Of a stretch of DNA of 64,000 nt, positions 1 through 64,000 are shown piece after piece. Positions within the stretch are counted from its first letter, which is position 1, and the number at the start of each line of letters is the position of its first letter. The notes beneath the pieces are model-generated. The model was not told the origin of the DNA and ran no database searches. It was given only the letters and a program-made list of their open reading frames with translations. The position numbers were made by a program, and so were the translations under genes. The stretch is from Candidatus Tayloriibacteriota bacterium (GTDB taxonomy: Bacteria > Patescibacteriota > Minisyncoccia > Phycocordibacterales > PALSA-1337), in the NCBI GenBank assembly GCA_943350765.1, contig CALRAJ010000003.1, positions 1,456-65,455 of the forward strand, read 5' to 3'.

Positions 1-40
1 TTAAAATATGTTTGCAAAATGTAGTTAGGGGATAACTTTC

Positions 41-68
41 TTGACAAGGGTTGATATCGTTGTATTCT
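41..68 (+). promoter_or_regulatory. candidate sigma70-type promoter TTGACA-16nt-TATTCT
   Basis: TTGACA at 41-46, 16-nt spacer, TATTCT at 63-68, about 100 nt upstream of ORF 172. Confidence 0.25.
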
Positions 69-171
69 ATGTATAGAGTTGTAAAAGAGCTTGGCAGTGC
101 GATGCATTGCCGTAAAGGTTTACACCGACTCTTGTAGTGGTTAGTGGTTTGGAAGTGGAGAAAGTTGCTCT

Positions 172-585
172 ATGAAAAAACTGTGTGAGGAGTTCTTGAG
201 AGGTTTCAAAGACCTACTTGGTTCAAGTCAGGCTGTTAAAATCCGTGATTATTTTGGGTGGACTACGGCATGTTCGTTCCCAGTCATTTGGATTATGTCT
301 GAGCTAGTGGGTTTTTTTGTCCGACCTCTACGCGGAAGTGAGACAACAGCACTGCTGATCTATGTGTATGTGGTCTCGTCACTGCTTGCTTTTGTCGGGA
401 TCATTTTATTGCCAATCGGACTGACATTGCAGAAAATGATCAAGGTACGAGCCAGCCGACTTAAAAGGAGGGTGGTTCATCCGAGACCCGAAGAGGTTGA
501 ACAAAGGATTTTTGAAGAACCTTTTGTGGTATACCCTTCTCCAAAAAGACCAGTAAGAGGTCGTCCTTTCCTAGGACTGCCCTGA
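172..585 (+). CDS. hypothetical small membrane protein
   Basis: 137-aa ORF with hydrophobic segments; no recognisable motif. Confidence 0.3.
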   Translation: MKKLCEEFLRGFKDLLGSSQAVKIRDYFGWTTACSFPVIWIMSELVGFFVRPLRGSETTALLIYVYVVSSLLAFVGIILLPIGLTLQKMIKVRASRLKRRVVHPRPEEVEQRIFEEPFVVYPSPKRPVRGRPFLGLP

Positions 586-677
586 CTGGTAATGCAACAC
601 AATGACCTATTGGTCGGTCATTGTGTTTTTTATTTGGATAAGGTATTTAGTATCAATAAAAATGCTACAATGTCTGT

Positions 678-3146
678 ATGAAAAAAGTTGAGAAAAAAGA
701 ACCGATAGTTGAAAAAGCAAAACGACTGGTGCTTCTAGATGCACACGCCATACTTCATCGTGCCTACCACGCCATACCTGACTTTTTCTCAAGTAAAGGT
801 GAGCCTACGGGAGCACTTTTTGGACTTTCTTCTATGCTTATAAAAATCATTGGTGATTTGAAACCAGACTATCTCGCGGCGGCGTACGACCTCCCAAAGC
901 CTACTTATCGCCACGAAGCTTTCAAAGACTACAAAGCTGGTCGGGCAAAAGCCGACCATGAGCTGGTCGCACAAATGAAGCGTTCGAGGGAGGTGTTTGA
1001 AGCCCTAGGTATTCCTATGTATGACTTGGCTGGATTTGAGGCAGACGACATGCTTGGGACCATAGTCCAACAAGTCCAAAGTCAAAAGTACAAAGTCGGC
1101 AATAGAGAAATTGATATTGTGATTGCCTCAGGCGACATGGATACGCTTCAGCTCGTGTCAGATAAAAAGGTTCAGGTGTATACCCTTAAAAAGGGAATCA
1201 AGGAAACGATTTTGTATGATGAGGCTGGTGTGTGTGAGCGATTTAAATTTGGTCCAGAACTTTTGCCAGATTACAAAGGTCTGCGAGGTGATCCATCAGA
1301 TAATATTCCGGGTATAAAAGGTATTGGTGAAGTGACTGCAACCATACTCATTACTACATTCGGCTCAATCGAGCAGATATATAAAAAGCTGGCAAAAGAT
1401 AGACAGGCATTTGTCGATGCTGGTCTCAGTGAGAGGATTATCGGACTACTCGAGGCGGGCAAGGAGGAAGCGGAGTTTAGTAAAATGCTCGGCACAATAC
1501 GCCGTGATGCACCGATTACATATATAGTGCCAGAAAAATCTTGGAGCGAAACGGTGGATATAAAAAAAGCGGAGAAACTTTTTAATGAGCTGGAGTTTCG
1601 GACACTATCTGCCCGACTCCATGCAGTTTTGGGAAAGAATCCGCCAGCGACCACTGCCCCAATCCTACCGACCGAAGATTTTCCACCAGCAGACTTCAAA
1701 CGCCTCGCTGTGGCTCTCTGGGTACTGGATTCCAACAAAACCAATCCTACCAGAGAGGACATTTTGGCATACGCGAATACAGAAACCCTAGCCGAGGCAT
1801 CAAAAATCATTTTTAATCGTCTCGAAAAAGAAGCTGGCTCAAAAAAGGTGTATGAGGAGATAGAGCTACCACTTATTCCTATTATTGAAAAAATGGAGCG
1901 CGTAGGAGTACGGGTCAGCACAGAGTATCTCAAAAAATTATCAACAGACTATCACGCTCAGCTAGCGGGGATTGAAAAAGAGATTATTTCTCTCGCTCTA
2001 CCCTTTACGCAAGGGTCTGGTATGGAAAATTTTAATATCGCTTCACCAAAACAACTCGGTGAAATCCTTTTTGTGAAAATGGGTTTAGCTGGAAAGCGTC
2101 AGAAAAAGACCTCGACTGGTAATTTCTCCACCAAAGAGTCCGAGCTCGAGAAGATTAAATTTGACCACCCGATTATTCCACTCATCCTCAAACACCGTGA
2201 GTTTTCAAAGCTCCTCGGTACTTACATCGATACCCTCCCAGAGCTTATTCGTGATGACGGTCGTATCCACGCACAATTTATTCCTGCTGGTAGTACCACG
2301 GGTCGCATGGCTTCTCAAAATCCAAACCTACAAAACATTCCAAACAAAGGCGAGCTGGGTCGAGCCATTCGACATGCTTTTGTAGCAGAAAATGGTTTCA
2401 AAATTGTAGCTTTTGACTACTCTCAAATAGAGCTTCGTATCGCAGCCTTTCTTTCAAAAGATGAAAAGATGTTGGCAATTTTTAGAGATGGGGAGGATAT
2501 ACATACCGCGGTGGCATCTGAGGTGTTTGGTGTAGACAAGGCATCGGTGACCAAGGATATGCGTAGGCAGGCAAAGGTGATCAACTTCGGTATTATGTAC
2601 GGTATGGGTGTGACTGCGTTACAGACCAACCTCGCTCCCGAAAGCACAGATGGGGTCGCGCCAACACCCATTAGTCGAGCTGAGGCACAGAAGTTTTACG
2701 ATAATTACTTCGCTAACTTTTCTGGTCTGGCTACCTATCTCAACGAAGTAAAGGCAAGTGCGTATCGGACTGGCTTTACCGAAACCTTTTTTGGTAGACG
2801 CAGATATTTTGAAGGAATAAAATCAAAGTTGCCATTTATTCGTGCTTCGGCTGAACGCATGGCGATCAATGCACCGATACAAGGGACTGAGGCGGATATT
2901 GTAAAGCTGGCGATGATTCAGATTGAGAATTATTTAAAAAAAGAGGGGATAGAGGATTCTGTCCGAGTGCTTTTGCAAGTGCATGATGAGCTTGTGTATG
3001 AAGTACGAAAAGATTTGATAGAAAAAGTAGTGCCTGCTGTAAAAAAGATTATGGAGCAAATTATCGATCCAAAAGATATTCACGGCGTGGTGTGTACGGC
3101 TGAGGCGAGTGTGGGGGAGAACTGGGGGGACATGAGGAAAATATAA
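678..3146 (+). CDS. polA: DNA polymerase I (5'-3' exonuclease plus polymerase domains)
   Basis: N-terminal VLLDAHAILHRAYHA 5'-3' exo signature; pol motif A DYSQIELRI, motif B RRQAKVINFGIMYGMG, motif C VHDELVYE; TGcTACAAT -10 element 6 nt before the ATG. Confidence 0.9.
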   Translation: MKKVEKKEPIVEKAKRLVLLDAHAILHRAYHAIPDFFSSKGEPTGALFGLSSMLIKIIGDLKPDYLAAAYDLPKPTYRHEAFKDYKAGRAKADHELVAQMKRSREVFEALGIPMYDLAGFEADDMLGTIVQQVQSQKYKVGNREIDIVIASGDMDTLQLVSDKKVQVYTLKKGIKETILYDEAGVCERFKFGPELLPDYKGLRGDPSDNIPGIKGIGEVTATILITTFGSIEQIYKKLAKDRQAFVDAGLSERIIGLLEAGKEEAEFSKMLGTIRRDAPITYIVPEKSWSETVDIKKAEKLFNELEFRTLSARLHAVLGKNPPATTAPILPTEDFPPADFKRLAVALWVLDSNKTNPTREDILAYANTETLAEASKIIFNRLEKEAGSKKVYEEIELPLIPIIEKMERVGVRVSTEYLKKLSTDYHAQLAGIEKEIISLALPFTQGSGMENFNIASPKQLGEILFVKMGLAGKRQKKTSTGNFSTKESELEKIKFDHPIIPLILKHREFSKLLGTYIDTLPELIRDDGRIHAQFIPAGSTTGRMASQNPNLQNIPNKGELGRAIRHAFVAENGFKIVAFDYSQIELRIAAFLSKDEKMLAIFRDGEDIHTAVASEVFGVDKASVTKDMRRQAKVINFGIMYGMGVTALQTNLAPESTDGVAPTPISRAEAQKFYDNYFANFSGLATYLNEVKASAYRTGFTETFFGRRRYFEGIKSKLPFIRASAERMAINAPIQGTEADIVKLAMIQIENYLKKEGIEDSVRVLLQVHDELVYEVRKDLIEKVVPAVKKIMEQIIDPKDIHGVVCTAEASVGENWGDMRKI

Positions 3147-3157
3147 AGCGAAAGAAC

Positions 3158-3330
3158 TATTCTCCCTTAGTAAAGGCCATCTACAGGTGGTCTATCGGTT
3201 AGGGATAGACATCTGTGGACGATCGATCAACAAACGATCGACTCTGCACCGACAGTACTCTGGCGCGGAGGGATTTGAAACTTAAATCCCTCGGCCTGGA
3301 GCCTGCTCCCTTTACAAAGGGAGAATAATC
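3158..3330. mobile_element. MITE-like element family A, copy 1 (TIR TTATTCTCCCTTT..AAGGGAGAATAA)
   Basis: about 170 bp bounded by inverted ATTCTCCCTT / AAGGGAGAAT ends; internal sequence near-identical, inverted, to 4975-5118. Confidence 0.55.
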
Positions 3331-3341
3331 CACGGTTTTAA

Positions 3342-3395
3342 GCCACACTAAACGCCTAAACACAGTGTTTAGGCGTTTAGTGTGGCTCTATAGAG
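3342..3395. repeat. bipartite palindromic intergenic element (GCCACACTAAACGCCTAAAC..GTTTAGGCGTTTAGTGTGGC plus GGCTCTATAGAGCC)
   Basis: perfect long palindrome followed by a second short palindrome; same architecture at 7119-7210, 13658-13710, 28445-28495, 47506-47533, 52460-52489, 62977-63029. Confidence 0.5.
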
Positions 3396-3538
3396 CCGTT
3401 TCAAAAATAGTGTTTTTCTCGCTACGGTAAGCCTTTGTGTAAGGTTTAAGTGCCATGTTTGTCGGGCTAGGGTTGCTTTTTATCATTTGGTGTGGTAGCT
3501 TTTTAGTGGGTAAACCTTAACAAAGGAAGGATTGAAGT

Positions 3539-3912
3539 ATGAGCTTAGGTACATTTGAAGAATTGGAGAAGGTCGCATTCAGCGGAGAATTTGTTGCTGA
3601 GATTGCACGGAGACTGGGTATTGCTTTTACAAAGCCCCCCCAGTTATTCCTGGTTTTGAACACATGGAGCGTCGGTTTGTGATTGTTTGCAGTGAATATG
3701 TGGCGTGGCAGGATTTGTTGGAGGCTGTAGCTGGATATGCGGCAGATCATGGTCTGCACATCCATATGCAAAATTCAGCATCGAGCATTTGGATTTCGTG
3801 TACACTGGGTGGAAAAGGTGTCCCCATGATCCAAGTCACCATCTCAAATTTTAGTCATTCGTGTGGTGGCAGGATATTGATCACATGCTCAACCCTGACT
3901 CTAGATTGGTAG
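3539..3912 (+). pseudogene. disrupted ORF (two out-of-frame pieces) containing a C7 homopolymer
   Basis: ATG 3539 ORF stops after about 47 codons; a second frame continues 3664-3912; C7 tract at 3635-3641; no recognisable domain. Confidence 0.2.
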
Positions 3913-3950
3913 TTCCTATTTTTGGCCAGTCGTTCATTCGCCTGGTTTTT

Positions 3951-4133
3951 TTATTGCAATTGTGGAGAATACCCCGACGGCTTGCCGCGGGGATGAATCC
4001 GCAAGAATGAAGATGAGGTCGGCGGAGCCGACACATATGCAACAAAGTTTACCCTGATGTCTCGCCTAATACCCCGCCGAGGTACTCCGAGGGAATAGCT
4101 TGCTACGGGGATAGGACGAGACTAAACTTTATT
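3951..4133 (-). repeat. 183-bp GC-rich structured repeat, copy 1 (inverted relative to 47613-47785)
   Basis: reverse complement is about 96% identical (about 8 mismatches) to 47613-47785; contains hairpins CCCCGACGGCTTGCCGCGGGG and GTCGGCGGAGCCGAC. Confidence 0.7.
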
Positions 4134-4250
4134 TTCCCTAAAACATTTTGAGTACAAAATGTTCGGGCTAGCCCGGGAGTACCCATCGCCCTAGGGCGGT
4201 CAAATTTTATTGAATTTGGTTTAGCCTCTAAAATCATCTATACTTAGACC

Positions 4251-4910
4251 ATGATCTACCTCATGTACGGCACAGACACCGACTCTGCTTTAAAAAAGGC
4301 ACAAGCGACAATTGCGTCTTTGCAAAAAAAGAAGCCAGATGCTTCATTTATTAAAGTGGAAAATAATGGACAGGAGAGCTTGTCTCTCGATGAATACATA
4401 GGTGGACAGGGTTTGTTTGAAAACAAACAACTGATATTTTTTGACCGAGTGTTGGAGAATAAAAAGGTGGCGGAGGATATACTCGACCGACTGGCGGACA
4501 TGCAAAAAACAGAAAATGTTTTTATTTTCCTTGAGGGTGCTCTGACCAAAGCTATATTAGGAAGATTTGAAAAAAGGGCGGAGAAAATAACTGAATATGC
4601 GAAGGCAAAGTCTGAAACAAAAGCTGATAAGTTTGATATGTTTTCTCTGACTAACGCACTAGGGGCGGGGGACAAGAAACAGCTCTGGATGCTCTATCTA
4701 CAAGCACAGGAGACTGGCTCGGTGCCTGAGCAAATTCACGGCCTGCTCTTTTGGAAAGTAAAAGATATGCTGGTAAAGAGAAACACTCGGGCGTATGATG
4801 AGCCAGCTCTCAAAACTATGTCATCTGAGCTCGTCTCGATGTACCACGATGCCCATCGAGGTCTCTGCGATTTCTCCATAGCACTAGAGGCATGGATATT
4901 GAAAAGATAG
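4251..4910 (+). CDS. holA: DNA polymerase III delta subunit-like (short HolA)
   Basis: 219 aa; N-terminal MIYLMYG..LFENKQLIFF pattern typical of delta subunit; weak assignment; TATACT -10 element 6 nt before the ATG. Confidence 0.5.
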   Translation: MIYLMYGTDTDSALKKAQATIASLQKKKPDASFIKVENNGQESLSLDEYIGGQGLFENKQLIFFDRVLENKKVAEDILDRLADMQKTENVFIFLEGALTKAILGRFEKRAEKITEYAKAKSETKADKFDMFSLTNALGAGDKKQLWMLYLQAQETGSVPEQIHGLLFWKVKDMLVKRNTRAYDEPALKTMSSELVSMYHDAHRGLCDFSIALEAWILKR

Positions 4911-4974
4911 TTTGAGACGGCTTGGACTAGCGGAAACCCATTTTTTCTGATATATTCTCTTTTGCTTCCTGTAT

Positions 4975-5118
4975 TTATTCTCCCTTTGAAAAGGGAGCAG
5001 ACCAGCAGGTCGAGGGATTTGAAATCTAGAAATCCATCCACGCCAGATTACTGTCGGTGAGTCGATCGTTTGTGATAGACACCTGTAGACGGTCCCTTTA
5101 GGAAAGGGAGAATAAATC
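4975..5118. mobile_element. MITE-like element family A, copy 2
   Basis: TTATTCTCCCTTTGAAAAGGGAG .. CCCTTTAGGAAAGGGAGAATAAATC inverted ends; interior is the reverse complement of the copy-1 interior. Confidence 0.55.
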
Positions 5119-5127
5119 AAAATGTAC

Positions 5128-5196
5128 GCGGCTATAGCCCCGACGCGCAAAGCGGTCGGGATCCCGACCAAAGCGTCGGGGCTCAGTCGGCAAGAA
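5128..5196 (+). repeat. partial duplicate of the tRNA-Lys 5' half with a 43-nt hairpin insertion
   Basis: GCGGCTATAGC + CCCGACGCGCAAAGCGGTCGGGATCCCGACCAAAGCGTCGGGG + CTCAGTCGG matches the tRNA-Lys 5' end GCGGCTATAGCTCAGTCGG. Confidence 0.5.
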
Positions 5197-5217
5197 TTTT
5201 GATACAATTAAATATAT

Positions 5218-5293
5218 GCGGCTATAGCTCAGTCGGTAGAGCACCTGCCTTTTAAGCAGAGGGTCGTTGGTTCGATTCCAACTAGCCGCACCA
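5218..5293 (+). tRNA. tRNA-Lys (anticodon TTT), CCA encoded
   Basis: cloverleaf: acceptor GCGGCTA/TAGCCGC, D-arm AGCTCAGTCGGTAGAGC, anticodon loop CTTTTAA, T-arm GTTGGTTCGATTCCAAC. Confidence 0.9.
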
Positions 5294-5499
5294 ATTTAAA
5301 AATCTCCCAAATTCATTTGGGAGATTTTTAAATTGGTGCGGCTAGAGCAAGCCGACTGCTCGGCTTGCGTTTGGAATCGAACAGCGGAGCCATGTTTTTC
5401 TACCAAGAAAAACGGGCGAGCTGGTGCCCAGACTTTTCCGAGCGACGGCGAGGAAAAAGTCGCGGGCGATAAATGTACCCATGGTCCAACTAGCCGCAA
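5294..5499 (+). repeat. tRNA-linked composite element, type II core (follows tRNA-Lys)
   Basis: 42-nt palindromic hairpin; inverted copy TGGTGCGGCTAG-[CUGC-loop hairpin]-TTGGAATCGAAC of the tRNA-Lys 3' end; core ..GGTGCCCAGAC-hairpin-AGTCGCGGGCGATAAATGTACCCATGGTC; direct copy CCAACTAGCCGCA. Confidence 0.6.
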
Positions 5500-6206
5500 T
5501 CACGCATAGGATCAATTGTTTTTAAAGGTCATTAGTAATTTTATTAATAATCAAGGTCGTCTTTCGCTTTTTGATCTCGTTTGTAAAATTTTATCGAAAT
5601 ATTTAGAATAGAACCCCGTATATCTTCTAGTTTACTGTTTATCGCTATAAGTAAGCAGATTGTTAATAGTGCAAATATGGTGAGTAGTGTATTCATTTTT
5701 TTGTATAGTAACATACTACTATAGAATGAGTTTAGGGTTATCCACAGGTACTATATTCATTAAGTGCTACAATTAGTATATAAGGTCATCAAATTTCATA
5801 TACCATCCAGATGGTAATTGTTTCCGACCAAAGGCGGGTCTAGCCCCTGAAATTAAGGAGCGAATTGCTCAAAACCCTTGCAAGGCTGAGAAACTGGATA
5901 GTACATGAAATTTGAGGATCTTTTTCTTGTGTTTACTTATTGTACTCTACCATGTATGGCTTTATGACTAAAGAAAAAAGTGGATAAGTATTGTATTCGA
6001 GATTGAAAAAGGGAGATTGTAAACTAAGGTATATAAAGCTAACGAAAGAGATACTCTACAATTTTAGTACCAACTGGTGCTAAAATTGACACAGTAATCA
6101 TTATGGAAATCAATGAGAACCACGATACTTTCTCTGCAACCTCTTTTTCTAGTTTTTTAATTCTTATTTCAAGGTCTTCGTAATCCATTTTATTTTTTAT
6201 AAGTTT

Positions 6207-6596
6207 TTACAACGGTAAATCAAACGCCCACGCACCTGCACCAGTAAAGAGTAGCGACAGTGCAATCACAAACAGGATCAAGTAATAATTGACACCAGCC
6301 GTGAGGAACGACCTACTCCTAATCTTCTGTACTAGTCTAAACCCGAGAATGAGCATGGCTAAAATAGAAGCAATCTGTGTGTATAGCCCGATGACAAACA
6401 AAATACCCACGAGTATTTTCACTATTGCCAGAGGTTTCTCTGTTTTCGACTTTGCCAAGCGCTCATAGCCAAAATAAATAAAGATAGTGCCGAGTAGTAA
6501 TCGGAGCAAAAAAGGTGAGAGTAAAGAAAGATACAACAGCTCTGGAAATGGATTTAACATACTAAATAGTATATCATCACCTCCATGGATACACAA
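6207..6596 (-). CDS. DoxX-like small membrane protein
   Basis: 129 aa, 4 predicted TM segments, LLRLLLG..FIYFGYEKL pattern resembles the DoxX family. Confidence 0.4.
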   Translation of the reverse strand: MCIHGGDDILFSMLNPFPELLYLSLLSPFLLRLLLGTIFIYFGYERLAKSKTEKPLAIVKILVGILFVIGLYTQIASILAMLILGFRLVQKIRSRSFLTAGVNYYLILFVIALSLLFTGAGAWAFDLPL

Positions 6597-7085
6597 AATG
6601 GCCTAAAACACGCAGAAAAAACAGCTTACATCATCCTTCATAATATCCGTAGTGTCTACAATGTCGGCTCGGCGTTCCGCACTGCCGATGCTCTCGGTAT
6701 CGACAAGATTTTCCTCACTGGCTACACACCAACACCGCTCGACCGTTTCAAGCAACTTAGAAAAGATTTGGCAAAAGTGGCACTCGGCGCCGAAAAAACC
6801 TTGGCTTGGGAATATGTCAAAAATCCAGCCGTACTCGTAGATCGCCTTAGGGGTGAGGGTGTGCAATGTGTTGCTGTCGAGCAGTTTGAAAAGTCGGTAG
6901 ACTACAAAATGGTGAAAATAGAGTATCCAACAGCGTTTCTTTTTGGTAATGAAGTGTCCGGTGTTTCAAAAAGTTTGCTTTCAAAAATGGATGTGATTGC
7001 TGAGATACCTATGGGAGGTAAAAAAGAGTCTCTTAATGTATCGGTGTCTTTGGGTGTAGCACTCTTTAGGATGCTGGGGAAGTGA
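6585..7085 (+). CDS. SpoU/TrmH-family RNA 2'-O-methyltransferase
   Basis: SPOUT motifs NVGSAFRTADALG, GNEVSGVS, IPMGGKKESLNVSVSLGVALF. Confidence 0.8.
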   Translation: MDTQNGLKHAEKTAYIILHNIRSVYNVGSAFRTADALGIDKIFLTGYTPTPLDRFKQLRKDLAKVALGAEKTLAWEYVKNPAVLVDRLRGEGVQCVAVEQFEKSVDYKMVKIEYPTAFLFGNEVSGVSKSLLSKMDVIAEIPMGGKKESLNVSVSLGVALFRMLGK

Positions 7086-7118
7086 CTCTTTGCAAGTCCT
7101 TGCGAAGAAAAAAGCTTC

Positions 7119-7210
7119 AACGGCTCAGTGGTTTTACGGCTGAGCCGTTCCAGCTAAAATATGGCTCTAGATATAGGTTTAAACGGCTAAACACTAGTGT
7201 TTAGCCGTTT
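7119..7210. repeat. two adjacent palindromic elements (AACGGCTCAGTGG..CTGAGCCGTT and AAACGGCTAAACACTAGTGTTTAGCCGTTT)
   Basis: perfect inverted repeats directly after the trmH-family gene; members of the bipartite palindrome family. Confidence 0.5.
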
Positions 7211-7264
7211 AGGTATTAGCGAAAACAGGCGATTTTGGGTATAAACCTCATGATCGTTTACTCT

Positions 7265-7441
7265 CTATTTTGTCTGCACAAAAGCGGGTTCTACGAAAGG
7301 CTTTTTTTGGTCTTTTGATCTCTCGGGAGCACCAGATAGGAACCATGCGAGACCGAGAATAATCAAAAATCCCACAAGCCATTTGAGGTCATCTACGGGG
7401 TCTGCTTTTGGTCCTGGTTTTGGTTTTTTGTCGTCTGCCAT
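7265..7441 (-). CDS. small membrane protein (58 aa, MADDKKPKPGPK..)
   Basis: ATG-initiated ORF with a lysine-rich N-terminus and one TM helix; below the size cutoff of the ORF track. Confidence 0.3.
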   Translation of the reverse strand: MADDKKPKPGPKADPVDDLKWLVGFLIILGLAWFLSGAPERSKDQKKPFVEPAFVQTK

Positions 7442-7497
7442 GGAATAGAATAGTTAAAAGTACGAAGTCGTAAGTCAAAATTTCTAATTCGTTTAAA

Positions 7498-8430
7498 TTA
7501 AGTATAACACTGTTGGTGTGTATCGCAAAAGTGTGCGCTTCGACCGCCTATTTTGAGTTTGGTGATTTTGCCCAGACATTTTTTCTTGGCACAGCTTTCA
7601 TGGGTTTTTTGGTAAGCTTGATGATGATGCTGGAAACTACCCTTGGTGCCGAGTGGGGTGCGGTAGTCAGAGGTGGAATCACCACCAAAATCAATACCCT
7701 TTTTGAGGAGGAGCTTGGTCGAAGCGAACATTTTTTGCAATTGCTTATCGGGAATCCTTGATACTATCGACAGTGGATGAATATCAGAATCCCAGAGGAT
7801 TTCGTCTGAGTAAATATTACCTATACCTGAGATGACCATCGGCTCGATCAAAACCTGCTTGATTTTACCTTTGGGTCTGGTCATCAGGCGTATTTTAAAT
7901 TTATCAAAGTCGAAATCTTTTTCTAGCGGTTCCGGACCTATATCAGAAAGGTGGTGAGATTTTTGAGCGGTAGCGGTAGGAAGTAGGGTGATTTTGGCAA
8001 ATTTGCGGACATCGGAGAGGGCAAGGTGGCGACCGTTTTTAAACGAGATGATAAAATGAACAAATCGGCTGTACGGGTCTTTTAACTCCTCTGGCTCCAT
8101 TGCTTCCCAAACTGATTTCGACTCAGTACTTTTGACTTTTGACTTCAGGTATTTCCCGTACAGTAGTTGCCCCGTCATTTTCATGTGGACGAGGATCGTC
8201 TGGTCGTTGTCTAGGTTGATGAGTATATTTTTACCTCGCCTCGTGACATTTTTTATTTTTGCGTCGGTCACAGCAACTCGAAACTTTTGGAAAAACTTCG
8301 GGTCTTTAATAGTGTCTTTTCCTAGATGAGTCTTTCCACCATAGTCTGTCCAGACATCAGTAATCTGCTCGCCAGTGATCAGCTGGTCTAGCATCGTCGC
8401 TGTTGTGTGGACTTCGGGCAATTCGGGCAT
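7498..8430 (-). CDS. mutM: formamidopyrimidine-DNA glycosylase
   Basis: N-terminal MPELPEVHT (catalytic P2/E3); C-terminal CxxC..GGR..CxxC zinc finger. Confidence 0.85.
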   Translation of the reverse strand: MPELPEVHTTATMLDQLITGEQITDVWTDYGGKTHLGKDTIKDPKFFQKFRVAVTDAKIKNVTRRGKNILINLDNDQTILVHMKMTGQLLYGKYLKSKVKSTESKSVWEAMEPEELKDPYSRFVHFIISFKNGRHLALSDVRKFAKITLLPTATAQKSHHLSDIGPEPLEKDFDFDKFKIRLMTRPKGKIKQVLIEPMVISGIGNIYSDEILWDSDIHPLSIVSRIPDKQLQKMFASTKLLLKKGIDFGGDSTSDYRTPLGTKGSFQHHHQAYQKTHESCAKKKCLGKITKLKIGGRSAHFCDTHQQCYT

Positions 8431-8436
8431 GGATGT

Positions 8437-9003
8437 TTATTTTCCGAGCGATTTAAGAGCCGATTTTACACGGGCGCTAGTAGAGGTGATCTCTTTGGGT
8501 ACCTGCTTGAGTGCCTCGCGGGCTTCGTGAGGATTGTAGCCGAGGGATTTGAGGGCTTCGAGTGCATCTACCTCGTCCCTTAGGGTGATGTCAGTCTCGC
8601 CTTCATCGATAAACTTACCTCGAAGCTCGAGGACTATTTTGTCTGCTATTTTCCTACCGATACCTGAGACTTTGGTGAGGTGTGAAGTGTCGCCAGAGGA
8701 TACGGCTTTTCTGAGGGCGGGGAGGCTCGAGACATTGAGTACGCCGAGAGCGGTTTTCGGACCAATACCAGAAATAGATATGAGTAATTCAAAAAAGGAT
8801 AGCTCATCTTTGCCTTGGAAGCCGTAGAGTGTCATGGAGTCTTCGCGAACAGCTAGATGTGTCCAGAGCGAGATAGTTTTGTCTAAGGTAGAGCTTTCGA
8901 GTAGAGGGAGAGTGGTAAAGATTTTGTAGCCGACACCTTGGACATCGAGTACTAGGTACTTGTCGTCTTTGTGGATTACGGTACCCGTGAGGTAGGAGAT
9001 CAT
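8437..9003 (-). CDS. ruvA: Holliday junction DNA helicase RuvA
   Basis: MISYLTGTV..LVLDVQGVGYKI N-terminus; HhH and C-terminal domain III pattern. Confidence 0.9.
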   Translation of the reverse strand: MISYLTGTVIHKDDKYLVLDVQGVGYKIFTTLPLLESSTLDKTISLWTHLAVREDSMTLYGFQGKDELSFFELLISISGIGPKTALGVLNVSSLPALRKAVSSGDTSHLTKVSGIGRKIADKIVLELRGKFIDEGETDITLRDEVDALEALKSLGYNPHEAREALKQVPKEITSTSARVKSALKSLGK

Positions 9004-9083
9004 GCTGGGTACTATAGCATATTTTGGAGTTATATATAGAGCTGAGCTTGCCTAAATTTAAAATATGGTATAGTATTGTCCTC

Positions 9084-9356
9084 ATGCCAATAACCACATC
9101 TGCAAAGAAAGCCCTCAGAGGATCACAAAAGAAGCATGTTTTTAACATGCGTGCAAAGAAGTCGATTGACACTATTATGAAAAAGTTTAAGAAATTGGTG
9201 TCAGAAAAGAATGTAAAAGACGCCCTAGCTATTCTACCGTCACTTTACCAAGTACTCGATAAGGCTAGTAAGATAGGCTATATCAAGCCAAACAACGCTT
9301 CCCGCAACAAATCTCGGGTAGTGGCGATGTTAAAGAAGATAGAGGGGAAGGAGTAG
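9084..9356 (+). CDS. rpsT: 30S ribosomal protein S20
   Basis: MPITTSAKKALRGSQKKHVFNMRAKK.. basic helical protein; TAGTAT -10 element 7 nt before the ATG; terminator hairpin 9371-9402. Confidence 0.8.
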   Translation: MPITTSAKKALRGSQKKHVFNMRAKKSIDTIMKKFKKLVSEKNVKDALAILPSLYQVLDKASKIGYIKPNNASRNKSRVVAMLKKIEGKE

Positions 9357-9439
9357 TGGGAAATAAAGAAAACTGCCGACCAGAAGGTCGGCAGTTTTCT
9401 ATTTTGGTGCTCTTGGACAGACGCTTCGCTATCGAACTC

Positions 9440-9585
9440 CTGGGGAACCCCGTCTACAGGTGCACATCATCTACCGATGTGCCACGGTTCTCCCAATCCT
9501 TCCTCCACGGGAAAACGCCTGTTTTCCCGACCCCTTTCCTGTTCGATTCCTGCCAGGAACGCAACAAACAGCTACGCCTTTTTTG
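9440..9585 (-). repeat. tRNA-linked composite element, type I core (follows tRNA-Arg-GCG on minus strand)
   Basis: inverted T-arm copy GTTCGATTCCTGCCAGGA 9541-9558, then minus-strand core GGGTCGGGAAAACAGGCGTTTTCCCGTGGAGGAA..; degenerate direct copy of the tRNA 3' end near 9406-9420. Confidence 0.55.
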
Positions 9586-9657
9586 TGCTCCTGGCAGGAA
9601 TCGAACCTGCATTTCTCCCTTCGCAGGGGAGTGTCCTATCCGTTGAACGACAAGAGC
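9586..9657 (-). tRNA. tRNA-Arg (anticodon GCG, unusual for bacteria)
   Basis: minus-strand cloverleaf: acceptor GCTCTTG/CAGGAGC, anticodon stem CTCCC/GGGAG, loop CTGCGAA, T-arm GCAGGTTCGATTCCTGC. Confidence 0.75.
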
Positions 9658-9667
9658 GGTAGGTAAA

Positions 9668-9809
9668 CCCCAAATTATGGAATACCGTCGCGGGCGTATC
9701 TTTTTGAAAGACTTCGGAAGCGGGTAGCTGAGACTTGAGAGATTTCTTACCAAAGAAATACTCGTGCTTTCAAAAAGATACGCTAAGAAAGGTGTTTCGT
9801 AATTTGGGG
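9668..9809. mobile_element. MITE-like element family B copy with TAAA target-site duplication
   Basis: TIRs CCCCAAATTATGGAATACC / GGTGTTTCGTAATTTGGGG; TAAA on both flanks; internal hairpin GCGTATCTTTTTGAAAG..CTTTCAAAAAGATACGC enclosing the conserved core GCGGGTAGCTGAGACTTGAGAGATTTCT. Confidence 0.6.
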
Positions 9810-9882
9810 TAAAGAAATATTAGCCAAACTAAAATTATCTAAAACACTAGCAGGAAACGCGATTTACCTTATCACACAAACA

Positions 9883-10344
9883 CTAAAATCCCAAGTATTC
9901 CAAGAGTCTGTGGCTGAGTGGCTCAACATATTCCTCTTGGTGTAAATATTTGGAAAGATATTGCTCTACAATGTCTGGATTGATGTCGCCAAGGAGGATT
10001 GTGATGTGTGGAACCATGACGCGTTTTGAGTGTATATAAAGTCTTGGTTCGTGATGATTGGTTTCTACCCAAAACGACTCGAGTGAGCGATATGGATACA
10101 AGGTGTTGCCAGAAAGTATGCCTTTTTCATTTATTTCATATTTTACCTCTAGTGGTACACGATGTGCATAGAGCGAGAGGGTAAAGGTACCTAATAGTAT
10201 AAAAATTGCGAGTAGAACATTATTAAAAATAATCGCTACTCCAGCAAGTGAAATAGAAATAATCCCCACTGCCCAAAACCAGTCTACGGTTTTTACTTTG
10301 TGTGAATATTCCGGTGCAACCCATTGTATAGGGAGGTATGCCAT
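9883..10344 (-). CDS. hypothetical membrane protein
   Basis: 153 aa, two TM helices near the N-terminus, no recognisable motif. Confidence 0.4.
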   Translation of the reverse strand: MAYLPIQWVAPEYSHKVKTVDWFWAVGIISISLAGVAIIFNNVLLAIFILLGTFTLSLYAHRVPLEVKYEINEKGILSGNTLYPYRSLESFWVETNHHEPRLYIHSKRVMVPHITILLGDINPDIVEQYLSKYLHQEEYVEPLSHRLLEYLGF

Positions 10345-10478
10345 GTCTGTATTGTATCATTTGTTTGCCATGAGCCACAATGGTAAAAGTGGGTATAAAA
10401 CAGTTTTAGTCCTAGGACGAGTTGGTTTAGCTTAACAGCCTTCCATTTATCTATTTTTATGCTAGTATACAAAGTCTA

Positions 10479-10565
10479 AGGATGGGTGCCAGAGTGGTCT
10501 AATGGAACAGTCTTGAAAACTGTCGCCTTCGCAAGGGGGCCGTGAGTTCGAATCTCACCCCATCC
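10479..10565 (+). tRNA. tRNA-Ser (anticodon TGA), type II, no encoded CCA
   Basis: acceptor GGATGGG/CCCATCC, anticodon stem ACAGT/ACTGT, loop CTTGAAA, long variable arm, T-arm GTGAGTTCGAATCTCAC. Confidence 0.9.
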
Positions 10566-10860
10566 GCAGAGGAACGAAGTGAATAAGGAATGGGTGAGTT
10601 CGAACTGGAAGGGGGTCGGGGAAAATGGCGTTTCCCCGTGGAGGAAAACAACGAGTACTCGAGTGTTAGAAACCGTGGGTTTCTAAAACGCAGGCTACTG
10701 CCGAGCAGTGAGGTTCTCACCCCATCCGCCTTCGGTCCGCCGGAGCAGACCTACGGCGTGACGCAGTCCGCCAGTGGGTTTGCATAGGCGACCTTCGCCA
10801 TACTGAAGCATGGCTACGGCGTAAAAAAGTCCGCAGTAATTATGCGTCGACTTTCGCTAG
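10566..10860 (+). repeat. tRNA-linked composite element, type I core (follows tRNA-Ser)
   Basis: inverted T-arm copy GGAATGGGTGAGTTCGAAC 10586-10604; core GGGGGTCGGGGAAAATGGCGTTTCCCCGTGGAGGAAAACAACGAGTACTCGAGTGTTAGAAACCGTGGGTTTCTAAA; direct copy CTCACCCCATCCGCC 10716-10730; tail CCGCCTTCGGTCCGC..GCGTGACGCAGTCCGC also found at 60160-60240. Confidence 0.6.
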
Positions 10861-10897
10861 AGTAATCTATATACTTGTATAGTGCTATAATAAAGCA

Positions 10898-11137
10898 ATG
10901 CATTATGTGTATAGTTTGAAATGTAAAGATGGTTATTATATTGGCTGTACCGATAATCTAAAAGATAGGATACTTAGGCACAAAGGAGGTAATGTGCCTG
11001 CTACCGCAAGTAGACTGTCCCTAGAGTTAGATTTCTATCTCGCGGTCAAGGATAAATACATAGCTTTTAATCTTGAGAAATATTTTAAATCTGGATCAGG
11101 TCGGACATTTATTAAAAAACATTTTATGACAATATAA
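10898..11137 (+). CDS. GIY-YIG nuclease domain protein (79 aa)
   Basis: YVYSLKCKDGYYIGCTDNLKDRILRH matches the GIY-(10aa)-YIG motif with downstream R and H. Confidence 0.7.
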   Translation: MHYVYSLKCKDGYYIGCTDNLKDRILRHKGGNVPATASRLSLELDFYLAVKDKYIAFNLEKYFKSGSGRTFIKKHFMTI

Positions 11138-11194
11138 TGTCGAGATATTTTGATTTGCAACAGTTATCGATAATCATGAAAATTAAAAAATAAC

Positions 11195-11656
11195 ATGAAA
11201 TTATTAATTCCAAATTCTAATGAAATTGAATTGAAGACACTGATCTTAGATCTCAACGGCACACTCACGGTAAGAGGGGTGTTGGTCAAGGGAGTTTCAA
11301 AAAAACTAAAAGTATTGAAAAATAAGGGTTTAAAAGTAGTTTTATTTTCGGGTGATACTAGGGGTAATGGAAAAGATATATCTGATAAGCTAGGTATTGA
11401 ATTTTTTGTAACTTCTACTGGAGAAGAAAAACGAATAGAGGCTTCAAAATTAAATCCTGAAACATGCATTGCTATCGGTAATGGATTAATCGACACAGCT
11501 CTTTTTCGAACTGTAAAATTGTCTATAGCAACACTTCAATCTGAGGGTGTGCATGTCAAATGTCTTGAGGAAGCGGATATAGTAGTTTGTTCTATTTTGG
11601 ATGCCTTAGATTTATTGATCGATGAAAAAAGTTTAGTTTCAACATTGAGAGTGTAG
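11195..11656 (+). CDS. HAD-superfamily phosphatase (KdsC-like small HAD)
   Basis: motif I LILDLNGTLT (DxDxT-like), motif IV IAIGNGLID. Confidence 0.6.
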   Translation: MKLLIPNSNEIELKTLILDLNGTLTVRGVLVKGVSKKLKVLKNKGLKVVLFSGDTRGNGKDISDKLGIEFFVTSTGEEKRIEASKLNPETCIAIGNGLIDTALFRTVKLSIATLQSEGVHVKCLEEADIVVCSILDALDLLIDEKSLVSTLRV

Positions 11657-11728
11657 GATAGTTTTGAGTTTTGTGGAAATATATTATATAATTTATGACG
11701 CGCAAGAACTGACGCGCAAGAACGGTTC

Positions 11729-11992
11729 TTGCGAGTTTCCAAGTGTGTTGGTGGTCACTCCCTTTCTGGAAAAGAATTAGAAGTTGGATTGGAGATTACT
11801 AATTCTTCTAGAGCAAAGGAGGGGCAAGAAAAAATTGCTTTAGATTACTATACGGCAGATAGTGTTCAAAAAATGTGGTCAGCAAAAATTACTAATTTTT
11901 GGATAAATATGTCAGTGAGAGATGAAAGTGGTTTTATATTAAGAGATGAGAGAGTAGAATTAGAAAGAAATATTTTACTAAAAAGTATTTAA
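11729..11992 (+). CDS. hypothetical protein
   Basis: 87-aa ORF, no motif; upstream repeats GACGCGCAAGAAC x2 plus inverted GTTCTTGCGA. Confidence 0.25.
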   Translation: MRVSKCVGGHSLSGKELEVGLEITNSSRAKEGQEKIALDYYTADSVQKMWSAKITNFWINMSVRDESGFILRDERVELERNILLKSI

Positions 11993-12018
11993 ATATAAAT
12001 ACATAGATACTTCTTGAT

Positions 12019-12522
12019 ATGACCAAAAGAATTTTAATTGTAGGAGATTCAGGAAGGGGGAAGAGTACCATGGCAGAGAAACTCTCGAAAAAGACAGGTA
12101 TACCTTTTTATTCCACGGATGATTTTTATTGGAAGACAAAGTTCACTGAAGTTAATGATAAACAAAAAAGTATCGAAGATATTGGAAAGATCTATAGCAA
12201 TAATGAATGGATTGTAGAAGGTGGAACTCGCCACTTAATTCAAGAGGGACTTGCTTGTGCGGACATTATTTATCTTCTGGAATTTAATAATATCTTCCTA
12301 CAGTATTATTTCTTGTTTTTTAGACATACAAAAAGAGAAAACGAACGATTGATTGATTTTTTGAATCTACTAAAACATATTACTTATAAAAGATACAAGA
12401 AGGGTTATGGGAATCATTTACCATCACTTGAAAATATGCTTAAGCCGTATGAGAATAAGGTTATAAGACTTAGATCACGAAAAGAAATCTATAGATGTGT
12501 GGATGAGATTACCCGAGGCTAA
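12019..12522 (+). CDS. P-loop NTPase, adenylate/nucleoside kinase-like
   Basis: Walker A ILIVGDSGRGKSTMAEKL at the N-terminus, 167 aa. Confidence 0.55.
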   Translation: MTKRILIVGDSGRGKSTMAEKLSKKTGIPFYSTDDFYWKTKFTEVNDKQKSIEDIGKIYSNNEWIVEGGTRHLIQEGLACADIIYLLEFNNIFLQYYFLFFRHTKRENERLIDFLNLLKHITYKRYKKGYGNHLPSLENMLKPYENKVIRLRSRKEIYRCVDEITRG

Positions 12523-12597
12523 ATATTCTTGTTGATCTAATATGTTATAATACAAAAGAAAGAGATTTTTATTAGTTTTAAAGTATTAATTGTTTTT

Positions 12598-13296
12598 ATG
12601 CAAAAAATTATCACCACAGTAGTCATCATTATAGTTATTGCCCTCGCCTCTTTCTTATACCTCACCCGACCGGTCAATGCCCCAACACAGTCAGTAGAAT
12701 CGGTAGCAGAAAGGCTTCCTACAGGCACTCCTACCACAGAGCAAAAGCTCTATCGTATTTCCCAAAAACAATCAGAAGTCCAGTTTAGTATTGGTGAGAT
12801 TTTGAACGGCTCACCCTTTACCGCAGTGGGGAAGACAAGTGAGGTAGCCGGAGATATACTCGTTTCAAAAAATACCGTTACCGTGGGGGAGATAGTAGTA
12901 AATGCAAAAACATTTAAAACGGACAGTACCCGTCGAGATGGAGCTATCGTCCGCTTTATTCTCAAATCAGATCAGCCAGCCAACGAATTTATTACATTTA
13001 AGCATACAAAACCTATCGTTCTTGCTTTGCCACCCGTTGTCGGCAAGGAAGTCACCGCTACTGTTTCAGGAGACCTGACCATCTCTGGAGTTACAAAGCC
13101 AGTAGTCATGAATGTAAAAATGACACTTCTGACTGTGAAAAATCAAATCTCAGGGGATGAATCATTTGTGATTACAGGAGACACTACTGTCAAGCGTTCA
13201 GACTTTGGACTAAAGATTCCCGAGCTTTCTTTCTTGGCGAGTGTGGATGATGTAGTAAAAATACATGTTGCGGTCACGGCAAATAGAATCCCATAG
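12598..13296 (+). CDS. YceI-like periplasmic/membrane-anchored protein
   Basis: N-terminal TM/signal anchor; YRISQKQSEVQFSIGEILNGSPFTAVGKTSEVAGDI resembles the YceI beta-barrel family. Confidence 0.45.
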   Translation: MQKIITTVVIIIVIALASFLYLTRPVNAPTQSVESVAERLPTGTPTTEQKLYRISQKQSEVQFSIGEILNGSPFTAVGKTSEVAGDILVSKNTVTVGEIVVNAKTFKTDSTRRDGAIVRFILKSDQPANEFITFKHTKPIVLALPPVVGKEVTATVSGDLTISGVTKPVVMNVKMTLLTVKNQISGDESFVITGDTTVKRSDFGLKIPELSFLASVDDVVKIHVAVTANRIP

Positions 13297-13321
13297 GTAG
13301 GGAAAATCCCTTACCTAGACT

Positions 13322-13666
13322 ATGTTCGACTATTTTTCCAGTCTAGGATACTATATAAATATGCCCATCACTTCTTCACTGGTTGTTTCGTTTGCGATAG
13401 GGATTATTGTCGGAACACTTTTTGTCTACAAGAAAAGTGGGTCGTACGGAAAGAATAGACAGCACAGAGAAAAGGAAAAAAGAAAAGCATTAATAATGGA
13501 TTTATTCGCTACTCGCTTTGAGGTGCGAAATAATGATGTTGAGCGCATGTTTGCCGTGTCTGATGCGACGGCTACGAACTATTTGAGTGAGCTAGAGGCT
13601 GAGGGAAAGGTAAGGCAGGTGGGGAGTCGGGGGAGGTTTGTGACTTACGAGAAAATCAAAGGCTAA
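13322..13666 (+). CDS. hypothetical small membrane protein with a basic C-terminal region
   Basis: 114 aa, one TM helix, K/R-rich linker. Confidence 0.3.
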   Translation: MFDYFSSLGYYINMPITSSLVVSFAIGIIVGTLFVYKKSGSYGKNRQHREKEKRKALIMDLFATRFEVRNNDVERMFAVSDATATNYLSELEAEGKVRQVGSRGRFVTYEKIKG

Positions 13667-13725
13667 ACAGGGGTGTTTAGCCTTTGAGCGTGGCTACACA
13701 GAGCCATTTTGGGTTTTTGGCTAAA

Positions 13726-13774
13726 ACAGTCCTAATCGACCAAAATGGACTACATTTTGGTCGATTAGGACTGT
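13726..13774. repeat. perfect 22-bp inverted repeat hairpin with 5-nt loop
   Basis: ACAGTCCTAATCGACCAAAATG-GACTA-CATTTTGGTCGATTAGGACTGT. Confidence 0.6.
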
Positions 13775-13870
13775 TCGCCCGAGCATTTTTTGCTAAAAAT
13801 ACTTTAGGGCCTTATTTGGAGGTTTTTTATGTGAAATTGGTGTGGAAAGTGGTCTGGGAAGCAGGACTTG

Positions 13871-13898
13871 CCCCCGAAAATCTACTGATTTTCGGGGG
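13871..13898 (-). repeat. TCAGTAGA-loop hairpin (minus orientation)
   Basis: CCCCCGAAAATCTACTGATTTTCGGGGG; same loop octamer as 31993-32036, 51718-51741, 57427-57454, 60060-60090, 61625-61657. Confidence 0.5.
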
Positions 13899-13951
13899 GG
13901 CATGACTCCGTACTTTCGACTTTCGACTACCCTTTGTGCTATGCTCTCAGT

Positions 13952-14389
13952 ATGAAATATCTCGGTATAGACTATGGGTCAAAGCGAGTAGGTGTGGCGG
14001 TGTCTGATGAGACCGGGAAATTTGCCTTTGCAAAGGCGGTGCTAGTAAATGATAAAACACTTTTGCAGACCATCCACAAAATTTGTATGGAGGAAAAAGT
14101 AGAAGTAATTGTGTTGGGTGAATCAAAAGATTATGACGGTAAAGATAATCCGATTATGAAGCAAATCATGAGACATAAAGGAGAGCTTGAGACGGAGATT
14201 GGTGTGCCGGTCTACCTCGAGCCAGAGTTTATGACTTCATCCCAAGCAGAGCGGGTTGGATCACAAGACTTCAGCCAGAACAGAAGATCTGGACTAGGTA
14301 CGAGAAGTCCAAAGACTAAAAATATAATGCTCGACGCCTCCGCCGCGGCACTGATTTTGCAGAGTTACCTAGATAAAAATAGACAGTAG
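13952..14389 (+). CDS. ruvX: Holliday junction resolvase-like YqgF/RuvX
   Basis: MKYLGIDYGSKRVGVAVSDE.. RNase H-like fold signature; preceded by the 22-nt motif TTTGTGCTATGCTCTCAGTATG. Confidence 0.8.
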   Translation: MKYLGIDYGSKRVGVAVSDETGKFAFAKAVLVNDKTLLQTIHKICMEEKVEVIVLGESKDYDGKDNPIMKQIMRHKGELETEIGVPVYLEPEFMTSSQAERVGSQDFSQNRRSGLGTRSPKTKNIMLDASAAALILQSYLDKNRQ

Positions 14390-14437
14390 ATATCAGACAT
14401 TAGTATTTAGACAACAGGCATCAGACATGTAAAAATA

Positions 14438-14459
14438 CCCGCGGCGTACTCGCCGCGGG
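14438..14459. repeat. palindrome CCCGCGGCGTACTCGCCGCGGG (second copy at 47586-47605)
   Basis: 8-bp stem, 4-nt loop; same sequence downstream of the second rluA-family gene. Confidence 0.4.
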
Positions 14460-14542
14460 CCCTTTGTCCACGTATTTTCTAATGTCTATAATCTAACTAC
14501 TAAAATCTACCTTCTAGTCTTCGTTTGTGCTATGCTCTCAGT

Positions 14543-15319
14543 ATGGAAAAAATACGACTTTCGGCAAATATTATCTATGTGACCGATCTTCCGCGTGCCA
14601 AGGCATGGTACGAGAAGAATTTTGGTATGAAAACTCTAGAATATAGTCCGCCAGAATTCCTCGAAATGTCTCTTGGTGATCAAATCTTTTATATTGAAAC
14701 TGAAAATCCAAAAAGACCAGAAGGTTTTCGTGAGGTGTCTGTGGGTGGTGCCAGCTCGGCTATTTTTGCGGTAGATGATCTAAAGAAGACTGTTGAAGAT
14801 CTAAGGTCGAAAGGGGTAAAAATTGTCGCTGAGCCAGTCGAACCGTTTTGGGGAGGCTTGGTGGCAAAGGTGGCGGACCCAGATGGTAATTGTTTTACCT
14901 TAGATCAGGAAGTGAAGGTTGTGGTACCACCCAAAACACACATTTCGTACGAAGAATTCGCTCAAGTGGAAATCAAGGTGGGTAAAATACTTTCGGCAGA
15001 AAAAATTCCTGATACGGATAAGCTTTTGAAACTGGTGGTAGAATTTGGGCTAAAACCGTCGTCTCAAGAAATGGGAGACGACGGTTCGTCTAAAGCGAAT
15101 CAGCCGGATGTTCGCCAAATCGTTTCTGGAATCTTGACATATTTTCCAGACCCAGCTGTACTTGTGGGGAAAAAATGTATGTTTGTGACCAATCTGGAAC
15201 CTCGCAAAATCCGTGGCCATGAAAGCAACGGCATGCTTTTTGCGGTAAGCACTCCAGAAGGCACTTTTTCACTGCTCGAGCCGATAGACGCAATACCGCC
15301 GGGAACTAAAGCGAAATAA
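14543..15319 (+). CDS. fusion protein: VOC/glyoxalase-like domain plus C-terminal tRNA-binding (Trbp111/CsaA/MetRS-C-like) domain
   Basis: N-terminal half glyoxalase-like; C-terminal FAQVEIKVGKILSAEKIPDTDKLLKLVVEFG..RQIVSGI..NLEPRKIRGHESNGMLFA matches the OB-fold tRNA-binding domain; preceded by the same 22-nt motif as ruvX. Confidence 0.6.
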   Translation: MEKIRLSANIIYVTDLPRAKAWYEKNFGMKTLEYSPPEFLEMSLGDQIFYIETENPKRPEGFREVSVGGASSAIFAVDDLKKTVEDLRSKGVKIVAEPVEPFWGGLVAKVADPDGNCFTLDQEVKVVVPPKTHISYEEFAQVEIKVGKILSAEKIPDTDKLLKLVVEFGLKPSSQEMGDDGSSKANQPDVRQIVSGILTYFPDPAVLVGKKCMFVTNLEPRKIRGHESNGMLFAVSTPEGTFSLLEPIDAIPPGTKAK

Positions 15320-15320
15320 T

Positions 15321-15920
15321 ATGAGCATACTTGAGCTTCTCGATCCAAAAATATTAATACAGACAGTGGGTATTCTCGGAGTTTTTGCGGTGATTTTTGC
15401 CGAGTCTGGACTTTTTTTCGGATTTTTCTTGCCTGGCGACTCACTTCTTTTTACGGCTGGGTTGCTGGCATCACAAGATTATTTTAGTATCACTTCACTT
15501 ATCTTCGGCTGTATTATTTTTGCTATCCTCGGTGATAATGTCGGGTATGCTTTTGGTCGACGGGTGGGGGAGAAGATATTTATTCGAGAAGACTCTTTCT
15601 TTTTTCATAAAAAGCATGTTGCGCGAGCGCAAATATTTTATGAAAAATACGGTAAAAAGGCGATTGTTTTGGCACGATTTGTGCCAGTGGTTAGGACTTT
15701 TGCACCGATTTTAGCTGGAGTAGGAAAAATGCAATACCGAACTTTTTTAGTCTACAATATTGTCGGTGGCGTGGTTTGGGTCTCGGCGTTGTCTCTACTC
15801 GGCTTTGTTTTAGGAAATACGGTACCAGACATAGATAAGTATGTATTGCCGATTATAGCGTTAATTATTTTTATTTCCATCTTACCTATATTGCTTTCGT
15901 ATATAAAAAGCCGAAAGTAA
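15321..15920 (+). CDS. DedA-family membrane protein
   Basis: FFGFFLPGDSLLFTAGLLAS.. and GYAFGRRVGEK pattern typical of DedA/SNARE-associated proteins. Confidence 0.8.
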   Translation: MSILELLDPKILIQTVGILGVFAVIFAESGLFFGFFLPGDSLLFTAGLLASQDYFSITSLIFGCIIFAILGDNVGYAFGRRVGEKIFIREDSFFFHKKHVARAQIFYEKYGKKAIVLARFVPVVRTFAPILAGVGKMQYRTFLVYNIVGGVVWVSALSLLGFVLGNTVPDIDKYVLPIIALIIFISILPILLSYIKSRK

Positions 15921-16046
15921 AAGGATATTGGTAGTTATTCATTCCATTTATTTAGTTGCCGTAGTATAATATAGGGGAAGTTTTATCCATGTTTTTGGGT
16001 GTGTACCTCGAATTATAAAATGCTCTTGCAGGCGTATATTTAAGAT

Positions 16047-17051
16047 ATGAATTTACAAAAAGTTCTTACATTTTTTCCACCCCCTACTTTTATCGATAGA
16101 CCATCTATTGGGCTTGATATTACCGATGAGGCTGTCTATTTTGCTGAGCTTCGACGGGGGAAAAATGGCTTCGAGCTAGGTAAGTACGGAGAAAAAATAC
16201 TTCCAAGAGGAATGGTGGAGGCGGGGCATATCAATGATCCAGAAGGTTTGTCAAATATTTTAAAAGAACTCAAGGATCGGCACGGGTTTCAAAATGTTCG
16301 CACCTCACTACCAGAAGAAAAAACCTATTTATTTAGTACCGAGATTCCCTATACTGATGATATTTCGCAAATGAAGAAAAGTTTGGAGTTTAAACTTGAG
16401 GATAATGTGCCAATACCTCCAGCTGAAACTATTTTTGAATTTGACTTAGTCTCTAATCTGGGTATCGTAAAAGACCACCTCGATGTGAGTGTGCTGGCAG
16501 TTTCTGACAAAGTCGTCAGTGCGTACACTAGCGTTTTACATTCAGCGGGGCTAAATCCTTTTTCATTTGAAGTAGAAACAAGAGCACTTGCAAAAGCGGT
16601 GGTACGAAAAGGGGATGATAGTACTATAATGATTATCGATGTAGGTAACCTAAAGACCGGTGTGTATGTGATCTCTGAAGGTGTTGTGCGTTTTTCATCG
16701 ACCCTAAATCTAGATATTAGACAAGAAACTTTCGATGAAAACAGAGACACAACTGCGATGCTGGCGCTTAGAGCAGAGATCCAAAGAATTCAGACATACT
16801 GGAATACTCATAATGATAAAAATAACGAGTTTAATGTAAAAATAGAGAAAGTTCTCATTTGTGGACAACCTGCGATAGGTTTAAAATTAGATCATTATTT
16901 TTCAAGGAAGCTACAGTTGCCAGTAGAGTTTGCTAATATATGGTCCAATGTGTGTTCGTTTGATTCATATATACCAGTACTAGATTTTAATGAGTCATTA
17001 AAATATGCAGTTGCTGTTGGTCTGATCCTTTCTCAATATCACAATTTTTAA
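16047..17051 (+). CDS. pilM: type IV pilus assembly protein PilM (actin-like ATPase fold)
   Basis: 334 aa, GLDITDEAVYFAEL N-terminus, MIIDVGNLKTGVYVISEG second actin-like motif; followed by pilN/pilO-like genes. Confidence 0.65.
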   Translation: MNLQKVLTFFPPPTFIDRPSIGLDITDEAVYFAELRRGKNGFELGKYGEKILPRGMVEAGHINDPEGLSNILKELKDRHGFQNVRTSLPEEKTYLFSTEIPYTDDISQMKKSLEFKLEDNVPIPPAETIFEFDLVSNLGIVKDHLDVSVLAVSDKVVSAYTSVLHSAGLNPFSFEVETRALAKAVVRKGDDSTIMIIDVGNLKTGVYVISEGVVRFSSTLNLDIRQETFDENRDTTAMLALRAEIQRIQTYWNTHNDKNNEFNVKIEKVLICGQPAIGLKLDHYFSRKLQLPVEFANIWSNVCSFDSYIPVLDFNESLKYAVAVGLILSQYHNF

Positions 17052-17054
17052 ATT

Positions 17055-17606
17055 ATGTATCATCTTCTTCCACTAGCCGAAAAAAGATTACTGCTCTCTG
17101 AGTATAAAACTCGTTTTTTGATTGTTTCATTGGTAGCATTACTAGTACTTATTTTGCTTGGAATAGTATTTCTTCTACCCTCATTATTTTTAGCCGATGC
17201 AAAAAATCAAGCTGTAAATAGTCGCATCAAGATATTGAAAGACACAGTCCTGAGTAAGCAAGACAGCACTATAAGTACTATTTTTGAGAGTACTAAATCT
17301 GATTTGAAATTATTGACGAGTGGACAAGATTCTCTATCGCTTAGAACTTTGCTCGAGACAATCATAAACGATCGTATTTCAGGAATAAGTATAAGAAGCT
17401 TTTCTTTTTCTCGCATAGAGGCTGATGGAAGTATTCTTGCAACAATAAAAGGGGTGTATACAGAGAGAGATTCGCTAGTCGCTTTTCGCAAGAGTCTGGA
17501 GAGAGAAAAGATATTTAATAGGGTTGATTTGCCGATCTCGTCTTTAGCAAAAAGTAAAAATGCAGATTTTACTATTGAGCTAGTTGCCTCCGAACCTAAA
17601 AAATAA
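17055..17606 (+). CDS. pilN: PilN-like pilus assembly protein
   Basis: single N-terminal TM, coiled-coil, position after pilM. Confidence 0.5.
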   Translation: MYHLLPLAEKRLLLSEYKTRFLIVSLVALLVLILLGIVFLLPSLFLADAKNQAVNSRIKILKDTVLSKQDSTISTIFESTKSDLKLLTSGQDSLSLRTLLETIINDRISGISIRSFSFSRIEADGSILATIKGVYTERDSLVAFRKSLEREKIFNRVDLPISSLAKSKNADFTIELVASEPKK

Positions 17607-18189
17607 AAATATGCACAATTCAAAAAACACCATTCTTTTAGTTTCAATTAGCCTCATCTGTATACTTGCTATATTTGTTTTGTGTTGGGCGGTTATCGGT
17701 ATTAAGCAAAAAGTCGGTGATACCGCTTCAACATTATCTGATGTAGGTGTGTTGGAAAAAAATGACATGGAGTACCAGATATCAGAAAAAAATATAAAAC
17801 TAACACAAGGAGATCGTGCCAAAATCGCATCATACATAGTTTCAAAAGACGGTGTGGTGGATTTTATAAAACTAATAGAAAGCATTGCTAGTAAAAGTAA
17901 TATGGAAATATCGATTAAAACAGTGAGAGAGTCCGGCACTGTTGAGCAGGCTACCTCATCACCAAAAGTAATGCTCAGTTTACCACTCAGTGTTACAGGT
18001 ACTTGGCAAAACATCATGCTCTTTCTGGCCTTGCTTGAGAGCTTGCCTTACAGAATAACTTTATCCAAGGTCGATTTTAGAAGAATAGAATCCGAGGAGG
18101 TATTAGATACAAAGAAAAAAAGTCAATTTTCAAAGTCCAATCCTGGCTGGCAGGGTGATTTTGAATTGAGTGTATTAAAATTTAAATAA
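17584..18189 (+). CDS. pilO: PilO-like pilus assembly protein
   Basis: single TM then periplasmic domain; operon position. Confidence 0.45.
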   Translation: MPPNLKNKNMHNSKNTILLVSISLICILAIFVLCWAVIGIKQKVGDTASTLSDVGVLEKNDMEYQISEKNIKLTQGDRAKIASYIVSKDGVVDFIKLIESIASKSNMEISIKTVRESGTVEQATSSPKVMLSLPLSVTGTWQNIMLFLALLESLPYRITLSKVDFRRIESEEVLDTKKKSQFSKSNPGWQGDFELSVLKFK

Positions 18190-18194
18190 AGTAT

Positions 18195-18383
18195 ATGACA
18201 GATAGTATATTCACAAAAGAAGGTATTGCGATAAAACCAGTATCACAAAAAAAAGTTCAAAAAGCTCCTAAGCGCTATTTTAGACGATTAGGACATGATG
18301 TAAATCAGGATTGGCTGATGATCGTGGGGAGCTTTATGTGTTTATCGGTTATTTTTTTTGATTATCGCTATCTGGATATATAG
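18195..18383 (+). CDS. hypothetical small protein (possible PilP-like)
   Basis: 62-aa ORF with one hydrophobic helix; weak. Confidence 0.2.
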   Translation: MTDSIFTKEGIAIKPVSQKKVQKAPKRYFRRLGHDVNQDWLMIVGSFMCLSVIFFDYRYLDI

Positions 18384-18588
18384 TACTGTATATGCTGGAA
18401 AAAGCTTTTCATTTGAAACCAATTCAATACCAGCGTCTCCTGTTCTAATAAATACAAAATCACTAACCGAAACCATAGAAAAGTATGAGCAAAAAAGACT
18501 AAAGTTTAATTTTTTGCAACAGAATGGGGTGAGGAGCTTTGACCCATCTCTGTAAGAGTGCTATAGTCCTCGATAAGTAATAATAAAT

Positions 18589-18663
18589 GCCCTCGTAGTT
18601 CAATGGATAGAACTGCGGACTTCTAAGCCGTCAATGTTGGTTCGATTCCAACCGAGGGCACCA
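18589..18663 (+). tRNA. tRNA-Arg (anticodon TCT), CCA encoded
   Basis: acceptor GCCCTCG/CGAGGGC, anticodon loop CTTCTAA (A31-G39 mismatch in stem), T-arm GTTGGTTCGATTCCAAC. Confidence 0.85.
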
Positions 18664-19027
18664 AATAAACCTGTAAGGGTTTTTTGTGCAACCTCGGTTG
18701 GAATCGAACCGGAAAGGGGTCGGGGAACGGGAGTTCCCCGTGGAGGAAAACAACGAGTACTCGAGTGTTAGAAACCGTGGGTTTCTAAAGAGCCCGACAC
18801 ACGGAGGGCGAGTGAGATAGCGAAGCGCCCAACCGAGGGCACAAAAAAATGCGGAGCACTTTTTGTGCCCTCGAGCAGGCAAACTGCTTTGCCTGCGGGT
18901 CGGAATCGAACAGCGGAGTCATGTTTTTATACCAAGAAAAACAGGCGAGCTGGTGCCCAGACCAAAGTTTTTGACGAAAAACTTTGAGTCGCGGGCGATA
19001 AATGTACTCATGGTCCAACCGAGGGTT
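18664..19027 (+). repeat. tRNA-linked composite elements: type I core then type II core in tandem (follow tRNA-Arg-TCT)
   Basis: inverted copy CAACCTCGGTTGGAATCGAACC 18689-18710; type I core 18715-18792; direct copy CCCAACCGAGGGCACA 18828-18843; inverted TGTGCCCTCG-[CUGC hairpin]-GGTCGGAATCGAAC 18863-18910; type II core ..GGTGCCCAGACC-hairpin-AGTCGCGGGCGATAAATGTACTCATGGTC; direct copy CAACCGAGGG 19015-19026. Confidence 0.6.
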
Positions 19028-19062
19028 TGATTTCGGTATTAAAAAGTGTATTATGGTTTCAT

Positions 19063-19665
19063 ATGGAATACAAAAAGCTCGTACAAAAAATCGCTAACCT
19101 TGATTGGGCTAAAGCAAATCCTGGTGATATAGTTTTGTTATCTCTTTGTACCGCAAAGGAGTTTGCATCTAGTCTTCGTTTTGGATTTGATTTATATCCA
19201 AACGATGAACGCTTCAAGGAAATGGCAAGTGGTGAGCTTAAAACGGACAACATGGTTTTTGAGGATTATGCAAGGAAAGGGGATCATTGGGAATTTCTGG
19301 ATCATTTTGTCACAAAGTACAAAATTACACCAACAAAATCAACAATTCCATCTGCGATGGAGAATTATGTCTCTGCGGTCGAAGGATTTTCTGATGCCGA
19401 TCGAGCGATGACAGTTTTTTCTCGTGAAGAAGAGTTAACTTTGATATTTGAAAAAATTGTCGCGGCACATGATTGGGATAGCCTCGGTTTTGGTTTTTAT
19501 AAATACTATCTAAAACAGCACATATTATTTGATTCTGGGGATAATGGACACGCACATCTTACAAAGCATTTTCCTATGCACAAGCCGACCCTCGAGAGAT
19601 TCTATAAAGCACGCTTAGACCTATACGCCTCACTCTTCCCATACGGCTCAACAGAGCCAAAATGA
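19063..19665 (+). CDS. hypothetical protein (possible heme-oxygenase-like/DUF3050-type fold)
   Basis: about 200 aa, helical; no confident motif. Confidence 0.3.
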   Translation: MEYKKLVQKIANLDWAKANPGDIVLLSLCTAKEFASSLRFGFDLYPNDERFKEMASGELKTDNMVFEDYARKGDHWEFLDHFVTKYKITPTKSTIPSAMENYVSAVEGFSDADRAMTVFSREEELTLIFEKIVAAHDWDSLGFGFYKYYLKQHILFDSGDNGHAHLTKHFPMHKPTLERFYKARLDLYASLFPYGSTEPK

Positions 19666-19697
19666 ACGGCTCAACAGGCCTGTTGAGCCGTTCATTT

Positions 19698-20585
19698 CTA
19701 CACCCCTCCATTCACCGCTTTTTCTGCCATTTTTAAGGCCCCTTCTTTTGACCACGCTTTTGCAATAAAACCATTTTTGTGACAGAACTCTGCGTCTGAA
19801 ACTCCACAAATACCCGCCAGCTCAACACGCATTCGCCCACGCCATTCGGTGGGAAAGAGTACTCGATAGCTAAAACCTTTGGCTGTGTCATTTGGCACAC
19901 AGGCGATGACCCATTCTCCAGTATTTTGGTCTGGGTGGATTACAAACAAGGGCTCTTTGAGCTTTCCTAGAGTTGATTTCCATGGGTAGGGATGCTCGAG
20001 TAAAATTATTCTTTTGTCTTTTGCATGTGCATAAGCTGTGCGAACTTCTTCTAGGTCTCGGAAAAAGTATTCGGCTTTTTCAATTTCTTTTAATACGATG
20101 ACTTTGATGAGCGGGAGAAGCTCAGTAAATGTATCATCGACATTGGCACTATCTCGCCAAGTCGGGGTGAGGGCTGAGAGAACATTGTTAAATAAATATG
20201 GATAGACACCTTCCCGTACTGGGGAGAAAAGAGCAACGCCGTTGTCGGCGGCATCGATAGGCTGGACCAGCTTTTTGTCTACTATGTCTGCAACCCGAGG
20301 ATCCTTTGCAATAAGATGGGCGTATTCTTTCCACACCAGTCCAAAGCTGGCATAGGGGATACCATTCGCTCTCTGACCTGCCCCGCCTTCCTGATGGTGG
20401 TCAAAACGACCATTTTTGGCGTCATTTATACCGCCTACATCGATGGCGTAGTCGGCATTTTTAATGAGATCAGTGTCTCGTGTGCGGACGATTTTTATTC
20501 CATCACCAAAAATAAGAAGGAGAGTGGCAATAGCAAAAAGCTCATCTTGATGGAAGCTTCCGCTGTGGGTAGTGAGGGTTTTCAT
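19698..20585 (-). CDS. MYG1/UPF0160-family metal-dependent hydrolase
   Basis: HSGSFHQDE N-terminal motif and DHHQ motif characteristic of MYG1. Confidence 0.8.
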   Translation of the reverse strand: MKTLTTHSGSFHQDELFAIATLLLIFGDGIKIVRTRDTDLIKNADYAIDVGGINDAKNGRFDHHQEGGAGQRANGIPYASFGLVWKEYAHLIAKDPRVADIVDKKLVQPIDAADNGVALFSPVREGVYPYLFNNVLSALTPTWRDSANVDDTFTELLPLIKVIVLKEIEKAEYFFRDLEEVRTAYAHAKDKRIILLEHPYPWKSTLGKLKEPLFVIHPDQNTGEWVIACVPNDTAKGFSYRVLFPTEWRGRMRVELAGICGVSDAEFCHKNGFIAKAWSKEGALKMAEKAVNGGV

Positions 20586-20654
20586 CGGTTGGTTGATTGA
20601 AACAATTCTAACATTTTTTGAGAATGGTCGAAAGGGGGGAAAGGTGACTAAGAT

Positions 20655-21167
20655 TTATTTTGGACTGTAGAGTAGTTTGAGCATTTCAAGTCCTCGATGT
20701 GTTTGTACAGATAGAGCGTTTTTTGACTCACCAGTAAGCAAAGACATTTCTTTGAGTGATAAATCCTGGACATATTTCATTCGCATAACCTTTTGATATT
20801 TTGCAGGTAACTGCTGGATTAAAATGATTGCTCTTCTTCCATCGAGTACATTTAGGAAACCATTTGAATTGGGAGCGATTGGTTCAAATCCCTTGTCGAG
20901 GATCATATCGAGCGAGCTTGTTTTGTGTTTTCTGTACTGATCAATAATGAGGTGATTGAGAATGTGGTAGAGAAAGGATTTCATCACATCGATTTTTCCT
21001 CCTTTAACAAGATATCTCCATGTTTTTACAAATGTGTCTTGTACTAAATCTTCACTAGTCGCATGATCGTGTGTTTTATAGTATGCATGCACATTGAGGC
21101 CTTTTTCAAAGTCACGGTGTGCCAAAGCCAATATTGCTTGTCTTTGAGTATTTTGTTTTGGAGTCAT
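20655..21167 (-). CDS. ECF-subfamily RNA polymerase sigma factor
   Basis: region 2 DLVQDTFVKTWRYL and region 4 HTH LSLKEMSLLTGESKNALSVQTHRGL. Confidence 0.85.
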   Translation of the reverse strand: MTPKQNTQRQAILALAHRDFEKGLNVHAYYKTHDHATSEDLVQDTFVKTWRYLVKGGKIDVMKSFLYHILNHLIIDQYRKHKTSSLDMILDKGFEPIAPNSNGFLNVLDGRRAIILIQQLPAKYQKVMRMKYVQDLSLKEMSLLTGESKNALSVQTHRGLEMLKLLYSPK

Positions 21168-21585
21168 TGTGGTAGTGATTATGCCGATTTGATCAGTGAT
21201 ATATTACAGAAACATTACAAAGAGGATGGGCTGGTCAGAATATAACCATATTCTGCAATACCAAATCCTATTAGATGTATAATGGTATATTACACAGAAA
21301 TTACGAATGCGTAGAGCGTATGTGAGACCGAACCATAAGTATACCACAGTACTAGTATAATGGCAAGGTTAATCCTGTGTAAGAACAGCTTATTTGTGGC
21401 GGCATCTAGGGTAGACAGGTTTTTAAAATGGAGGGAGCCTAATACGGACGATCACTTTGTTACAGTTGTCTGTAATTAATCCCACTCCCGCACGGCTTTC
21501 TTTATGGCTGTAATGATGGTTATTGATTTGCGGGTGTGTTATATACTTGTGTGTGATAGGTATTCAAGTAATTTCTTAAAATTAA

Positions 21586-21969
21586 ATGCAAAAGCAAAAA
21601 ACAATATTAATAATTGAAGATGAAAAAAGCCTCCGTGAAGCCATGGTGGATATCTTGACTATTAAAAATTTTATAACCCTTTCTGCAAAAAACGGCAAAG
21701 AGGGAGTTAAGCTAGCACTTTCAAAGCACCCTGAACTTATATTGCTTGACCTTATTATGCCTGAAATGGATGGTACTGCTACACTAAAGGCGATCCGAGA
21801 AGATGTCTGGGGTAAAAATGTCCCCATTATTATTTTAACAAATCTAGGTACGACCTGTGATCAAAATTTGGGTGGGGCTATAGAGAACAAGTTGACACAT
21901 TATCTAATCAAGTCAGACTGGAGACTCCATGCTATAGTGGAGAAAATAGAGCGTATTTTGAAAGTCTAA
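21586..21969 (+). CDS. standalone response-regulator receiver (REC) domain protein
   Basis: ILIIEDEKSLRE.. phospho-acceptor D in LLDLIMPEMDG, conserved T/K positions; no output domain. Confidence 0.8.
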   Translation: MQKQKTILIIEDEKSLREAMVDILTIKNFITLSAKNGKEGVKLALSKHPELILLDLIMPEMDGTATLKAIREDVWGKNVPIIILTNLGTTCDQNLGGAIENKLTHYLIKSDWRLHAIVEKIERILKV

Positions 21970-21976
21970 TAATTAT

Positions 21977-23383
21977 ATGAATAAAAAAGCTATAATTTCT
22001 GCATTCGAAGACATAATTCTTAGCCTCAAGGTTTTGGCAAAAGAAAAAGAAAGTGTTCGACGAAAGCTTGTTACAACAGCAGCAAAACTTGCAGCAACTG
22101 CTGAAAAGCTTGCGATTACTGCAAAAGAAAAAGAAAGTGTTCGACGCAAACTCGTTATCACCGCTGAAGAAAAGGAAGATGTCCGTCGTAGGCTCGCAAT
22201 AACCGCTGAGAAACTCAAAAAATCTTATGAGACACTTGAACAAAAAGTTCTTGAGCGTACAAAAGATCTTGAAATGTCTCGAGCAAAAGAAAAGGCAATT
22301 TTACTCTCGATCGGCGATGGTCTACTAGTGACTGATGAAAAACGAAACATCATCATAATAAACAAAACAGCCGAAAAACTGCTCGGTGTAAAAAGTCAGG
22401 AAGTCGTCGGAAAATCTTTTTTCGAAGCGGTTTTACTTGTGGATGAAAAAGGAGTGAGTATTCCATCAGATAAGTATCCAATAAAAATGAATACAACGGG
22501 GATTGCTAGCACTGTTGCTGGTACTACTTACTATTGTTTGCGAAAAGATAAAACAAAATTTCCTATGGCGATCACGGCAACCCCAGTTCTTTTGGGTGGA
22601 AAAGTTATTGGAACGATTATAATCTTTAGGGATGTGACCAATGAGCGTGATGTGGATAAAGCCAAAACAGAATTCGTTTCACTCGCAAGTCATCAGCTCC
22701 GCACCCCACTCTCAGCGGTTAATTGGTACGCAGAAATGCTTTTGGCAGGTGATGTTGGAGAATTGAATGAAAAACAAAAAAAGTATTTAGATGAAGTGTA
22801 TCGAAGTAATCAGCGTATGGTCGAATTGGTAAACGCCCTCTTGGATGTCTCCAGTCTCGAGTTGGGAACATTTGTTATTGAGCCAGAATCAACCAATGTA
22901 ATCGAACTCATCCAAAGTGTAATAGATGAACAGATGCCACAGATCAATGGTAAAAAGATATTAATGTCTTTTTTATTTGAAAAAGATATTTCATTAATGC
23001 GTGTTGACCCTAAACATCTTCGGATGGTGGTACAGAACATTTTATCTAATGCTGTGAAGTATACTCATGACGGTGGTGATATTAAGATAGAAGTTTCATC
23101 ACCAGAAAAAAAGAACATTCTTCTAAAGATTTCTGATAATGGTTATGGTATTCCAAAAAACCAGCAAGATAAAATCTTTACTAAGCTGTTTCGGGCGGAC
23201 AATGTTAGGGGTAAAGACACTGATGGTACAGGACTTGGGCTATACATCGTAAAATCGATCGTGGAAAACTCAGGTGGGAAGGTTTGGTTTGAATCATTTA
23301 GAGATAAAGAAAGCAAGGGTACCACTTTTTATGTAAAGTTCCCATTGAATAGTGGTATGTCGATTCCTATAAAAAATAATTAA
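21977..23383 (+). CDS. cytoplasmic sensor histidine kinase (coiled-coil repeats, PAS, HisKA, HATPase_c)
   Basis: H-box LASHQLRTPLSAVNWYAEML; N, G1 (DNGYGIP) and G2 (GTGLGL) boxes; N-terminal tandem EKESVRRKLV repeats; no TM segments. Confidence 0.85.
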   Translation: MNKKAIISAFEDIILSLKVLAKEKESVRRKLVTTAAKLAATAEKLAITAKEKESVRRKLVITAEEKEDVRRRLAITAEKLKKSYETLEQKVLERTKDLEMSRAKEKAILLSIGDGLLVTDEKRNIIIINKTAEKLLGVKSQEVVGKSFFEAVLLVDEKGVSIPSDKYPIKMNTTGIASTVAGTTYYCLRKDKTKFPMAITATPVLLGGKVIGTIIIFRDVTNERDVDKAKTEFVSLASHQLRTPLSAVNWYAEMLLAGDVGELNEKQKKYLDEVYRSNQRMVELVNALLDVSSLELGTFVIEPESTNVIELIQSVIDEQMPQINGKKILMSFLFEKDISLMRVDPKHLRMVVQNILSNAVKYTHDGGDIKIEVSSPEKKNILLKISDNGYGIPKNQQDKIFTKLFRADNVRGKDTDGTGLGLYIVKSIVENSGGKVWFESFRDKESKGTTFYVKFPLNSGMSIPIKNN

Positions 23384-23388
23384 TAACT

Positions 23389-23847
23389 ATGATTAAAAAA
23401 CCAGTCAAACAGAAAACAATTTTGGTTATTGAGGACGAGAGACCATTACTCGAAGCTATTAACGCTAAGCTCGAAAAAAATGGTTTTAGTGTAATCGGCG
23501 CAAGAAGTGTTGAGCAGGCATTTGGTGTAGAACTTGGAAAAAAGGGTATGGGAGCAATCACTATCCAAAATATTGAGCAGGCGCTCAAGTATCTCGAAGA
23601 CCTAGAGCATGTCGATGCGATTTGGCTAGACCACCATCTTTTGGGCAATGAGGACGGACTTGATTTTGTAAAGAAATTTAAAGCAAACGGGGGGCGATGG
23701 GGGAAGATACCTGTCTTTGTAGTCAGCAATGCAGCAAGTCCTAAAACAATAAAATCATATGCTGAGTCTGGAGTAAATAAATACTATGTAAAATCTAACC
23801 ATCGACTCGATGAGATTGTTGAGGATATAAAACTGTCTTTGCGATAG
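23389..23847 (+). CDS. atypical standalone REC-domain protein
   Basis: ILVIEDERPLLEAI.., D in IWLDHHLLG; C-terminus paralogous to the 21586 protein. Confidence 0.7.
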   Translation: MIKKPVKQKTILVIEDERPLLEAINAKLEKNGFSVIGARSVEQAFGVELGKKGMGAITIQNIEQALKYLEDLEHVDAIWLDHHLLGNEDGLDFVKKFKANGGRWGKIPVFVVSNAASPKTIKSYAESGVNKYYVKSNHRLDEIVEDIKLSLR

Positions 23848-23895
23848 TTAGGCAACATCACTTGTAATATATTTATTTCTGGTACGGCTTAGTAT

Positions 23896-24186
23896 GTGAA
23901 GAAGAAGTTTAATAATTATTTAACTAAAAAATATATGGGAATCATTTTATGGATTATTTTTGGTGCATTAGTTGGTTGGGTAGCGTCTTTGTTTATGAAG
24001 ACTGATGCTGAGCAGGGGACTATATTAAATATCGTGGTCGGTATTGTAGGTGCTGTGCTAGGTGGCTGGCTTATGAGCTTTTTTGGTAAAAGCGGTATAA
24101 GTGGTTTCAATATTTACAGTTTTATTGTTGCTTTACTCGGTGCGATATTGTTTATTGCGATTGTTAAGGCTTTAAGGCGAGCGTAA
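23896..24186 (+). CDS. GlsB/YeaQ/YmgE-family stress-associated membrane protein
   Basis: [26 protein letters not shown] glycine-zipper TM pattern typical of transglycosylase-associated proteins. Confidence 0.75.
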
Positions 24187-24263
24187 TAATCCAAAGTTTC
24201 CAAAGTCAGTTTATCATATCGTTTTGGGTTGTCGAAAATTCTAAAGTTATATCAGTTTATTTT

Positions 24264-25868
24264 ATGTCTATGAAAATCTATCAATACATGTCGACAGTAC
24301 TTACCAGATCAGTTTTTGTTTTGCTTTTGTTGATGTCGTGGACAAACTTTGCTTCTGCACATAGGAATCCTATCACTTGTAATGGTAGTGCCTTAAACAT
24401 TCTTCTTTTTACAGCTTCTACACCAGTTCATGTCGGTGACACTATTACTTATGATGTGAGTATATTTAATGGCACTAGCGCTACTCCTATTTCTTGTAAT
24501 GCTACTGTTATTACCGCCTCTGTTACTACACCTGATGGCATACTGCACGCTATTATGCTCAAGCGTACATCCCTAAGTAATTTAGAGATGGATAATTATC
24601 CAGCAATAGTGTCTTATGTCGTGAGAGCTCAAGATGTCCGTCCTGATGGTACAGTGAGGACTACTGCAAAAGTGGATGGGACGATTCATCAAAACGATAC
24701 TGATAGTGGAGGAGGTGGAGATCAAGAGGTCAATACAGAAATTATAAATACACTCAATATTATTAAAACTGTTATAAATGATAATGATGGTACCGCTGTT
24801 TCTGCCGATTTTTCTATAAATGTAAAAACCGCAGCTGGGGCGCATGTCTCAGGAAGTCCTGCTGTGGGTGTGGTATCGCCGGGTAGACCGTATTCAACAC
24901 TTACGGCAGGTACTTATGTTGTAAGCGAAACTACAAATGCTTCATATACCCAAAGTTTTAGTGGAGACTGTGATACAAACGGTAGCGTTACAATCGCTGT
25001 AGGTGATAGTAAGACCTGTACGATTACTAACAATGATATCGCCCCTCCGCCTCCATCTGGCGGTGGAGGAGGTGGGGGTGGAGGCGGCGGACCACTTCCA
25101 GTACCAATTATCGGTATTGCAAAGGTGCCAGAACCACTTGCTCTATCTACAGGACCAGGTTTGGTTACATACGATTACACTGTCTCTAATCCAGGAACAC
25201 AGCTATCACTGGTCAATGTTACAGTCGCTGATGATAAGTGTAGTCCCGTAGTCTTTCTTTCAGGCGATCTAAACAGTAATCTCAAACTCGATCTAGCTGA
25301 AAAATGGAAATATAGCTGTACCACAACTCTGGCAACTACTACTACGAACACAGTAACTACTGTTGGTTACGGGGATGACGGCTACCGTCGTTCCACTACG
25401 GCTACTGCGGTTGCCACGGTTGTTGTCAGTACTCCACTACCTTCTCCCACTATTCATATAGAAAAAGTACCAAATCGTCTAACTCCATTTCCATTTGGTG
25501 GTGGTGAGGTGATTTATACATATACGGTAACTAATACAGGTGTGTTGGCAATGCACGATGTGGTCGTCACTGACGATAAATGTTCCCCTGTTTCCAGCCC
25601 ATTTGGTGATATAAATAACGACAGTTTACTCGATATTAGTGAAACATGGATTTACACTTGTAAAATGAATATTCCCGTCACAACAGTAAATGTCGCTACA
25701 GCTTTGGGCACGGCAAATGGTTTTACAGTCTCAAGTGTTGCAACAGCCACTGTTCAGGTAGCTACCCCAGGTTTTCCAAAGACAGGTTTTGCTCCTGCAG
25801 AAAAGATTACCCTTTGGACTCTAATCATGAATTTCATGGATAATCTATGGAATCAAAAATCACATTAA
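24264..25868 (+). CDS. secreted surface protein with tandem DUF11-type conserved repeat domains, poly-Gly linker and sortase-like FPKTG motif
   Basis: signal peptide; two repeats VTYDYTVSNPG..VADDKCSPV / VIYTYTVTNTG..VTDDKCSPV; PPPSGGGGGGGGGGGP linker; C-terminal ATPGFPKTGFAP. Confidence 0.6.
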   Translation: MSMKIYQYMSTVLTRSVFVLLLLMSWTNFASAHRNPITCNGSALNILLFTASTPVHVGDTITYDVSIFNGTSATPISCNATVITASVTTPDGILHAIMLKRTSLSNLEMDNYPAIVSYVVRAQDVRPDGTVRTTAKVDGTIHQNDTDSGGGGDQEVNTEIINTLNIIKTVINDNDGTAVSADFSINVKTAAGAHVSGSPAVGVVSPGRPYSTLTAGTYVVSETTNASYTQSFSGDCDTNGSVTIAVGDSKTCTITNNDIAPPPPSGGGGGGGGGGGPLPVPIIGIAKVPEPLALSTGPGLVTYDYTVSNPGTQLSLVNVTVADDKCSPVVFLSGDLNSNLKLDLAEKWKYSCTTTLATTTTNTVTTVGYGDDGYRRSTTATAVATVVVSTPLPSPTIHIEKVPNRLTPFPFGGGEVIYTYTVTNTGVLAMHDVVVTDDKCSPVSSPFGDINNDSLLDISETWIYTCKMNIPVTTVNVATALGTANGFTVSSVATATVQVATPGFPKTGFAPAEKITLWTLIMNFMDNLWNQKSH

Positions 25869-26443
25869 AACGGGTATTGGTTGTCGCCAGCACCATAGTA
25901 ATTATTGTATCTTCATTGACTATTTTTCTGGATTTTCGTGGTTTTGGTCATTCATCAAAAAATCCAAGTCTAGCTTTTTGGAAGCAATCTGTTTCTGGAT
26001 TTCCTGTTCGAATCAAGATTTCTACGATAAATGTCGATACTGTCGTTGAGTCAGTCGGTCTTACTAATGAAGGATTGATGGATGTACCAAAAGATCCTGC
26101 AAATACAGCATGGTTTAACCTAGGACCACGACCTGGAGAAAAAGGAAGTTCAGTTATCAATGGACATGTAGACAGAATAGACGGCACCCCAGGTGTTTTC
26201 TCTAATTTAGATAGATTGAAAAAAGGGGATAAGCTGTATACCGAGGACAATGAGGGAAGAAAGACCACTTTTATAGTGCGTGAGTCGAGGATATATCGTG
26301 AAAGTGAGGATGCTTCAGATGTATTTAATTCAGATGATGAAGTGGCTCACCTCAACCTCATTACCTGTTCAGGACCGTGGAGTAAGGCAAGTAAAACATT
26401 TTTAAATAGACTGGTTGTATTTACAGATATGCAGGCGGAGTAG
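25847..26443 (+). CDS. sortase-family transpeptidase
   Basis: N-terminal TM anchor; catalytic His in VINGHVD and Cys in LNLITCSGPW (TLxTC). Confidence 0.8.
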   Translation: MESKITLKRVLVVASTIVIIVSSLTIFLDFRGFGHSSKNPSLAFWKQSVSGFPVRIKISTINVDTVVESVGLTNEGLMDVPKDPANTAWFNLGPRPGEKGSSVINGHVDRIDGTPGVFSNLDRLKKGDKLYTEDNEGRKTTFIVRESRIYRESEDASDVFNSDDEVAHLNLITCSGPWSKASKTFLNRLVVFTDMQAE

Positions 26444-26552
26444 TGTAATAACTATATCTTCTAGACGGCATCATAGGTGGGAGTATAAAAAGGCCGATTA
26501 TACTAAATTTACACAATTATTCCATAATTCTATTAAAATTAATAAAAAATCT

Positions 26553-27215
26553 ATGAAAAAAATAATCAATCTATCGCGTATCAGTATTTTATCAGTAGCG
26601 ACATCACTTGCACTGCTGTTTGTTTTATTGGCAAGCACGCCAGTAGCACAGGCTGCTATCACAAGTCAGCTAGAGCTGGGTTCAAGAGGTACTCAAGTTT
26701 CTGAGTTACAACAGTTTCTAGCAACAAACTCTCTGATTTACCCGGCAGGAATCGTTTCTGGCTATTATGGTCCACTAACAAGAGCGGCGGTGCTGCAATT
26801 TCAGGTAGCCTATGATATTTCACAGGTGGGTCGTGTTGGACCAACTACCATGGCAAAAATGAATAGCATTATGTCGTCTGGCTTGGGTTTGGATGTAAGT
26901 TCTCCAATGATTGCTAATAAGTCATTGCAGACTAGTAGAAACAGTGCCACGGTCAATTGGATGACAGGAGAGCCTGCTCAAAGCCAAGTGTATTTGGACA
27001 CACAGCCACTTCGGTCTGACGAGGCGACTATGCATGCACAGCAACCCTATGTAAGCGGTACATTATCTTTGGGAAATGTTGTGGCCAATAATTCTCACTC
27101 AGTCGTGATCAATGGTCTCCAGCCAAACACTGTCTATTATTTCATCACTCGTGCAATAGATAGATCTGGAAATGTTAGTATGACTTTGCAGAATTCTTTT
27201 GTTACAAACCAGTAG
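26553..27215 (+). CDS. secreted protein with peptidoglycan-binding domain and FN3-like domain
   Basis: signal peptide MKKIINLSRISILSVATSLALLFVLLASTPVAQA; PG_binding_1-like GTQVSELQQFLA..GYYGPLTRAAVLQFQ; hairpin terminator at 27241-27266. Confidence 0.55.
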   Translation: MKKIINLSRISILSVATSLALLFVLLASTPVAQAAITSQLELGSRGTQVSELQQFLATNSLIYPAGIVSGYYGPLTRAAVLQFQVAYDISQVGRVGPTTMAKMNSIMSSGLGLDVSSPMIANKSLQTSRNSATVNWMTGEPAQSQVYLDTQPLRSDEATMHAQQPYVSGTLSLGNVVANNSHSVVINGLQPNTVYYFITRAIDRSGNVSMTLQNSFVTNQ

Positions 27216-27271
27216 TAATAATTAGAAAGTAGAAACAAAACCACCGAGCCATGCTCGGTGGTTTTGTTTGT

Positions 27272-27439
27272 TGGTGCGCGATGAGGGAATCTTTTTCCCT
27301 AGAGGACGGTCACCGTCGCTGAGCACTTTTTTGTTCGCGAGTACACTAAAAAAAGTGCTCAGCGAGGCTTCAAGTCCCTACGCAAAGCGTACCCACGCTT
27401 TGCTCATCACATACGAAAAAATCCCTTTCGGGATTGTTT
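27272..27439 (-). repeat. tRNA-linked composite element (follows tRNA-Val on minus strand; core is one long hairpin)
   Basis: inverted T-arm copy GAGGCTTCAAGTCCCTACGC; hairpin GCTGAGCACTTTTTT..AAAAAAAGTGCTCAGC; direct copy TGGTGCGCGATGAGGGA of the tRNA-Val 3' end at 27272-27288. Confidence 0.55.
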
Positions 27440-27515
27440 TGGTGCGCGATGAGGGACTTGAACCCCCGACCTTTCCAGTGTAAATGGACTGCTCTACCAA
27501 CTGAGCTAATCGCGC
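27440..27515 (-). tRNA. tRNA-Val (anticodon TAC), CCA encoded
   Basis: minus-strand cloverleaf: acceptor GCGCGAT/ATCGCGC, D-arm AGCTCAGTTGGTAGAGC, anticodon loop TTTACAC, T-arm GGGGGTTCAAGTCCCTC. Confidence 0.9.
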
Positions 27516-27701
27516 ATGAGAGAATACTTCAATACAATAGCGTACTTAGGGATATTTATCAACTTTTTATGTTGGTTCACACATATCCCATGAGATAAAA
27601 AGTTTGACAAAATAACAATTTATTGCTATTGTTGTTTTACTTAGCAAACACGCAAGGTGAAATAGAGGGTAGGGGTGCTGTTTGGAGACAATTTTGCATG
27701 T

Positions 27702-28424
27702 ATGAAAATCGATATTTTATTTGAAGACAAGGATTATGTGGTGATCAATAAGCCAGTCGGTCTTATTGTGCATTCAGATGGTAAAAGAGAAGAGTCAACA
27801 GTTGCTGACTGGATGCTCGAGACTTATCCAAAAACAAAAGATGTGGGGGAGCCAATAGTGCTTTCTGATGGGCAAATCCTTTTGCGTCCGGGTATTGTGC
27901 ATCGTATTGACCGTGATACTTCGGGAACTCTTATTTTATGTAAGAATCAAAAAGCTTTTTTGTCTTTAAAAGATCAGTTTAAAGCAAAGACCGTTGAAAA
28001 AGTTTATCGTGCTTTTGTGTACGGTGATGTAAAGGAAAAAGAGGGGGTGATCGACCGACCTATTGGACGAAGCCGTAAAGATTTTAGAATGTGGTCAGCT
28101 CAGCGTGGGGCAAGAGGGGAGATGAGAGATGCGATAACTGAGTTTAAGACAATTGCAACAAGCAAGACCGTATCCTTGATCGAGGCACACCCAAGGACTG
28201 GGCGTACACACCAGATCAGGGTACATTTTAAAGCTATCAACCATCCACTCGTTGCGGACTCGCTTTATGCACCTGGTCATCAGGCACTACTCGGTTTTAA
28301 ACGCCTCGCTCTACACGCACTCAAGATAGAATTTAAGGATTTGAAAGGTAAGGTGATCTCAGTGGAAGCACCGTACCCAGATGATTTTAAAAAAGCGATG
28401 GGGAGTATCAAAAAGGCAAACTAG
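27702..28424 (+). CDS. RluA-family pseudouridine synthase
   Basis: catalytic motif GIVHRIDRDTSGTLILCK. Confidence 0.85.
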   Translation: MKIDILFEDKDYVVINKPVGLIVHSDGKREESTVADWMLETYPKTKDVGEPIVLSDGQILLRPGIVHRIDRDTSGTLILCKNQKAFLSLKDQFKAKTVEKVYRAFVYGDVKEKEGVIDRPIGRSRKDFRMWSAQRGARGEMRDAITEFKTIATSKTVSLIEAHPRTGRTHQIRVHFKAINHPLVADSLYAPGHQALLGFKRLALHALKIEFKDLKGKVISVEAPYPDDFKKAMGSIKKAN

Positions 28425-28444
28425 GCCTTATTTTGTGGAGATTT

Positions 28445-28495
28445 AAACGGCTAAACGCTAGCGTTTAGCCGTTTAGCATGGCTCTATATAGCCAT
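28445..28495. repeat. bipartite palindromic element (AAACGGCTAAACGCTAGCGTTTAGCCGTTT plus CATGGCTCTATATAGCCAT)
   Basis: perfect palindromes immediately after the rluA-family gene. Confidence 0.55.
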
Positions 28496-28639
28496 TTGAG
28501 TTTTTTGGGCTATTCGGAGCGATTTTGATCGTAAAATAACATAAAAATGAAGTATGTGGAGATTTGTACACCCGTTTTACACCCTGTGGAACAGCTCTAT
28601 TGCTAAAATAGATGCTTTGTGATAAGTTGTTCTGTACCT

Positions 28640-29092
28640 ATGACAACGATACAAAAGACTATTTCTTCAGTAAATGTGGATGAACGAGCTACGCTTTCTA
28701 TGCGAAGCGGTGATACTGTGAGAGTTTGGCAGAAAATCAAGGAAGGTGAAAAGACACGACTTCAAGCATTTGAAGGTTTGGTGTTGGCCCGAAAACACGG
28801 GGCAGAGTCGGGTGCTACATTTACAGTACGAAAGGTTATGGATGGTGTGGGGGTAGAGAGGATTTTTCCACTATACTCGCCGTCTATTGATAAAATAGAA
28901 ATAATTCGCCGATCAAAAGTACGACGAAGTAAGCTTTATTTCGTTCGAGAAAAGGCCACAAAAGAAATCCGACACCAGATGAGAAAATATATTGCTCAGA
29001 ACAAAGATTTAAATACCGATACAAAGCACAATAAGAGTGAGGGAGCGACAGAGAAAAAAGCCGAACCAGTACTAGAAGAGGTAAAGGCATAA
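28640..29092 (+). CDS. rplS: 50S ribosomal protein L19
   Basis: [35 protein letters not shown]19 signature; K/E-rich C-terminal extension. Confidence 0.85.
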
Positions 29093-29104
29093 AAAGAGAT
29101 CAAA

Positions 29105-29136
29105 ACTGCCCGCCGTATCCTCGGCGGGGGATTTTA
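29105..29136 (+). terminator. rho-independent terminator after rplS
   Basis: CCCGCCGTATCCTCGGCGGG hairpin followed by a T-run. Confidence 0.6.
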
Positions 29137-29199
29137 GTTGAAAGTAGAGCAAATTTTAGGTATAGTGGAGGTAGTCGGTACTATGTATAGATATAAAAC

Positions 29200-29284
29200 G
29201 CTCGGGTGATGTAATTGGTAAACATGTACGCTTGAGGTGCGTATGCCGTAAGGCGTGGGAGTTCAAGTCTCCCCCCGAGCACCA
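29200..29284 (+). tRNA. tRNA-Leu (anticodon GAG), type II, CCA encoded
   Basis: acceptor GCTCGGG/CCCGAGC, anticodon stem TACGC/GCGTA, loop TTGAGGT, variable arm TGCCGTAAGGCGT, T-arm GGGAGTTCAAGTCTCCC. Confidence 0.85.
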
Positions 29285-29364
29285 GTAGTAACTTGTTCGG
29301 AATTAAAATAAAAAACACATAGGTTAGCCCCAATCCATGTGCGTGTCGTATTTGGTGAAATGAG

Positions 29365-29568
29365 CTACCGACTGACCATGTAGTACTGGCGAGGACTGCC
29401 TCGCTGGACGACATGAAGCGCTTTCGTTGTAGGCTGGACATCGTTGACTCGGACCACCGTTCTTCCTGGAAAGGACGCATCAACCCTTTCGCAGGTACTG
29501 CACCCAGAAAGCATGAGTGCGACTATGGCAAACAGACCGATAAACCAAAGATTTTTCGTTGTTTTCAA
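29365..29568 (-). CDS. small lipoprotein (67 aa)
   Basis: signal peptide with lipobox MKTTKNLWFIGLFAIVALMLSGC. Confidence 0.4.
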   Translation of the reverse strand: MKTTKNLWFIGLFAIVALMLSGCSTCERVDASFPGRTVVRVNDVQPTTKALHVVQRGSPRQYYMVSR

Positions 29569-29679
29569 TCTTTTTCACCTCCGTTCATCCAAGATTCTTA
29601 CTACTAGCAAGTCTACGCCCGATAGGCTGTTTTAGCAAATGTGTGTTTGCGCGTGTGTGATTTCTGCTATACTATCCTC

Positions 29680-30231
29680 ATGCTTTACACTAGAAAAGGG
29701 GACACAGGTACGACCGGTACATTTGGCTGTAATCAGCGTATGTCAAAAAGCTCGCTTATAGCAGAAGCACTCGGATCACTCGATGAGGTTAATTCATTTT
29801 TGGGCGTGGTAAAGGTTTGCTCGGCGGATAAAGATTTTATTTTAATCAATCAAAACTTTTTAGAAATAGTACAAACTGTTCAACAAAATCTATTTATCAT
29901 TCAAGCTGAGCTTGCTGGTACACCCATGTCTATTACCGAGGAAAAAGTTGCAGAGCTAGAAAAACTCACAGATACTGCGGAAAAGGAAATGCCACCTATT
30001 CGTACTTTTTTTATATCTGGTGGGACTGAGCTAGCCTCACTTTTTGATGTATCACGCACGATGGCTAGGCGAGCTGAAAGGCGAGTGGTAGCGGTACAGG
30101 AAGAGGGGCTGGTAAAAGTTGGTCAATATACGCTAGCCTACCTCAATCGTCTCTCGAGTCTTCTATATGCTCTCGCTCGACTTTCCAATCATAAGTGTGG
30201 TATAAATGAGTCTGCACCGCAATACAAGTAG
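29680..30231 (+). CDS. ATP:cob(I)alamin adenosyltransferase, PduO-type
   Basis: MLYTRKGDTGTTG N-terminus and SLDEVNSFLGV helix pattern of PduO/MMAB family. Confidence 0.8.
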   Translation: MLYTRKGDTGTTGTFGCNQRMSKSSLIAEALGSLDEVNSFLGVVKVCSADKDFILINQNFLEIVQTVQQNLFIIQAELAGTPMSITEEKVAELEKLTDTAEKEMPPIRTFFISGGTELASLFDVSRTMARRAERRVVAVQEEGLVKVGQYTLAYLNRLSSLLYALARLSNHKCGINESAPQYK

Positions 30232-30292
30232 AGTGTGTTGAGGTACCTGTTTTAGATTTTAAATCTATATTTTAAATTCTTAACTGTATCAC

Positions 30293-30366
30293 GGTGGCTA
30301 TAGTTTAGTGGTAAAACTCCGGTTTGTGGAACCGGTATCGAGAGTCCGATTCTCTCTAGCCACCCA
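30293..30366 (+). tRNA. tRNA-His (anticodon GTG) with encoded G-1
   Basis: G-1 paired to discriminator C; acceptor GTGGCTA/TAGCCAC; anticodon stem CCGGT/ACCGG, loop TTGTGGA; T-arm GAGAGTCCGATTCTCTC. Confidence 0.85.
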
Positions 30367-30408
30367 AAAATAATGAGACAAACGCGGAGCGTTTGTCGAC
30401 TGTATTTT

Positions 30409-30537
30409 TGGCATGGTTAGAGAGAATCGGACGACGGAGCGGGGTACCCACATAACAATGTGGGTCGCGAGTCGGTGCCCAGACCGAGGCGAGTGGCGAC
30501 GAGCCTTGAGTCGCGGGAGATTCTCTCTAGCCACCCC
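30409..30537 (+). repeat. tRNA-linked composite element, type II core (follows tRNA-His)
   Basis: terminator hairpin GACAAACGCGGAGCGTTTGTC; inverted copy TGGCATGGTTAGAGAGAATCGGAC; GACGGAG; hairpin ACCCACATAACAATGTGGGT; GTCGGTGCCCAGACC; hairpin CGAGGCGAGTGGCGACGAGCCTTG; AGTCGCGGG; direct copy AGATTCTCTCTAGCCACCCC. Confidence 0.6.
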
Positions 30538-30588
30538 ACATTTGTTTTATTATGTGACTTTTTATCACTAACTCGGTATACTTACTAA

Positions 30589-31533
30589 ATGGAACAAAAA
30601 ATCAATCTTCCTCCTACATACAAGCAGATGATAGAGGAAATGGGCAAACAGCTTCAGTTACGCAAATCACTTTTGTTTAAAAGAGTGCTTTTTATTACTT
30701 GGCCGATTTTACTTTTGATTATTTCTGGCTACGGATTTCAGGCCGTTTATGATTTGGAAACGCTACCAGTAGAAAAACAAACTTGGGTTATCGGGGTTGC
30801 GACTGTGTATATTATCTGTTCTATCATCTACTCCATGATAGTGGGTTTTATATTTGAAATTGAAAAACGGATCTGGATTGATTCGTTTTTTGACCAAAAA
30901 AATCTCGACTCAACGACCAGCTGGAGGATCGCTAAAAAGCTATTTTGGCCTGGATTTAAGTTTAGATTGCAGATTTTGTGGCGATACTACCTGATACCTA
31001 TGGGGCTGGCGACCTTGATAGTCGGGGGTATTGTTGTCGGTGTATTTAAACAAGCTACCATGAGTATCTCTCAAGATAATATTATAATGGTTGCTTTGGT
31101 TAGTTTCATCCTGCTGATCATCGGTCTCACCATCTACAGCTACTATATTAAAACCAAATTACGCTACGCTTGGTTTATATTCCTGGATACATTTGGGGTT
31201 TCGTATTCTTTTGTCAATTTTGTAGCTGAAATGGAAAAGCTCAACACTATCAGCAAGTCAGAAACATTTAAAAAATCTTTGATTGCCACTGTAGGAACGG
31301 ACTCAGTACGAGATCTGGCTGGGGTAGCTATAGGGACTTTGAGTTTCGCCATGTCGCACCTTGGTGGTGCTGGTAAAATGTTGGGGCAACTCGCAAGTGT
31401 TTATGGAAATGAATTAAGTCGTCAGGCCACTGACCTCGGCAACATTACTGCTCAATACCTTATTTATAGATTTGCTAGAAAGGAGCTAGTGGGAAGTGAG
31501 CAGGTGGTCAATGAAGCTTTGTATCGGCTTTAG
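30589..31533 (+). CDS. hypothetical polytopic membrane protein
   Basis: 314 aa, about 6 TM segments, no motif. Confidence 0.35.
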   Translation: MEQKINLPPTYKQMIEEMGKQLQLRKSLLFKRVLFITWPILLLIISGYGFQAVYDLETLPVEKQTWVIGVATVYIICSIIYSMIVGFIFEIEKRIWIDSFFDQKNLDSTTSWRIAKKLFWPGFKFRLQILWRYYLIPMGLATLIVGGIVVGVFKQATMSISQDNIIMVALVSFILLIIGLTIYSYYIKTKLRYAWFIFLDTFGVSYSFVNFVAEMEKLNTISKSETFKKSLIATVGTDSVRDLAGVAIGTLSFAMSHLGGAGKMLGQLASVYGNELSRQATDLGNITAQYLIYRFARKELVGSEQVVNEALYRL

Positions 31534-31986
31534 TTGTATATGAAAATACTTTTTATTGTTGTGGGGAAGAAGCACGACACTTTGGTGGAAAACGGTGTCG
31601 CTGAGTTTACCGCTCGTATCGGTAGATACACACATATTGAATGGAAAATAGTTCCTGCGTCAAATGCAAAAGAGGAGGCAGAGAAGATTTTACACGGTTT
31701 GGATGAAAACGACACAGTCGTTGCCCTTGATGAAAAGGGTAAAATGATGAGTACATCTTTGCTTGCACAGTATGTTGAAAAGTCTTTGGCAGGCGGGTCA
31801 AAAAGACTTATCTTCGTGATTGGTGGTGCTTACGGTCTAGACCAGTCTGTAATAGATCGTGCGGAGCTTGTCTGGTCACTTTCAGCACTTACATTTCCGC
31901 ATCAGCTAGTGCGACTTATACTATCTGAGCAGATTTACCGAGCGTTCACGGTTATCAGAGGGGAAAAGTATCACCATGAGGGGTAG
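31534..31986 (+). CDS. rlmH: 23S rRNA (pseudouridine1915-N3)-methyltransferase
   Basis: SPOUT fold, MKILFIVVGKK..RLIFVIGGAYGL pattern of RlmH. Confidence 0.85.
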   Translation: MYMKILFIVVGKKHDTLVENGVAEFTARIGRYTHIEWKIVPASNAKEEAEKILHGLDENDTVVALDEKGKMMSTSLLAQYVEKSLAGGSKRLIFVIGGAYGLDQSVIDRAELVWSLSALTFPHQLVRLILSEQIYRAFTVIRGEKYHHEG

Positions 31987-31992
31987 GTTGGT

Positions 31993-32051
31993 GAAATACA
32001 CCCGAAATTTTCAGTAGAAAATTTCGGGTGTATTTCAACGGCTCAACAGGC
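31993..32051 (+). repeat. TCAGTAGA-loop hairpin followed by AACGGCTCAACAGGC half-palindrome
   Basis: GAAATACACCCGAAATTTTCAGTAGAAAATTTCGGGTGTATTTC, a 19-bp stem. Confidence 0.55.
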
Positions 32052-32277
32052 TACAAAAACCTTGTACCGAGTTCTGCTAAACTCGGTATCTTCCTCGCCT
32101 CCTCTCGTCGAGTCGTTGAAATGGCTCTATAGAAGCACAGTATTAAATTGGCATATAGTGTCTTTGGTAACCCAGAATCCCCAACGGCTCAATGGTTTTG
32201 TACCTAAAACCAGTGAGCCATTGTCCCAGAAGTCTTGTTTTGAAACCCCTGATATTGCATGTTATACTTTAAATACT

Positions 32278-32898
32278 ATGAAAACAATATCAAAATACAT
32301 TCCACGTTTTTTACTTTTTGTGTACGCAGTGGTTTTTACTTGGGGGGCTATTGAGCCATCCTCACGGGCAGTTTGGAAAGTAGAAAACGGCCCGATTTTT
32401 GCTATCGCTTTGATACTGACCGTCCTCTATATACGAGGTACGCGCTTTTCAAATTTATCATACATATTGATGTCAGTTTTGCTCATCTGGCATACGATAG
32501 GGGGTCATTATACATTTGAGCTTGTACCATTTGACTGGTTTTCTGACATGTTTGGATTTGAACGAAACATGTATGACCGCATCGGGCATTTTTCGGTAGG
32601 ATTTTACGCTTTTCCTATTTTTGAATACTTACTCCGTAGTGGCAAAATGTCTAGACCTCTTGCATATGCTTTTGGACTTTTTACTATAGCCTTTGTGGCA
32701 ATGGGGTACGAGCTGGTAGAGTGGATTTATGCAGTGATGAGTGACCCTACCGCGGGTGCGGCCTTTTTAGGTAGTCAGGGTGATATTTGGGATGCACAAA
32801 AGGATATGGCGATGGATACCTTGGGCGCACTTGTTATGATCCCACTACACATGGTTTTAAGAGGGGGTAAGGATTTACCAGAAAATCGTGGGAATTAA
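32278..32898 (+). CDS. DUF2238/YjdF-like membrane protein
   Basis: LIWHTIGGHYTFELVPFDWF..NMYDRIGHFSVGFYAFP matches the YjdF family signature. Confidence 0.55.
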   Translation: MKTISKYIPRFLLFVYAVVFTWGAIEPSSRAVWKVENGPIFAIALILTVLYIRGTRFSNLSYILMSVLLIWHTIGGHYTFELVPFDWFSDMFGFERNMYDRIGHFSVGFYAFPIFEYLLRSGKMSRPLAYAFGLFTIAFVAMGYELVEWIYAVMSDPTAGAAFLGSQGDIWDAQKDMAMDTLGALVMIPLHMVLRGGKDLPENRGN

Positions 32899-32940
32899 AA
32901 ACACTGTATAAAATCAGTTAGATGTGTTACTATTATTAAC

Positions 32941-33408
32941 ATGAAAGAAGATGTTCGGGTAAGCAGAATACTTGTTAACTTTTTCGATAGGCTCGAAGAC
33001 GGTATTCGAGCTAGACTCAGTCGTTATCCATTAGTATATGCAATAGTTGGTGGTACTGGCACGGTGCTTTTTTGGCGTGGTATCTGGCATACCGCGGATC
33101 TTTTTGAGGCTCGTTTGGCAGAAATAGGGAGTCCTTGGGCAGTACTATTCTCTGGTCCAGGGACGATGTTTGTGGGGTTAATCATTCTGCTCATGACAGG
33201 TCTCATGGTGTCAGTATTTATTGGAGACCAGATCATACTTTCAGGTATTAAAAGAGAGAAAAAGCTCGCTGAAAAGACCGAAATAGAGGTTAGGGGAGAG
33301 TCAAATATCCTAGCTGATCTCAGGGAGGAAATCCATCACCTAGAGGAGGCTTTTGGTACTACGGTGGGTGGTAAAGAAAATGGTAAAGAAAAAAAAGAGA
33401 TTCAATGA
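32941..33408 (+). CDS. hypothetical membrane protein
   Basis: 155 aa, 2-3 TM helices, glutamate-rich C-terminal tail. Confidence 0.3.
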   Translation: MKEDVRVSRILVNFFDRLEDGIRARLSRYPLVYAIVGGTGTVLFWRGIWHTADLFEARLAEIGSPWAVLFSGPGTMFVGLIILLMTGLMVSVFIGDQIILSGIKREKKLAEKTEIEVRGESNILADLREEIHHLEEAFGTTVGGKENGKEKKEIQ

Positions 33409-34949
33409 ATTACCGAGATACTCCGTATTTTTCCGTAGGTCGTGCGACTGACTTGTCTGGTATGGATCGAGTGATTTATAGATGGCTCGAAAGATTGCCT
33501 GGCATTTTGTCTTTGGGGACAATCATTTTTATTATAATTATCTCGTATACGAATCCTACTTTTGCAGCATTGTTTATTATCATTTTTGACTTGTATTGGC
33601 TGTTTAAAACTATCTATCTTTCGATGCATCTGCGTTACAACTGGAAGCGCATGAAATATATGCTAGCCCGAGACTGGGATCCACTGTTGGCAAATCTAAA
33701 ATATGATCACCTTGTGCATATGGTGATACTACCTTTTGTTAATGAGGGTAGAGAAGTTGTGGAAAAAAGCATCACTTCACTTTTAGATGCAAAATGGGAT
33801 AGTAAAAACATTGTTGTTGTCCTTGCGGGGGAGGAGAGAGCTGGAGAGACATCTCGCGCTTTAGCTATGGAAATGGTAGAAAAATACGGTAAAAAGTTTG
33901 CACACTTTCTTTACACTGCCCACCCAGCTGGGATAGCAGGGGAGATGGTAGGGAAGGGTTCAAATATCGCATACGCTGCTGAACAGTCGCGACTACTAGT
34001 ACTCGATCCAATGAGGATAAAGTACACAGATGTTATTGTTTCAGCTTTTGATATTGATACGGTAGTGTATCCAAATTATTTTAAATGTTTGACTTGGAAC
34101 TTTCTCACTGTGCCAGATCCGCACAAAACTTCGTTTCAACCAGTGCCGATTTATAATAACAATATCTGGGATGCCCCAGCATTTTCTCGGGTGGTGGCTA
34201 TGTCGGCGACTTTTTGGCAAATGATTCAGCAAGAACGACCAGAAAGATTGGCTACTTTTTCATCACATGCTATAAGTTTTGAATCTTTGTACAAAATAGG
34301 TTATTGGCAGAAAAATATGGTGTCAGAGGACTCACGAATCTTCTGGAACCTTTTTGTAGCACATGACGGTGATTATTCTGTCGTCCCTATCGCATACCCA
34401 GTGTCCATGGACGCAAACCTTGATGATGGCTTTTGGCTGACCATGTTGAGTATTTACAAACAACAGAGACGGTGGTCTTGGGGAGTAGAAAATGTTCCGT
34501 ATCTTGTATTTGCTTGTATCAAAAATAAAGCTATTCCACTACATAAAAAGCTTCGTGCCGTCTTGACACAGGTTGAGGGTTTTTGGTCTTTGGCTACTAA
34601 CCCCATTATGATATTTCTTTTGGGCTGGTTACCGCTCGTTTTGGGAGGACGACTATTCCGTACTACTATTTTATCCTACAATCTACCTATAATAACTGGG
34701 TACATCATGTACTTCTCAATGGTTGGGCTTATTCTTTCTGCTTTAGTAGCGTTTAGCTTTTTGCCACCAAGGCCACCGACACACAAAAAAAGACATAGTA
34801 TATATATGGCATTACAATGGGTTTTGATCCCACTCACGATTACTATTTTTGGAGCGATACCAGCACTTGAGGCTCAGACTAGGCTTTTGCTAGGTAAGTA
34901 CATGGGATTTTGGGTTACACCAAAACATCGAGAAATAAAAAATGTATAA
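33405..34949 (+). CDS. family 2 glycosyltransferase, processive (cellulose synthase-like) membrane enzyme
   Basis: DxD (AFDIDTV), QxxRW motif (YKQQRRWSWG), TM helices flanking the catalytic domain. Confidence 0.7.
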   Translation: MNYRDTPYFSVGRATDLSGMDRVIYRWLERLPGILSLGTIIFIIIISYTNPTFAALFIIIFDLYWLFKTIYLSMHLRYNWKRMKYMLARDWDPLLANLKYDHLVHMVILPFVNEGREVVEKSITSLLDAKWDSKNIVVVLAGEERAGETSRALAMEMVEKYGKKFAHFLYTAHPAGIAGEMVGKGSNIAYAAEQSRLLVLDPMRIKYTDVIVSAFDIDTVVYPNYFKCLTWNFLTVPDPHKTSFQPVPIYNNNIWDAPAFSRVVAMSATFWQMIQQERPERLATFSSHAISFESLYKIGYWQKNMVSEDSRIFWNLFVAHDGDYSVVPIAYPVSMDANLDDGFWLTMLSIYKQQRRWSWGVENVPYLVFACIKNKAIPLHKKLRAVLTQVEGFWSLATNPIMIFLLGWLPLVLGGRLFRTTILSYNLPIITGYIMYFSMVGLILSALVAFSFLPPRPPTHKKRHSIYMALQWVLIPLTITIFGAIPALEAQTRLLLGKYMGFWVTPKHREIKNV

Positions 34950-34952
34950 AAT

Positions 34953-35798
34953 ATGGAACCACTTTCAAATAAAAAAAGACGCTTGTATTTCTATACTTAC
35001 CTGATCGTTTTCTTAGCGCTTCTACCTGTGGTGGTTTTGTTTGTTCAGGGGTATAGACTAGGTACGGGCTTTTCCATGCTTAGAGTGGGAGGGATATATG
35101 TGGGTGGTGTGGACTCTGATGTGGAAGTGTATCTGGATGGTACGAGACAGGAAAATTTAAAAAGTTTGAAAAGAGGATTTTTTGTAGAAAGTTTGGCACC
35201 CGGTACATATTCGTTGTCGATAAAAAAGGAAGGGTATAGTCAGTGGGACAAGATCGTCATAGTGGTGGGGGAAAAAGTTGTCGAAGCATACCCCTTACTT
35301 ACACCTTTGAAAATAGAGATGGTAAATATACCAAAACAGGTGGAGAGTGAGGGTGGGTTTTTTAGTTCTGCGACCTCGACTTCGTTTGTGGATAATGAGG
35401 TTTTTGCGGAAGTTTCAAAGTTGTTTGAGCAAGGCACTACCACCCAGTCGATCAAGCGACAGAGGGTAACTATTTGGAGTGAGGGTGCGAGTATCAAATA
35501 TAGGTGGGAGGACGATTTCTCGACTGTGTTCCCAGCTTTATGTGGTTATCAGAATTGTATTGCCACAAGTACTGTCTATGTGGCAAAAGAAAATATAAAT
35601 CGAGTCGGTTTTTACCCTGAGAGAAATGATGTGGTGCTATTTTCTCTCTCTGATGGTGTCTATGCAGTAGAGATAGACAGTCGTAGTCCACAAAAGATAG
35701 TCCAGATTTATTCGGGTAAAAATCCAGATTTCCGAGTAGAAGATGATGAAATTTTATATATAAAGGAGGGGGAGGATATTTTCCAGGTTGAGATCTAG
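34953..35798 (+). CDS. membrane-anchored protein with PEGA/carboxypeptidase-regulatory-like domain
   Basis: N-terminal TM; VEVYLDGTRQ..SLAPGTYSLSIKKEGYSQWDKIVIV resembles a PEGA domain. Confidence 0.45.
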   Translation: MEPLSNKKRRLYFYTYLIVFLALLPVVVLFVQGYRLGTGFSMLRVGGIYVGGVDSDVEVYLDGTRQENLKSLKRGFFVESLAPGTYSLSIKKEGYSQWDKIVIVVGEKVVEAYPLLTPLKIEMVNIPKQVESEGGFFSSATSTSFVDNEVFAEVSKLFEQGTTTQSIKRQRVTIWSEGASIKYRWEDDFSTVFPALCGYQNCIATSTVYVAKENINRVGFYPERNDVVLFSLSDGVYAVEIDSRSPQKIVQIYSGKNPDFRVEDDEILYIKEGEDIFQVEI

Positions 35799-35997
35799 TC
35801 GCTGTTTAGATTACAGCAACATAGCTAGTCATACTTGCACCCTTTAGACCTATTACGCCTATAAATAAGGTTTTTTTCCATACCTATGTCAAACCCATTG
35901 ACAATCTACCTATTTGGGTGTATAATAGGGGGTAGGGTAATAAGTCCTTTAAAAAACCAGCTTGGCTAGTCCACCTATGTGTGTAGTAGCGGAAACC

Positions 35998-36049
35998 TTC
36001 GCCACAGCACTTTGAGGCTCAATATTTGGGTATCAAAGTGCTGTGGCGA
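35998..36049. repeat. long hairpin (18-bp stem) upstream of the IS1-like remnant
   Basis: TTCGCCACAGCACTTTGA-GGCTCAATATTTGGGTA-TCAAAGTGCTGTGGCGAA. Confidence 0.5.
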
Positions 36050-36270
36050 ACCGACTCCATATCTAAGTGATCCCTCGTGTATTACTGTGGCCTATGTAAG
36101 GCCTTGTGCACGAAACACTATTGATTCTGGAGACGCTGAAACCGCGCAAATACAAATGAAAGAATCGACCCAAGAGCAACTGAATCAGTTTTTTGGCATA
36201 ATAGACATTTTTGGGACACAAAACTGATATACTACGGCTCTATTCAAAGGTAATTCAAATATTAACAAAT

Positions 36271-36871
36271 ATGCTTTCAAAAAAAACGCACAAGGTGTCC
36301 ATTATGTCAGTCATTGAATACAGTAAAAAATGGTAGTGGAGATCATGGCCAAAGATACAGATGTAATGATTGTAACAAGAGGTTTAGGTTGAAAGATTAC
36401 AAGAAAGAAAAAGAATCTGAATATATATGGAACGAATTTGTGTTTGCAAAGCAAACACTCAGAGAGTTGTCAGAAATATTTTCATACACTAAAAAACAAC
36501 TCCAAAGAATCTTTGATGGTATACAAATCACACAAAAGATTCACACCCCACGAGCACTACACCTCGTAGTTGATGCCACCTACTTTGGAATGAAGGAAAC
36601 TAGGCTTTGGGGAGTACTAGTTTTTCGAGATCAAACCAACAAAGAGAATCTATGGTGGCAATTCATAGATGAAGAAAGAATACACTACTACAGAGAAGGT
36701 AGAGACTACCTTCTCTCTCTGGGGTATACAATACTATCTGTCACCTGTGATGGATTCAGTGGCTTACCTGAGCTATTTTCACCCATTCCTGTACAGTTCT
36801 GTCACTTTCACCAAGCCCAGATCGTGAGAAGGTATACAACACTTAATCCGAGTTTTTTGCTCAGTTGCTGA
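36271..36871 (+). pseudogene. IS1-family transposase remnant (InsA-like zinc finger plus InsB-like DDE region), frameshifted at an A8 tract and C-terminally truncated
   Basis: with one A removed from the A8 tract (36279-36286) the ORF reads MLSKKRTRCPLCQSLNTVKNGSGDHGQRYRCNDCNKRF, matching the IS1 InsA CPxC..VRNG..QRYxCxxC finger; downstream VVDATYFG and TCDGFSGLP align with IS1 InsB D residues; the ORF stops where the third catalytic residue is expected, and the GC-rich segment begins there. Confidence 0.6.
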
Positions 36872-37545
36872 CTACCGTCAAACCTGGCCAGATGGATCAT
36901 AAACGGATGCAGGCTGCGATTAAGGACCCCCAGCTCACCGAGCGCATGTATGCGTTCGTTAATGGTTACGAGGTTGCGCCACTGCAGGTGGTTATCCCTC
37001 CAGTCGTGGAGCTGGCAACTTTTATCCCCCTCCACCTCTCGATCCCGCTCGCCACTCACAAGGCCCGCTCGATGTCGGAGCTTTTCCGCAATCGTGGCAA
37101 GGTCATCTTCTACTACCGCGATGGCGACCTCGACGGTTGGTTCACCGCGAACTCCCCACAGTGCCCAGCTGGCACCGCCTCCCTCGTCAAAACCCCCAGG
37201 GCAATGACGTTCCGGCAGATGGCGCAGTCGGCCACTGGACTCCAGTCTGAGTCCCTCGCCGACCTCTCCCGTGCCATTGTCACCAAAGGCCTCGACATCG
37301 TCCCCACCCAATGGGACGACGCTATCGGCGCCACTCAGAACGGCACGGATCTTCTCCTCGTCAACGGCTATGCCAACTTCGCTTTTACGAAGACAGACAA
37401 GAAGCTCAAAGATGAGAATCAACAGGTAGTCGTGCTCTGCGCCCGCCGCGACGACGACGGCCGGTGGGGCGCCGGCGTCTGCGGGCTCGACAACGACGAC
37501 GAGTGGAACGCCGACTACAGGCTTCTCCTCCGCAACTCGCCCTAG
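36865..37545 (+). CDS. DGR target (variable) protein; C-terminal 35 codons encoded by VR
   Basis: GC-rich (about 60%) ORF; its 3' 106 bp is the A-mutagenised homologue of the TR; C-terminus ..LCARRDDDGRWGAGVCGLDNDDEWNADYRLLLRNSP; start uncertain (TTG 36865 or ATG 36892). Confidence 0.7.
   Translation: MLTTVKPGQMDHKRMQAAIKDPQLTERMYAFVNGYEVAPLQVVIPPVVELATFIPLHLSIPLATHKARSMSELFRNRGKVIFYYRDGDLDGWFTANSPQCPAGTASLVKTPRAMTFRQMAQSATGLQSESLADLSRAIVTKGLDIVPTQWDDAIGATQNGTDLLLVNGYANFAFTKTDKKLKDENQQVVVLCARRDDDGRWGAGVCGLDNDDEWNADYRLLLRNSP
37433..37538 (+). repeat. DGR variable repeat (VR)
   Basis: 106-bp ungapped alignment to TR 37788-37893 with 16 mismatches, 14 at TR adenines (11 A>G, 1 A>C, 2 A>T); identical 3' IMH-like GGCTTCTCCTCCGCAACTC, then palindrome GCCCTAGGGC. 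Confidence 0.85.
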
Positions 37546-37571
37546 GGCACTTTTGCCCTTTGACACTTCTT

Positions 37572-37603
37572 CCCCCAGCACTACGGTGCTGGGGGATTTT
37601 TTT
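37572..37603 (+). terminator. rho-independent terminator after the DGR target gene
   Basis: CCCCCAGCACTACGGTGCTGGGGG hairpin plus T7. Confidence 0.65.
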
Positions 37604-37787
37604 ATAAAATTTGATATACTGCCATTTAGGATTTGCTGACATACTCGGCGTAAGCTTGGTATGGCGAGTCCTGCAACATTCAAAAAAGAAATAGTTGGTG
37701 CCTCACTCTGGTGAGAAAAAGTCTCAAAATACTATTCAGCCCCAAGAGAATTCAAAGGGTGTTGTAATAGATGGAGCGAGGTACAAA

Positions 37788-37893
37788 TGCTCTACGCCAA
37801 CCGCAACGACGACGGCCAGTGGAATGCGAACGTCAACAGGCTCGACAACGACAACGAGTGGAACGCCGACAACAGGCTTCTCCTCCGCAACTC
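37788..37893 (+). repeat. DGR template repeat (TR)
   Basis: AAC/AAT-rich in the VR reading frame (MLYANRNDDGQWNANVNRLDNDNEWNADNRLLLRN); followed by hairpin CTCCCGCTTACTGCGGGAG plus T-run. Confidence 0.85.
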
Positions 37894-37908
37894 TTGCTTT
37901 TCTCCCGC

Positions 37909-38253
37909 TTACTGCGGGAGTTTTTGTTCTATGGAATAGATCCAGCCATGAAGCATCTTTCCGGCAGCGACCAATTTTTCATTTAGTAAGATAAACTTCT
38001 TGTCCTCGAATATGTTCATCTCCCAGCCAACAGATAAGAAGAATTTGATCAGATCCAAGTGCTCCTGAGCAGCCTTTATTAGAAGTATTTTTTGTTCGCC
38101 ACTACAATAGGTGGCCTGGTAAATTGACCTCAATGCCTCGGTGAAATAATCTTCAATTTTTGAAGCAATGCCAAATCGTACTGGTTTCGGTAAATTTTCG
38201 CTGTATGTAAACCATAGAGAATATGTTTCTTTCAGGTGTTGTAGCACTGGCAA
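37909..38253 (-). CDS. avd: Avd-like accessory variability determinant (four-helix-bundle, 23S rRNA IVS protein family)
   Basis: 114 aa, TTG start; LPKPVRFGIASKIEDYF.. and LLIKAAQEHLDLIKFFLSVGW helices match the Avd/IVS four-helix-bundle pattern; minus strand, divergent from the RT. Confidence 0.65.
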   Translation of the reverse strand: MPVLQHLKETYSLWFTYSENLPKPVRFGIASKIEDYFTEALRSIYQATYCSGEQKILLIKAAQEHLDLIKFFLSVGWEMNIFEDKKFILLNEKLVAAGKMLHGWIYSIEQKLPQ

Positions 38254-38261
38254 AATCGTGC

Positions 38262-38271
38262 GGGGGGGGGG
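38262..38271. repeat. G10 homopolymeric tract in the avd/RT divergent intergenic spacer
   Basis: CGGGGGGGGGGT, 14 nt upstream of the RT ATG, 9 nt from the avd start. Confidence 0.8.
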
Positions 38272-38284
38272 TAGACTTTGTAGT

Positions 38285-39319
38285 ATGGCTCGGATTCAAC
38301 TGATTCATACCTATCAGCATATCATTTCTGTTGAAAATTTGCTTTCAGCGTTGAGAGAATTTACCAAGGGCAAAAAGCAGAAAAAAGATGTCCAACAATT
38401 CTCACTTCGTCTGATGGATAATATTTTGAAACTCCATCGAGATCTTGCGGATAGAACTTATGTACATGGAGATTATCACGCTTTCAATATTTCCGATCCA
38501 AAGCCACGCAATATTCACAAAGCACTGGTGCGAGACAGACTGGTACATCACGCTATATACAGAGTGTTGTGCCCCTTTTTTGACCGTACTTTCATCAGTG
38601 ATTCGTATTCGTGTCGTCTGTATAAAGGCACACATCGAGCACTGAATCGGTTTAGGGATTTTGGACAAAAAGTTTCAAAAAATAACACACGCACCTGTTG
38701 GGTTTTGAAATGTGATGTGAGGAAGTTTTTTGCTTCTATTGACCACGGCGTCTTGTTCGCTATTCTAGAGCAGTATATTCCAGATAAAGATATCCTATGG
38801 CTACTCACTCGAGTGATCGATAGTTTCCATTCTACCCGTTTTGGTGTCGGACTTCCTCTCGGCAATCTCACATCACAGCTTCTAGTGAATATTTATATGA
38901 ACGAGTTTGACCAGTATATGAAGCATCGGCTTAAGGCCAAACACTATATTCGATATGCTGACGATTTTGTTATTTTGAGTAATGATAAAAAACGGCTCGA
39001 AAATATTTTGATAGAAATTAGTGACTTTTTGCAAGTAAAGCTTCGCCTGAATCTTCATCCAGACAAAGTGTTCATAAAAACATTTGCATCAGGTGTAGAT
39101 TTCCTTGGCTGGGTACACTTTTCTGACCATAGGGTACTGAGGACTTCCACCAAGAAAAGAATGTTTAAACGATTGGCTGAGGGAGAGGTATCGGAGACGA
39201 CCATCCTTTCGTATTTAGGCATGCTGAGTCATGGTAATGGGATGGGGTTGCAAGAGATGATTACTGGGCTGTCAGGATTGAATTTGGCTGGCGGAGGTAT
39301 GAGTGATAGTAAAACTTAA
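38285..39319 (+). CDS. DGR reverse transcriptase
   Basis: RT motifs 1-2 PKPRNIHKALVRDRLVHHAIYRVL, A WVLKCDVRKFFASIDH, B' GLPLGNLTSQLLVNIYMNEFD (SQ in place of group II SP, the DGR hallmark), C YIRYADDFVIL, D LRLNLHPDK, E GVDFLGW; start taken at ATG 38285 (MARIQL) rather than the ORF-track start 38168. Confidence 0.85.
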   Translation: MARIQLIHTYQHIISVENLLSALREFTKGKKQKKDVQQFSLRLMDNILKLHRDLADRTYVHGDYHAFNISDPKPRNIHKALVRDRLVHHAIYRVLCPFFDRTFISDSYSCRLYKGTHRALNRFRDFGQKVSKNNTRTCWVLKCDVRKFFASIDHGVLFAILEQYIPDKDILWLLTRVIDSFHSTRFGVGLPLGNLTSQLLVNIYMNEFDQYMKHRLKAKHYIRYADDFVILSNDKKRLENILIEISDFLQVKLRLNLHPDKVFIKTFASGVDFLGWVHFSDHRVLRTSTKKRMFKRLAEGEVSETTILSYLGMLSHGNGMGLQEMITGLSGLNLAGGGMSDSKT

Positions 39320-40599
39320 TTCTCACATTTTCCAGCATTCTCGCCCGCGAGGTATCCAGTAGTCCAGCATATCTGTAGGCTATATCCGCCCGAAGGTCGG
39401 TCAAAGTTTAGGATATCACCAACGCAGTAGAGATTGGGGTATATTTTTGACTGCATGGTTTTGAAATCTATTTCCTCAAGGGCTAGTCCGCCACTCGTAA
39501 CGATGGCTTTTTCGAGTCCGAGGAGCTTTTTGACTTGGCAGGGAAGCTGTTTTAAACTCTTGACAAGTATCAGACGGCTGACCTTACTTATTTTATTGAC
39601 ATATTCTTCTGGATGAATGGTAAGTAATGATAAAATACCCGCAGTCATTTTTGGAGAAACGATCATACCGAGGACATTCTTAAACTTTTTATTTTGATTG
39701 ATCTCAAAGATACTGCGTATGTGTGTGTCTAGGGCAAGATGATCTATATTTGGAAATAGGTCGATATTCAATTTTACCTCTCCATACTTGAGTAGCTCAC
39801 CGATATCTTTACTCATATTGAGTATGAGTGGACCACTAAGTCCAAAATGGGTAAAAAGGATTTTACCATTTTTAGAAAACTGTTGTATATCGTTTTGAAA
39901 TACGGATACACGAGCGTCTTTGATACTGACACCTTGAGTCTGTTTTATCCAAGCGTCTTTGACCTCGAGTGGTACGAGGGCTACATCCGGCTCGATGACC
40001 TTGTGACCTATTTTTTGTAGCCAGAGAAAACCTTCACCAGTCGAGCCTGTCTCTGGGCGAGATTTACCACCTGTCGCTAAAATGTATTTTTTTGCATGTA
40101 AAGTTTTACCATTTGAAATCGTAACACCAATAATCTGCCCATCTTTTTCTTCAAAGCCTGTTACTTCGGTATTTGATCGGATCTCAACATTATTTTTTCG
40201 CATGTACTCGACTAAAGTATCCCAGACACTTTGTGCTTTGTCGCTCATAGGGAAGACACGCTGTTCCGCCTCTATCTTGGTCGGCATATTTTTTAGGTGA
40301 AAAAAGTCGAGGGATTCTGCTACACCAAATTTAGACAAAGGAGAAAATAAAAATTTACCTTTGTCGCCGAGTTTACCGACGAGCTTGCGAATATCAAATT
40401 CGGCATTGGTAACATTGCATCTGCCACCGCCTGTGATGAGGAGTTTTTTGCCTAGAGTTTCATTTTTCTCTACCAAAAGCACTCTGGCACCACTTTCCCC
40501 AGCTTTACCAGCAGATATCATGCCTGCTGGACCGCCACCTATTACTATCACATCCCAGACCAGCTCTTTTTTGGGAGTTTTTTTGCCTAGAGAGTTCAT
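39316..40599 (-). CDS. FAD-dependent oxidoreductase, HI0933/BaiN-like
   Basis: N-terminal dinucleotide-binding motif DVIVIGGGPAGMISAG; about 420 aa family size. Confidence 0.75.
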   Translation of the reverse strand: MNSLGKKTPKKELVWDVIVIGGGPAGMISAGKAGESGARVLLVEKNETLGKKLLITGGGRCNVTNAEFDIRKLVGKLGDKGKFLFSPLSKFGVAESLDFFHLKNMPTKIEAEQRVFPMSDKAQSVWDTLVEYMRKNNVEIRSNTEVTGFEEKDGQIIGVTISNGKTLHAKKYILATGGKSRPETGSTGEGFLWLQKIGHKVIEPDVALVPLEVKDAWIKQTQGVSIKDARVSVFQNDIQQFSKNGKILFTHFGLSGPLILNMSKDIGELLKYGEVKLNIDLFPNIDHLALDTHIRSIFEINQNKKFKNVLGMIVSPKMTAGILSLLTIHPEEYVNKISKVSRLILVKSLKQLPCQVKKLLGLEKAIVTSGGLALEEIDFKTMQSKIYPNLYCVGDILNFDRPSGGYSLQICWTTGYLAGENAGKCEN

Positions 40600-40665
40600 T
40601 AACCCCTATTATAACAAATTACACTCTACTTGTCAATGTATTAAAAAAATGCTAGTATCACCAAC

Positions 40666-42219
40666 ATGACCATGAATATATTAAAAACAAAGGCAGGTAT
40701 GGCTATAATCGGGATTATCGTTATTGGTTTGGGTACACTAGTCTATATCAAATCTACCAGTCAGACCACTTATGATACTGTAAAAGTAACTCGCGCAGAC
40801 CTATCGGAGGAGGTTTCTGTATCTGGTCGGGTAAAATCGGCAAGGAGCGTCAACTTGGCTTTTGAAAAAGGTGGAAAGGTCGGGTCAGTGTATGTAAAGA
40901 CCGGTGATCGGGTTGCGGTGGGTAAACCGCTTGTATCAATAGATGCTAGTGAGCTTTTATCCCTCTATCGAGGTGCAGAAGCAAATGTTTTGGTAGAAAA
41001 ATCGCGTTTAGATGAAGTTTTGCGTGGTCCACGAAAGGAAGAAGTTTCGATAAGTGAAACAAAGGTTAAAAATGCTGAGCTAGTCCTTTTGGATAAAAGG
41101 GAGGCGCTGGCTAATACACTTACAGATGCATATACAAAATCTGATGACGCTGTACGCAACAAAACAGAGAAGTTATTTAATAACTCGAGAAGTTCGTCAC
41201 CAAAGTTTATTCCACAGATAGCCAATTCTCAGCTAGAAACTACCATAGAGACACAGCGTTTGGCGTTAGAACAAGTGCTGATTTTCTGGAGAAAAAGTTT
41301 GGACACGATGAGCCTTGATGGTATGACTTTGGTTACCGTGGAATCAAAAAAGAACCTTGAACAAGTGAGAATGTTTTTAGACAATGTGGCGATGGCTGTA
41401 AATTCTATGACACCAAACATAGGTAGTACTCAGGCAACTATTGACGGCTACAGAACAGACCTGATAACTGCTCGAAACAATATCAATGCTTCAATAAGTG
41501 CCGTGAGTGGCGCAGATGGTCAGGTCAGGTCTGGATTGATCGCACTCGAGCTTGCAAAAAATGATCTGGCACTACTTTTATCTGGTAATACATCCGAGCA
41601 AGTCAGTGTGCAAAAGTCAAAATATGATCAGGTGGTGGCAAATGCAGAAAATTATCAAGCACAAATAAGGAAAACAATCATCTACTCGCCGATAGAAGGT
41701 GTGGTAACTAATGTTGAGGCGAAAGTGGGGGAAATATTTCCAGCAAATACTGTTGCGGTATCTGTTATCTCCGCGTCAGACTTTCATATAGAAGTGAATG
41801 TTCCAGAGGCTGATATTTCAAAGATTTTGGTGGGCAATACGGCAGAAGTAACCCTCGATGCATATGGGCAAAGTGAGTTATTTCCAAGTGTGGTGATTCT
41901 TATTGATCCAGCGGAAACCATCATAGATGGAGTTCCAACTTATAAAGTTACGCTCAAGTTTACTCAAAAAGATGCTCGAGTGCGTTCTGGTATGACAGCA
42001 AATATTACGATTAAAAATAATCCGCATATCCAAGTACTTTCTGTTCCAAGTCGGGTTGTGTTTGAAAAGGCTGGCGAAAAATATGTAAAGGTTGTGGGAG
42101 GTAAGGATGAAATTATTGAAAAGAAAGTTACTACTGGGATTAGATCATCGAACGGTGCGCTAGAAATAGTGAGTGGTCTAGAAGAGGGTGAAGAGGTGGT
42201 ATTTGCTACTAAAAATTAG
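40666..42219 (+). CDS. HlyD/MacA-type periplasmic adaptor (membrane fusion protein)
   Basis: N-terminal TM anchor, biotinyl/lipoyl-like hairpin halves flanking a long coiled-coil, C-terminal beta-barrel. Confidence 0.75.
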   Translation: MTMNILKTKAGMAIIGIIVIGLGTLVYIKSTSQTTYDTVKVTRADLSEEVSVSGRVKSARSVNLAFEKGGKVGSVYVKTGDRVAVGKPLVSIDASELLSLYRGAEANVLVEKSRLDEVLRGPRKEEVSISETKVKNAELVLLDKREALANTLTDAYTKSDDAVRNKTEKLFNNSRSSSPKFIPQIANSQLETTIETQRLALEQVLIFWRKSLDTMSLDGMTLVTVESKKNLEQVRMFLDNVAMAVNSMTPNIGSTQATIDGYRTDLITARNNINASISAVSGADGQVRSGLIALELAKNDLALLLSGNTSEQVSVQKSKYDQVVANAENYQAQIRKTIIYSPIEGVVTNVEAKVGEIFPANTVAVSVISASDFHIEVNVPEADISKILVGNTAEVTLDAYGQSELFPSVVILIDPAETIIDGVPTYKVTLKFTQKDARVRSGMTANITIKNNPHIQVLSVPSRVVFEKAGEKYVKVVGGKDEIIEKKVTTGIRSSNGALEIVSGLEEGEEVVFATKN

Positions 42220-43471
42220 TATGAATTTTAAATCAATTTCAGTCGGTATATTTTTGGCGGTTCGTCAGATTCGTCGAGCCAACATTTGGACCAATATCCT
42301 GATTGTTTTTGTGATGACACTGACATTTCTAAATCTCGTGGTGGTTGGAGGTATCTTGGTCGGTCTTATTGAAGCATCAGTGGAGTCAAACCGCACACAT
42401 TATTCAGGGGATATCCTCATATCCAATCTACTCGAAAAGACCTATATTGAGGGTAGTACGAAAATGGTAAAGTTTATAGAGGGGTTGCCAGAAGTATCTG
42501 CTGTAACCGCTCGGTATGTGGAAAGTGGGCGACTGGAGTCTGGGTACAAGGAACGCACAAATCAAGGAGATATTTTAGATAATGCTAGTGGTTTGGTTAC
42601 GGGTATTGATCCAGTAAAGGAAAATAATGTTACAGATATTGCGAGTAAAGTAATAGAAGGTGAGTACCTAGATACATCAGACGAAGACCAGATTTTGATA
42701 GGAGGTAATTTGCTTTTCAAGTATTCACCTATCGATTCTCCAGGACTAAGAAATTTAAAAACAGCAGATATTGGCTCACGAGTTCGTTTGGTAATAAATG
42801 GCAATACAAAGGAGGTTACAATAAAAGGTATTATAAAAAGCAAGGTTGGCGAGCTAGATCAGCGGATTTTTATAGTCGATAGGGTACTCAGGGGAATGAT
42901 TGGTCGTACAGACTATAATGTCGATGAGATTGCTATAAAACTCAAAGATCCTTTGTATGTTGGTCAGGTTAAGCAGGTTTTGGAGGACGAGGGTTTTGGT
43001 CGGTTGGCAAAAATCAGGACATGGAATGAGGCACAGCCAAAGTTTCTGATAGATATAAAAGATGCGTTTAGTCTGCTCGGAGATATCATCGGCTCGGTGG
43101 GCCTAGTGGTAGCTTCGATCACGATATTTATCGTGATTTTTGTAAACGCTATTACTCGTCGAAAATATATCGGTATTTTGAAAGGGGTGGGGATAGACTC
43201 CTTTGCGATAGAGGTTGCCTATATTATTCAATCACTTTTTTATGCAGTGGCTGGGACAGCTATTGGGATTGTTGTTCTGTATTTTGTTTTGGTACCATTT
43301 ATTGACGCCCATCCGATCAACTTTCCTTTTAGTGATGGGATATTGGTCGCAACTGTGTCAGGGACACTTTGGCGAGCATTGGCACTTCTTGTTGCAACTG
43401 TTATTGCTGGGTATATTCCAGCCAAGATTGTTAGTAGGCAAAATACCCTCGATGCTATTTTAGGTCGTTAA
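42188..43471 (+). CDS. ABC transporter permease, FtsX/MacB-type
   Basis: N-terminal TM, large periplasmic domain, C-terminal FtsX-like 3-TM bundle. Confidence 0.8.
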   Translation: MKRWYLLLKISMNFKSISVGIFLAVRQIRRANIWTNILIVFVMTLTFLNLVVVGGILVGLIEASVESNRTHYSGDILISNLLEKTYIEGSTKMVKFIEGLPEVSAVTARYVESGRLESGYKERTNQGDILDNASGLVTGIDPVKENNVTDIASKVIEGEYLDTSDEDQILIGGNLLFKYSPIDSPGLRNLKTADIGSRVRLVINGNTKEVTIKGIIKSKVGELDQRIFIVDRVLRGMIGRTDYNVDEIAIKLKDPLYVGQVKQVLEDEGFGRLAKIRTWNEAQPKFLIDIKDAFSLLGDIIGSVGLVVASITIFIVIFVNAITRRKYIGILKGVGIDSFAIEVAYIIQSLFYAVAGTAIGIVVLYFVLVPFIDAHPINFPFSDGILVATVSGTLWRALALLVATVIAGYIPAKIVSRQNTLDAILGR

Positions 43472-43480
43472 GATAATCAC

Positions 43481-44164
43481 ATGACATATATTATTTCTGC
43501 AAAAAAGCTAGTCAAATCATTTCATAACGGGGTTACCGAGCAAACGGTGCTTCGAGGAGTGTCGCTAGACATTTCACTCGGTGAATTTGTGATTATTGTT
43601 GGTCGTTCTGGTGCCGGTAAATCAACTCTGCTTTATCAGCTAGGACTTCTCGACCATTCGACATCTGGGACACTTCGTATCGGGGAAGTGGATACAGAAA
43701 AGCTGTCTAGTCGGGAAAGGACGGATTTTCGTCTGACTGAGCTAGGCTACATTTTTCAAGATTATGCTTTGGTGCCAGAGTTGACTGCCTCAGAAAATAT
43801 CATGATACCGCTTTTGATGAGAGGTTTTAGTAAAAGAGAGGCGTTAGTTTTAGCAAAGGATGCATTAGAAAAGGTTGGGATTGCTGATAAGTGGAAAAAT
43901 CTACCAAGCCAGCTTTCGGGTGGGGAACAACAGCGAGTATCGGTAGCTAGGGCGATAGTTGGCAAGCCAAAGATTATTTTTGCCGATGAGCCGACAGCCA
44001 ATCTAGACAGTGAAAGCTCGGCTCTAGTGGTCAATCTATTTCGTACTTTACACAAAGAGGGGCAGACCCTGGTCATGGTGACTCATGAGGAAGAGTACAC
44101 ACAGTATGCTGACCGAGTAATAACACTCCGTGATGGGGAAATTGTGGATATAAAGAGTAGGTAG
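43481..44164 (+). CDS. ABC transporter ATP-binding protein (MacB/LolD-like)
   Basis: Walker A GRSGAGKST, Q-loop, signature LSGGEQQR, Walker B IIFADEPT, H-loop. Confidence 0.9.
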   Translation: MTYIISAKKLVKSFHNGVTEQTVLRGVSLDISLGEFVIIVGRSGAGKSTLLYQLGLLDHSTSGTLRIGEVDTEKLSSRERTDFRLTELGYIFQDYALVPELTASENIMIPLLMRGFSKREALVLAKDALEKVGIADKWKNLPSQLSGGEQQRVSVARAIVGKPKIIFADEPTANLDSESSALVVNLFRTLHKEGQTLVMVTHEEEYTQYADRVITLRDGEIVDIKSR

Positions 44165-44181
44165 GACAGTAGGATAAAATA

Positions 44182-44423
44182 CCCCGAATTACGAAATACC
44201 GTCTACATGTGTCGATCATAAACGATCGACCCTTTCTTGGCATATCTTTTTGAAGCCTATCGGTTAGGGATAGGCATCTGTAGACGAAGCCCTCGTATTT
44301 TCTTGCTAGAAAATCTCTCAAGTCTCAGCTACCCTGCTTGCGCCGTCTACAGGGACACATCATCTAAACGATGTGAAAGTCTTTCAAAAAGATACGCCTG
44401 CGACAGTATTTCGTAATTCGGGG
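44182..44423. mobile_element. MITE-like element family B (composite) with 7-bp TAAAATA target-site duplication
   Basis: TIRs CCCCGAATTACGAAATACCGTC / GACAGTATTTCGTAATTCGGGG; TAAAATA at 44175-44181 and 44424-44430; core TCTTGCTAGAAAATCTCTCAAGTCTCAGCTACCC plus a segment (TATCGGTTAGGGATAGGCATCTGTAGACG) shared with family A. Confidence 0.65.
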
Positions 44424-44482
44424 TAAAATAAAAAAGCTGTCGGGTGAACGACAGCTCGGGACAATCTTTGTATGGGTGATAA

Positions 44483-45679
44483 TTATGCTTTCTTTCGATC
44501 ACCCTTTGGGATTTGCCTACTACCAACTGGACGAACTAACGGCATTCTTTCAAGTTTGCGTACTTCGTTCGCGAGTTTTCTTAGGGTAATTTCCTGAATC
44601 TGGCGGACCCGCTCTCGGGTGATACCAAACTTTAAGCCGACCTCCTCGAGGGTTTTCTCGTCGCCACCGTCGAGACCGTACCGATAGCGGATAATAGTCG
44701 CTTCTCGGGGGACTAAGGTCAAAACTATTTTCTGCACCATGGCACAATTGATTTTTTTCTCGAGCTCATCAGAAGGATCCTCGGCAGTCTCATCGGCGAC
44801 CACATCAATGAGTCTATTGGAATCCTCGTCGTTTCCCAGACTGCCATTTAGAGGGGCTGGGCTAGCTACTCCATGAGCTAGTCGCAGTTGAGCGATTTTC
44901 TCTGCCGTTGTCCCAAGCTCATCTGCCACTTCGGCATCCGCAGGCTCGCGTCCCAGCAACTCCTGCAACTTCGCAGTCGTTTTACGGACATGAAAGAGCT
45001 TGTCTACGATATGTACGGGTAGGCGGATGGTCTTGGACTGGTTGGCAAGCGCCCGCTTGATCGCCTGCTTGATCCACCACGCCGCGTAGGTGGAAAGCTT
45101 GGCGCCCTTACTGGGATCAAAGCGTTCGACTGCCTTCATGAGACCGATGTTACCCTCGCTGACGAGGTCGAGTAGAGGCACGCCGTAGTTTTCGTAGTCG
45201 CGGGCGATTTTCACCACCAGCCGAAGATTCGCTTTGATCATGTGTTCCCGTGCCTCCTTGTCGCCCCGCTTGATGCGTGCTGCTAGGTCGATTTCGTCTT
45301 GTGGCGTCAAGAGTGGGGTTTCCGCGATTTCGCGTAGATACAGCTGGAAGCTTGTACCGCCGTCGTAAGCACCTCGCACAATGACAGGTTCAGAGGGCAA
45401 TACCCCCTCGCGTGGAAACTTTAGGTATGATCGTTCAGGTACGACATGCCCAACTGCAAGAGTTTTTTCCTTAGGCACTTTGACTTTCGGAACCATCTTT
45501 TTCTTCAGATTAGGCTTTTTGTACTTTTTGGGTACCTTTTTTGCCGTTACCACCAACTTTACTGGAGATGCTTTACGGTGAGCGTGTCGTGGTCGGACGA
45601 CACTTCCTTTACGACCAACACACAACACCACTGAATTTGTGAGATGGTGTCTACCGTTTCCGACAATTTCTTGCTCCAT
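44483..45679 (-). CDS. rpoD: RNA polymerase sigma-70 (primary sigma factor) with K/P-rich N-terminal extension
   Basis: region 2 DLVSEGNIGLMKAVERFDPSKGAKLSTYAAWWIKQAI, region 3, region 4 LTPREATIIRYRYGL..TLEEVGLKFGITRERVRQIE. Confidence 0.9.
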   Translation of the reverse strand: MEQEIVGNGRHHLTNSVVLCVGRKGSVVRPRHAHRKASPVKLVVTAKKVPKKYKKPNLKKKMVPKVKVPKEKTLAVGHVVPERSYLKFPREGVLPSEPVIVRGAYDGGTSFQLYLREIAETPLLTPQDEIDLAARIKRGDKEAREHMIKANLRLVVKIARDYENYGVPLLDLVSEGNIGLMKAVERFDPSKGAKLSTYAAWWIKQAIKRALANQSKTIRLPVHIVDKLFHVRKTTAKLQELLGREPADAEVADELGTTAEKIAQLRLAHGVASPAPLNGSLGNDEDSNRLIDVVADETAEDPSDELEKKINCAMVQKIVLTLVPREATIIRYRYGLDGGDEKTLEEVGLKFGITRERVRQIQEITLRKLANEVRKLERMPLVRPVGSRQIPKGDRKKA

Positions 45680-45857
45680 GATACCTCCTGTGGTTTGTTG
45701 ATATTCTGCTTACTTGATTTTCAAGTACACTTACCTTGTCTAGGTAGGTGTAGGGACTAAAACCACCTAAAACACTACAGTATATTTATATTTTGTCAAC
45801 ATAATGTTATTTGACATTACTTACTATATTTGATATAATAGAAACAATAAAAATATC

Positions 45858-46757
45858 ATGGAGCACAAGGTCTTAAAACTACTAATTGCAACCACAACAC
45901 AGTCTGCCGAATACGAGCTCCTCGACAGTGGAGAGGGGGAAAAATTTGAGCGATTTGGCTCGGTTATATTATCTCGTCCCGACCCACAGGCACTCTGGCG
46001 TAAAACAATGACTGAAAAGGAGTGGGCTATTGCTGACGCTTACTTTTCTCGTGATGGCAAGGCTACCTCATGGACAATTAGAAAACCTATTCCTGACCGC
46101 TGGAAAATCGCTTTTGCCGGACTCTCGTTCTGGATCAAGCCCACAGCTTTCAAGCATACAGGTCTTTTTCCTGAGCAGGCAAGTAACTGGGATTGGATGA
46201 GGGCGGTGATTATTTCAACCAAGAATGCTGAGCCAAGTCGAGAGCTAAATGTACTCAATCTTTTTGGCTACACAGGTGGTGCCTCACTCGCTTGTGCGCA
46301 GGTGGGAGCAAAAGTTTGCCATGTAGATGGTTCAAAATCAGCCATTACTTGGGCGAGGGAAAACGCCGAAGCCTCTGGTCTCACTGATGCACCGATACGG
46401 TGGATTCTCGATGATGCAAAAGTGTTTGTTGAGAAGGAGATAAAACGCGGTAAAAAGTACGACGCCATAATCATGGACCCACCAGCTTTTGGTCATGGTC
46501 CAAACAAAGAGCTTTGGAAAATAGAGGATGATTTTCTCGAGTTGCTCGATTTGTGTAGTAAAATCCTTTCGGATAATCTGATTTTCTTTTTGGTAAATGG
46601 TTATGCGTCTGGCTACTCGGCTATCTCTTATAAAAATGCACTGGCACATACCATAGAAAAGTACGGTGGATCGACCGAGGTAGGTGAGCTGGCCATAGCC
46701 GAATCAAAAAGTCAGCGCCTCTTGCCTTGTGGGATTTTTGCACGGTGGAAGAGATAG
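45858..46757 (+). CDS. class I SAM-dependent RNA methyltransferase (RlmI/RlmK-like)
   Basis: SAM-binding LNLFGYTGGASL.., DAIIMDPPAF catalytic motif. Confidence 0.7.
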   Translation: MEHKVLKLLIATTTQSAEYELLDSGEGEKFERFGSVILSRPDPQALWRKTMTEKEWAIADAYFSRDGKATSWTIRKPIPDRWKIAFAGLSFWIKPTAFKHTGLFPEQASNWDWMRAVIISTKNAEPSRELNVLNLFGYTGGASLACAQVGAKVCHVDGSKSAITWARENAEASGLTDAPIRWILDDAKVFVEKEIKRGKKYDAIIMDPPAFGHGPNKELWKIEDDFLELLDLCSKILSDNLIFFLVNGYASGYSAISYKNALAHTIEKYGGSTEVGELAIAESKSQRLLPCGIFARWKR

Positions 46758-46778
46758 TTTTTCTGTATCTATAGCTAT

Positions 46779-47444
46779 ATGTTACCTGTAATCCTATACG
46801 AAGATAACCATTTGATAGTAGTCAACAAACCAGCTGGTGTTTTGGTACAAGGGGATATTTCGACTGATGATTGTCTTCTTGAGCAGGTTAAAAGCCATAT
46901 TAAAACACGCGATAATAAGCCCGGAAATGTTTTTCTGGGTTTGGTACATCGGCATGATCGCAATGTGTCTGGGGTACTACTTTTTGCTAAGACTAGCAAA
47001 GGTGCATCGCGACTGGGGGAGCAATTTCGGGAACATACTGTAGAAAAGATATACCACGCTTGGGTTACGGGCGTGCCTATAAAAAGATCAGAAACTCTGG
47101 TGAACTTTTTAATTAAAAACGAAAATGACAACAAAACCTCAGTATACGAGTCAGAAATTCGCGGGTCGCAATACGCCGAGCTTCGATATGAGGTGGTAGA
47201 TAAAATGGGAGATTTTTCGTTACTTAAAATAAAGCTTAAAACAGGTCGTCCACACCAGATTCGTGCACAGCTTGCCTATATCGGACACCCAATATTGGGT
47301 GATGGCAAGTACGGTTCAAAGACTTCTCTATCCGAGAGGAGGATTGCACTTACTGCCACTTCGCTTTCGTTTATAACCGCAACAGGTGAGGAAAAAAGGA
47401 TTATTTCTGTGCCAGCGCTAGATTTACCTGCGGGACTAAACTAG
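46779..47444 (+). CDS. RluA-family pseudouridine synthase
   Basis: LGLVHRHDRNVSGVLLFAKT catalytic motif. Confidence 0.85.
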   Translation: MLPVILYEDNHLIVVNKPAGVLVQGDISTDDCLLEQVKSHIKTRDNKPGNVFLGLVHRHDRNVSGVLLFAKTSKGASRLGEQFREHTVEKIYHAWVTGVPIKRSETLVNFLIKNENDNKTSVYESEIRGSQYAELRYEVVDKMGDFSLLKIKLKTGRPHQIRAQLAYIGHPILGDGKYGSKTSLSERRIALTATSLSFITATGEEKRIISVPALDLPAGLN

Positions 47445-47505
47445 CGTTCTTGGCTAAAATATTCAAAAATCTTGCTACCAAAATACGGCTCTAAGTCTAG
47501 GTTTC

Positions 47506-47533
47506 AAAGGCTAAACGCTAGCGTTTAGCCTTT
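47506..47533. repeat. palindromic element AAAGGCTAAACGCTAGCGTTTAGCCTTT
   Basis: perfect palindrome, member of the bipartite palindrome family. Confidence 0.5.
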
Positions 47534-47612
47534 GAAATATTTGAGTATTTTCTGGGTGTAATTTTTGACCTAGATGCGACCTTTTCCGCGGCGTACTCGC
47601 CGCGGGTTGTTA

Positions 47613-47870
47613 AATAAAGTTTAGCCTCGTCCTATCCCCGTAGCAAGCTATTCCCTCGGATTACCTCGGCGGGGTATTAGGCGAGGCATCAGGGTAAACT
47701 TTGTTGCAGAAGTGTCGGCTCCGCCGACTTCATCTTCATTCTTGCGGATTCATCCCCGCGGCAAGCCGTCGGGGTATTCTCCACAATTGCAATAAAGTTT
47801 AGTCTCGTCCTATTCCAGCGACAAGCTGTCGGGGTTATTATCCACAATTACAATAAAAAAACCACCCCTA
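47613..47870 (+). repeat. 183-bp structured repeat, copy 2 (47613-47785), plus internally deleted tandem partial copy (47781-47870)
   Basis: about 96% identical to the reverse complement of 3951-4133; the partial copy retains the 5' AATAAAGTTTAGTCTCGTCCTAT and 3' GTCGGGGTTATTATCCACAATTACAATAAA ends. Confidence 0.7.
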
Positions 47871-48080
47871 AGCATTAGGGCGGTCTGAGCCAAGTAGTAA
47901 AATCCCAAAACTGCATAAACCCGGCACAAGTGCACCGTATTCAAGCATCTTGTTGCCGATCACTGTTCCGACAAAGATCCCGATGATACAAACGATCATA
48001 AGGATTGTTCCAATGAATACTGAATTTTCAAGTACAAGCTCGAAGAATTCTAATAGCAACCGCCTTTTTTCCTGTCCCAT
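47868..48080 (-). CDS. hypothetical small membrane protein
   Basis: 70 aa, two hydrophobic helices. Confidence 0.25.
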   Translation of the reverse strand: MGQEKRRLLLEFFELVLENSVFIGTILMIVCIIGIFVGTVIGNKMLEYGALVPGLCSFGILLLGSDRPNA

Positions 48081-48180
48081 ATTTTACCTTTCCCTTTAAA
48101 TCAATTTCAAACCACTAGTAATGGTAGCATAAAACATGCTTTAGGTCAACATTACATAGAAGCCTTTCAAATGATACTCT

Positions 48181-49050
48181 ATGGTCATGACCACACAAAT
48201 CTTAGAAGGGATTTCATTACGAAATAGTACTATTGAGCGTCTTTCCACCAAAATTAAACTTCTTTCAGTACAGCCGACATTAGCAGTAATACAAATAGGC
48301 AACCTCGCGGACTCCACTGCCTTCATAAAAGCTAAAAAAGCTTTCGGAGATAAGATTGGTGCTCGAGTAACCCACACTATTCTTCCAGATAAAATAAAGA
48401 TGGATGGTGTTGTTGCTCTGATAAAAAAGCTCAATGCAGACTCGTCTGTACAAGGTATTTTGGTACAGTTACCCTTGCCATCACATTTAGACAAGCATAC
48501 TATTATAGACACTATTGATCCTAAAAAAGATGTCGATGGACTCACGAGTACTCATACGCAGGAGCTATGGGAAGACGGGTCAGATATTATTTTACCAGCA
48601 ACTGCAAGGGGGATTTTGGCACTACTTGATCATTATAATATTCAGGTGGAAGGCAAAAAGGTGGTCGTAGTCGGGCGCTCAACACTAGTGGGCAAGCCGA
48701 CAGCCATCGCACTTTTAAATAGAAATGCCACAGTGATTATTTGTCATCGAGGGACAGAGAATCTAAAAGAGGAGACTCGTCGAGCTGATATTTTAATAGT
48801 CGCGATAGGGAAAGCAAAGTTTATAAATAAAGATTTTGTCAGGTCAGGACAAGTTGTGATTGATGTGGGGATCAATATCACGAGTGAGAGTAAACCTCGG
48901 CAAGAAGTAGGGAAAAAGAGTTTTGTGGGTGATGTTGATTTTGAGGAAGTTTCAAAAATTGTGTCAGCCATAAGTCCCGTACCCGGTGGTGTGGGTGCAA
49001 TGACCGTAGCATCACTTTTTGAAAATTTACTTGATATAGTCGAGAAATAA
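48181..49050 (+). CDS. folD: bifunctional methylenetetrahydrofolate dehydrogenase/cyclohydrolase
   Basis: ILVQLPLPSHLD and VVVVGRSTLVGKP signatures. Confidence 0.9.
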   Translation: MVMTTQILEGISLRNSTIERLSTKIKLLSVQPTLAVIQIGNLADSTAFIKAKKAFGDKIGARVTHTILPDKIKMDGVVALIKKLNADSSVQGILVQLPLPSHLDKHTIIDTIDPKKDVDGLTSTHTQELWEDGSDIILPATARGILALLDHYNIQVEGKKVVVVGRSTLVGKPTAIALLNRNATVIICHRGTENLKEETRRADILIVAIGKAKFINKDFVRSGQVVIDVGINITSESKPRQEVGKKSFVGDVDFEEVSKIVSAISPVPGGVGAMTVASLFENLLDIVEK

Positions 49051-49131
49051 GACTGTTTCGGGTGCCTTTTTGGATTTTATGATATAATGTCGGTATAGGA
49101 GGGTTGCTTATTAGTTTAATCTATTATTACT

Positions 49132-49920
49132 ATGCTTACTTTATTTCAAAGTAAATTTTCTAAGGTTATTTTAGGGGTTTTTGCTGTACTCATTTGTTTT
49201 TTAGTATTGGTAAAAACTATGCACGAATATCGAAAGTATACACTTGCAGGCAGTGGCACGAGTGCTACAAATACCATTACAGTAACGGGTTCAGAAGATG
49301 TTTTTGTGGTACCTGATCTAGCAACATTTAGCTATAGTGTTACCGAGCTTGCAAAGACTGTAGCTGAAGCACAAAAGATTGCTACAGATAAAGCCAACAA
49401 AGCTATAGCTTTTCTAAAGCAGAATGGTTTGGCAGATAAAGATATTCAGACCACAAGCTACAGTATTTCTCCTCAGTACGACTATGTTTCAGGGGTATGT
49501 ACTCAGTATGGTTGTCCATCTGGCAAGCAGGTACTCAAGGGCTATGAGGTAAGTCAGAGTGTAACAGTAAAGACAAAGATTGATGATGCGGGCAAGATTT
49601 TGGCAGGTATTGGTCAACTCGGGGTAACTAATCTAAGTGGGTTGCAATTTACTGTGGATAACGAAGATATGTTTATTGCAAAAGCTAGAAAAAATGCCAT
49701 TGACGAAGCAAAGACAAAGGCTCAGGTGCTGGCAAAAGATCTCGGCGTGTCTTTAGTAAGAGTGGTCAATTTTTCTGAAGGCGGAGATTACCCTCGACCA
49801 ATGTACGCAAAAGCTATGACGATGGATTCTTCTGTCGGTATGGGTGGGGGTACTCCAGAGATTGCAAAGGGGGAGAACAAGATTACCTCAAGTGTTTCTA
49901 TTACCTACGAGATACGTTAA
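49132..49920 (+). CDS. SIMPL-domain (DUF541) periplasmic protein
   Basis: N-terminal TM; core matches the SIMPL/YggE family pattern. Confidence 0.65.
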   Translation: MLTLFQSKFSKVILGVFAVLICFLVLVKTMHEYRKYTLAGSGTSATNTITVTGSEDVFVVPDLATFSYSVTELAKTVAEAQKIATDKANKAIAFLKQNGLADKDIQTTSYSISPQYDYVSGVCTQYGCPSGKQVLKGYEVSQSVTVKTKIDDAGKILAGIGQLGVTNLSGLQFTVDNEDMFIAKARKNAIDEAKTKAQVLAKDLGVSLVRVVNFSEGGDYPRPMYAKAMTMDSSVGMGGGTPEIAKGENKITSSVSITYEIR

Positions 49921-49983
49921 GATCGGTGTGCAGTACAGACTACATATTTAAAAAGAGCTATATTTATAATTAAAAATAATTCC

Positions 49984-50136
49984 ATGATTACAACAATTGC
50001 TTTTGTCCTAATTGTGCTATGGCTCGTAGGATTTATCGGATTTCATATACTTGGTTCGTTTATACACATCCTGCTGGTTATTGCGGTTATTATGTTCTTG
50101 GTAAGAATTATTCAAGGTAAAAATCCGATACAGTAG
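49984..50136 (+). CDS. lmo0937-family small membrane protein (50 aa)
   Basis: MITTIAFVLIVLWLVGFIGFHILGSFIHILLVIAVIMFLVRIIQG matches the conserved about 48-aa two-helix family. Confidence 0.5.
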   Translation: MITTIAFVLIVLWLVGFIGFHILGSFIHILLVIAVIMFLVRIIQGKNPIQ

Positions 50137-50278
50137 ATCGGACCGTTTATCTTTTTTTGTAAAATATGCCAAAAAGCCCATAAACATGGGCTTTTTGGCT
50201 AATGGTTGACATTTTTTAAAAAAAAGAGTAATCTTTAGGTATATCTACCCCTCACGGGGTTTTTTAATAAAAAAACAT

Positions 50279-50458
50279 ATGCAAATTGTTGATTATATCA
50301 AGGACACAAAGGGCGAATTGACTCATGTGAGCTGGCCTACCAAACGCCAAGCGGTCATGTACACGGTGTTTGTGGTGATTATTTCTATCGTTACAGCTTT
50401 TTTTCTAGGCTTTTTTGACTATATTTTTTCAATTGGGCTTAATAAGCTAATTTCATAA
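50279..50458 (+). CDS. secE: preprotein translocase subunit SecE (59 aa)
   Basis: [24 protein letters not shown] then one TM helix; immediately upstream of nusG as in the conserved secE-nusG-rplK cluster. Confidence 0.7.
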
Positions 50459-50462
50459 AAAA

Positions 50463-51008
50463 ATGTCAAAACAACAAATCGAAGGTCAGCGAAATTGGTA
50501 TGCTATCCATACTTATGCCGGGTATGAAAATGCTGTTGTACGAAACCTAAAACAGCGTATCGAGTCTCTAGGTATGGAGGACAAGATTTTTAATGTTTTG
50601 GTACCGACCGAAAAGACAGTAAAAGTAAAAGGTGGTAAGCGAGTAGAAGAGGATACAAAAATATACCCAGGATATATTCTCGTGGATATGATCGTTACCG
50701 ATGACTCATGGTATGTGGTACGCAACACCCCTCGAGTGACGGGCTTTGTGGGTTCAGGTGTAACCCCCGTACCTCTGGAGAAAAAAGAGGTAGACCAGCT
50801 TTTGGGTAAAATGAATAGTAAGACGGTAAAGCATGCGATAGACCTGTCTCCCGATGACTCAGTAATCATCACAGACGGACCATTTAAGGAGCTTGAAGGC
50901 AAGGTGTCTGAGGTAGATGCTGAACGAGGCAAGGTCAAGGTACTCGTTTCGATGTTTGGTCGGGAAACTCCAGTAGAGCTGGACTTCTTGCAAATCAAGA
51001 AGATTTAG
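50463..51008 (+). CDS. nusG: transcription termination/antitermination factor NusG
   Basis: NGN domain [15 protein letters not shown].., C-terminal [21 protein letters not shown]. Confidence 0.9.
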
Positions 51009-51021
51009 GGTATTGTGGGGT

Positions 51022-51144
51022 CACGAAGTTCTTTATCGGCATATCTTTTAAATGGCACGAGTATTTTCTTGCTAGAAAATCTCTCAAGTCTCAGCTACCC
51101 GCTTCCGAAGTCCATTTAAAAGATACGCCTTCAACGAACTTCGT
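51022..51144 (+). mobile_element. MITE-like element family B copy in the nusG-rplK spacer
   Basis: about 28-bp imperfect TIRs CACGAAGTTCTTTATCGGCATATCTTTT / AAAAGATACGCCTTCAACGAACTTCGTG; core TCTTGCTAGAAAATCTCTCAAGTCTCAGCTACCC. Confidence 0.6.
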
Positions 51145-51259
51145 GGCGGAGTACTCCATGCTTCTTGGGGTAATCTACCTTGTTTATTCATAATATTATA
51201 ATACTTACTCGTCCCGCCGTAGCTTTAGCGAAGGTGGAAATCTAACTTCTATTTAAAAA

Positions 51260-51682
51260 ATGGCTAAAAAAATTACAAAAAAATTAAAGCTCCAGATTGC
51301 TGGAGGAAAGGCAAATCCAGCACCTCCAGTCGGTCCTGCACTCGGTCAAGCTGGAGTAAATATCGGTGAATTCGTCAAGCGTTTTAATGACGCCACAAAG
51401 ACGATGATCGGAGATATTGTTCCTGTCGAAATTTCTGTTTACGAAGACCGAACATTTGATTTTATTCTCAAAACTCCTCCAGCTTCAAGTCTTATTCTCA
51501 AGGCTATTGGCAAGGAAAAGGGTTCGGGTAAGCCAAACTCTGCAAAGATCGGTACTATTACCAAAGCACAGATCAGAGCGATCGCTGAAAAGAAACTTCC
51601 AGATCTCAATGCCAATGATATCAATGCCGCTATGAAGATTATAGAAGGTTCTGCACGGTCAATGGGAGTTGACGTCAAATAA
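51260..51682 (+). CDS. rplK: 50S ribosomal protein L11
   Basis: [31 protein letters not shown] signature. Confidence 0.95.
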
Positions 51683-51690
51683 TGGCTAAA

Positions 51691-51741
51691 ACAATTTTTA
51701 CTAAAATTGTTCGCCCGAACATTTTTCTACTGAAAAATGTT
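51691..51741 (-). repeat. two hairpins after rplK, the second with TCTACTGA (rc TCAGTAGA) loop
   Basis: ACAATTTTTACTAAAATTGT and AACATTTTTCTACTGAAAAATGTT. Confidence 0.5.
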
Positions 51742-51785
51742 TTAGGGGTGTGGATGTGAAATAGATTTCTCTCTAAAAATAAAAA

Positions 51786-51819
51786 CCACCAGCCGTTTAC
51801 GGCTGGCGGTTTTTATTTG
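51786..51819 (+). terminator. rho-independent terminator
   Basis: CCACCAGCCGTTTACGGCTGGCGG hairpin plus T-run; separates rplK from the next gene (no rplA follows). Confidence 0.65.
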
Positions 51820-51883
51820 TGTGTGATAGTCTGAGAAAAGATGTTGGTCAACCAAAACTCAAAACTCGATCCAAAACTGAATT

Positions 51884-52330
51884 ATGCACCACAATTATTT
51901 TAAGAGGGTGATCTATGTTGGATGTGCTCTCACTACAGCTACGGACAAATTGAAAACTGATGTTGGGCGCTTGAAAACTGCCTTGCGTGATGATTACCAT
52001 GTTCTCGATTTCATCGGCTTGGTCAACGGAACACCTACAGATGTATATCGCTGGGATATTCATCGTTGTGTTGCCACATGTGAACTTCTCATTGCAATTT
52101 GTGACGAGTCTGCCACTGGCCTCGGCTATGAAATGGGGGTTGCTGTGGAGAAGCGGGGAATTCCTGTGATCGCTGTCGCACACTCGTCAGCAAAGGTCAC
52201 TCGGCTAGTCGTCGGTGTGGATCACCCCAGGTATCAATTTCTTCGCTGTGATGATATTTTGGATTTGTTGCCTCTGGTGGGGCGGATGTTGCCAGCGAAT
52301 CAGCAAAGCGTTTTCTCGTTTCTCGTATAA
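51884..52330 (+). CDS. nucleoside 2-deoxyribosyltransferase-like protein (GC-richer than surroundings)
   Basis: RVIYVGCALT.. Rossmann-like start and LLIAICDESATGLGYEMGVAVEKRGIPVIAV resembling the Ndt-like family motif; about 50% GC against a 40% background. Confidence 0.4.
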   Translation: MHHNYFKRVIYVGCALTTATDKLKTDVGRLKTALRDDYHVLDFIGLVNGTPTDVYRWDIHRCVATCELLIAICDESATGLGYEMGVAVEKRGIPVIAVAHSSAKVTRLVVGVDHPRYQFLRCDDILDLLPLVGRMLPANQQSVFSFLV

Positions 52331-52508
52331 ACACAGTTAAAGCCACTTGTTATAATACAAGTCCATGCCGAAATGCATGGTTTTTATTTGAGGATTTTAA
52401 AGAATTAGAAGAACGGAGTTTTTGATAAAACAGCCCTGATTAGAGGCACGGTTTGGCGGAAAGGCTCAACGGCACGCCGTTGAGCCTTTGAACTGTTTTT
52501 TGACCCAA

Positions 52509-53021
52509 TCATCGAGCTAGGTCTAGCCATTTATACTTTAATCCAGTTTTTTCATCTATTTTATCTTCTCGAAATGTCTCTTTAGTAAACTCTGGATATA
52601 GCGGAAAGAAAACATCTCCAGAGGCATCACTTTCTACGAGAGTAAGGTAGAGTTTTTGAGTAAAAGGTAATCCTTGGGCGTATATTTCTCCACCGCCGAT
52701 CAGAAAGATCTCTGGGTCATTTGGATTATTTTTGGTTTCTATCCCCCAAGCTTTTTCTATGGCTTCTTCAATATTTAGAACTACAAATGCGTCTGGAGCG
52801 GTAAAGCTTTTATTTCTGGTAACGACAAAATTACTACGGTTTGGTAAGGCTTTGCCTATGGACTGATAGGTTTTTCTTCCTAAAATTACCGCATGCCCCG
52901 ATGTGATTTGTTTGAAGCGTTTTAAATCATCAGAAATACGAAACAGAAGATGTGCCCCGTTTCCAATACAGCCGTTCTTTTTTGTAATAGCTACCACAAT
53001 ACTTATTTTGGGTTTTGTCAT
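52509..53021 (-). CDS. folA: dihydrofolate reductase
   Basis: ISIVVAITKKNGCIGNG..LLFRISDDLKRFKQITSGHAVILGRKTY DHFR signature. Confidence 0.85.
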   Translation of the reverse strand: MTKPKISIVVAITKKNGCIGNGAHLLFRISDDLKRFKQITSGHAVILGRKTYQSIGKALPNRSNFVVTRNKSFTAPDAFVVLNIEEAIEKAWGIETKNNPNDPEIFLIGGGEIYAQGLPFTQKLYLTLVESDASGDVFFPLYPEFTKETFREDKIDEKTGLKYKWLDLAR

Positions 53022-53071
53022 GTTGTTTTTGTTTCCGTAAGGCATATACTGATAGTATAGCATTTTCAACT

Positions 53072-53192
53072 CCAAACTTCGTTGAAGGCGTATCTTTTAA
53101 ATGGACTTCGGAGGTGGGTAACCGAGACTTGAGAGATTTTCTACCAAGAAAATACTCGTGCCATTTAAAAGATGTGCCGAGAAAGAAGTTTG
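53072..53192 (-). mobile_element. MITE-like element family B copy (inverted orientation)
   Basis: TIRs CCAAACTTCGTTGAAGGCGTATCTTTT / AAAAGATGTGCCGAGAAAGAAGTTTGG; core is the reverse complement of the 51022-51144 copy. Confidence 0.6.
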
Positions 53193-53224
53193 GAATTGAA
53201 AATGTACCCTTTTAATAAAACAAC

Positions 53225-53905
53225 ATGTCCCACAGCTATGAAATCGAAATAAAAAGTCTGCTCGGCTCAAAAGAAAATGCCGACAAGCTCAAGCATGCTC
53301 TTTTGCAAAAAGACCCAAGTATGTCCTTGGTGGGTAAGGGCAAGCAACTCAATCATTATTTTAATACTCCAGCTGATCTTTCAAAATTGGAAAAAGTAGT
53401 CATGCCGATTATTGAAAAAAGTAAGATTGATTCGCTCAAGAAAATTGTCGCAGAAGGTAAAAAAGTTTCTATTCGTACTCGTGATGCTGATGGTAAAGTA
53501 CTTTTTGTTATCAAAGCTTCAATAAGTGATGATAGTAGTGCCAACGGAGTTTCGCGTATAGAGTTTGAGTCTATCGTCAAACTTTCACTCGGAAAGCTTG
53601 ACCAAGTGCTTTTAGATGCGGGCCTGACCTATCAAGCAAAGTGGTCTCGTGAGCGTGAGGAGTATCAGGTCGGAGATATGCATGTCTGCCTCGATAAGAA
53701 TGCTGGCTATGGCTACCTTGCCGAGTTTGAAAAAGTGCTTTCTTCGGCAGGAGAGGCAGAAAAAGCCAAGACAGACCTGCTCGCGTTTATGAAAAGTGTC
53801 GGTGTTATCGAGCTAGACCAAGCAAGGCTCGAGCGAATGTTTGCTCACTATAATGCTCATTGGGCGGAGTATTATGGGACAGATAATATTTTCGATATAC
53901 AGTAA
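53225..53905 (+). CDS. CYTH-domain protein (triphosphate tunnel metalloenzyme)
   Basis: N-terminal YEIEIKSLL (ExExK motif) and acidic downstream motifs. Confidence 0.65.
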   Translation: MSHSYEIEIKSLLGSKENADKLKHALLQKDPSMSLVGKGKQLNHYFNTPADLSKLEKVVMPIIEKSKIDSLKKIVAEGKKVSIRTRDADGKVLFVIKASISDDSSANGVSRIEFESIVKLSLGKLDQVLLDAGLTYQAKWSREREEYQVGDMHVCLDKNAGYGYLAEFEKVLSSAGEAEKAKTDLLAFMKSVGVIELDQARLERMFAHYNAHWAEYYGTDNIFDIQ

Positions 53906-53921
53906 TAATTATAATAACTTT

Positions 53922-54491
53922 ATGTTTCTATCAGATATAGATATCAAAAAAGGACTAGAAAGTGGTGCTATCGTCATAAAGCCTTTTGATGAGAAAAAAC
54001 TTCAGCTGGCAAGTTATGATGTGACACTCGGAAACGAATTTGAGGTAACTAATCGTTTTAGTACCACTTTTGTTGATCCTGTAAATAAGATATACCCATC
54101 AACTCAAACAATAAAAGTTGCTGATGGAAATCAGTTCGTGTTGCATCCAGGAGAGACTGTTCTAGGAAAACAAAAGGAGTTTGTCGGTGTCGATCACAAA
54201 CATCTCATGCTTTTGTCTGGTAAAAGTAGTCTCGCTCGTGCAGGACTTGTTGTTCATAATACAGCTATGCTTTTTAATCCAGGGCATCATTTCTACCCCA
54301 CATTTGAGCTTTTAAATACGAGTTCTGTACCCATCATTTTACGTCCTGGAATGCCTGTAGCCCAACTTTTGTTTGCTGAACTAAAGACTGAGTCGGGTAA
54401 AACATATCATGGAAAAATGGGTGTCGGGCGGTTTGATCATAAGAACTCCGATCATTTTGCAGAACCAAAAGTAAAAGGGAAAAATAAATAA
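53922..54491 (+). CDS. dcd: dCTP deaminase
   Basis: dUTPase-fold; ..[27 protein letters not shown].. and C-terminal motif. Confidence 0.85.
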
Positions 54492-54543
54492 ACGAGCGTC
54501 GCGCTTTAATGGACGATTGCGCGACATAATTTCGCAAAATTAC

Positions 54544-55569
54544 ATGAAAAATAAAACCACTTCAAAAACTGCAAAACAACCTAAAATAGAGCGACATCCA
54601 GAATATCAGTATCTCGATCTACTCGCGGATATTATGAAAAACGGTTTTGAAAAGCACGAGTTCAATACGGGCATTGCTATTAAAAGTGTGTTTGGTAGAA
54701 GCATGCGTTATGACCTCTCCAAAGGTTTCCCACTTTTGACCACTAAAAAAGTTTTCTTACGGGGTATCATCCACGAGCTTTTGTGGTTTCTAAAAGGTGA
54801 TATCAATATTAAATATCTGGTGGACAACGATGTGCACATCTGGGATGACTGGCCATACAAAGAGTATAAAAAGAAGATGGAAAAAGGTGAAGTGCCAAAT
54901 CTCACCATTGATGAATTTATCAAAAAGATAAAAGATGATCCTGATTATGCAAAAAAGTGGGGTAATCTTGGCCCCGTATATGGTAGGCAATGGCGCAAAT
55001 GGCCTGCTGCGGACGGTAGAGAGATAGACCAGCTCGCTTGGGCGATAGAAAAGAGTAAAAAGTACCCAGACAGAAAGCATGTGGTTATTTCAGCGTGGAA
55101 TCCCGAGTATGTCTACGAGATGGCTTTGCCGGGTACTTCAATGGCTATTCCACCGTGCCATACACTTTTTAATCTCAATGTGACCAACGGCAAACTTTCT
55201 CTTGCTCTCTATCAGCGCAGTGCGGACTCATTTCTTGGTGTACCTTTTAATATTGCGAGTTATGCACTACTTACAATGATTTTGGCTCAGGTGTGCGGGT
55301 ATAAGGTAGGGGAGTTTGTGCATTTTTTGGGTGATACGCACATTTACGGTAACCACTATGAGCAAGTCAAAGAGCAAATGAAACGAAAACCGCGACCGTT
55401 TCCGACGATGAAAATCAATCCAGCTCGGAAAAATATTGACGATTTCGTATTTGAGGACTTTACTATAGAAAATTACGACCCGCATCCACCGATAAAAGGC
55501 GAGATCACTGCTGTAGGCGGTTTTAATGAAAAAGACCGCAAGGATTTTACGATGAAGAAAAATAAATAG
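54544..55569 (+). CDS. thyA: thymidylate synthase (ThyA) with insertion
   Basis: [16 protein letters not shown], catalytic Cys in [28 protein letters not shown]. Confidence 0.9.
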
Positions 55570-55595
55570 TGTGTAAATGATAATTTTAAATTTCC

Positions 55596-56819
55596 ATGAA
55601 AGATACCCAAATCAAAAAACTCATCGAGTCTGAAAAAAAGCGTCAAAAAAAGGTGATCAACCTCATCGCCTCAGAAAATGTGGTATCAAAGGATGTGCTC
55701 AAAGCCCTTGGTTCCGAGCTGACTAATAAGTATGCGGAAGGGTATCCAGGTAAACGGTATTATGGAGGTAATGAAGTGGTAGATGAGCTAGAATCTCTCG
55801 CCCAGACTCGGGCACTACGACTTTTTGGACTTTCTCCTGATCTCTGGCATGTCAATGTCCAGCCACTTTCTGGCTCTCCAGCCAATCTCGCGGTGTATTT
55901 GGCACTTGTCCCTATTGGCGGGAAAATTATGGGCATGTCTCTCGACAACGGGGGACATTTGACTCATGGACACAAAGTTTCTATGACTGGCAAGGCTTGG
56001 GTACAGGTGCCGTTTGGGGTGGATCCAAAAACAGAAGTGATCGACTACGATAGTCTGAAACAAAAAGCGGTTGCTGAAAAGCCAGCTATCATTGTCGCTG
56101 GATTTACTGCCTATCCTCGCACCGTAGATTTTAAAAAGTTTAGAGAAGTGGCTGATGCTTGTGGCCCCGACTCTCCGGTCGGGACAGGCGCGATACTGAT
56201 GGTAGACATGTCACATTTTGCAGGGCTTGTGGCGGGCAAGGCTTACCCAAGTCCATTCGAATATGCCGATGTGGTGACGACTACTGTGCACAAGACCTTG
56301 CGTGGTCCTCGCTCAGCACTTATTTTTGTACGAAAGGATAAGACAAAGCTAAATACAAAAGGCGTCCCAGTGTCTTTTGCCGACCTCATAGACAAAGCTG
56401 TTTTCCCGGGACTTCAGGGTGGCCCACATTTAAATCAAATCGCAGCTGTAGCAGTGGCACTTAAAGAGGCGTCTACCCCGGCGTTTAAAAAGTATGCACA
56501 GCAAGTGGTAAAAAATGCCAAAGTTTTGGCTGACGAGCTCACGAAAAAGGGTTGGAGGATTGTTTCTGGAGGGACCGACTCTCATTTAGTACTTATCGAC
56601 ACATGGATGGGTGGCAAGGGTATTGGTGGAAAGGAGGCTAGTGACCGTCTCGAGAAGGCAGGTATTATTGTGAATAAAAATACGATTCCTGGAGAGACTC
56701 GTACACCGGTAGATCCGTCTGGTATAAGGGTGGGTTCTGCTGCCGAGACGACTCGTGGTAAAAAAGAGAAGGATTTTCGGAAGGTTGCAGAGAATATTGA
56801 TAAGGTTTTGAGTGCTTAA
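55596..56819 (+). CDS. glyA: serine hydroxymethyltransferase
   Basis: PLP-lysine motif VTTTVHKTLRGPRSALIF; full-length SHMT. Confidence 0.95.
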   Translation: MKDTQIKKLIESEKKRQKKVINLIASENVVSKDVLKALGSELTNKYAEGYPGKRYYGGNEVVDELESLAQTRALRLFGLSPDLWHVNVQPLSGSPANLAVYLALVPIGGKIMGMSLDNGGHLTHGHKVSMTGKAWVQVPFGVDPKTEVIDYDSLKQKAVAEKPAIIVAGFTAYPRTVDFKKFREVADACGPDSPVGTGAILMVDMSHFAGLVAGKAYPSPFEYADVVTTTVHKTLRGPRSALIFVRKDKTKLNTKGVPVSFADLIDKAVFPGLQGGPHLNQIAAVAVALKEASTPAFKKYAQQVVKNAKVLADELTKKGWRIVSGGTDSHLVLIDTWMGGKGIGGKEASDRLEKAGIIVNKNTIPGETRTPVDPSGIRVGSAAETTRGKKEKDFRKVAENIDKVLSA

Positions 56820-56856
56820 TTGGTACTTACGGTAATGATATGTTATAATAAATTAA

Positions 56857-57312
56857 ATGGATAAAATAAAGATATTTAAGTATTTGTCGCGAGCACAAAG
56901 TGTTTTTATTGCAATTTTATCTTTTGGATATCTAACTTTGTTTTTTCTGCCATTTGTTAGTTCTGAGCTTGATGATCGCCTTGGCGAAACCAAATTTGTA
57001 ATCTTTGCTGTATTAGGAGTAGGCTGTATACTGCTTATTGTTTTGAGGGCATTTATTTATCACTTTAGAAAACAGATTGCCATAACCGACGAGACAGAGA
57101 TTAAAAAAGTCTTGAGTTCTAATGAGCCGATTTTTAAAGTGGGGATATTTTTAGCACTTATCTTTCTATTAGTCTTTTTTTCTTGGCTCGGATTGTTTGC
57201 TTTATCAGCTACCGACGGCAGACCCTCAGGTATTATTTTTGCCATAATATTTTATGGAGGTATATTGCTAGTGATTGTTACGTCCATTGTTCGTTTGTTT
57301 AAGAAGAAGTAA
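56857..57312 (+). CDS. hypothetical membrane protein
   Basis: 151 aa, 4 TM segments. Confidence 0.3.
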   Translation: MDKIKIFKYLSRAQSVFIAILSFGYLTLFFLPFVSSELDDRLGETKFVIFAVLGVGCILLIVLRAFIYHFRKQIAITDETEIKKVLSSNEPIFKVGIFLALIFLLVFFSWLGLFALSATDGRPSGIIFAIIFYGGILLVIVTSIVRLFKKK

Positions 57313-57382
57313 GAAATTCTATTTTATTAAAAACAGTCATTGATAAAAACTAGAAAATAGCCTCGAGTAGGGGCGTAGTTTG

Positions 57383-57454
57383 GCGGAAAGGCTCGACGGG
57401 TGACCAGTGAGCCGTTGAACCTGTTTCCCCCGATTTTCAGTAGAAAATCGGGGG
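57383..57454 (+). repeat. imperfect palindrome plus TCAGTAGA-loop hairpin
   Basis: GGCGGAAAGGCTCGACGGG..GAGCCGTTGAACC then CCCCCGATTTTCAGTAGAAAATCGGGGG. Confidence 0.5.
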
Positions 57455-57547
57455 ACTGACTGAGTACTCGGTACTTTCGACTTTTGAACTGCTCCCATTC
57501 TTAATTCCTAAATCTGGCTTCTACTCAAAATATGCTATAGTACTATT

Positions 57548-59245
57548 ATGATTTCAGACCAGATACAAAAGGCAGTACAGAGTGCTGTGGCAGAGCTTGG
57601 TATGCAAGCTGGTGAGGTAGTTCTCGAGCACCCAGGCGAGCTTTCTCGCGGTGACTATGCGACCAATGTGGCGATGGCTCTAGCTAAAAAGGCAGTGGTC
57701 AAGCCAAAGGATCTTGCTGAGAAAATTGCGACAGCTATCCGTGCTCAAAACATCCCAGAAATTGCCAAAGTAGAAGTCGCTGGTCCGGGCTTTATCAACT
57801 TTTACCTCTCACAAACTTTTCTCGTCTCTGAAATAGCTAAAATCGTATCTCTCGGCGGGCAGTACGGTCTCAATAAAACCCTCGCAGGTAAGACGGTGAT
57901 GCTCGAATACACTAGTCCCAATCTTTTCAAACCACTTCATATCGGCAACCTAGTAGGTAATATTCTGGGAGAATCACTATCTCGATTACTTATCGCTAGT
58001 GGAGCCGAAGTCAAAAGAATCAACTACCCTTCTGATATAGGACTGACGGTAGCAAAAGGTGTGTGGGGACTTCAGAAAACGGGCGGTAATCCAAAAGATA
58101 TCAAGGCTCTCGGCGAAGCGTATCGAGTGGGTAACACTGCGTATGACGAAGCTGGTGATGAGAAAAAAGAAATTGAGGTGATCAACAAAGCACTCTACGA
58201 GTATTCAAATCCGACACTGACTACTTTGCGAAAAGATGGTATTGCGACATCGCTTCTGCATCTCGAGATGCTTTGTAAAAAGCTTGGTACAAAGTTCGAT
58301 ACACAGTTTTTCGAAAGTCAGTCTGCTCTGCTCGGTCGAGATATTGTACTTGCTAATATCACTAATGGTATTTTTGAAAAGAGTGACGGTGCTGTCATAT
58401 ACAAGGGCGAGGTAGATGGACTTCATACCCGAGTATTCCTCAACTCTCATGGCCTCCCGACCTACGAAGCAAAGGAGGTGGGACTCTTTAAACTCAAAAG
58501 TGAGGCGTATCCAAACTTCGACATCTCGATAACCGTTACTGGTAATGAGCAACTAGACTTTTTCAGGGTAGTGTTTTCAGCGATTAAAAAAGTATTTAAG
58601 GAGGAGACTAAGGGGAAGGTCTTGCGTCATGTACCAAACGGCTTTTTGACCCTCACGACAGGCAAGATGTCTTCTCGAAAGGGTAATGTGATTACGGGCG
58701 AATCACTCATCGAGACTGTACAGGAAATGGTGCGAGAAAAAGTCAAAGACCGAGGATTTGATGTGTCTACCACAGAAATAGTCGCAGAGTCGGTGGCTAT
58801 TGGTGCGATAAAGTATTCTATTCTTCGTCAGCAGATGGGAAGTAATATTATCTTTGATTTCGAAAAGTCCCTGTCTTTTGAGGGTGATTCTGGTCCATAT
58901 TTGCAATACACGACCGTGCGCGCAAGAACCGTTCTTGCGAAAGCGAAAATAGTAGGACTTGTGCCGTCGACAAAAAATAGTCCAAAGTCGATAGGCGATC
59001 TAGAGCGGGTCATCTATCGTTTTCCTGAGGTGCTGGAGAGAGCAACCCACGACTATGCACCACATCTTCTTGTGACTTTTGCTGTTGAGCTTTCAGCCAC
59101 ATTTAATGCGTTCTATGCCAATCAAACCATTATTGACGGAAAGGATCCTGATTCACTATATCGTCTTGCAATCACCTCGGCGGTAGCGTCAGTACTTGAG
59201 CAGTGCCTCTATGTACTCGCCATTCCTTTGCCCGAGAAGATGTAG
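57548..59245 (+). CDS. argS: arginine--tRNA ligase
   Basis: class I HIGN motif PLHIGNLVGNILGE, ArgRS N-terminal domain, C-terminal DALR anticodon-binding region (PYLQYTTVRARTVLAKA). Confidence 0.9.
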   Translation: MISDQIQKAVQSAVAELGMQAGEVVLEHPGELSRGDYATNVAMALAKKAVVKPKDLAEKIATAIRAQNIPEIAKVEVAGPGFINFYLSQTFLVSEIAKIVSLGGQYGLNKTLAGKTVMLEYTSPNLFKPLHIGNLVGNILGESLSRLLIASGAEVKRINYPSDIGLTVAKGVWGLQKTGGNPKDIKALGEAYRVGNTAYDEAGDEKKEIEVINKALYEYSNPTLTTLRKDGIATSLLHLEMLCKKLGTKFDTQFFESQSALLGRDIVLANITNGIFEKSDGAVIYKGEVDGLHTRVFLNSHGLPTYEAKEVGLFKLKSEAYPNFDISITVTGNEQLDFFRVVFSAIKKVFKEETKGKVLRHVPNGFLTLTTGKMSSRKGNVITGESLIETVQEMVREKVKDRGFDVSTTEIVAESVAIGAIKYSILRQQMGSNIIFDFEKSLSFEGDSGPYLQYTTVRARTVLAKAKIVGLVPSTKNSPKSIGDLERVIYRFPEVLERATHDYAPHLLVTFAVELSATFNAFYANQTIIDGKDPDSLYRLAITSAVASVLEQCLYVLAIPLPEKM

Positions 59246-59304
59246 AGCGAAGCAGTATTACAAGCTGATTGTAAATGGGTATAAAAAATGATACTATCTT
59301 AAGT

Positions 59305-59595
59305 ATGTCAAATAACACACTGTCACTTAGTCTCCCCGTACAAATCATAAAGCAAAACAAGCGTTTTGTGGCATATACTCCTGCACTCGATATTTCTACT
59401 TCAGGAAAAACTGAAAAAGAGGCACAAGCTCGTTTTGTTGAAATGGCGGAAATATTTTTCGAAGAAATTATTGAGGCGGGGACAGCTTCTGATGTACTTT
59501 CTGAACTTGGTTGGAAAATAGCTCAGAAAAAGTGGACTCCACCACAAATAATTTCTTCCCAGCCAGTCGGCTTTTGTATACCAACTTTTGTATAA
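59305..59595 (+). CDS. hicB: HicB-family antitoxin
   Basis: RFVAYTPALDISTSGKTEKEAQARFVEMAEIFFEE matches the HicB/UPF0150 RNase H-like fold pattern; directly upstream of hicA. Confidence 0.6.
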   Translation: MSNNTLSLSLPVQIIKQNKRFVAYTPALDISTSGKTEKEAQARFVEMAEIFFEEIIEAGTASDVLSELGWKIAQKKWTPPQIISSQPVGFCIPTFV

Positions 59596-59596
59596 T

Positions 59597-59824
59597 ATGC
59601 CTCGCATTCAGTCTATCCACTGGCGAGATTTTGAGAAGTTTCTTCTGAATATTGGATGTGAGTTTAAAAGACAGAAAGGCGATCATCGGGTGTATTGGAA
59701 AAAGGGTATCAAAAGACCGGTGGTTATTCCGCAGGATGCCTCCTTGCCCGCGTTCATTATTCTGAATAATTTGCGAGTACTCGGTATATCACGCGAGGAG
59801 TATTTGAAAAGTGTCGAAAAGTAG
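59597..59824 (+). CDS. hicA: HicA-family mRNA interferase toxin
   Basis: FEKFLLNIGCEFKRQKGDHRVYWKKG..VVIPQD matches the HicA/YcfA dsRBD-like motif. Confidence 0.7.
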   Translation: MPRIQSIHWRDFEKFLLNIGCEFKRQKGDHRVYWKKGIKRPVVIPQDASLPAFIILNNLRVLGISREEYLKSVEK

Positions 59825-59895
59825 AGAGTGCCAGACATCTTTCAAAACAGTGGGGCAGTGTGCTAGTATGGGAAACGACATCGTGCAATAATATT

Positions 59896-59984
59896 GGAGA
59901 GATGGATGAGTGGCTTAAATCAACGGTTTACTAAACCGTCGTTCCCTAACAGGAACCGTGGGTTCGAATCCCACTCTCTCCGCA
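59896..59984 (+). tRNA. type II tRNA (Ser-like) with unusual anticodon loop TTACTAA (nominal anticodon ACT)
   Basis: acceptor GGAGAGA/TCTCTCC, 3-bp D-stem, anticodon stem ACGGT/ACCGT, long variable arm CGTTCCCTAACAGGAAC, T-arm GTGGGTTCGAATCCCAC. Confidence 0.65.
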
Positions 59985-60024
59985 AACGGCCCAAAAAGAA
60001 AGAAGTTCTTTTTGGGTAGCCGTT

Positions 60025-60360
60025 GCGCGAGAGAGTGGGATTCGAACGCCGGAACTCATAATTTTCAGTAGAAAATTTAGTGAGGCGGTGCCCAGACAAA
60101 TTTTTTCGACGGAAAAAATTTAGTCGCGGGCGAAAAACGTACTCGTGGTCTCGCTCTCTCCGCCTTCGGTCCGCAGTAGCTTGGCTTCGGAGTGACACAG
60201 TCCGCAGAAGATGAGCGAAGGCGGGAAGGGGATTCGAAGCCAGATTGAGTATTTTTTCGATTTTGTAATCAAATGAAGAAAAAATCCAATCGGGGTACTG
60301 AAACTGTAAGTTTCGAAAAGCGTACTCGTGGTCTCGCTCTCTTTTCGATACTGCCATTGA
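60025..60360 (+). repeat. tRNA-linked composite element, type II core (follows the type II tRNA), with additional partial duplication
   Basis: terminator hairpin 59986-60024; inverted copy GCGCGAGAGAGTGGGATTCGAAC; hairpin CTCATAATTTTCAGTAGAAAATTTAGTGAG; GCGGTGCCCAGAC; hairpin AAATTTTTTCGACGGAAAAAATTT; AGTCGCGGGCGAAAAACGTACTCGTGGTC; direct copy TCGCTCTCTCCGCC; second direct copy at 60322-60350. Confidence 0.6.
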
Positions 60361-60450
60361 AACAAAGGTACCTGGTCCATTTATCCACCTAAACAGGTTC
60401 CAACAGCGTACCAAACTACCCGCAAAGTTTTAATGTGATATAATTTCTAT

Positions 60451-60852
60451 ATGGATTTCGAAAGACTATTCGCTGAAGCCTCAAGGATTAATGCTTCAAG
60501 AAAACTATCTTCTACGGCCAACTGCGGTGGTGTAGGCTCCGCTTTAATAACTGCAAAAGGGAAAATATATACAGGAATATGTATTGATACATACTGTGGA
60601 TTAGGATTTTGTGCGGAACATTCTGCGATTGCTGAAATGCTTAAAAATGGAGAATCAGAAATTAAGGAAATACTTGCTGTTAAGGAAAGTTTTGATAATG
60701 CAGTCATATCACCTTGTGGCAGATGTCGAGAACCAATACTACAAATTGATCCAAAAAATAAAAATACGATTGCCTACATCTCTTACGACAAGGCGGTAAA
60801 ACTTTCTGAACTTTTACCCGAACACTGGATGGAGGGATACAAAAAGACTTAA
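60451..60852 (+). CDS. cdd: cytidine/deoxycytidylate deaminase-family zinc enzyme (Cdd-like)
   Basis: zinc ligand motifs CAEHSAI and PCGRCRE. Confidence 0.75.
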   Translation: MDFERLFAEASRINASRKLSSTANCGGVGSALITAKGKIYTGICIDTYCGLGFCAEHSAIAEMLKNGESEIKEILAVKESFDNAVISPCGRCREPILQIDPKNKNTIAYISYDKAVKLSELLPEHWMEGYKKT

Positions 60853-60923
60853 ATATCCTTATTCCGCAAAAAACCAGTTCCAACTGCTTACTAAAATACT
60901 CGCCAAAAACAAGAATTAAACGG

Positions 60924-60940
60924 ACAATGAGGTCAGCCAC
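60924..60940 (+). repeat. 17-bp direct repeat ACAATGAGGTCAGCCAC, copy 1
   Basis: identical to 61572-61588; together they flank ORF 61016-61561. Confidence 0.7.
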
Positions 60941-61015
60941 CACTTGCCCGAACATATTATCAAAAATAATTATGGCTGACCTTATTATCATTATTACAGT
61001 TGATAAACTACTAAA

Positions 61016-61561
61016 ATGAAACCACAATTATTTATTATTACAGGGGTAAATGGTATTGGGAAAAGTTGTATTATTCCTAAACTGAGAGACCATCTCAATT
61101 CTATAAATTTTGTAGTACACGACTTCGATGAGCGCGGAGTTCCTGATAATGCTGATAGTGAGTGGCGAAAATCTGAGATAAAACATTGGTTTACAATTGC
61201 GGAGCAAAATATAAGTAAAAAATTGTCTACGGTTGTGTGTGGTTTTATGAAAATGAGCGATATCAAGCATGCTTTGGAAAATGGCTATAGTATAAAAGTA
61301 AGTGTCTGTGTGCTAGATGCCTCTCCAGAAACTATTTCTAGTAGAATCTTAAGTCGTTATCTCACTCCTGAAAGTCTTATAGAACTTAAGCGTACTACTG
61401 GTAAAACTCCCGAAAAGTTTGTGAGTGATAATGTATGGGTAGCCTCAAAATTCCGTGAAGAAGCAAAAGAAAATGCCTACTACCTACTTGATACAAATGA
61501 ACAAAGGCCAGATAAAGTCGCTACAAGCGTCATCGCATGGATTAATACACAAAATATATGA
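61016..61561 (+). CDS. P-loop kinase-like protein (AAA_33/zeta-toxin-like nucleotide kinase fold)
   Basis: Walker A ITGVNGIGKS near the N-terminus; 181 aa. Confidence 0.5.
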   Translation: MKPQLFIITGVNGIGKSCIIPKLRDHLNSINFVVHDFDERGVPDNADSEWRKSEIKHWFTIAEQNISKKLSTVVCGFMKMSDIKHALENGYSIKVSVCVLDASPETISSRILSRYLTPESLIELKRTTGKTPEKFVSDNVWVASKFREEAKENAYYLLDTNEQRPDKVATSVIAWINTQNI

Positions 61562-61571
61562 ATACAATGAT

Positions 61572-61588
61572 ACAATGAGGTCAGCCAC
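61572..61588 (+). repeat. 17-bp direct repeat ACAATGAGGTCAGCCAC, copy 2
   Basis: identical to 60924-60940. Confidence 0.7.
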
Positions 61589-61705
61589 AATTCTTTTTGA
61601 TAATATGTTCGGGGGAACGGTGGCTAACCTTACTAATTTTTCAGTAGAAAATTTAGTAAGGCGCTGCCCAGACCAAAGTTTTTGACGAAAAACTTTGAAT
61701 ATCGG
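61589..61705 (+). repeat. orphan type II composite element (no tRNA)
   Basis: inverted partial copy GGTGGCTAACC of the preceding GGTCAGCCAC; hairpin CTTACTAATTTTTCAGTAGAAAATTTAGTAAG; GCGCTGCCCAGACC; hairpin CAAAGTTTTTGACGAAAAACTTTG identical to that in 18965-18988. Confidence 0.55.
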
Positions 61706-61751
61706 GAGAAATTCTTACTCACTTATCCATAAATAGAATTAACGTAAACCT

Positions 61752-62300
61752 ATGGGAAACAAAGACATTACATTCATAACAGGCAATCAGAAAAAGGCGG
61801 ACTATCTCAATAAGTATCTTGGTTTTCCGGTTAAGCATATAAAACTCGAGCTCGACGAAATACAATCTCTTGATTTGAAAGATATTGTCGAGCACAAAGT
61901 CCGACAGGCGTATGACAAGATTAGAACCCCAGTCATAGTGGAGGATGTTTCTCTGGAATTTGAAGCTTTAAAAGGTCTGCCTGGGCCATTTATACGATTC
62001 TTTGTAGACAGTGTACCTTTTGAGACCATCTGCTCGATGGTTAATGGTAAGACTCGTAGAGCAACAGCAAAGTGTGTTTTTGGTTATTACGATGGAGAGA
62101 CATTAAAACTACTTGAAGGTAGTCTTGGTGGCGAAATTGCAGAAACTCCTATGGGCGAGAATGGTTATGGGTGGGATAAACTCTTTATTCCTGATGGATA
62201 CAAAGTTACTCGAGCACAACTTAGTGAAGAAGATGACCAGAAGACCTATGTGCAGATAAAGCCGTTTGCAGCACTGAAAGAATTTTTAACTTATCGATAA
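61752..62300 (+). CDS. rdgB: non-canonical purine NTP pyrophosphatase (RdgB/HAM1)
   Basis: ITFITGNQKK N-terminus and the conserved FGYD-like motif of ITPases. Confidence 0.85.
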   Translation: MGNKDITFITGNQKKADYLNKYLGFPVKHIKLELDEIQSLDLKDIVEHKVRQAYDKIRTPVIVEDVSLEFEALKGLPGPFIRFFVDSVPFETICSMVNGKTRRATAKCVFGYYDGETLKLLEGSLGGEIAETPMGENGYGWDKLFIPDGYKVTRAQLSEEDDQKTYVQIKPFAALKEFLTYR

Positions 62301-62304
62301 ACCT

Positions 62305-62853
62305 ATGTCCATAAAAATAACCTATTTTGTACACGGCACAACCACAGACAACGAGAAAGAAATTTCATCGGGCTGGTTTGATGTCGAACTTTCTGAAAAG
62401 GGAATAAAACAGGCGATTGATTTAAGGGAAAAAACGAAGGATCAGAAATTTGATGTAGTCTTTTGTTCTGATTTAAAACGCGCGGTGAAGTCGGCGGAAT
62501 TAGCTTGGAACGGGATCTATACAATTATCCCTGACAAAAGACTTCGAGAATGTAATTATGGTAAGCTTAACGCCGCCCCATCTTCAATTGTCGAACCGAT
62601 GCAAGAGGAAGAATGTATTAAGAATAAGTTTCCAGAAGGGGAGAGTTATGAAGATGTAAAAGCTCGCATAGCAGATTTTCTTGAATTTCTAAAAAAGAAC
62701 TATAACGGAAAAAGTGTTGCAATTGTTGCACACAAAGCTCCGCAACTTTCGCTAGATGTTTTGATCAAAGGCAAGACTTGGAAACAAGCCCTTGCGGATG
62801 ATTGGAGAAAAACAAAGTCTTGGAAACCAGGGTGGGAGTATATTTTAGATTAA
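62305..62853 (+). CDS. histidine phosphatase superfamily (phosphoglycerate mutase-like) protein
   Basis: ITYFVHGTTTDNE (RHG-like motif with V for R) and a downstream catalytic His region. Confidence 0.6.
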   Translation: MSIKITYFVHGTTTDNEKEISSGWFDVELSEKGIKQAIDLREKTKDQKFDVVFCSDLKRAVKSAELAWNGIYTIIPDKRLRECNYGKLNAAPSSIVEPMQEEECIKNKFPEGESYEDVKARIADFLEFLKKNYNGKSVAIVAHKAPQLSLDVLIKGKTWKQALADDWRKTKSWKPGWEYILD

Positions 62854-62976
62854 ACTATTTGATAATGACATCAGGTCACCCTCCATCTCGGCGGGTACTG
62901 CTTCTGTTCCCTTTAACCTAACTTTGTATCAAGGGTACATCCTATATTCCTCTATACTTATGACCCTGATAATTTC

Positions 62977-63029
62977 CATCGGCTAAACCCTGTGTTTAGC
63001 CGATGAGAATGGCTCAACAGAGCCGTTTT
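62977..63029. repeat. bipartite palindromic element (CATCGGCTAAACCCTGTGTTTAGCCGATG plus GGCTCAACAGAGCC)
   Basis: same two-hairpin architecture as the other family members. Confidence 0.5.
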
Positions 63030-63096
63030 AAAAAATGGTGAAAAATGGGGAATTTGCTAAAATAGACATGTAAACATGGGAGGAAAAATGCTTTGG

Positions 63097-63984
63097 TTAC
63101 CCCCGATACACCTTCTCCAGCTTCTCAATATCAAACTTTTTCATCTGCATAAAAGCCTCAGTCACTCGAGCAATCTGCTCTGGACTCCCTCCGCTGAGCA
63201 TGCTCTCCATACGGCTCGGCACAATCTGCCACGGGAAACCAAACTTATCGTTGAGCCATCCGCATTGGACCTCTTTTCCTCCCTCGGTCAATTTATCCCA
63301 ATAATAGTCCACTTCTTCCTGCGTGTCGCAACTCACAATAAAAGAAACCGCTTGCTCAAAAGAGAGGGGACTCGGTCTGCCACTGTCCATGAGCGCCATG
63401 TAGCAGTTTTCTATAGTAAAGCCTGCGTGTTTTATGGTCGCCTTTGCCTCAATTTTGTGGATGTCCTCGGGGCCATACTTCATCAAGTAATTTATTTTTG
63501 AATTGTGGAAAACATTCGTATAAAAATTAACCGCTTCTTCTGCTCGCCCACACACCGTGCCTGCAAACATTAGGGTAGGGGTAACTTTTTGTGGTGACTT
63601 CATTTGCGTTGAAAACATGATTTGCCATGAGACTCCGTGCTGATCCTGTGCCCAGCCGAATTTTTCTGCAAAAGGATACGCAGAAAGTTCCATTAGTATT
63701 TTTCCAGTTGCAGAAAGTTTGGTCCAGAGAGTGTCGACTTCGGCGATAGAGTCGCACGATATAATAAACGACACAGTAGGATTGAAGGGTAGATACGGAC
63801 CAGCAGTCATAAAATTGAAATCAAGCCCAAAAATCTCCATAGTCGCCGTCGATACATGTCCTGACGGTGTACCATCGAGACCACCAGAGCTTTTTATTTT
63901 TGACCCAGGAAATACTGACAGATAGAAGTCAGTAATCTTTTTCATATCTTTTTCAAACCACAAAAACGGTGTTATTTTTTGCAT
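63097..63984 (-). CDS. tandem VOC-family (PhnB-like/glyoxalase-fold) two-domain protein
   Basis: two homologous halves, each ITPFLWFEKD../..PTLMFAGT.. with GWLNDKFGFPWQI and GWAQDQHGVSWQI C-terminal strands. Confidence 0.7.
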   Translation of the reverse strand: MQKITPFLWFEKDMKKITDFYLSVFPGSKIKSSGGLDGTPSGHVSTATMEIFGLDFNFMTAGPYLPFNPTVSFIISCDSIAEVDTLWTKLSATGKILMELSAYPFAEKFGWAQDQHGVSWQIMFSTQMKSPQKVTPTLMFAGTVCGRAEEAVNFYTNVFHNSKINYLMKYGPEDIHKIEAKATIKHAGFTIENCYMALMDSGRPSPLSFEQAVSFIVSCDTQEEVDYYWDKLTEGGKEVQCGWLNDKFGFPWQIVPSRMESMLSGGSPEQIARVTEAFMQMKKFDIEKLEKVYRG

Positions 63985-64000
63985 AATTTTATGCTACTTA

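Follow-up and report, generated by a model that had tools for sequence, protein, structure and literature searches.

The window, 64,000 nucleotides of a contig from Candidatus Tayloriibacteriota, contains two copies of a GC-rich element in inverted orientation. In a repeat search of the window, the inverted arms run from 3950 to 4134 on the plus strand and from 47612 to 47796 on the minus strand, i.e. 185 nt that are 97% complementary and 43,477 nt apart. The full-length copy 1 occupies 3950..4133 (+), 184 nt including an abutting TTTATT at 3950-3955, and copy 2 occupies 47613..47796 (-); their covariance model (CM) scores are 216.5 and 217.6 bits. The body of copy 1 (3956-4133, +) is closed at its right end by its own TTTATT at 4128-4133. 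Compared directly, the copies are 96.8% identical, with a longest uninterrupted identity of 67 nt. The inverted pair described by the first-pass annotation is thus real and 185 nt long, with six mismatches and not the approximately eight it had counted. The GC content is 51% in the element and 41.6% in the window, and the element contains no ORF. Other repeats found in the window by the repeat search are MITE-like families with terminal inverted repeats (I2, I3, I10, I11).

Both loci lie behind terminators. Upstream of copy 1, a small ORF (3664-3912) ends in a terminator-like hairpin with a T7 run (3924..3952, +, hairpin -8.6 kcal/mol), and the T run merges into the TTTATT where copy 1 has landed. 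At the other locus the terminator hairpin and T run of a 70-aa ORF (47868-48080, minus strand) are found at 47858..47886 (-, hairpin -15.1 kcal/mol), immediately preceding the TTTATT landing site of a tandem arrangement. Here, a short-form copy of 67 nt (47791..47857, -) lies upstream of copy 2, and a single TTTATT (47791-47796) is common to both. It consists of the left end, one hybrid hairpin and the right end, i.e. the first ~45 nt and the last ~22 nt of the element. The partial third copy noticed earlier is therefore confirmed as tandem and internally deleted, with a span of 47791-47857. It had been taken for a duplicate of copy 2; since its identity with the full copies, copy 2 included, reaches only ~85%, it is, to judge from this divergence, an older and separate family member at the copy 2 site and not a recent duplicate.

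A search with a 21-nt right-end pattern returned 5 loci in 4 Patescibacteria MAGs and 18 metagenome loci, and a CM search added one degraded left-end copy located after a terminator (L016:5170-5284). Full or derived elements are present at ~17 distinct intergenic flanks in Patescibacteria (Paceibacteria/Taylorbacteria) MAGs and metagenomes, with identities of 79-92%. None of these sites is syntenic with another, and all gene-orientation contexts are represented. The length is typically ~184 bp and ranges from 94 to 341 nt. The derivatives keep the ends and lose or replace interior helices (L005, L011, L014, L017, L019 and the partial copy in the window), and the hairpin tips accept insertions of up to ~150 nt (L004). 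No long (autonomous) version with these ends was found among the pattern-search matches.

Of 18 copies, 17 have TTTATT directly before the left end, and this hexamer very often forms the last part of a terminator's T-run. Eleven of the 18 have T at positions -7 and -8, and the right flanks are variable. At the right end the copies finish in AGGACGAGRCTAAACTTTATT, and the constant CTAAACTTTATT, which includes the element's own TTTATT, is found in all copies, although the right-end 21-mer was the search key, so that its constancy is ascertained and not observed. No terminal inverted repeats were found within the element, either by the repeat search or in the copy sequences, in which the initial ~27 nt, as read, agree with the reverse-complemented final ~27 nt at only ~10 positions.

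The first-pass annotation had also described a chain of hairpins, and this is borne out among the homologues. Folded as a single strand, the element obtains z-scores against shuffles of -4.4 (plus strand) and -4.2 (minus strand). The consensus fold is a three-way junction with a long arm. In this fold 96.6% of the cells are paired and seven pairs have changed on both sides; none of 500 shuffles reaches the observed value, and slid controls pair at 36-44%. The same helices are recovered independently by RNAalifold.

In copy 1 (all positions on the plus strand), the left-end module (3956..4004) has 16 nt of conserved end sequence (GCAATTGTGGAGAATA) and is formed by helix P1 (3960-3966 with 3998-4004), an AATA at 3968-3971 and hairpin P2 (3972-3992) with one extrahelical base. 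Hairpin P3 (4018-4032) lies in the following part, 4018..4042, whose last nucleotides (4038-4042) are the 3' strand of helix P0, pairing with 3954-3958 and closing the three-way junction; P0 has C-G in both window copies where other copies have U-A. The right-end module (4044..4133) starts with helix P4 (4044-4051 with 4123-4130) and a variable 7-8-nt bulge, and continues with helix P5 (4060-4066 with 4114-4121), an AATA at 4068-4071, hairpin P6 (4072-4110) with a variable tip, and the TTTATT. One of the six differences between copies 1 and 2 forms, with its partner, a compensatory pair in P5 (T-A to C-G). The two end hairpins, P2 and P6, are near-identical GC-rich direct repeats with one extrahelical base each: their bases and flanks agree at 20 of 26 positions in the window, 23 of 26 in L018, 21 of 26 in L009 and 19 of 26 in L020. 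In most copies AATA precedes and AT follows each of them, and AATA is the Watson-Crick complement of TATT. The AATA deviates to AAAT or ACTA in L006-L008, where the TTTATT is unchanged; the TTTATT itself never varies.

The GC-rich hairpins had suggested to the first-pass annotation a structured RNA of roughly 6S size or a comparable regulator. Stand-alone genes for structured small RNAs, 6S-like or acting in trans in another way and present in several copies per genome, would account for the compensatory changes, for a consensus that is more stable on the given strand than on the complement (-51.9 vs -43.7 kcal/mol), for 20 G-U against 7 A-C cells, and for an identity between genomes (92%) above that of the RluA protein (77%). 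However, counted by pair positions the G-U excess is 12 against 7 and is not significant. An Rfam covariance search of the element gave no match at the gathering score or at E<=10, 6S included, and no sigma-70-like promoter was found before either window copy, both of which start right after the terminator of another gene. The element is never syntenic and is missing at the orthologous sites of close relatives, its derivatives dispense with interior helices, and its tips tolerate long insertions. We therefore consider an RNA gene unlikely. A hammerhead ribozyme, which the CUGAUG...CUAAAC of the window copies might recall, was rejected as well: there is no Rfam hammerhead match, and while an invariant CUGAUGA and a GAAA around stem II would be expected in the core, no part of the right arm varies more than the CUGAUG stretch, with variants across copies that include CCTAGATG, CCCTAACG, CCATGGTG and CCCCGTTG.

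At both window loci, the element is present or absent at the orthologous sites of close relatives. In one relative (L028) polA and holA are just 23 nt apart, and in another (L027) the orthologous terminator and a T6 run lead straight into the holA leader. In two more (L031, L032) the stretch from the small ORF to RluA has the terminator followed by TTTTTTATT, joined directly to TAAAC; the MAG to which L031 belongs has copies at other loci (L007, L008). The empty sites carry TTTATT once and the element-bearing sites on both sides, a pattern in which, as the left-flank and right-end TTTATT are identical, a 6-bp target duplication, a 6-bp recombination core and no duplication look alike.

Each window copy has the other as its closest relative (96.8%). 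On sequence identity, this indicates a recent move inside this genome that left the copies on opposite strands. Segmental duplication or gene conversion alone, without mobility, would also produce a highly identical, mutually inverted pair with a 67-nt perfect stretch, and the pair would then mainly be a substrate for inverting the 43.5-kb interval. We find this highly improbable: at both loci the homology stops exactly at the element boundaries, and the element also occurs at the ~17 unrelated sites in other genomes. Moreover, gene order over both copies (polA-holA and RluA-FolD) is collinear with the element-less relatives, and GC skew is uniform inside the interval, with no flip.

Inversion of the interval, proposed in the first-pass annotation, is possible in principle, as the copies share a perfectly identical stretch of 67 nt. 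Nothing indicates that it has occurred, because gene order matches that of the element-less relatives and GC skew is uniform; all recovered assembled contigs have one and the same arrangement. The interval holds mostly housekeeping genes, as had been stated, but also a diversity-generating retroelement at 37.4-39.3 kb.

Being multi-copy, non-syntenic, absent from orthologous sites and accompanied by derivatives that keep the ends, the element behaves as a mobile repeat. It very probably represents a dispersed, non-coding mobile repeat family of Paceibacteria/Taylorbacteria-like CPR bacteria. Neither MITE-like nor PATE-like repeats were found described for Patescibacteria in the literature searched, and the family is best read as previously undescribed, though of a known kind. 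Our best overall reading, which we hold somewhat more probable than all others together, is that the element is mobile and non-autonomous and that its ends are IS200/IS605-like (PATE-like).

IS200/IS605 elements have a transposon-adjacent motif (TAM) beside the left end, TTTAT in ISGst2, and a near-identical transposon-encoded motif (TEM) at the right-end boundary; DNA guides lie in the subterminal ends, and gene-less derivatives, PATEs, exist (PMC10055086). That the element also moves by such a mechanism is a tentative proposal, to which we give rather less than an even chance. A HUH/Y1 (IS200/IS605-type) 'peel-and-paste' transposase would move it in trans as single-stranded DNA. The flanking TTTATT would be the TAM and the terminal TTTATT the TEM, and the AATA directly 5' of each hairpin would be a DNA guide pairing with TATT. 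As the right-end motif would equal the target motif, each inserted copy would make a new landing site, which may account for the tandem pair at 47.6-47.9 kb. The recurrent short forms could result from slippage between the near-identical hairpins of the two ends, and the fold may be kept since proliferating copies need it, as ssDNA ends or as read-through RNA.

Several observations bear on this mechanism. A tblastn search of ~300 kb of fetched sequence for TnpA, with IS608 and IS200 sequences as queries, gave no match better than E=1.9, and the gene lists of the fetched loci include no Pfam domain of a Y1 or any other transposase. IS608 and ISDra2 show a strong bias for the lagging-strand template. 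Here, when flank GC skew stands in for replication direction, 9 copies have positive, 10 negative and 1 neutral orientation, and the two window copies, which share one replichore and a uniformly skewed region, are on different strands; this absence of an orientation bias counts against an IS200/IS605-like mechanism. Covariation of the putative guide with its motif is not seen, as the AATA deviations in L006-L008 occur without change in the TTTATT. Finally, through P0, P1, P4 and P5 the end sequences are base-paired to the interior, a fold more elaborate than known IS200/IS605 ends require.

The TTTATT on both sides of the copies and once at the empty sites could also be the 6-bp target-site duplication of a classical MITE, moved by the cut-and-paste of a DDE transposase. 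The single TTTATT shared by the tandem copies would fit, and MITE-like families with terminal inverted repeats do occur in the window. This is nevertheless very unlikely for the element, whose ends have no such repeats. Its right-hand TTTATT lies inside the constant end and helix P4, i.e. it behaves as element sequence, and a 6-bp duplication that never varies would call for a DDE transposase with uncommonly strict target choice.

A different role for the fold would be that of a guide, with the non-autonomous element encoding a bridge/seek-RNA- or omega-RNA-like molecule for an unlinked recombinase or nuclease. The element carries two similar stem/internal-loop/hairpin modules and a third hairpin in ~180 nt, a layout that loosely recalls the two modules of IS110 bridge RNAs; the fold covers nearly the whole element with covariation, and both loops hold AATA, the complement of the TATT core common to target and ends. 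Yet each side of an internal loop has just 4-5 nt, no more than 4 nt are complementary to target or donor, and the longest word shared with a copy's own flanks averages 5.8-6.4 nt, against 6.0-6.7 for the flanks of other copies. No DEDD/IS110, TnpB or IscB gene is present in any fetched locus, and with TEM equal to TAM a right-end omega-RNA would direct cleavage of its own locus (reasoned from PMC10055086). We regard such a guide as quite unlikely, and equally so the wider possibility of a functional RNA of a gene-less mobile element, produced by terminator read-through and acting with an unlinked recombinase, nuclease or RNA-binding factor.

CPR/Patescibacteria have genomes of ~1 Mb. In these bacteria the element is a recently active repeat that Paceibacteria lineages share at an identity above that of their proteins, which makes it an indicator of horizontal exchange or of transposition still going on in these episymbionts. 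Assembly breaks are a likely consequence of it, and it is a potential substrate for rearrangement. Copy number and insertion polymorphism should be checked before structured, GC-rich islands between the genes of these genomes are annotated as sRNAs. If the IS200/IS605-like reading is true, it points to a trans-acting Y1 transposase that awaits discovery in these genomes; if the RNA reading is true, CPR bacteria would possess a mini-element of a new, RNA-dependent kind.

Among known systems, 6S RNA (RF00013 and relatives) resembles the element in its length of ~185 nt, its GC-richness relative to the genome and its high degree of structure. However, 6S is a single rod with a central bubble, whereas the element is a three-way junction with an arm and is multi-copy, non-syntenic, insertion-polymorphic and promoterless, with no covariance-model match. 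The IS110/IS1111 bridge (seek) RNAs are likewise structured, non-coding and ~180 nt long, reside in mobile elements without terminal inverted repeats, and have two stem/internal-loop modules and the same short core at the target and both ends. The element differs from them in its small loops without copy-specific flank complementarity, in having no linked DEDD recombinase gene, and in a target set by just ~6-8 nt.

The pneumococcal BOX, ERIC and REP/BIME repeats are intergenic, often 3' of genes, with strong predicted secondary structure; they are modular, vary in the number and length of internal modules, and have neither coding capacity nor an identified transposase. The sequence and architecture of the BOX modules (A-Bn-C) and REP/REPIN doublets differ from those of the element, which moreover has a strict TTTATT landing site. 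REPINs are inverted doublets tied to RAYT genes, whereas the two hairpins of the element are direct repeats.

The PATEs of the IS200/IS605 family, among them the ISGst PATE-like elements and with IS608 and ISDra2 as models of the mechanism, differ from the element in that their TAM and TEM are unlike at 1-2 positions. Here the two motifs are identical, a conserved interior three-way junction and long arm pair with the end sequences, no Y1 TnpA was found in ~300 kb, and the GC-skew proxy gives no orientation bias; the hosts are Patescibacteria, for which the literature searched describes no such elements. The likeness lies in the ends. Like a PATE, the element is small, non-coding and multi-copy, and has no terminal inverted repeats; its left end abuts a short T-rich motif (TTTATT, against TTTAT in ISGst2) and its right end closes in the matching motif. 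Subterminally, both ends form a similar imperfect hairpin that has an extrahelical base and, in most copies, is preceded on the 5' side by 4 nt complementary to the putative cleavage motif.

The inverted repeat pair is real, and a repeat search places its arms at 3950-4134 and 47612-47796, 185 nt each with 43,477 nt between them. The identity of 96% reported in the first-pass annotation holds, but direct comparison finds six mismatches (96.8%) where about eight had been counted. The longest perfect stretch common to copies 1 and 2 is 67 nt. The element has a GC content of 51%, compared with 41.6% for the window, and the fold of either strand is about 4 standard deviations more stable than the folds of shuffled sequences. 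Adjoining copy 2 is a short copy (47791-47857, minus strand), which joins ~45 nt from the left end of the element to ~22 nt from its right end and has one TTTATT in common with copy 2. An internally deleted third copy in tandem is therefore present as annotated, but it is no duplicate of copy 2: it shares only ~85% identity with the full copies and, judged by this divergence, represents an older and distinct member of the family at that site. According to BLAST and inspection, the closest relative of each full window copy is the other one, which points to a recent move inside this genome. The copies are present in every strain-level contig of the window organism. The titles and source names of matching genome records identify the host as a Patescibacteria (CPR) genome of the Paceibacteria/Taylorbacteria type.

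The copies very probably belong to a mobile non-coding repeat family. To find kin of the repeat in related genomes, which the first-pass annotation had left to be checked, we used the exact last 21 nt of the element, AGGACGAGRCTAAACTTTATT, as the search key. The scan gave 5 loci in four Patescibacteria MAGs and 18 metagenome loci, while three patterns, AGGACGAGRCTAAACTTTATT among them, had zero matches in viral contigs. The element is found at about 17 different flanks with lengths of 94-341 nt (BLAST and inspection), and full-length members are 79-92% identical to the window copies. One MAG, FW305_bin.8, has copies on two contigs (loci L007 and L008). In 17 of 18 copies the left end directly adjoins TTTATT, which is followed by GTAATTGYGGAGAA, and the copies end in CTAAACTTTATT, the right end reading GGCTAAACTTTATT. 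The most constant parts are the left 16 nt (GYAATTGYGGAGAATA) and the right ~23 nt. As the right end is the search key, the right strands of helices P4 and P5 are fixed by the pattern and their constancy is no evidence; their free 5' partners are.

Neither terminal inverted repeats nor a conserved ORF were found in the copies. A small ORF inside the element (MKMKSAEPT...) was rejected on inspection, its length and frame varying between copies. There is no autonomous version among the matches, as every right-end match has a left end at most 341 nt away or none, with no ORF between. The extra 10 kb on each side of the window contain no further copy or transposase. The derivatives keep the ends and alter the interior. 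Short forms (L011, L014, L017, L019 and the window partial) consist of the left end, one hairpin and the right end; the interior of L005 differs, L025 consists of a right end alone, after gyrB, L016 has a degraded left half at 5170-5284, again after a terminator, and in L004, L009, L017 and L020 hairpin tips are enlarged by insertions of 20-150 nt. In one subfamily (L018, L020, L011, L014, L017, L019, L005) the tip of hairpin P6 bears a further nested hairpin, GCCTGTCTGCGTGC..GCACAGGCAGGC, doubly nested in L017 and with two units in L005. In the fetched loci this hairpin was found only within P6, and it was rejected as an independent repeat.

The fold was derived from an alignment (A2) of 13 full-length or nearly full-length copies and has two domains. 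The first is a three-way junction, where P0 closes an arm (P1, internal loop, hairpin P2) and hairpin P3; in the second, a long arm, a variable 7-nt bulge separates helices P4 and P5, and an internal loop leads on to hairpin P6, whose tip is variable too. Standard pairs make up 96.6% of 590 cells, and none of 500 shuffles matched the observed pairing or covariation. In a control with slid partners, pairing falls to 36-44%. The hairpin chain described in the first-pass annotation is backed by compensatory changes in homologues, with seven pairs changed on both sides. Two compensatory exchanges concern the window's own copies: P0 is C-G there and U-A everywhere else, and one pair of P5 reads U-A in copy 1 but C-G in copy 2. 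RNAalifold, run on the copies and homologues, gives the same helices independently of the manual fold. A K-turn or box C/D assignment for the GAAUA/AUGAA internal loop was rejected on inspection, since the G-A pair positions misfit, and so was a hammerhead (CUGAUG...AAAC), as this stretch is not conserved among copies.

The consensus energy is -51.9 kcal/mol for the given strand versus -43.7 for the complement, and G-U outnumbers A-C by 20 to 7 cells but only by 12 to 7 pair positions; the given strand is slightly favoured, which is suggestive, not decisive. This weak strand asymmetry and the covariation would be accounted for by a stand-alone sRNA gene family, as the first-pass annotation proposed. 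That reading is nevertheless unlikely, as it leaves unexplained the missing promoter (no sigma-70-like promoter was found before either copy or inside, on the element strand), the lack of synteny, the empty orthologous sites and the ends-only derivatives. The more specific suggestion of a 6S-like or similar regulator RNA is not supported: the fold is a three-way junction plus an arm, the loci are non-syntenic and promoterless, and Rfam has no 6S match. At gathering score the whole window gives only 8 tRNAs in Rfam, and region 3800-4300 at E<=10 gives only noise of at most 16 bits. By membership tests the element is not a 6S RNA, a hammerhead, an IS110 bridge RNA or a TIR-type MITE.

Both full copies are intergenic, and each starts right behind a terminator (hairpin and T-run) that belongs to a small ORF on the same strand. 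Ahead of copy 1 the terminator is GGCCAG...CTGG T7 ATT, after ORF 3664-3912, and ahead of the tandem copies it is CCGCCCTAA...TTAGGGGTGG T7 ATT, after ORF 47868-48080 (minus strand). TTTATT occurs 120 times in the window and TTTTTATT 36 times; the two sites that carry the element are both tails of terminators, and one of them has been used twice. In 11 of 18 copies T also occupies positions -7 and -8, and terminator stems account for the G/C-rich positions farther upstream. On the right side the flanks vary, their first base being T or A, and the TAA of the right-hand TTTATT is the stop codon of several convergent genes. ORF 3664-3912 (82 aa, without a Pfam match) seems to correspond to the 3' portion of a 193-aa gene, which the relative L027 has intact (2352-2933). 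In the identical contig L002, gene calls divide this upstream gene (3500-3912) into 47 + 77 aa, and it may be a frameshifted pseudogene.

In close relatives the orthologous sites of both window copies are empty. The polA-holA spacing is 1,105 nt in the window versus 23 nt in L028 (HolA 83% identical). In L027 (HolA 92% identical) the upstream gene and its terminator (CCAGTC...GACTGG T6) are followed directly by the holA leader, without the element and without ~90 nt to its right. At the RluA-FolD site, a small minus-strand ORF in L031 and L032 is followed by its terminator and by TTTTTTATT abutting TAAAC, with no element. L031 comes from the same MAG as L007 and L008, so the same genome has the element at other sites. 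A plain segmental duplication would also give two similar copies, but the boundaries are exactly element-length and the family distribution speaks against it, making this reading hardly credible. The ~90 nt missing from L027 (4134-4226) hold more small hairpins and TTTATTGAATTTGGTTTAGCC (4206-4226), which looks like a left end joined to the right-end octamer in inverted orientation; another insertion may have left this segment behind.

With its 67 nt of perfect identity the repeat could serve for homologous recombination, as the first-pass annotation suggested on grounds of length, but the inversion itself does not appear to have occurred. Gene order on both sides of both copies equals that of relatives without the element (polA-holA-SpoU-Fpg-RuvA at copy 1, methyltransferase-RluA-FolD-SIMPL-SecE-NusG at copy 2), GC skew is positive throughout the interval, and no contig among those returned has the alternative junction. 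The assembled orientation is therefore ancestral.

The interval does hold mostly ordinary housekeeping genes, but also a diversity-generating retroelement at 36865-39319. Its variable repeat (37424-37538) is at the 3' end of ORF 36865-37545, followed by the template repeat (37779-37893), a bAvd-like ORF (37909-38253, minus strand) and a reverse transcriptase (PF00078, 38168-39319). Where the two repeats differ, the template mostly has A and the variable copy G, C or T. The window is rich in intergenic repeat families that give the same picture as the element. A palindrome, GGCTAAAC-N6-GTTTAGCC, occurs five times (7185-7206, 13661-13682, 28449-28470, 47509-47530, 62981-63001), at least four of them just 3' of a gene end, and looks like a shared terminator-like or REP-like hairpin. 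The octamer GRCTAAAC, also the right end of the element, is observed 16 times in the window versus 4 expected. A family with GGTGCCCAGAC, a variable hairpin and GTCGCGGGCGA (5398-5480, 18927-19009, 30467-30521, 60062-60144, 61638-61720) has no Rfam match, and in four of five cases a tRNA gene (Lys, Arg, His, Ser) lies 80-260 nt upstream of the copy; a separate 56-nt, 100% identical pair (10632-10687 and 18734-18789) is likewise 3' of tRNA genes. Finally, a ~145-nt palindromic MITE-like family has four copies with 78-93% identity (9667-9810, 44287-44424, 51026-51141, 53061-53204) and true inverted arms (44 nt, 56 nt apart).

The ends of the studied element are asymmetric, and one short motif, TTTATT, both flanks the left end and forms the last 6 nt; in the tandem copies a single motif is common to both. 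A DDE-type MITE with a 6-bp duplication would place such a motif on both sides, but having no TIRs the element is very unlikely to be one. Hairpins P2 and P6, one at each end, repeat each other in direct orientation (hairpin bases and flanks identical at 20/26 positions in the window, 23/26 in L018, 21/26 in L009), each with one extrahelical base, AATA before and AT after. In IS200/IS605 transposons and their gene-less PATE derivatives, a transposon-adjacent motif (TAM; in ISGst2, TTTAT) adjoins the left end, the right-end boundary has a transposon-encoded motif (TEM) much like it, the Y1 transposase binds subterminal hairpins, and each end has a DNA guide pairing with the motif (Meers et al., PMC10055086). 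In its end motifs and hairpins the element has the same layout. AATA is the exact complement of TATT and could serve as the guide. With TEM equal to TAM, every insertion would recreate its target, which would explain the tandem pair, and the short forms may arise by slippage between the two near-identical hairpins, with no mobility of their own required.

We propose an IS200/IS605-like mechanism only tentatively, at somewhat less than even chances. No Y1 or other transposase was found in about 300 kb (tblastn with IS608 and IS200 TnpA sequences; Pfam lists), and orientation shows no bias relative to GC skew (9 copies positive, 10 negative, 1 neutral). Guide and motif show no covariation, because the motif never varies, and the interior fold is more elaborate than transposon ends need. 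The elaborate fold could instead belong to an element-borne functional RNA, bridge-RNA-like or omega-RNA-like, which is quite unlikely: each side of the internal loops measures 4-5 nt, no more than 4 nt are complementary to target or donor, and the variable parts of the copies match their own flanks no better than those of others, with no copy-specific guide/flank complementarity beyond chance. Moreover, an omega-RNA from the right end would, with TEM equal to TAM, target its own locus.

No description of the element was found in Rfam or the searchable literature, nor did that literature yield any MITE or IS605-type repeats in Patescibacteria. The closest known kind is the PATE, a non-autonomous element derived from IS200/IS605. 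In its behaviour the element is also like BOX, a modular structured repeat.

Follow-up and report, generated by a model that had tools for sequence, protein, structure and literature searches.

Islands and prophages that sit at the ends of tRNA, tmRNA and protein-coding genes keep their target intact by supplying a replacement terminus; the old one persists beyond the insert as a direct repeat, often an imperfect one, that starts in the T-loop, and later insertions are added on the side of the gene. We have found the same arrangement in the modules described here, which are bounded, as islands are by attL and attR, by direct repeats of the 3' segment of the target. However, unlike islands and prophages, the modules measure ~150–250 bp, have no integrase, use dozens of unrelated targets per core and always include an inverted copy of the target, and their conserved part is a folded, RNA-like core instead of protein genes. 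Both a recombinase (or its remnant) in or beside the insert and the limitation to one or a few att sites, typical of integrase elements, are missing.

Other short elements share part of this description. MITEs, the pneumococcal BOX and RUP, the Correia elements of Neisseria and REP/BIME are also short, multi-copy, protein-less, hairpin-rich and modular, and are likewise found at gene ends in genomes that exchange DNA. MITEs, however, have element-specific terminal inverted repeats and short target duplications of fixed length, neither of which the modules show, their arms being copied from the target, specific to the locus and 12–70 nt long. The omega RNA of IS200/IS605 elements (TnpB/IscB) takes its guide from the flanking DNA, and so also combines a structured scaffold, located at the 3' end of the element, with directly adjoining flank-derived sequence of guide length that is reset at each site; in contrast, the modules have no TnpB or TnpA nearby (no tnpB or iscB ORF was found at any locus) and no conserved target-adjacent motif, the target is duplicated and there is a complementary arm. 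The single-stranded attP of CTX-phi also uses an inverted repeat to restore a duplex copy of the target beside the element body, but it imitates one fixed site (dif) for XerCD, whereas the site imitated by the modules varies by locus.

Among RNAs, the P1/P10 pairings of group I introns are a parallel to the arm located 5' of the module core: this arm is complementary to the nucleotides that directly follow the breakpoint, in some cases also to those before it, as in an internal guide sequence. Group I introns are abundant in the tRNAs of Patescibacteria (PMC13011429), and the nearest paper in the literature searched describes such introns at position 35/36 of their tRNAs. Unlike them, the modules have no Rfam group I match, a core of 85–110 nt, occur also antisense to the gene, and the gene is complete without splicing. 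As in plant mitochondrial t-elements and mascRNA, long-type modules are predicted (for Lys and His) to form 7-bp acceptor and 5-bp T-stem helices with a discriminator, identical to those of the adjoining tRNA, but here a helix and a three-way junction take the place of the T-loop, and the mimicry stems from copying the neighbor and is absent at protein genes. No description of such apparently mobile, gene-end-copying modules was found in the full-text literature searched or in Rfam 15.

Modules behind the tRNA genes of the window

The window, i.e., the whole stretch of 64,000 nucleotides analyzed, contains eight tRNA genes, the same set by ARAGORN and by Rfam. An earlier note had described a composite architecture 3' of seven of them, and reading all seven loci bore this out (Table 1). 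At each the order is tRNA, spacer, inverted copy, structured core and direct copy (X2). The inverted copy comprises the T-loop, T-stem and acceptor 3' strand, and the direct copy the 3' strands of T-stem and acceptor. The inserts of 150–450 bp hold no long ORF, the modules being protein-less. Two observations led us to reject the left arm as a direct copy of the tRNA 5' strands: its T-loop has the inverted orientation, and at a U-G pair the arm of Arg-GCG goes with the 3' strand. The partial duplicate upstream of tRNA-Lys, with its hairpin insert, is also real, and the palindrome of the Lys spacer extends into the tRNA terminus (X1) and the inverted copy.

The specificity of the copies was examined as the longest exact match between the last 14 nt of each tRNA and the 480 nt downstream of itself or of the other tRNAs. 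Direct matches to the own region reached 14 nt for Lys, Ser-TGA, Val and His, 13 for Arg-TCT, 10 for Ser-ACT, 7 for Arg-GCG and 5 for Leu, with a maximum of 7 nt against the regions of other tRNAs. Inverted matches were of 11 nt (Arg-TCT and Ser-ACT), 10 (Arg-GCG), 9 (Lys), 7 (Ser-TGA and His), 6 (Val) and 5 (Leu), the off-diagonal maximum being 8. Apart from Arg-GCG, in which the direct copy is decayed and the inverted one clear (13–19 nt), the copies thus match the adjacent tRNA over 10–14 nt versus at most 7 for other tRNAs, the point on which the earlier note had made its claim depend. tRNA-Leu, with 5 nt in either orientation, has no module, as had been noted. In related loci (65 tRNAs), a direct copy of at least 9 nt was found downstream in 36 and upstream in 2, and an inverted copy downstream in 19 and upstream in none. 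The inverted copy belongs with X1 rather than with X2 in 83 of 94 modules with core B and in 29 of 30 with core A.

Other parts of that first description had to be modified. Instead of one of two cores, the window has at least four core types (A, B, Val-type and D). A terminator-like hairpin after the tRNA is not a general rule: a simple heuristic detected a GC-rich hairpin with a T-run directly after the tRNA in 12 of 36 module-bearing tRNAs, and after X2 in 7 of the 36, while Ser-TGA and Arg-GCG have none, and the proposal of terminator modules would fit only a minority. Arg-TCT, Ser-TGA and Ser-ACT each have at least two stacked modules, and in tandem stacks X2a pairs with the arm of the next module. 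The repeated GTCCGC(C/A) of the Ser-TGA tail may be what is left of the acceptor 3' end in modules that came earlier.

Table 1. Modules and associated tRNA genes in the window (positions counted from its first nucleotide).
Feature	Position	Strand	Details
Upstream partial copy, tRNA-Lys 5' end	5128–5194	+	nt 1–11 at 5128–5138; GC-rich nested hairpin insert; nt 11–19 at 5182–5194
tRNA-Lys(UUU)	5218–5293	+	T-loop to 3' end = copy X1
Lys spacer hairpin	5294–5333	+	perfect palindrome, A-run and T-run; looks like a bidirectional terminator
Inverted copy of tRNA-Lys 3' end	5334–5382	+	TGGTGCGGCTAG 5334–5345; H hairpin, ACTGCT loop 5346–5369; TTTGGAATCGAAC 5370–5382
Core A, Lys	5383–5469	+	covarying three-way junction; 111 bits
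Direct copy X2, Lys	5485–5498	+	T-stem 3' and acceptor 3' strands and discriminator, 14/14, no CCA
tRNA-Arg(GCG)	9585–9657	-	
Inverted copy, Arg-GCG T-arm/acceptor	9541–9559	-	follows complement of 3' strand across U-G pair, not 5' strand
Core B, long variant, Arg-GCG	9422–9540	-	
Direct copy X2, Arg-GCG	9406–9421	-	decayed
tRNA-Ser(UGA)	10480–10567	+	
Inverted copy, Ser-TGA	10587–10605	+	after unstructured spacer with conserved GAACGAAGTGA motif
Core B, Ser-TGA	10606–10713	+	
Direct copy X2, Ser-TGA	10714–10730	+	
Ser-TGA tail	10731–10857	+	repeated GTCCGC(C/A)
tRNA-Arg(UCU)	18589–18663	+	
Inverted copy, Arg-TCT module 1	18690–18710	+	
Core B, Arg-TCT	18711–18828	+	92% identity to Ser-TGA core B over 88 nt
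Direct copy X2a, Arg-TCT	18829–18842	+	palindrome with following spacer and arm
Spacer 2 and inverted copy 2, Arg-TCT	18843–18911	+	with H hairpin
Core A, Arg-TCT module 2	18912–18998	+	
Direct copy X2b, Arg-TCT	19014–19025	+	
tRNA-Val(UAC)	27440–27515	-	
Val spacer and inverted copy	27369–27439	-	terminator-like spacer 27412–27439; inverted copy with H-like hairpin 27369–27411
Val-type core	27290–27368	-	long hairpin ending in GCGACGGTGACCG
Direct copy X2, Val	27271–27289	-	CCA included, then terminator
tRNA-His(GUG)	30294–30365	+	
His spacer and inverted copy	30366–30432	+	imperfect palindrome 30366–30409; inverted copy 30410–30432
Core A, His	30433–30520	+	97 bits
Direct copy X2, His	30521–30538	+	has CCA absent from tRNA gene
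tRNA-Ser, anticodon called ACT	59896–59983	+	
Ser-ACT palindromic spacer and inverted copy	59985–60047	+	
Core A, Ser-ACT	60048–60133	+	
Direct copy X2a, Ser-ACT	60149–60164	+	T-stem version unlike that of the present tRNA
Second Ser-ACT module	60228–60342	+	core D 60228–60331; direct copy X2b 60332–60342
Orphan core A	61619–61715	+	degenerate, no tRNA; 40.6 bits

Conserved cores at tRNA genes and at protein-gene ends

The pairing of core A is preserved in 93.4% of the cells (36 sequences), versus 33–46% when the partners were slid, and 275 cells had double changes against 85.5 in shuffles, a value reached by none of 500 shuffles. The count of G-U over A-C (28 versus 10) favors the tRNA strand, and the plus strand was the more stable in all genuine copies. 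Both compensatory changes and strand asymmetry, the generic marks of a structured RNA, are therefore present in core A, and the strand of the tRNA appears to encode the cores as structured RNAs. Besides, the unpaired loop and junction bases are strongly conserved across distant lineages, a pattern seen more typically in functional RNAs than in selfish DNA. A minus-strand gene sharing a bidirectional terminator is disfavored by the G-U and A-C counts and also by the absence of promoter-like motifs directed at the modules. Among the matches listed, 31 of 39 copies had a tRNA on the same strand 29–265 nt upstream, with many amino-acid identities; the hosts are at least 31 tRNAs in Saccharibacteria, Paceibacteria and relatives. 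Core A was found solely beside tRNAs under a search filter that required a GAAC motif, itself possibly derived from the T-loop. So far, the family is restricted to Patescibacteria among the matches listed.

Core B has a wider range. Among the 121 metagenomic copies listed, 66 are behind tRNAs of 32 anticodon types and ~50 at the 3' or 5' end of a protein gene (including dnaK, lepA, dnaX, rplL and uvrA), with the same layout of X1, inverted copy, core and X2; some are antisense to a divergent protein gene, at its 5' end. The suggestion of miniature mobile elements that target tRNAs is too narrow, since ~40% of the listed core B copies are at protein-gene ends. Flanking direct repeats scoring at least 26 were found in 24 of 45 non-tRNA and 38 of 61 tRNA cases, versus 2–3 in shuffled controls. 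The conserved scaffold of 85–110 nt is followed at once by 13–22 nt (up to 70) identical to the target; direct copies are from 12 to ~70 nt long and extend to the gene boundary. The inverted arm may extend a few nucleotides upstream of the breakpoint (two loci, L251 and L202), and bases compared by eye gave no conserved motif 5' of the breakpoint. Hairpin 1 of core B covaries, stability favors the plus strand in 71 and the minus strand in 20 of 96 copies, and the 3' end holds a very stable GCGAAGC mini-hairpin.

At eight protein-gene ends the terminus copies differed by 37 synonymous and 9 non-synonymous codons (leaving out one mis-framed case), and both copies retain the start or stop codon. 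To judge from these differences, the copies have diverged under purifying selection and the distal one is a homeologous gene end. The idea of small RNA genes with ends mimicking a tRNA fits in that the cores resemble structured RNAs of the tRNA strand, but the mimicry is no tRNA-specific design, since the module copies whatever gene end adjoins.

We have searched for relatives, partners and sources of the modules. At the gathering threshold Rfam 15 matched only tRNAs in the window, and in 18560–19060, which holds core A and core B, E ≤ 10 gave, besides tRNA, only miRNA-like hairpins that matched the palindrome by chance; no match was obtained to the group I intron, known ribozyme, tmRNA or omega-type RNA families that Rfam includes. 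The scan of 2.9 million viral contigs for core A gave two chance matches in GC-rich coding DNA, so a phage origin was discarded. No enzyme linked to the modules was found: clustering of ORFs at 120 loci gave only housekeeping families and a few LAGLIDADG ORFs, with no recurrent recombinase or other non-housekeeping neighbor, and a 79-aa GIY-YIG ORF beside the Ser-TGA module is not near other modules. Reverse-transcribed mature tRNA was rejected as a source (X2 has a CCA absent from the gene in 5 cases versus 3 opposite); the 'CA' gene flank in most copies and the palindromes reaching the gene flank indicate copying from the gene or precursor. The window also holds a DGR at 37.4–39.3 kb, which was dismissed as a source of the repeats because the differences between module repeats are not adenine-specific and the modules are not beside the RT (by eye).

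Turnover and a proposed route of insertion

One contig (L121) is 100% identical to the window over 4 kb up to the end of tRNA-Lys and continues with a core B module and a truncated core A; the arms there are specific to Lys, and CCA is absent. This is, however, a single contig that ends inside repeats, for which a strain mixture or an assembly join is possible. There are also relatives in which the tRNA is followed by a plain terminator and no module. Among near-identical genomes no clean pair of a filled and an empty locus was found at one site. By way of the gene downstream of tRNA-His we reached only relatives at most 60% identical with a tRNA-Asp in its place, and their tRNA-Asp loci are a plain tRNA plus terminator. 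The distal copies at locus L082 and at Ser-ACT of the window agree with a version of the tRNA other than the one now there, and at the orthologous loci L011 and L018 X2 follows a T-stem change in the tRNA. Contigs end inside modules.

We propose, with a probability of about one half, that the modules are protein-less mini-insertions that replace and displace gene termini. Each, of ~150–250 bp, would lodge at the very end of a gene, in the window the 3' end of a tRNA. X1 is the gene terminus, contiguous with the intact gene and followed by the spacer; the inverted copy is predicted to pair with X1 into a long hairpin; the core is the conserved structured part, its putative RNA encoded on the module strand; and X2, which begins exactly where the inverted copy stops, is a second terminus copy that would have been displaced. 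The layout is that expected of a miniature island after Campbell-style integration at an attachment site. We infer that the incoming terminus travels with the module, so that the gene stays intact and its former terminus is shoved downstream, newer modules stacking between the gene and older ones. Lineages would acquire modules from one another when orthologous gene ends recombine, the terminus copies supplying the homology, and cores may be swapped between loci. On first arrival at a new gene all three terminus copies would have to come from resident sequence, e.g., by fold-back copying.

Ordinary homologous recombination covers the spread between orthologous sites, but leaves unexplained how X1, X2 and the inverted copy first come into being at a new gene, and gives no reason for the breakpoints in tRNAs being always in the T-loop. 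A bolder and doubtful extension is that the modules form a new class of mobile element, with a constant folded RNA or single-stranded DNA core, arms built from the target at each insertion and no element-encoded protein, moved by arm-guided strand joining (catalyzed by the core or a host enzyme) or by fold-back copying, and spread through competent Patescibacteria by swapping of termini between lineages.

Alternative explanations and meaning for Patescibacteria

The modules could instead be cis-acting RNAs serving the host, co-transcribed as structured 3' or 5' trailers, with the arms kept by selection or local gene conversion and any mobility incidental, although we consider this unlikely. 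The helix formed through the inverted and direct copies would then be identical to the acceptor/T-arm stack of the tRNA, or to the mRNA end, and would recruit RNase P, RNase Z or the CCA-adding enzyme, block exonucleases, or toggle two folds that control maturation. The covariation, strand bias and conserved loop and junction bases of the cores are what such an RNA would show, two thirds of the modules have no terminator between them and the tRNA, and some terminators come after X2. Moreover, in the predicted minimum-energy fold of tRNA plus module the tRNA body is closed by X2 and X1 pairs with the inverted copy, and X2 tracks the T-stem change at L011 and L018. However, modules antisense at the 5' ends of divergent genes cannot belong to the transcripts of those genes, a terminator-like hairpin precedes one third of the modules, divergence often prevents pairing of the distal with the inverted copy, close relatives manage without modules, and the stacks, relics and orphans resemble accretion rather than design.

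Less credible still is a guide-bearing mobile element served by an unlinked enzyme of the host or of an element, in which the core would be the scaffold and the terminus copies homing guides re-read from the flank, directing cleavage or strand joining at unoccupied alleles. A scaffold followed directly by target-identical sequence agrees with it, as do the arms of L251 and L202 that reach upstream of the breakpoint, comparable to an internal guide pairing with both 'exons', and the synonymous recoding of in-gene copies relative to the distal copy, which would shield occupied alleles. But there is no TnpB, IscB, Cas or recombinase gene beside any of ~160 copies, nor a conserved motif before the breakpoint by eye; X1 equals X2 in tRNAs, so self-targeting is not avoided, and both guides pair with one another.

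Functionless by-products of replication or repair, which would arise when terminator hairpins prime fold-back synthesis and the template is switched at conserved T-loop or D-loop blocks, the cores being no more than hairpin-rich DNA copied between loci, seem very improbable. The forward-reverse-forward order, the palindromes that have their center in the spacer hairpin and extend into the flank of the gene, the breakpoint within the near-palindromic T-loop TTCGAA and the stable GCGAAGC mini-hairpin would all suit them, but not a pairing kept, with its unpaired bases and strand bias, through ~275 compensatory cell changes over phylum-level distances, nor the same layout at more than 100 independent sites, nor homeologous termini, which require input from another lineage. 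Finally, although the direct repeats from the T-loop to the tRNA 3' end are the classic identity block, and the topology of an intact end by the insert, a displaced copy on the far side and tandem accretion makes the attL/attR analogy of the earlier note a good one, ordinary scars of integrated phages or islands later deleted can be practically dismissed, since no site-specific integrase could serve one core family at more than 30 different tRNAs plus many protein genes, and inserts of 150–450 bp without recombinase remnant, the constant inverted copy and the absence of copies in the viral contigs also speak against them.

If the modules are indeed insertions that replace and displace gene termini, DNA would be entering essential genes without harm thanks to a carried replacement terminus, and with no obvious enzyme. 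In practice, modules break assemblies and can mislead the annotation of tRNAs and gene ends, and with them come several new families of structured RNA to be studied. Affecting seven of the eight tRNAs of the window and present in hundreds of copies in metagenomes from groundwater, they would be a major overlooked component of the streamlined genomes of Patescibacteria and a visible trace of housekeeping genes often recombining between diverged lineages.

Module architecture and other features of the window

We have found eight dispersed tRNA genes in the window (ARAGORN and Rfam were concordant), together with polA, rpsT, ruvA, rplS, argS, glyA, the gene of a sigma-70 factor and a diversity-generating retroelement. 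The window proteins were at most 60% identical to their nearest relatives, labeled as Taylorbacteria, Paceibacterota or Patescibacteria; with the gene content, this assigns the window to the Patescibacteria. The earlier note had described a composite architecture behind seven of the eight tRNAs, an observation that is here confirmed and extended. In tRNA orientation, all seven loci read in the same order. A spacer is followed by the arm, an inverted copy that covers the tRNA from the T-loop (about position 53) up to its 3' end; next comes a core and last a direct copy (X2), made of the 3' strands of T-stem and acceptor with the discriminator. The copies proved specific to their own tRNA, as had been claimed: exact runs of 10–14 nt of the last 14 nt of the tRNA were found in its own downstream region at six loci (7 at Arg-GCG and 5 at Leu), with off-target matches of 7 nt at most. 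Inverted-copy matches were 9–11 nt at four loci and merely 6–7 nt at Ser-TGA, Val and His, with an off-diagonal maximum of 8.

Two other details of that description had to be changed. Instead of two conserved cores the window has at least four types, and the terminator-like hairpin said to open each element (a hairpin plus T-run) starts just about a third of the modules. At three window loci the modules are stacked. The only core motif found elsewhere in the window was one decayed orphan, probably the remnant of a module. The spacers that separate tRNA and module also belong to conserved types (one is GAACGAAGTGAGTGA-like, another a structured TGAACCG..GGACTGCTAAACGCAGTCC..CGGCTCATCATTGCG type) common to different species and tRNA identities. 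A convergent ORF directly adjoins tRNA-Leu, the sole window tRNA lacking a module, so that no intergenic room is left.

The window contains other features of interest. An ACT anticodon on tRNA-Ser is unusual among bacteria, and the equivalent locus of relatives has GCT. The GIY-YIG ORF found at the Ser-TGA module was not found beside modules at other loci. The 185-bp repeat is rich in GC and hairpins and had no Rfam match at the gathering threshold. Inverted arms of the repeat family with core CACGAGTATTTTCTTGNTAGAAAATCTCTCAAGTCTCAGCTACCC vary by locus, and one copy is immediately 5' of tRNA-Arg(GCG); among the short repeat pairs, one copy is immediately upstream of the 5' duplicate of tRNA-Lys.

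Coordinates of features in the window, or in the related genome or metagenome locus (L) named
Feature	Position or locus	Description
Core A	Lys, Arg-TCT (second module), His, Ser-ACT (first module)	
Core B	Arg-GCG, Ser-TGA, Arg-TCT (first module)	
Val-type core	Val	
Core D	Ser-ACT (second module)	
Orphan core A	61619-61715	degenerate, intergenic, 40.6 bits, no tRNA
Conserved spacer types	10571-10586; L115, L017, L053; L003, L034, L105	
Diversity-generating retroelement	36865-39319	GC-rich locally, GC skew reversed
Variable repeat	37424-37538	3' end of ORF 36865-37545
Template repeat	37779-37893	83% identical
Reverse transcriptase (RVT_1)	38168-39319	383 aa
Type II tRNA-Ser	59896-59983	anticodon called ACT (A34)
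GIY-YIG ORF	10898-11137	stand-alone, 79 aa, directly 3' of Ser-TGA module
Small lipoprotein-like ORF	29285-29590	minus strand, immediately after tRNA-Leu
185-bp dispersed repeat	3950-4134, 47612-47796	inverted, 96.8% identical
CACGAGTATTTTCTTGNTAGAAAATCTCTCAAGTCTCAGCTACCC repeat family	9693-9804, 44295-44424, 51029-51141, 53075-53197	stem-closed
Short dispersed repeats	3226-3328 and 4975-5076; 60930-60992 and 61566-61630	inverted, 83-85% identical
IS30-family transposase	L059, 1001-3443	HTH_38 + rve

Core A and the arms copied from the tRNA

An exact-pattern scan for core A, with one genome per species, returned at least 120 stretches. Among the matches listed, the genuine copies belonged to Saccharibacteria, Paceibacterota, Taylor-, Wolfe- and Nomurabacteria and Minisyncoccia, the others being chance matches in GC-rich coding DNA. 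A same-strand tRNA (Gly, Ser, Pro, Thr, Arg, Ile, Glu, Lys, Ala or Val) was located 29–265 nt upstream in 31 of the 39 genuine copies listed; the remaining eight were at a contig edge or had upstream a tRNA missed by ARAGORN or a truncated or IS-disrupted remnant. The pattern of substitutions in core A is that of a folded RNA under conservation, probably encoded on the tRNA strand. The fold is a three-way junction with a CNNC:GNNG helix, a GGA/GA internal loop, a covarying hairpin with an AGCA loop and the hairpin GCCC-a-GAC...GUC-gc-GGGC with a GAC(G) loop. Pairing was kept in 93.4% of cells, against 33–46% with the partners slid by 1–3 columns, and two-sided changes affected 275 cells, against 85.5 in shuffles (none of 500 reached 275). 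Besides, G-U pairs outnumbered A-C pairs (28 vs 10) and every genuine copy folded better on the plus strand. Since GGUGCCCAGAC and GUCGCGGG formed the search pattern, their invariance is ascertainment. A covariance model from these copies also recovers diverged relatives (GGGGUCGCGG...GUGACC). In Rfam 15, searched up to E <= 10, neither core A nor core B has a family.

On the right side of core A, past GUCGCGGG(C/A)GA, the sequence repeats the neighboring tRNA between position 56/57 of the T-loop and the discriminator, usually with 'C(A)' added, and is exact for 13–22 nt at most loci. This copy tracks the T-loop variant of its own tRNA (CAAATC vs CGAATC), and it also varies with the T-stem where the orthologous loci L011 and L018 differ. 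The left arm is truly inverted: its T-loop is reverse-complemented, and at a U-G pair of tRNA-Arg(GCG) the arm goes with the 3' strand. The palindrome often takes in the spacer and reaches into the flank of the gene (Lys, His, Ser-ACT and the second Arg-TCT module), and an optional hairpin with an ACUGCU loop interrupts the arm between its acceptor and T-stem parts. The upstream 5' duplicate with a hairpin reported for tRNA-Lys is a mirror-image arrangement, present upstream of some other tRNAs too: a direct copy of tRNA nt 1–18, the same hairpin type and an inverted copy of nt 8–16.

Most X2 copies carry the 'CA' of the gene rather than CCA, so their source was the gene or its primary transcript and not the mature tRNA. 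In the window tRNAs and loci L003–L115, tRNA genes without encoded CCA nearly always have 'CA' right after the discriminator, and the displaced copies likewise. In 83 of 94 modules with core B and 29 of 30 with core A, the inverted arm resembled the in-gene copy (X1) more than the distal one. The arm therefore groups with the gene-proximal terminus, and the distal copy stands apart.

Modules at the ends of protein genes

The decisive result is that the modules are not confined to tRNAs. A metagenome scan gave at least 121 copies of core B and, among the matches listed, 66 come after a same-strand tRNA (32 anticodon types), 5 are at contig edges and about 50 at other positions. The non-tRNA copies inspected adjoined protein genes, at the 3' end if the gene was on the same strand and at the 5' end if it was divergent. 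Gene ends named by eye from the short encoded peptide were those of DnaK, a LepA-like protein, DnaX, L7/L12 and L11; a 982-aa ABC ATPase at a core B module we take to be UvrA. The layout is common to tRNA and protein genes: the terminus, an inverted copy around a breakpoint 'a', core B and a second copy starting from 'a'. Significant direct repeats flanked 24 of 45 non-tRNA and 38 of 61 tRNA cases, against 2–3 in shuffled controls. The interpretation in the earlier note, which had thought of att-like repeats and structured RNA, was partly right in spirit but too narrow in scope. Four metagenome loci, L226 among them, out of 120 with core B had ORFs similar to homing endonucleases of the LAGLIDADG type.

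At protein-gene ends the second copy retains its own start or stop codon, and it differed from the in-gene copy by 37 synonymous vs 9 non-synonymous codons (eight gene ends, one further case left out). Divergence under purifying selection implies that each copy was once a working gene end, and we infer that they were joined by recombination between diverged lineages.

Turnover and the likeliest mechanism

A contig from another assembly was 100% identical to the window over 4,041 nt, up to the 3' end of tRNA-Lys; beyond, CCA is absent, the terminator is another one, and a core B module whose arms are specific to Lys is accompanied by a truncated core A. Further contigs of the window organism terminate inside modules, and relatives with the orthologous downstream gene have a tRNA and then a plain terminator. 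In stacks a palindrome joins the inner X2 to the spacer and arm that come next, as though this X2 were a former functional gene end. At Ser-ACT of the window and at the related locus L082, the distal copies fit another version of the tRNA and not the present one. Near the modules, no recombinase, TnpB-like or other non-housekeeping gene was found to recur, and the viral contigs scanned gave no module. At L059 an IS30-family transposase is inserted between a tRNA-Leu module and a second module, and its end sequence (GTTCGGACTAATTCAA) also abuts a module at L114; the palindromic DNA of modules may be a preferred target of IS30.

The topology matches a circular element (terminus copy, spacer, arm and core) integrated at the homologous terminus of the gene. 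The incoming terminus would keep the gene whole and the resident one would be displaced to the far side; later arrivals would enter beside the gene and push older modules outwards, like islands accreting at tRNA genes. To spread between lineages, a module would require just that DNA is taken up and recombines via the homology of the terminus copies, which would also account for distal copies staying gene-like. When a module originates at a new gene all three copies would derive from resident sequence, perhaps by fold-back copying around the spacer hairpin with the near-palindromic T-loop TTCGAA as pivot, giving the forward-reverse-forward order. Our confidence in the reading as replacement of gene ends is moderate (about 0.5), and in any specific chemistry it is low.

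The main rival is that the modules act as cis-acting RNA. In the predicted minimum-energy fold of tRNA plus module, X1 pairs with the arm and X2 closes the tRNA body, so that a transcript reading through might misfold or undergo processing like a tRNA, which keeps this role alive. In topology the modules are like integrase-borne islands, and their size is that of MITE or BOX-type repeats. With a scaffold and flank-derived sequence behind it they recall omega RNAs, and the order in which the arm is complementary recalls group I introns. They fail the tests that define each of these systems. A full-text literature search found no description of such modules; the nearest paper (PMC13011429) describes Patescibacteria tRNAs with group I introns at position 35/36 and reports that group II introns are absent from that phylum. 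As far as these tools can show, the modules stand outside every known kind of element.

Follow-up and report, generated by a model that had tools for sequence, protein, structure and literature searches.

Integrative elements targeting the 3' ends of tRNA, tmRNA, and protein genes, together with the CIMEs (deleted, cis-mobilizable derivatives of such elements that accrete in tandem), insert into the end of a conserved gene and supply it with a surrogate 3' end, and they are marked by direct repeats of the gene end, blocks of identity flanked by diverged sequence, tandem arrays separated by copies of the repeat, and a presence that varies between strains and species. Mitochondrial mobile elements, including that of Allomyces atp6 with its GIY-YIG ORF and the double-hairpin elements, bring in a duplicated gene 3' end. 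We identified elements sharing these features of integrative elements, here called type I, in a window of 64 kb (the whole stretch of Candidatus Tayloriibacteriota DNA that was analyzed). They have in common with the mitochondrial elements a hybrid gene with a foreign 3' end, a native end kept downstream, small size, and richness in hairpins, as well as a GIY-YIG ORF located directly downstream in the window and at 3 further loci (L082, L090, and L034). In contrast to the mitochondrial elements, type I elements lie in bacterial chromosomes, and the ORF encodes a bare catalytic domain of 79 aa and accompanies 4 of about 120 copies; a GIY-YIG endonuclease was rejected as the engine on this count.

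Copies in the window and extent of the family

A preliminary description of the window had placed 3 copies of a two-hairpin core behind tRNA genes, and both pattern and covariance-model searches bore this out. The pattern GGGTCGGGRAA-N5-12-TYCCCGTGGAGGAA matched at 10613-10646 (+), 18717-18748 (+), and 9500-9533 (-), with 0 matches expected from 100 shuffles, and a covariance model built on 82 homologues returned the same 3 copies only (E ~1e-18; Table 1), the next-best match in the window having E = 0.15. Each copy follows a same-strand tRNA called by ARAGORN (Ser-TGA, Arg-TCT, and Arg-GCG for copies 1, 2, and 3). The arms proposed for the first hairpin, GGGGAAA/TTTCCCC, GGGGAAC/GTTCCCC, and GGGAAAAC/GTTTTCCC, were correct, and the stretch said to be shared by 2 copies was recovered in copies 1 and 2, which are identical over AACAACGAGTACTCGAGTGTTAGAAACCGTGGGTTTCTAAA. 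The second hairpin of copy 3 is the same as that of copies 1 and 2, with a 34-nt loop insertion splitting it. The S2 tail of copy 1 starts with CC, as does the tRNA-Ser trailer of a sister species, and the S1 tail starts with CA; the linker type of this copy was also found at L010, L034, and L092. The S2 of copy 3 ends in CCA, which the tRNA-Arg(GCG) gene lacks. Elements of some type stand behind 7 of the 8 tRNAs in the window.

Table 1. Positions of the 3 type I copies, their parts, and their host genes in the window
Feature	Position	Strand	Evidence
tRNA-Ser(TGA), host of copy 1; T-loop to 3' end is S1	10480..10567	+	ARAGORN; Rfam tRNA model, 56.3 bits
Copy 1 spacer with ACGAAGT mini-hairpin; tip of long S1/A hairpin	10568..10586	+	Sequence; T-loop-to-A fold
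Copy 1 A arm ggaatgggtgagttcgaac, reverse complement of tRNA-Ser acceptor 3' strand, T-stem 3' strand, and T-loop	10587..10605	+	Local alignment
Copy 1 type I core	10599..10692	+	Covariance-model match, 77.7 bits
Copy 1 J1/2, purine-rich joining strand TGGAAGGGGGTC	10606..10617	+	Conserved columns, 82 sequences
Copy 1 hairpin P2, GGGGAAA-ATGGCG-TTTCCCC	10618..10637	+	Family-wide pairing, compensatory changes
Copy 1 J2/3 joining strand GTGGAGGAA	10638..10646	+	Invariant in 82/82 aligned sequences (search pattern partly required it)
Copy 1 optional insert P2a AACAACGAGTACTCGAGTGTT	10647..10667	+	Alignment blocks, listing of matches
Copy 1 hairpin P3, AGAAACC-GTG-GGTTTCT	10668..10684	+	Both-side changes, 103 homologues
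Copy 1 linker, before S2	10685..10715	+	Sequence
Small hairpin GCAGGCTACTGC in copy 1 linker	10690..10701	+	Sequence
T-loop-like GTGAGGTT in copy 1 linker	10708..10715	+	Sequence
Copy 1 S2 ctcaccccatccgcc, direct copy of tRNA-Ser T-stem 3' strand, acceptor 3' strand, and discriminator	10716..10730	+	
Promoter-like site at tRNA-Arg(TCT)	18539..18567	+	
tRNA-Arg(TCT), host of copy 2	18589..18663	+	ARAGORN
Type I element copy 2	18687..18842	+	Covariance-model match 18703-18794, 74.4 bits; fold z-score -3.6
Copy 2 A	18687..18710	+	
Copy 2 J1/2	18711..18721	+	
Copy 2 P2	18722..18739	+	
Copy 2 J2/3	18740..18748	+	
Copy 2 P2a	18749..18769	+	
Copy 2 P3	18770..18786	+	
Copy 2 GTGAGAT	18812..18818	+	
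Copy 2 AGCGAAGCG mini-hairpin	18819..18827	+	
Copy 2 S2	18828..18842	+	
tRNA-Arg(GCG), host of copy 3	9585..9657	-	ARAGORN
Type I element copy 3	9405..9560	-	Covariance-model match 9435-9547, 77.2 bits
Copy 3 A	9541..9560	-	
Copy 3 J1/2	9529..9540	-	
Copy 3 P2	9509..9528	-	
Copy 3 J2/3	9498..9508	-	
Copy 3 P3	9441..9497	-	
Nested insertion in copy 3 P3, 34 nt	9450..9483	-	
Copy 3 GTTCGAT	9431..9437	-	
Copy 3 AGCGAAGCG	9422..9430	-	
Copy 3 S2	9405..9421	-	
Strong bidirectional intrinsic terminator, directly 3' of copy 3 S2, common to convergent S20 gene	9367..9400	-	15-bp stem and T run

Pattern scanning of 185,579 genomes gave 126 matches, from which we recognized more than 110 (about 120) credible copies, nearly all in Patescibacteria (CPR). 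A same-strand tRNA ended 24-250 nt upstream in 71 of the 126 matches, and the host tRNAs covered at least 17 amino-acid identities. The 7 matches on viral contigs are probably due to chance, because they represent one repeated sequence scoring 20 bits with no tRNA nearby, and a phage origin was rejected on these grounds. At gathering thresholds, Rfam 15 matched only the 8 tRNAs of the window, and at permissive thresholds it gave no credible overlap with any element (E <= 10 for region 9200-11000, E <= 0.5 for the whole window), so that no known family was matched at either level; at 18 loci with no same-strand tRNA nearby, it returned tRNA matches only, none over the element. Full-text literature searches, literal motif sequences included, found no paper on the family, only unrelated papers and primer matches. 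The elements form an undescribed family of small structured elements across Patescibacteria, and several unrelated cores, including type I, type II, and the type behind tRNA-Val, have a common arm design.

Core structure and host-derived arms

The core consists of J1/2 (family consensus NGGAARG-GGGUC, with GGGTC invariant and GGAA near-invariant in 82 sequences), P2, J2/3 GUGGAGGAA, an optional P2a, and P3 with AAACC-GWG-GGUUU, and forms a three-way junction. Pairing in P2 reached 98.7-99.3% over the family, with compensatory changes at 4 of its 7 pairs; there were 79 distinct sequences of this first hairpin, with AT/GC/CG exchanges at four positions and mismatches nearly absent, the three outer G-C pairs being fixed by the search pattern itself. 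In P3, 7 of 8 pairs had changed on both sides among 103 homologues, the loop-proximal AAACC-GWG-GGUUU being conserved and the lower stem covarying. The P2a of copy 1 recurs identically in copy 2 and at locus L042, and its position is elsewhere occupied by GCGAAGC-type mini-hairpins or by nothing. In a covariance-model alignment of the 103 homologues, pairing held in 95.7% of the cells of the two hairpins, and 177 cells were compensatory versus 53 +/- 5.6 in shuffles (0 of 500 reaching the observed value), with 11 of 15 pairs changing on both sides; the signal collapsed once partners were slid by 1-3 columns. The preliminary description had argued for a selected secondary structure from covariation in the 3 window copies, which by themselves are thin evidence; the wider family settles the matter, since covariation persisted strongly in more than 100 further copies. 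The two-hairpin module that it proposed is real and structured but does not stand free; it lies at the center of a larger unit, with flanks copied from the gene next to it. GGAGGAA was rejected as a peptide or Shine-Dalgarno signal, with no consistent start codon or ORF across copies.

The unit runs from the host 3' end (S1) through a palindromic or terminator-like hairpin, an inverted copy (A), the core, and a T-loop-like heptamer to a direct copy (S2). Among 56 well-defined elements, the end of A lies about 7 nt ahead of GGGUC, and S2 stops at the 3' end of the tRNA, to which it is 97.8% identical (17 differences in 756 nt). Where S2 and tRNA differ, A sides with the tRNA 66 times and with S2 once. 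Non-matching positions at tRNA hosts make up 2.2% of S2 versus about 8% of outer A, the best-kept part being the T-loop and T-stem in A and the T-stem and acceptor in S2. At tRNA hosts, A and S2 can form a 12-bp acceptor/T-stem stack with discriminator, in which a helix and the core replace the T-loop and outer A is often unpaired. A recurrent TC-to-GA change in the T-loop part of S2 was found in 20 of 44 scored elements and would give tandem G.A pairs against A; on inspection, a K-turn at these pairs was rejected, the 3-nt bulge adjoining them on neither strand. Nor did the S2 differences support selection for base pairing between S2 and the 5' strand of the tRNA, only 4 of the 17 preserving it.

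The tails of S2 often match the non-CCA trailer of the gene (up to 6 of 6 nt), and the duplication at L092 takes in the T-stem, acceptor, trailer, terminator, and 4 more nt with 44 of 45 positions identical; this points to duplication at the level of DNA. An origin of S2 as a copy of mature tRNA was rejected on the same trailer-copying tails, CCA being present in S2 and absent from the gene in only 4 cases.

The same S1-A-core-S2 layout was found at the 3' ends of S9, L33, L7/L12, L11, and S14 genes. The preliminary description had called the elements tRNA-linked; the link is not obligatory, because ribosomal-protein genes serve as hosts too. Direct S1/S2 repeats flank the element at 63 tRNA hosts and at the protein hosts, where S1 and S2 of 7 well-aligned genes differ by 30 synonymous versus 4 non-synonymous codons, the signature of a gene restored by an element-borne copy. 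At protein hosts, A is the reverse complement of S1 and not of S2, the closing helix is not tRNA-like, and A-S2 pairing is often poor (8 of 13 in L054), because A follows S1. An origin of S1 and S2 through a diversity-generating retroelement (DGR) was rejected, as their differences are synonymous changes of all kinds and not confined to adenines; in the genuine DGR of the window, 17 of 20 mismatches fall at template adenines.

The tRNA-sense strand was the better folder in 52 of 56 elements, with 146 versus 76 G-U pairs, a bias compatible both with a transcript and with single-stranded DNA of that strand, and wobble pairs lean weakly the same way (23 G-U versus 14 A-C in the core, 18 versus 11 for A against tRNA). 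For 48 of 56 elements, a single long hairpin spans the folded sequence from the T-loop to A (median z -7.5). The strand bias would suit a rival reading in which A-core-S2 is a 3'-trailer RNA domain serving the host, co-transcribed with tRNA and ribosomal-protein operons, with mobility secondary. In such an RNA, a closing helix copied from the stems (acceptor and T) of the adjacent tRNA would let RNase P, RNase Z, and the CCA-adding enzyme release the domain with tRNA-like ends, and the three-way junction would bind a protein or ligand in processing, stability, or regulation. This reading is favored by a promoter-like site before tRNA-Arg(TCT) with none before its element, the strong terminator after S2 of copy 3, terminators after S2 in 11 of 56 elements, the junction strands kept over CPR phyla, the tandem G.A pairs, and an S2 that stops exactly at the tRNA 3' end, in 4 cases with a CCA that the gene lacks. 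However, a terminator-like hairpin stands between tRNA and A in 23 of 56 elements, so that many would be poorly transcribed, and the minimum-energy fold predicted for the co-transcript would harm the host by unfolding the tRNA, S2 capturing the 5' strand of the acceptor in 49 of 56. The badly paired helix at protein hosts and the near absence of compensatory change between A and S2 (1 case versus 66) also speak against it, and the element is dispensable, since the orthologous tRNAs of a sister species lack it or retain a decayed form, and it is swapped between strains. We regard a host-serving RNA as unlikely.

Turnover and a candidate mobile cassette

Our preferred reading, held tentatively at a probability of roughly 45%, is that type I elements are non-autonomous integrative cassettes (about 95-250 nt) bearing a surrogate 3' end. 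A cassette would consist of the distal part of S1, the hairpin, A, and the core, and would enter a conserved, highly expressed gene somewhere in its final 15-45 nt, at the T-loop/T-stem boundary in tRNA genes, by recombination inside the identity block. The cassette-borne copy would complete the gene as its surrogate 3' end, often supplying a terminator, and the resident 3' end would be displaced downstream to become S2. Because S and its complement A are both carried, a single strand of the cassette (read-through transcript or single-stranded DNA) could fold and would show the target as a duplex stem beside the purine-rich junction, which may act as the handle for a putative trans-acting recombination factor. 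Cores might be swapped among colonized loci via universal T-loop-derived flanking sequences, and A and S could be created at a new host by snap-back synthesis or template switching at a terminator palindrome, as the single locus L092 suggests. At L006 and L092, the complementarity of A continues through the trailer up to the hairpin tip.

Comparisons between genomes revealed turnover. In a sister species whose neighboring gene has 78% amino-acid identity, the same tRNA-Ser carries no type I element and tRNA-Arg(GCG) carries an internally deleted type I remnant, and a co-occurring strain with an identical PolA protein has type I where the window has the 5' half of a type II element; at the module itself, other assemblies are identical to the window, and strain comparison there is uninformative. 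The variable part is identical in copies 1 and 2, although they sit at different tRNAs. In the tandem array at locus L007, S-hairpin-A-X-S-hairpin-A-typeI-S, the S-hairpin-A blocks are identical, as would be expected from Campbell-type accretion, and nested insertions were found in P3 or J2/3. Against the cassette, the deep conservation of purine-rich single-stranded junctions among phyla would be more usual in a functional RNA than at a recombination site, an S2 better kept than outer A could reflect selection on S2 rather than recent insertion, and the tandem G.A pairs from the recurrent TC-to-GA change argue that the A-S2 helix itself is functional.

The palindromes could instead be passive structural DNA, namely terminator palindromes grown by template switching, with cores as REP/BIME-like repeats at the 3' ends of highly expressed genes, acting as terminators, insulators, or mRNA stabilizers with no dedicated mobility machinery. 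Placement at the ends of tRNA and ribosomal-protein operons, long near-perfect palindromes taking in trailers, and the position of A at L092, immediately behind the T run of the terminator, with its mirroring of the trailer, all suit this proposal, as do the GCGAAGC-type mini-hairpins throughout, this motif being exceptionally stable as DNA. In passive DNA, however, two covarying hairpins together with invariant single-stranded junctions would not persist from one CPR phylum to the next; synonymous-only S1/S2 divergence and identical cores at different tRNAs require transfer of defined units, and a copy number of 3 in 64 kb is low, unlike REP families. We consider this explanation very improbable.

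We searched for an engine and found no recombinase, transposase, or recurrent enzyme gene within 1.5 kb of the approximately 120 copies, the top "families" of neighboring ORFs being translations of the elements themselves; the 64-kb window contained no such enzyme except the DGR reverse transcriptase, which has its own template and target. Neither an excised form nor a clean pair of empty and occupied sites with exact junctions was observed, and inverted core sites in the style of tyrosine recombinases were not apparent around the crossover. The lack of a candidate effector gene within the same 1.5 kb also weighs on a different proposal, in which the core would be the scaffold for two guides or homology arms, A and S2, matched to the host gene. 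Reading opposite strands, the arms would bring either an unlinked CPR enzyme or the RNA itself to the host 3' end, for recombination with that gene or replacement of its end. Either a nuclease or recombinase would be sent to unoccupied alleles for homing, as by TnpB omega-RNA or IS110 bridge RNA, or the host RNA 3' end would be swapped as by an engineered trans-splicing ribozyme, with a 5' antisense guide, a catalytic core, and a 3' replacement exon. Every host indeed shows a 5' antisense arm, a conserved core, and a 3' sense copy of the target, each arm tracking the host sequence independently of the other, and the best-kept parts of A and S2 would form two guides reading opposite strands of adjacent target halves. 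The very good preservation of S2, the mutated T-loop beside it with the real tRNA T-loop intact (as expected for self/non-self discrimination), and the common arm design of unrelated cores point the same way. However, mutual complementarity would tie the arms up in a helix, many copies have terminators upstream of them, and a core of about 75 nt, for which Rfam has no ribozyme or guide-RNA match, is far smaller than any known self-splicing ribozyme. We give both versions, and the guide proposal as a whole, a low probability.

Implications and comparison with known systems

If the cassette reading is correct, a large fraction of Patescibacteria tRNA genes carry uncatalogued small structured cassettes, and many essential genes are colonized harmlessly via a replacement 3' end and a matched inverted arm, which implies template-directed creation of the arm or nucleic-acid-guided recognition; either would interest researchers of mobile elements and genome engineering. 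A guide, if real, would be a new RNA- or DNA-guided system for integration or 3'-end replacement, with one scaffold retargeted to dozens of genes. The elements also generate spurious ORFs in annotation and explain why a contig ends just beyond a polymorphic tRNA-Lys locus. The conserved junction offers a concrete handle for pulling down a partner, and Saccharibacteria, which are cultivable and naturally transformable, make the system experimentally accessible.

Group I and II introns and self-cleaving ribozymes gave no Rfam model match to the core, which has two hairpins and falls well short of a group I intron in size. Type I shares with engineered trans-splicing group I ribozymes a guide, a core, and a replacement 3' sequence, with arms that read opposite strands. 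TnpB/IscB omega-RNA and IS110 bridge RNA share a conserved scaffold flanked by target-matching segments; in contrast to these mobile-element guide RNAs, type I has no adjacent tnpB, iscB, or IS110 and no match to Rfam HEARO or IS605-orfB, and its arms pair mutually and do not form open loops. Unlike IS110 bridge RNA, P2 and P3 are continuous helices free of internal loops, and no recombinase gene is linked. The inverted arms are host-derived and vary by copy, and the direct repeat is variable (13-78 nt), unlike those of MITEs. In the comparison with IS200/IS605 PATEs, P2 and P3 resemble each other as direct hairpins and TCGAAC always closes the left flank, but long duplications are present and no tnpA or tnpB is nearby.

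In contrast to integrative elements and CIMEs, type I elements are only about 100-250 nt long, have no linked integrase (none within 1.5 kb of the copies or in the window annotation), and add an inverted copy of the target and a covarying three-way-junction core; within one lineage they occupy dozens of tRNA and ribosomal-protein targets, which a sequence-specific integrase would not allow. With respect to integron attC and the XerCD-dependent CTX-phage attP(+), for which geometry alone was compared, type I differs in having no features of IntI or Xer sites, a stem specific to the host gene, and a conserved core outside the arms. It has in common with them inverted arms that could fold into a duplex mimicking the target, a mismatched stretch near the inferred crossover (tandem G.A, T-loop positions 55-56), and an integrated order of hybrid site, hairpin loop, inverted arm, and rest, as would be expected for integration of a folded strand.

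Type I copies and their conserved core

The window, from the chromosome of a member of the Patescibacteria (CPR), encodes PolA, TsaE, RuvA, S20, NusG, L11, and ArgRS and contains 8 tRNA genes; its related loci lie in CPR genomes. All three copies of the two-hairpin type I core claimed in the preliminary description, at tRNA-Ser (copy 1), tRNA-Arg-TCT (copy 2), and tRNA-Arg-GCG (copy 3), were present, with 3 matches to their shared pattern in the window versus 0 expected by chance, and a covariance model returned exactly three type I matches (E ~1e-18; next match, E = 0.15). A 41-nt variable stretch is identical between copies 1 and 2, and the second hairpin of copy 3 is the same as theirs but split by a 34-nt insertion.

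Scanning 185,579 species genomes with the pattern GGGTCGGG-N6-24-CCCGTGGAGGAA, we identified at least 119 loci. Among the matches listed, all but ~6, which are GC-rich chance matches, belong to Patescibacteria, comprising Saccharibacteria and lineages of Parcubacteria/Paceibacteria (Kaiser-, Taylor-, Yonath-, Nomura-, Ryan-, Vogel-, and Campbellbacteria). The consensus core runs NGGAARG-GGGUC, hairpin P2, GUGGAGGAA(GG), an optional hairpin between J2/3 and P3 (often a GCGAAGC-type mini-hairpin), and hairpin P3, of which the AAACC-GWG-GGUUU top is conserved and the base covaries. P2 occurred as 79 different sequences, in which AT, GC, and CG pairs replace one another with nearly no mismatches; its outer three G-C pairs were preset by the search pattern. 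Aligning 82 cores with MAFFT put pairing in the two helices at 94.7%, with 124 compensatory cells versus 41 in shuffles. The covariance-model alignment of 103 homologues, biased towards its model yet nonetheless matched by the MAFFT result, had 95.7% of cells paired, both-sided change in 11 of 15 pairs, and 177 compensatory cells versus 53 in shuffles (0 of 500 shuffles reached 177), a signal that collapsed in slid controls. No family in Rfam 15 resembled the core, and a literature search found no description of the element. The selected secondary structure proposed from three copies was open to refutation by a lack of covariation in further copies or by a known Rfam family; with strong covariation on 82 and 103 homologues and no Rfam match, both objections fail.

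Host-derived arms and folding

The type I module sits in the middle of a larger unit. At every tRNA-linked copy, an inverted arm (A) precedes the core and a second, direct copy (S2) of the host gene's 3' end (S1) follows it. A reverse-complements the neighbouring tRNA over its T-loop and T-stem 3' strand and, with poorer matching, over its acceptor 3' strand, terminating ~7 nt upstream of GGGUC. S2 is a direct copy running from the T-stem 3' strand through the acceptor 3' strand to the discriminator, 97.8% identical to the tRNA (17 of 756 nt differ). A same-strand tRNA ended 24-250 nt upstream of 71 of the 126 pattern matches listed (~120 of them credible), and tRNA hosts spanned at least 17 amino-acid identities. 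In most S2 tails the non-CCA trailer of the gene itself recurs, at times over 6/6 nt, and at locus L092 the duplication extends through trailer and terminator (44/45 nt), with six trailer bases mirrored in A; this copying argues that S2 is a DNA-level duplication, not a copy of mature tRNA. At sites of difference between S2 and the tRNA, A agreed with the tRNA 66 times and with S2 once. In copy 1, S1 is followed by CA and S2 by CC, matching the start of the tRNA-Ser trailer in a sister species (neighbouring gene 78% identical in amino acids).

Many credible copies without a same-strand tRNA within 400 nt sit directly 3' of ribosomal protein genes (S9 at at least 7 loci, L33 at three, L7/L12, L11, and S14), and one directly after a LemA gene. 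The S1-hairpin-A-core-S2 order is found there too; the link between element and host is not tRNA-specific. In seven well-aligned protein hosts, S1 and S2 differed by 30 synonymous versus 4 nonsynonymous codon differences, so S2 either still evolves as the 3' end of a coding sequence or did so until not long ago. A exactly reverse-complements S1, not S2 (L014, 18/18; L054, 13/13; also L108 and L025). Since A tracks S1 or the tRNA rather than S2, S1 and A travel together and S2 is the end of the other lineage.

Folding favoured the tRNA-sense strand in 52 of the 56 elements, and this strand had twice as many G-U pairs; wobble counts within helices were only mildly asymmetric. In 48 of 56, the stretch from the T-loop to the end of A forms one long hairpin (median 75% of bases paired; median z, -7.5), often tipped by a palindromic, terminator-like hairpin (23/56). 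That such units are simply passive palindromic DNA seems quite improbable beside the covarying core. A recurrent TC-to-GA change in S2 at T-loop positions 55-56 (20 of 44 scored elements) would create tandem G.A pairs against A; this change suggests that A and S do pair as a helix within a folded single strand, either a transcript or single-stranded DNA. For a trailer RNA serving the host, which we consider unlikely, two transcription signals are at hand, a promoter-like site upstream of tRNA-Arg-TCT and a strong terminator after S2 of copy 3, yet 41% of elements have a terminator-like hairpin upstream of A. In predicted folds of co-transcripts of tRNA and element, the tRNA 5' acceptor strand pairs with S2 and S1 pairs with A in 49 of 56, so co-transcription would threaten tRNA folding, as a thermodynamic prediction only.

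Neighbouring elements and turnover

Other tRNAs of the window have the same arm design with different cores. Type II elements consist of an antisense arm, a core (..CGGAG.. hairpin ..GGTGCCCAGAC hairpin GTCGCGGG..), and a sense copy, with relatives carrying GAGGCGGGGTCGAGAGTAC at loci L007 and L026 and no match in Rfam. The tRNA-Val core is a long A/T-rich hairpin (GCTGAGCACTTTTTT...AAAAAAGTGCTCAGC) with an antisense arm on one side and, on the other, a sense copy of the tRNA 3' end that includes CCA; a terminator comes next.

Features identified in the window
Feature	Position	Strand	Remark
Type I copy 1	10599-10692	+	Covariance model
Type I copy 2	18703-18794	+	Covariance model
Type I copy 3	9435-9547	-	Covariance model
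Type II element behind tRNA-Lys	5296-5495
Type II element behind tRNA-Arg-TCT	18843-19025		Second in tandem array after type I copy
Type II element behind tRNA-His	30366-30540
Type II elements (two) behind tRNA-Ser-ACT	60000-60165; 60220-60345
Third core type behind tRNA-Val	27270-27425	-
TTCGG-TCCGC(C/A) modules	10731-10860; 60165-60225		First lies in 3' part of copy 1 region (10566-10860)
Mini-hairpins	18819-18827; 9422-9430; 10574-10580
GIY-YIG ORF	10898-11137	+	79 aa
tRNA-Ser-ACT	59896-59983	+	Anticodon A34
Mechanical ORFs	9356-9646; 9454-9753; 18631-18882	+; -; -	83-99 aa
DGR target ORF	36865-37545		Variable repeat 37424-37538
DGR template repeat	37779-37893		Mismatches at template adenines, 17/20
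DGR reverse transcriptase	38168-39319		Pfam RVT_1

Short modules that begin with TTCGG-TCCGC(C/A) and end with GTGACRCAG-TCCGC(C/A) carry, after S2, 2-3 repeats of the final 5-6 nt of the tRNA-Ser acceptor, and a similar TTCGG-TTCGCA-GTAGC module follows tRNA-Trp at L082 (~7268-7300); they may represent an additional element type of very small size. Mini-hairpins (GCGAAGC, ACGAAGT, CGAGCGAAGCGAG) with GAA triloops, commonly bordered by G.A pairs, occupy several fixed points of elements and also lie in post-tRNA spacers at many loci; the GCGAAGC-type motif is exceptionally stable as DNA. Mechanical ORFs overlap tRNAs and elements, and element translations were the largest apparent neighbour protein families across loci (28, 15, and 12 loci); gene callers are likely to mis-annotate such elements as hypothetical proteins. 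ACT, the anticodon called for this tRNA-Ser, is unusual for bacteria; the tRNA could read by A-to-I wobble, or its anticodon loop could have been miscalled. A classical diversity-generating retroelement (DGR) spans 36865-39319, the best NCBIfam match of its reverse transcriptase being a group II intron model, below its cut-off.

The copy 1 region is identical in other assemblies of the same strain. A strain that co-occurs with this one and encodes the identical PolA protein has a type I element specific to Lys in place of the 5' half of the window's type II element. Locus L001 (7541-7879) and the window (5218-5560) show strain polymorphism: they are identical in flank and tRNA-Lys up to the discriminator, past which trailer, terminator, and element differ (type I versus type II 5' half) until similarity returns in the type II 3' half; the L001 contig stops shortly past this locus. 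The sister species retains the tRNA-Ser/ORF/tRNA-Arg-GCG arrangement, without a type I element at tRNA-Ser and with an internally deleted remnant, joined to a Ser-like end, at tRNA-Arg-GCG. In a more distant relative, 30 nt separate tRNA-Ser from the next gene. Nested insertions include a ~85-nt insert (GAGAAATCATGTT..GATTTCG..AAGCGAAAGGTGTAC..) in J2/3, between GGAGGAA and P3, common to L105 and L113, whose hosts are tRNA-Ile and tRNA-Met of different genomes, and a 34-nt hairpin in the P3 loop of copy 3 (9450-9483) and of L001. The L007 array reads S-hairpin-A-X-S-hairpin-A-typeI-S with identical S-hairpin-A blocks, as would result if a circular S-hairpin-A-core unit entered an already resident one by Campbell-type insertion.

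Proposed cassette reading and known systems

Taking the anatomy, host-derived arms, synonymous divergence, turnover, tandem arrays, and conserved folded core as established, we tentatively read type I elements, with a probability of about 0.45, as small non-autonomous integrative cassettes carrying a surrogate 3' end. The free form would be S-hairpin-A-core, recombining at the T-loop/T-stem boundary, inside the identity block, with the junction recognized by a trans-acting factor; cores may be swapped via T-loop-derived flanks, and snap-back or a template switch at the terminator palindrome may give rise to A. Counting against the cassette reading, no enzyme gene was linked to type I copies (ORFs within 1.5 kb of ~120 copies), and neither credible phage-borne copies nor an excised form was seen. 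A GIY-YIG ORF, a bare catalytic domain, lies directly downstream of the copy 1 region, with homologues ~190-270 nt from the core at L082, L090, and L034, in only 4 of ~120 loci. A programmable guide or 3'-end-replacement RNA is a less likely reading, and there is a small but real chance that the unit is a new guided system.

MITEs, DGRs, IS110 bridge RNA, and any Rfam family were each rejected as the identity of the type I unit. Closest in working are integrative elements of tRNA genes and their deleted, tandemly accreting derivatives, and its geometry resembles folded single-strand sites (attC, CTX attP). Among ORFs within 1.5 kb of ~120 copies, no linked counterpart of the enzymes that define these systems was found. 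The type I unit has three features that no compared system unites: an inverted arm specific to its host, a three-way junction conserved at great depth, and the use of dozens of different genes.
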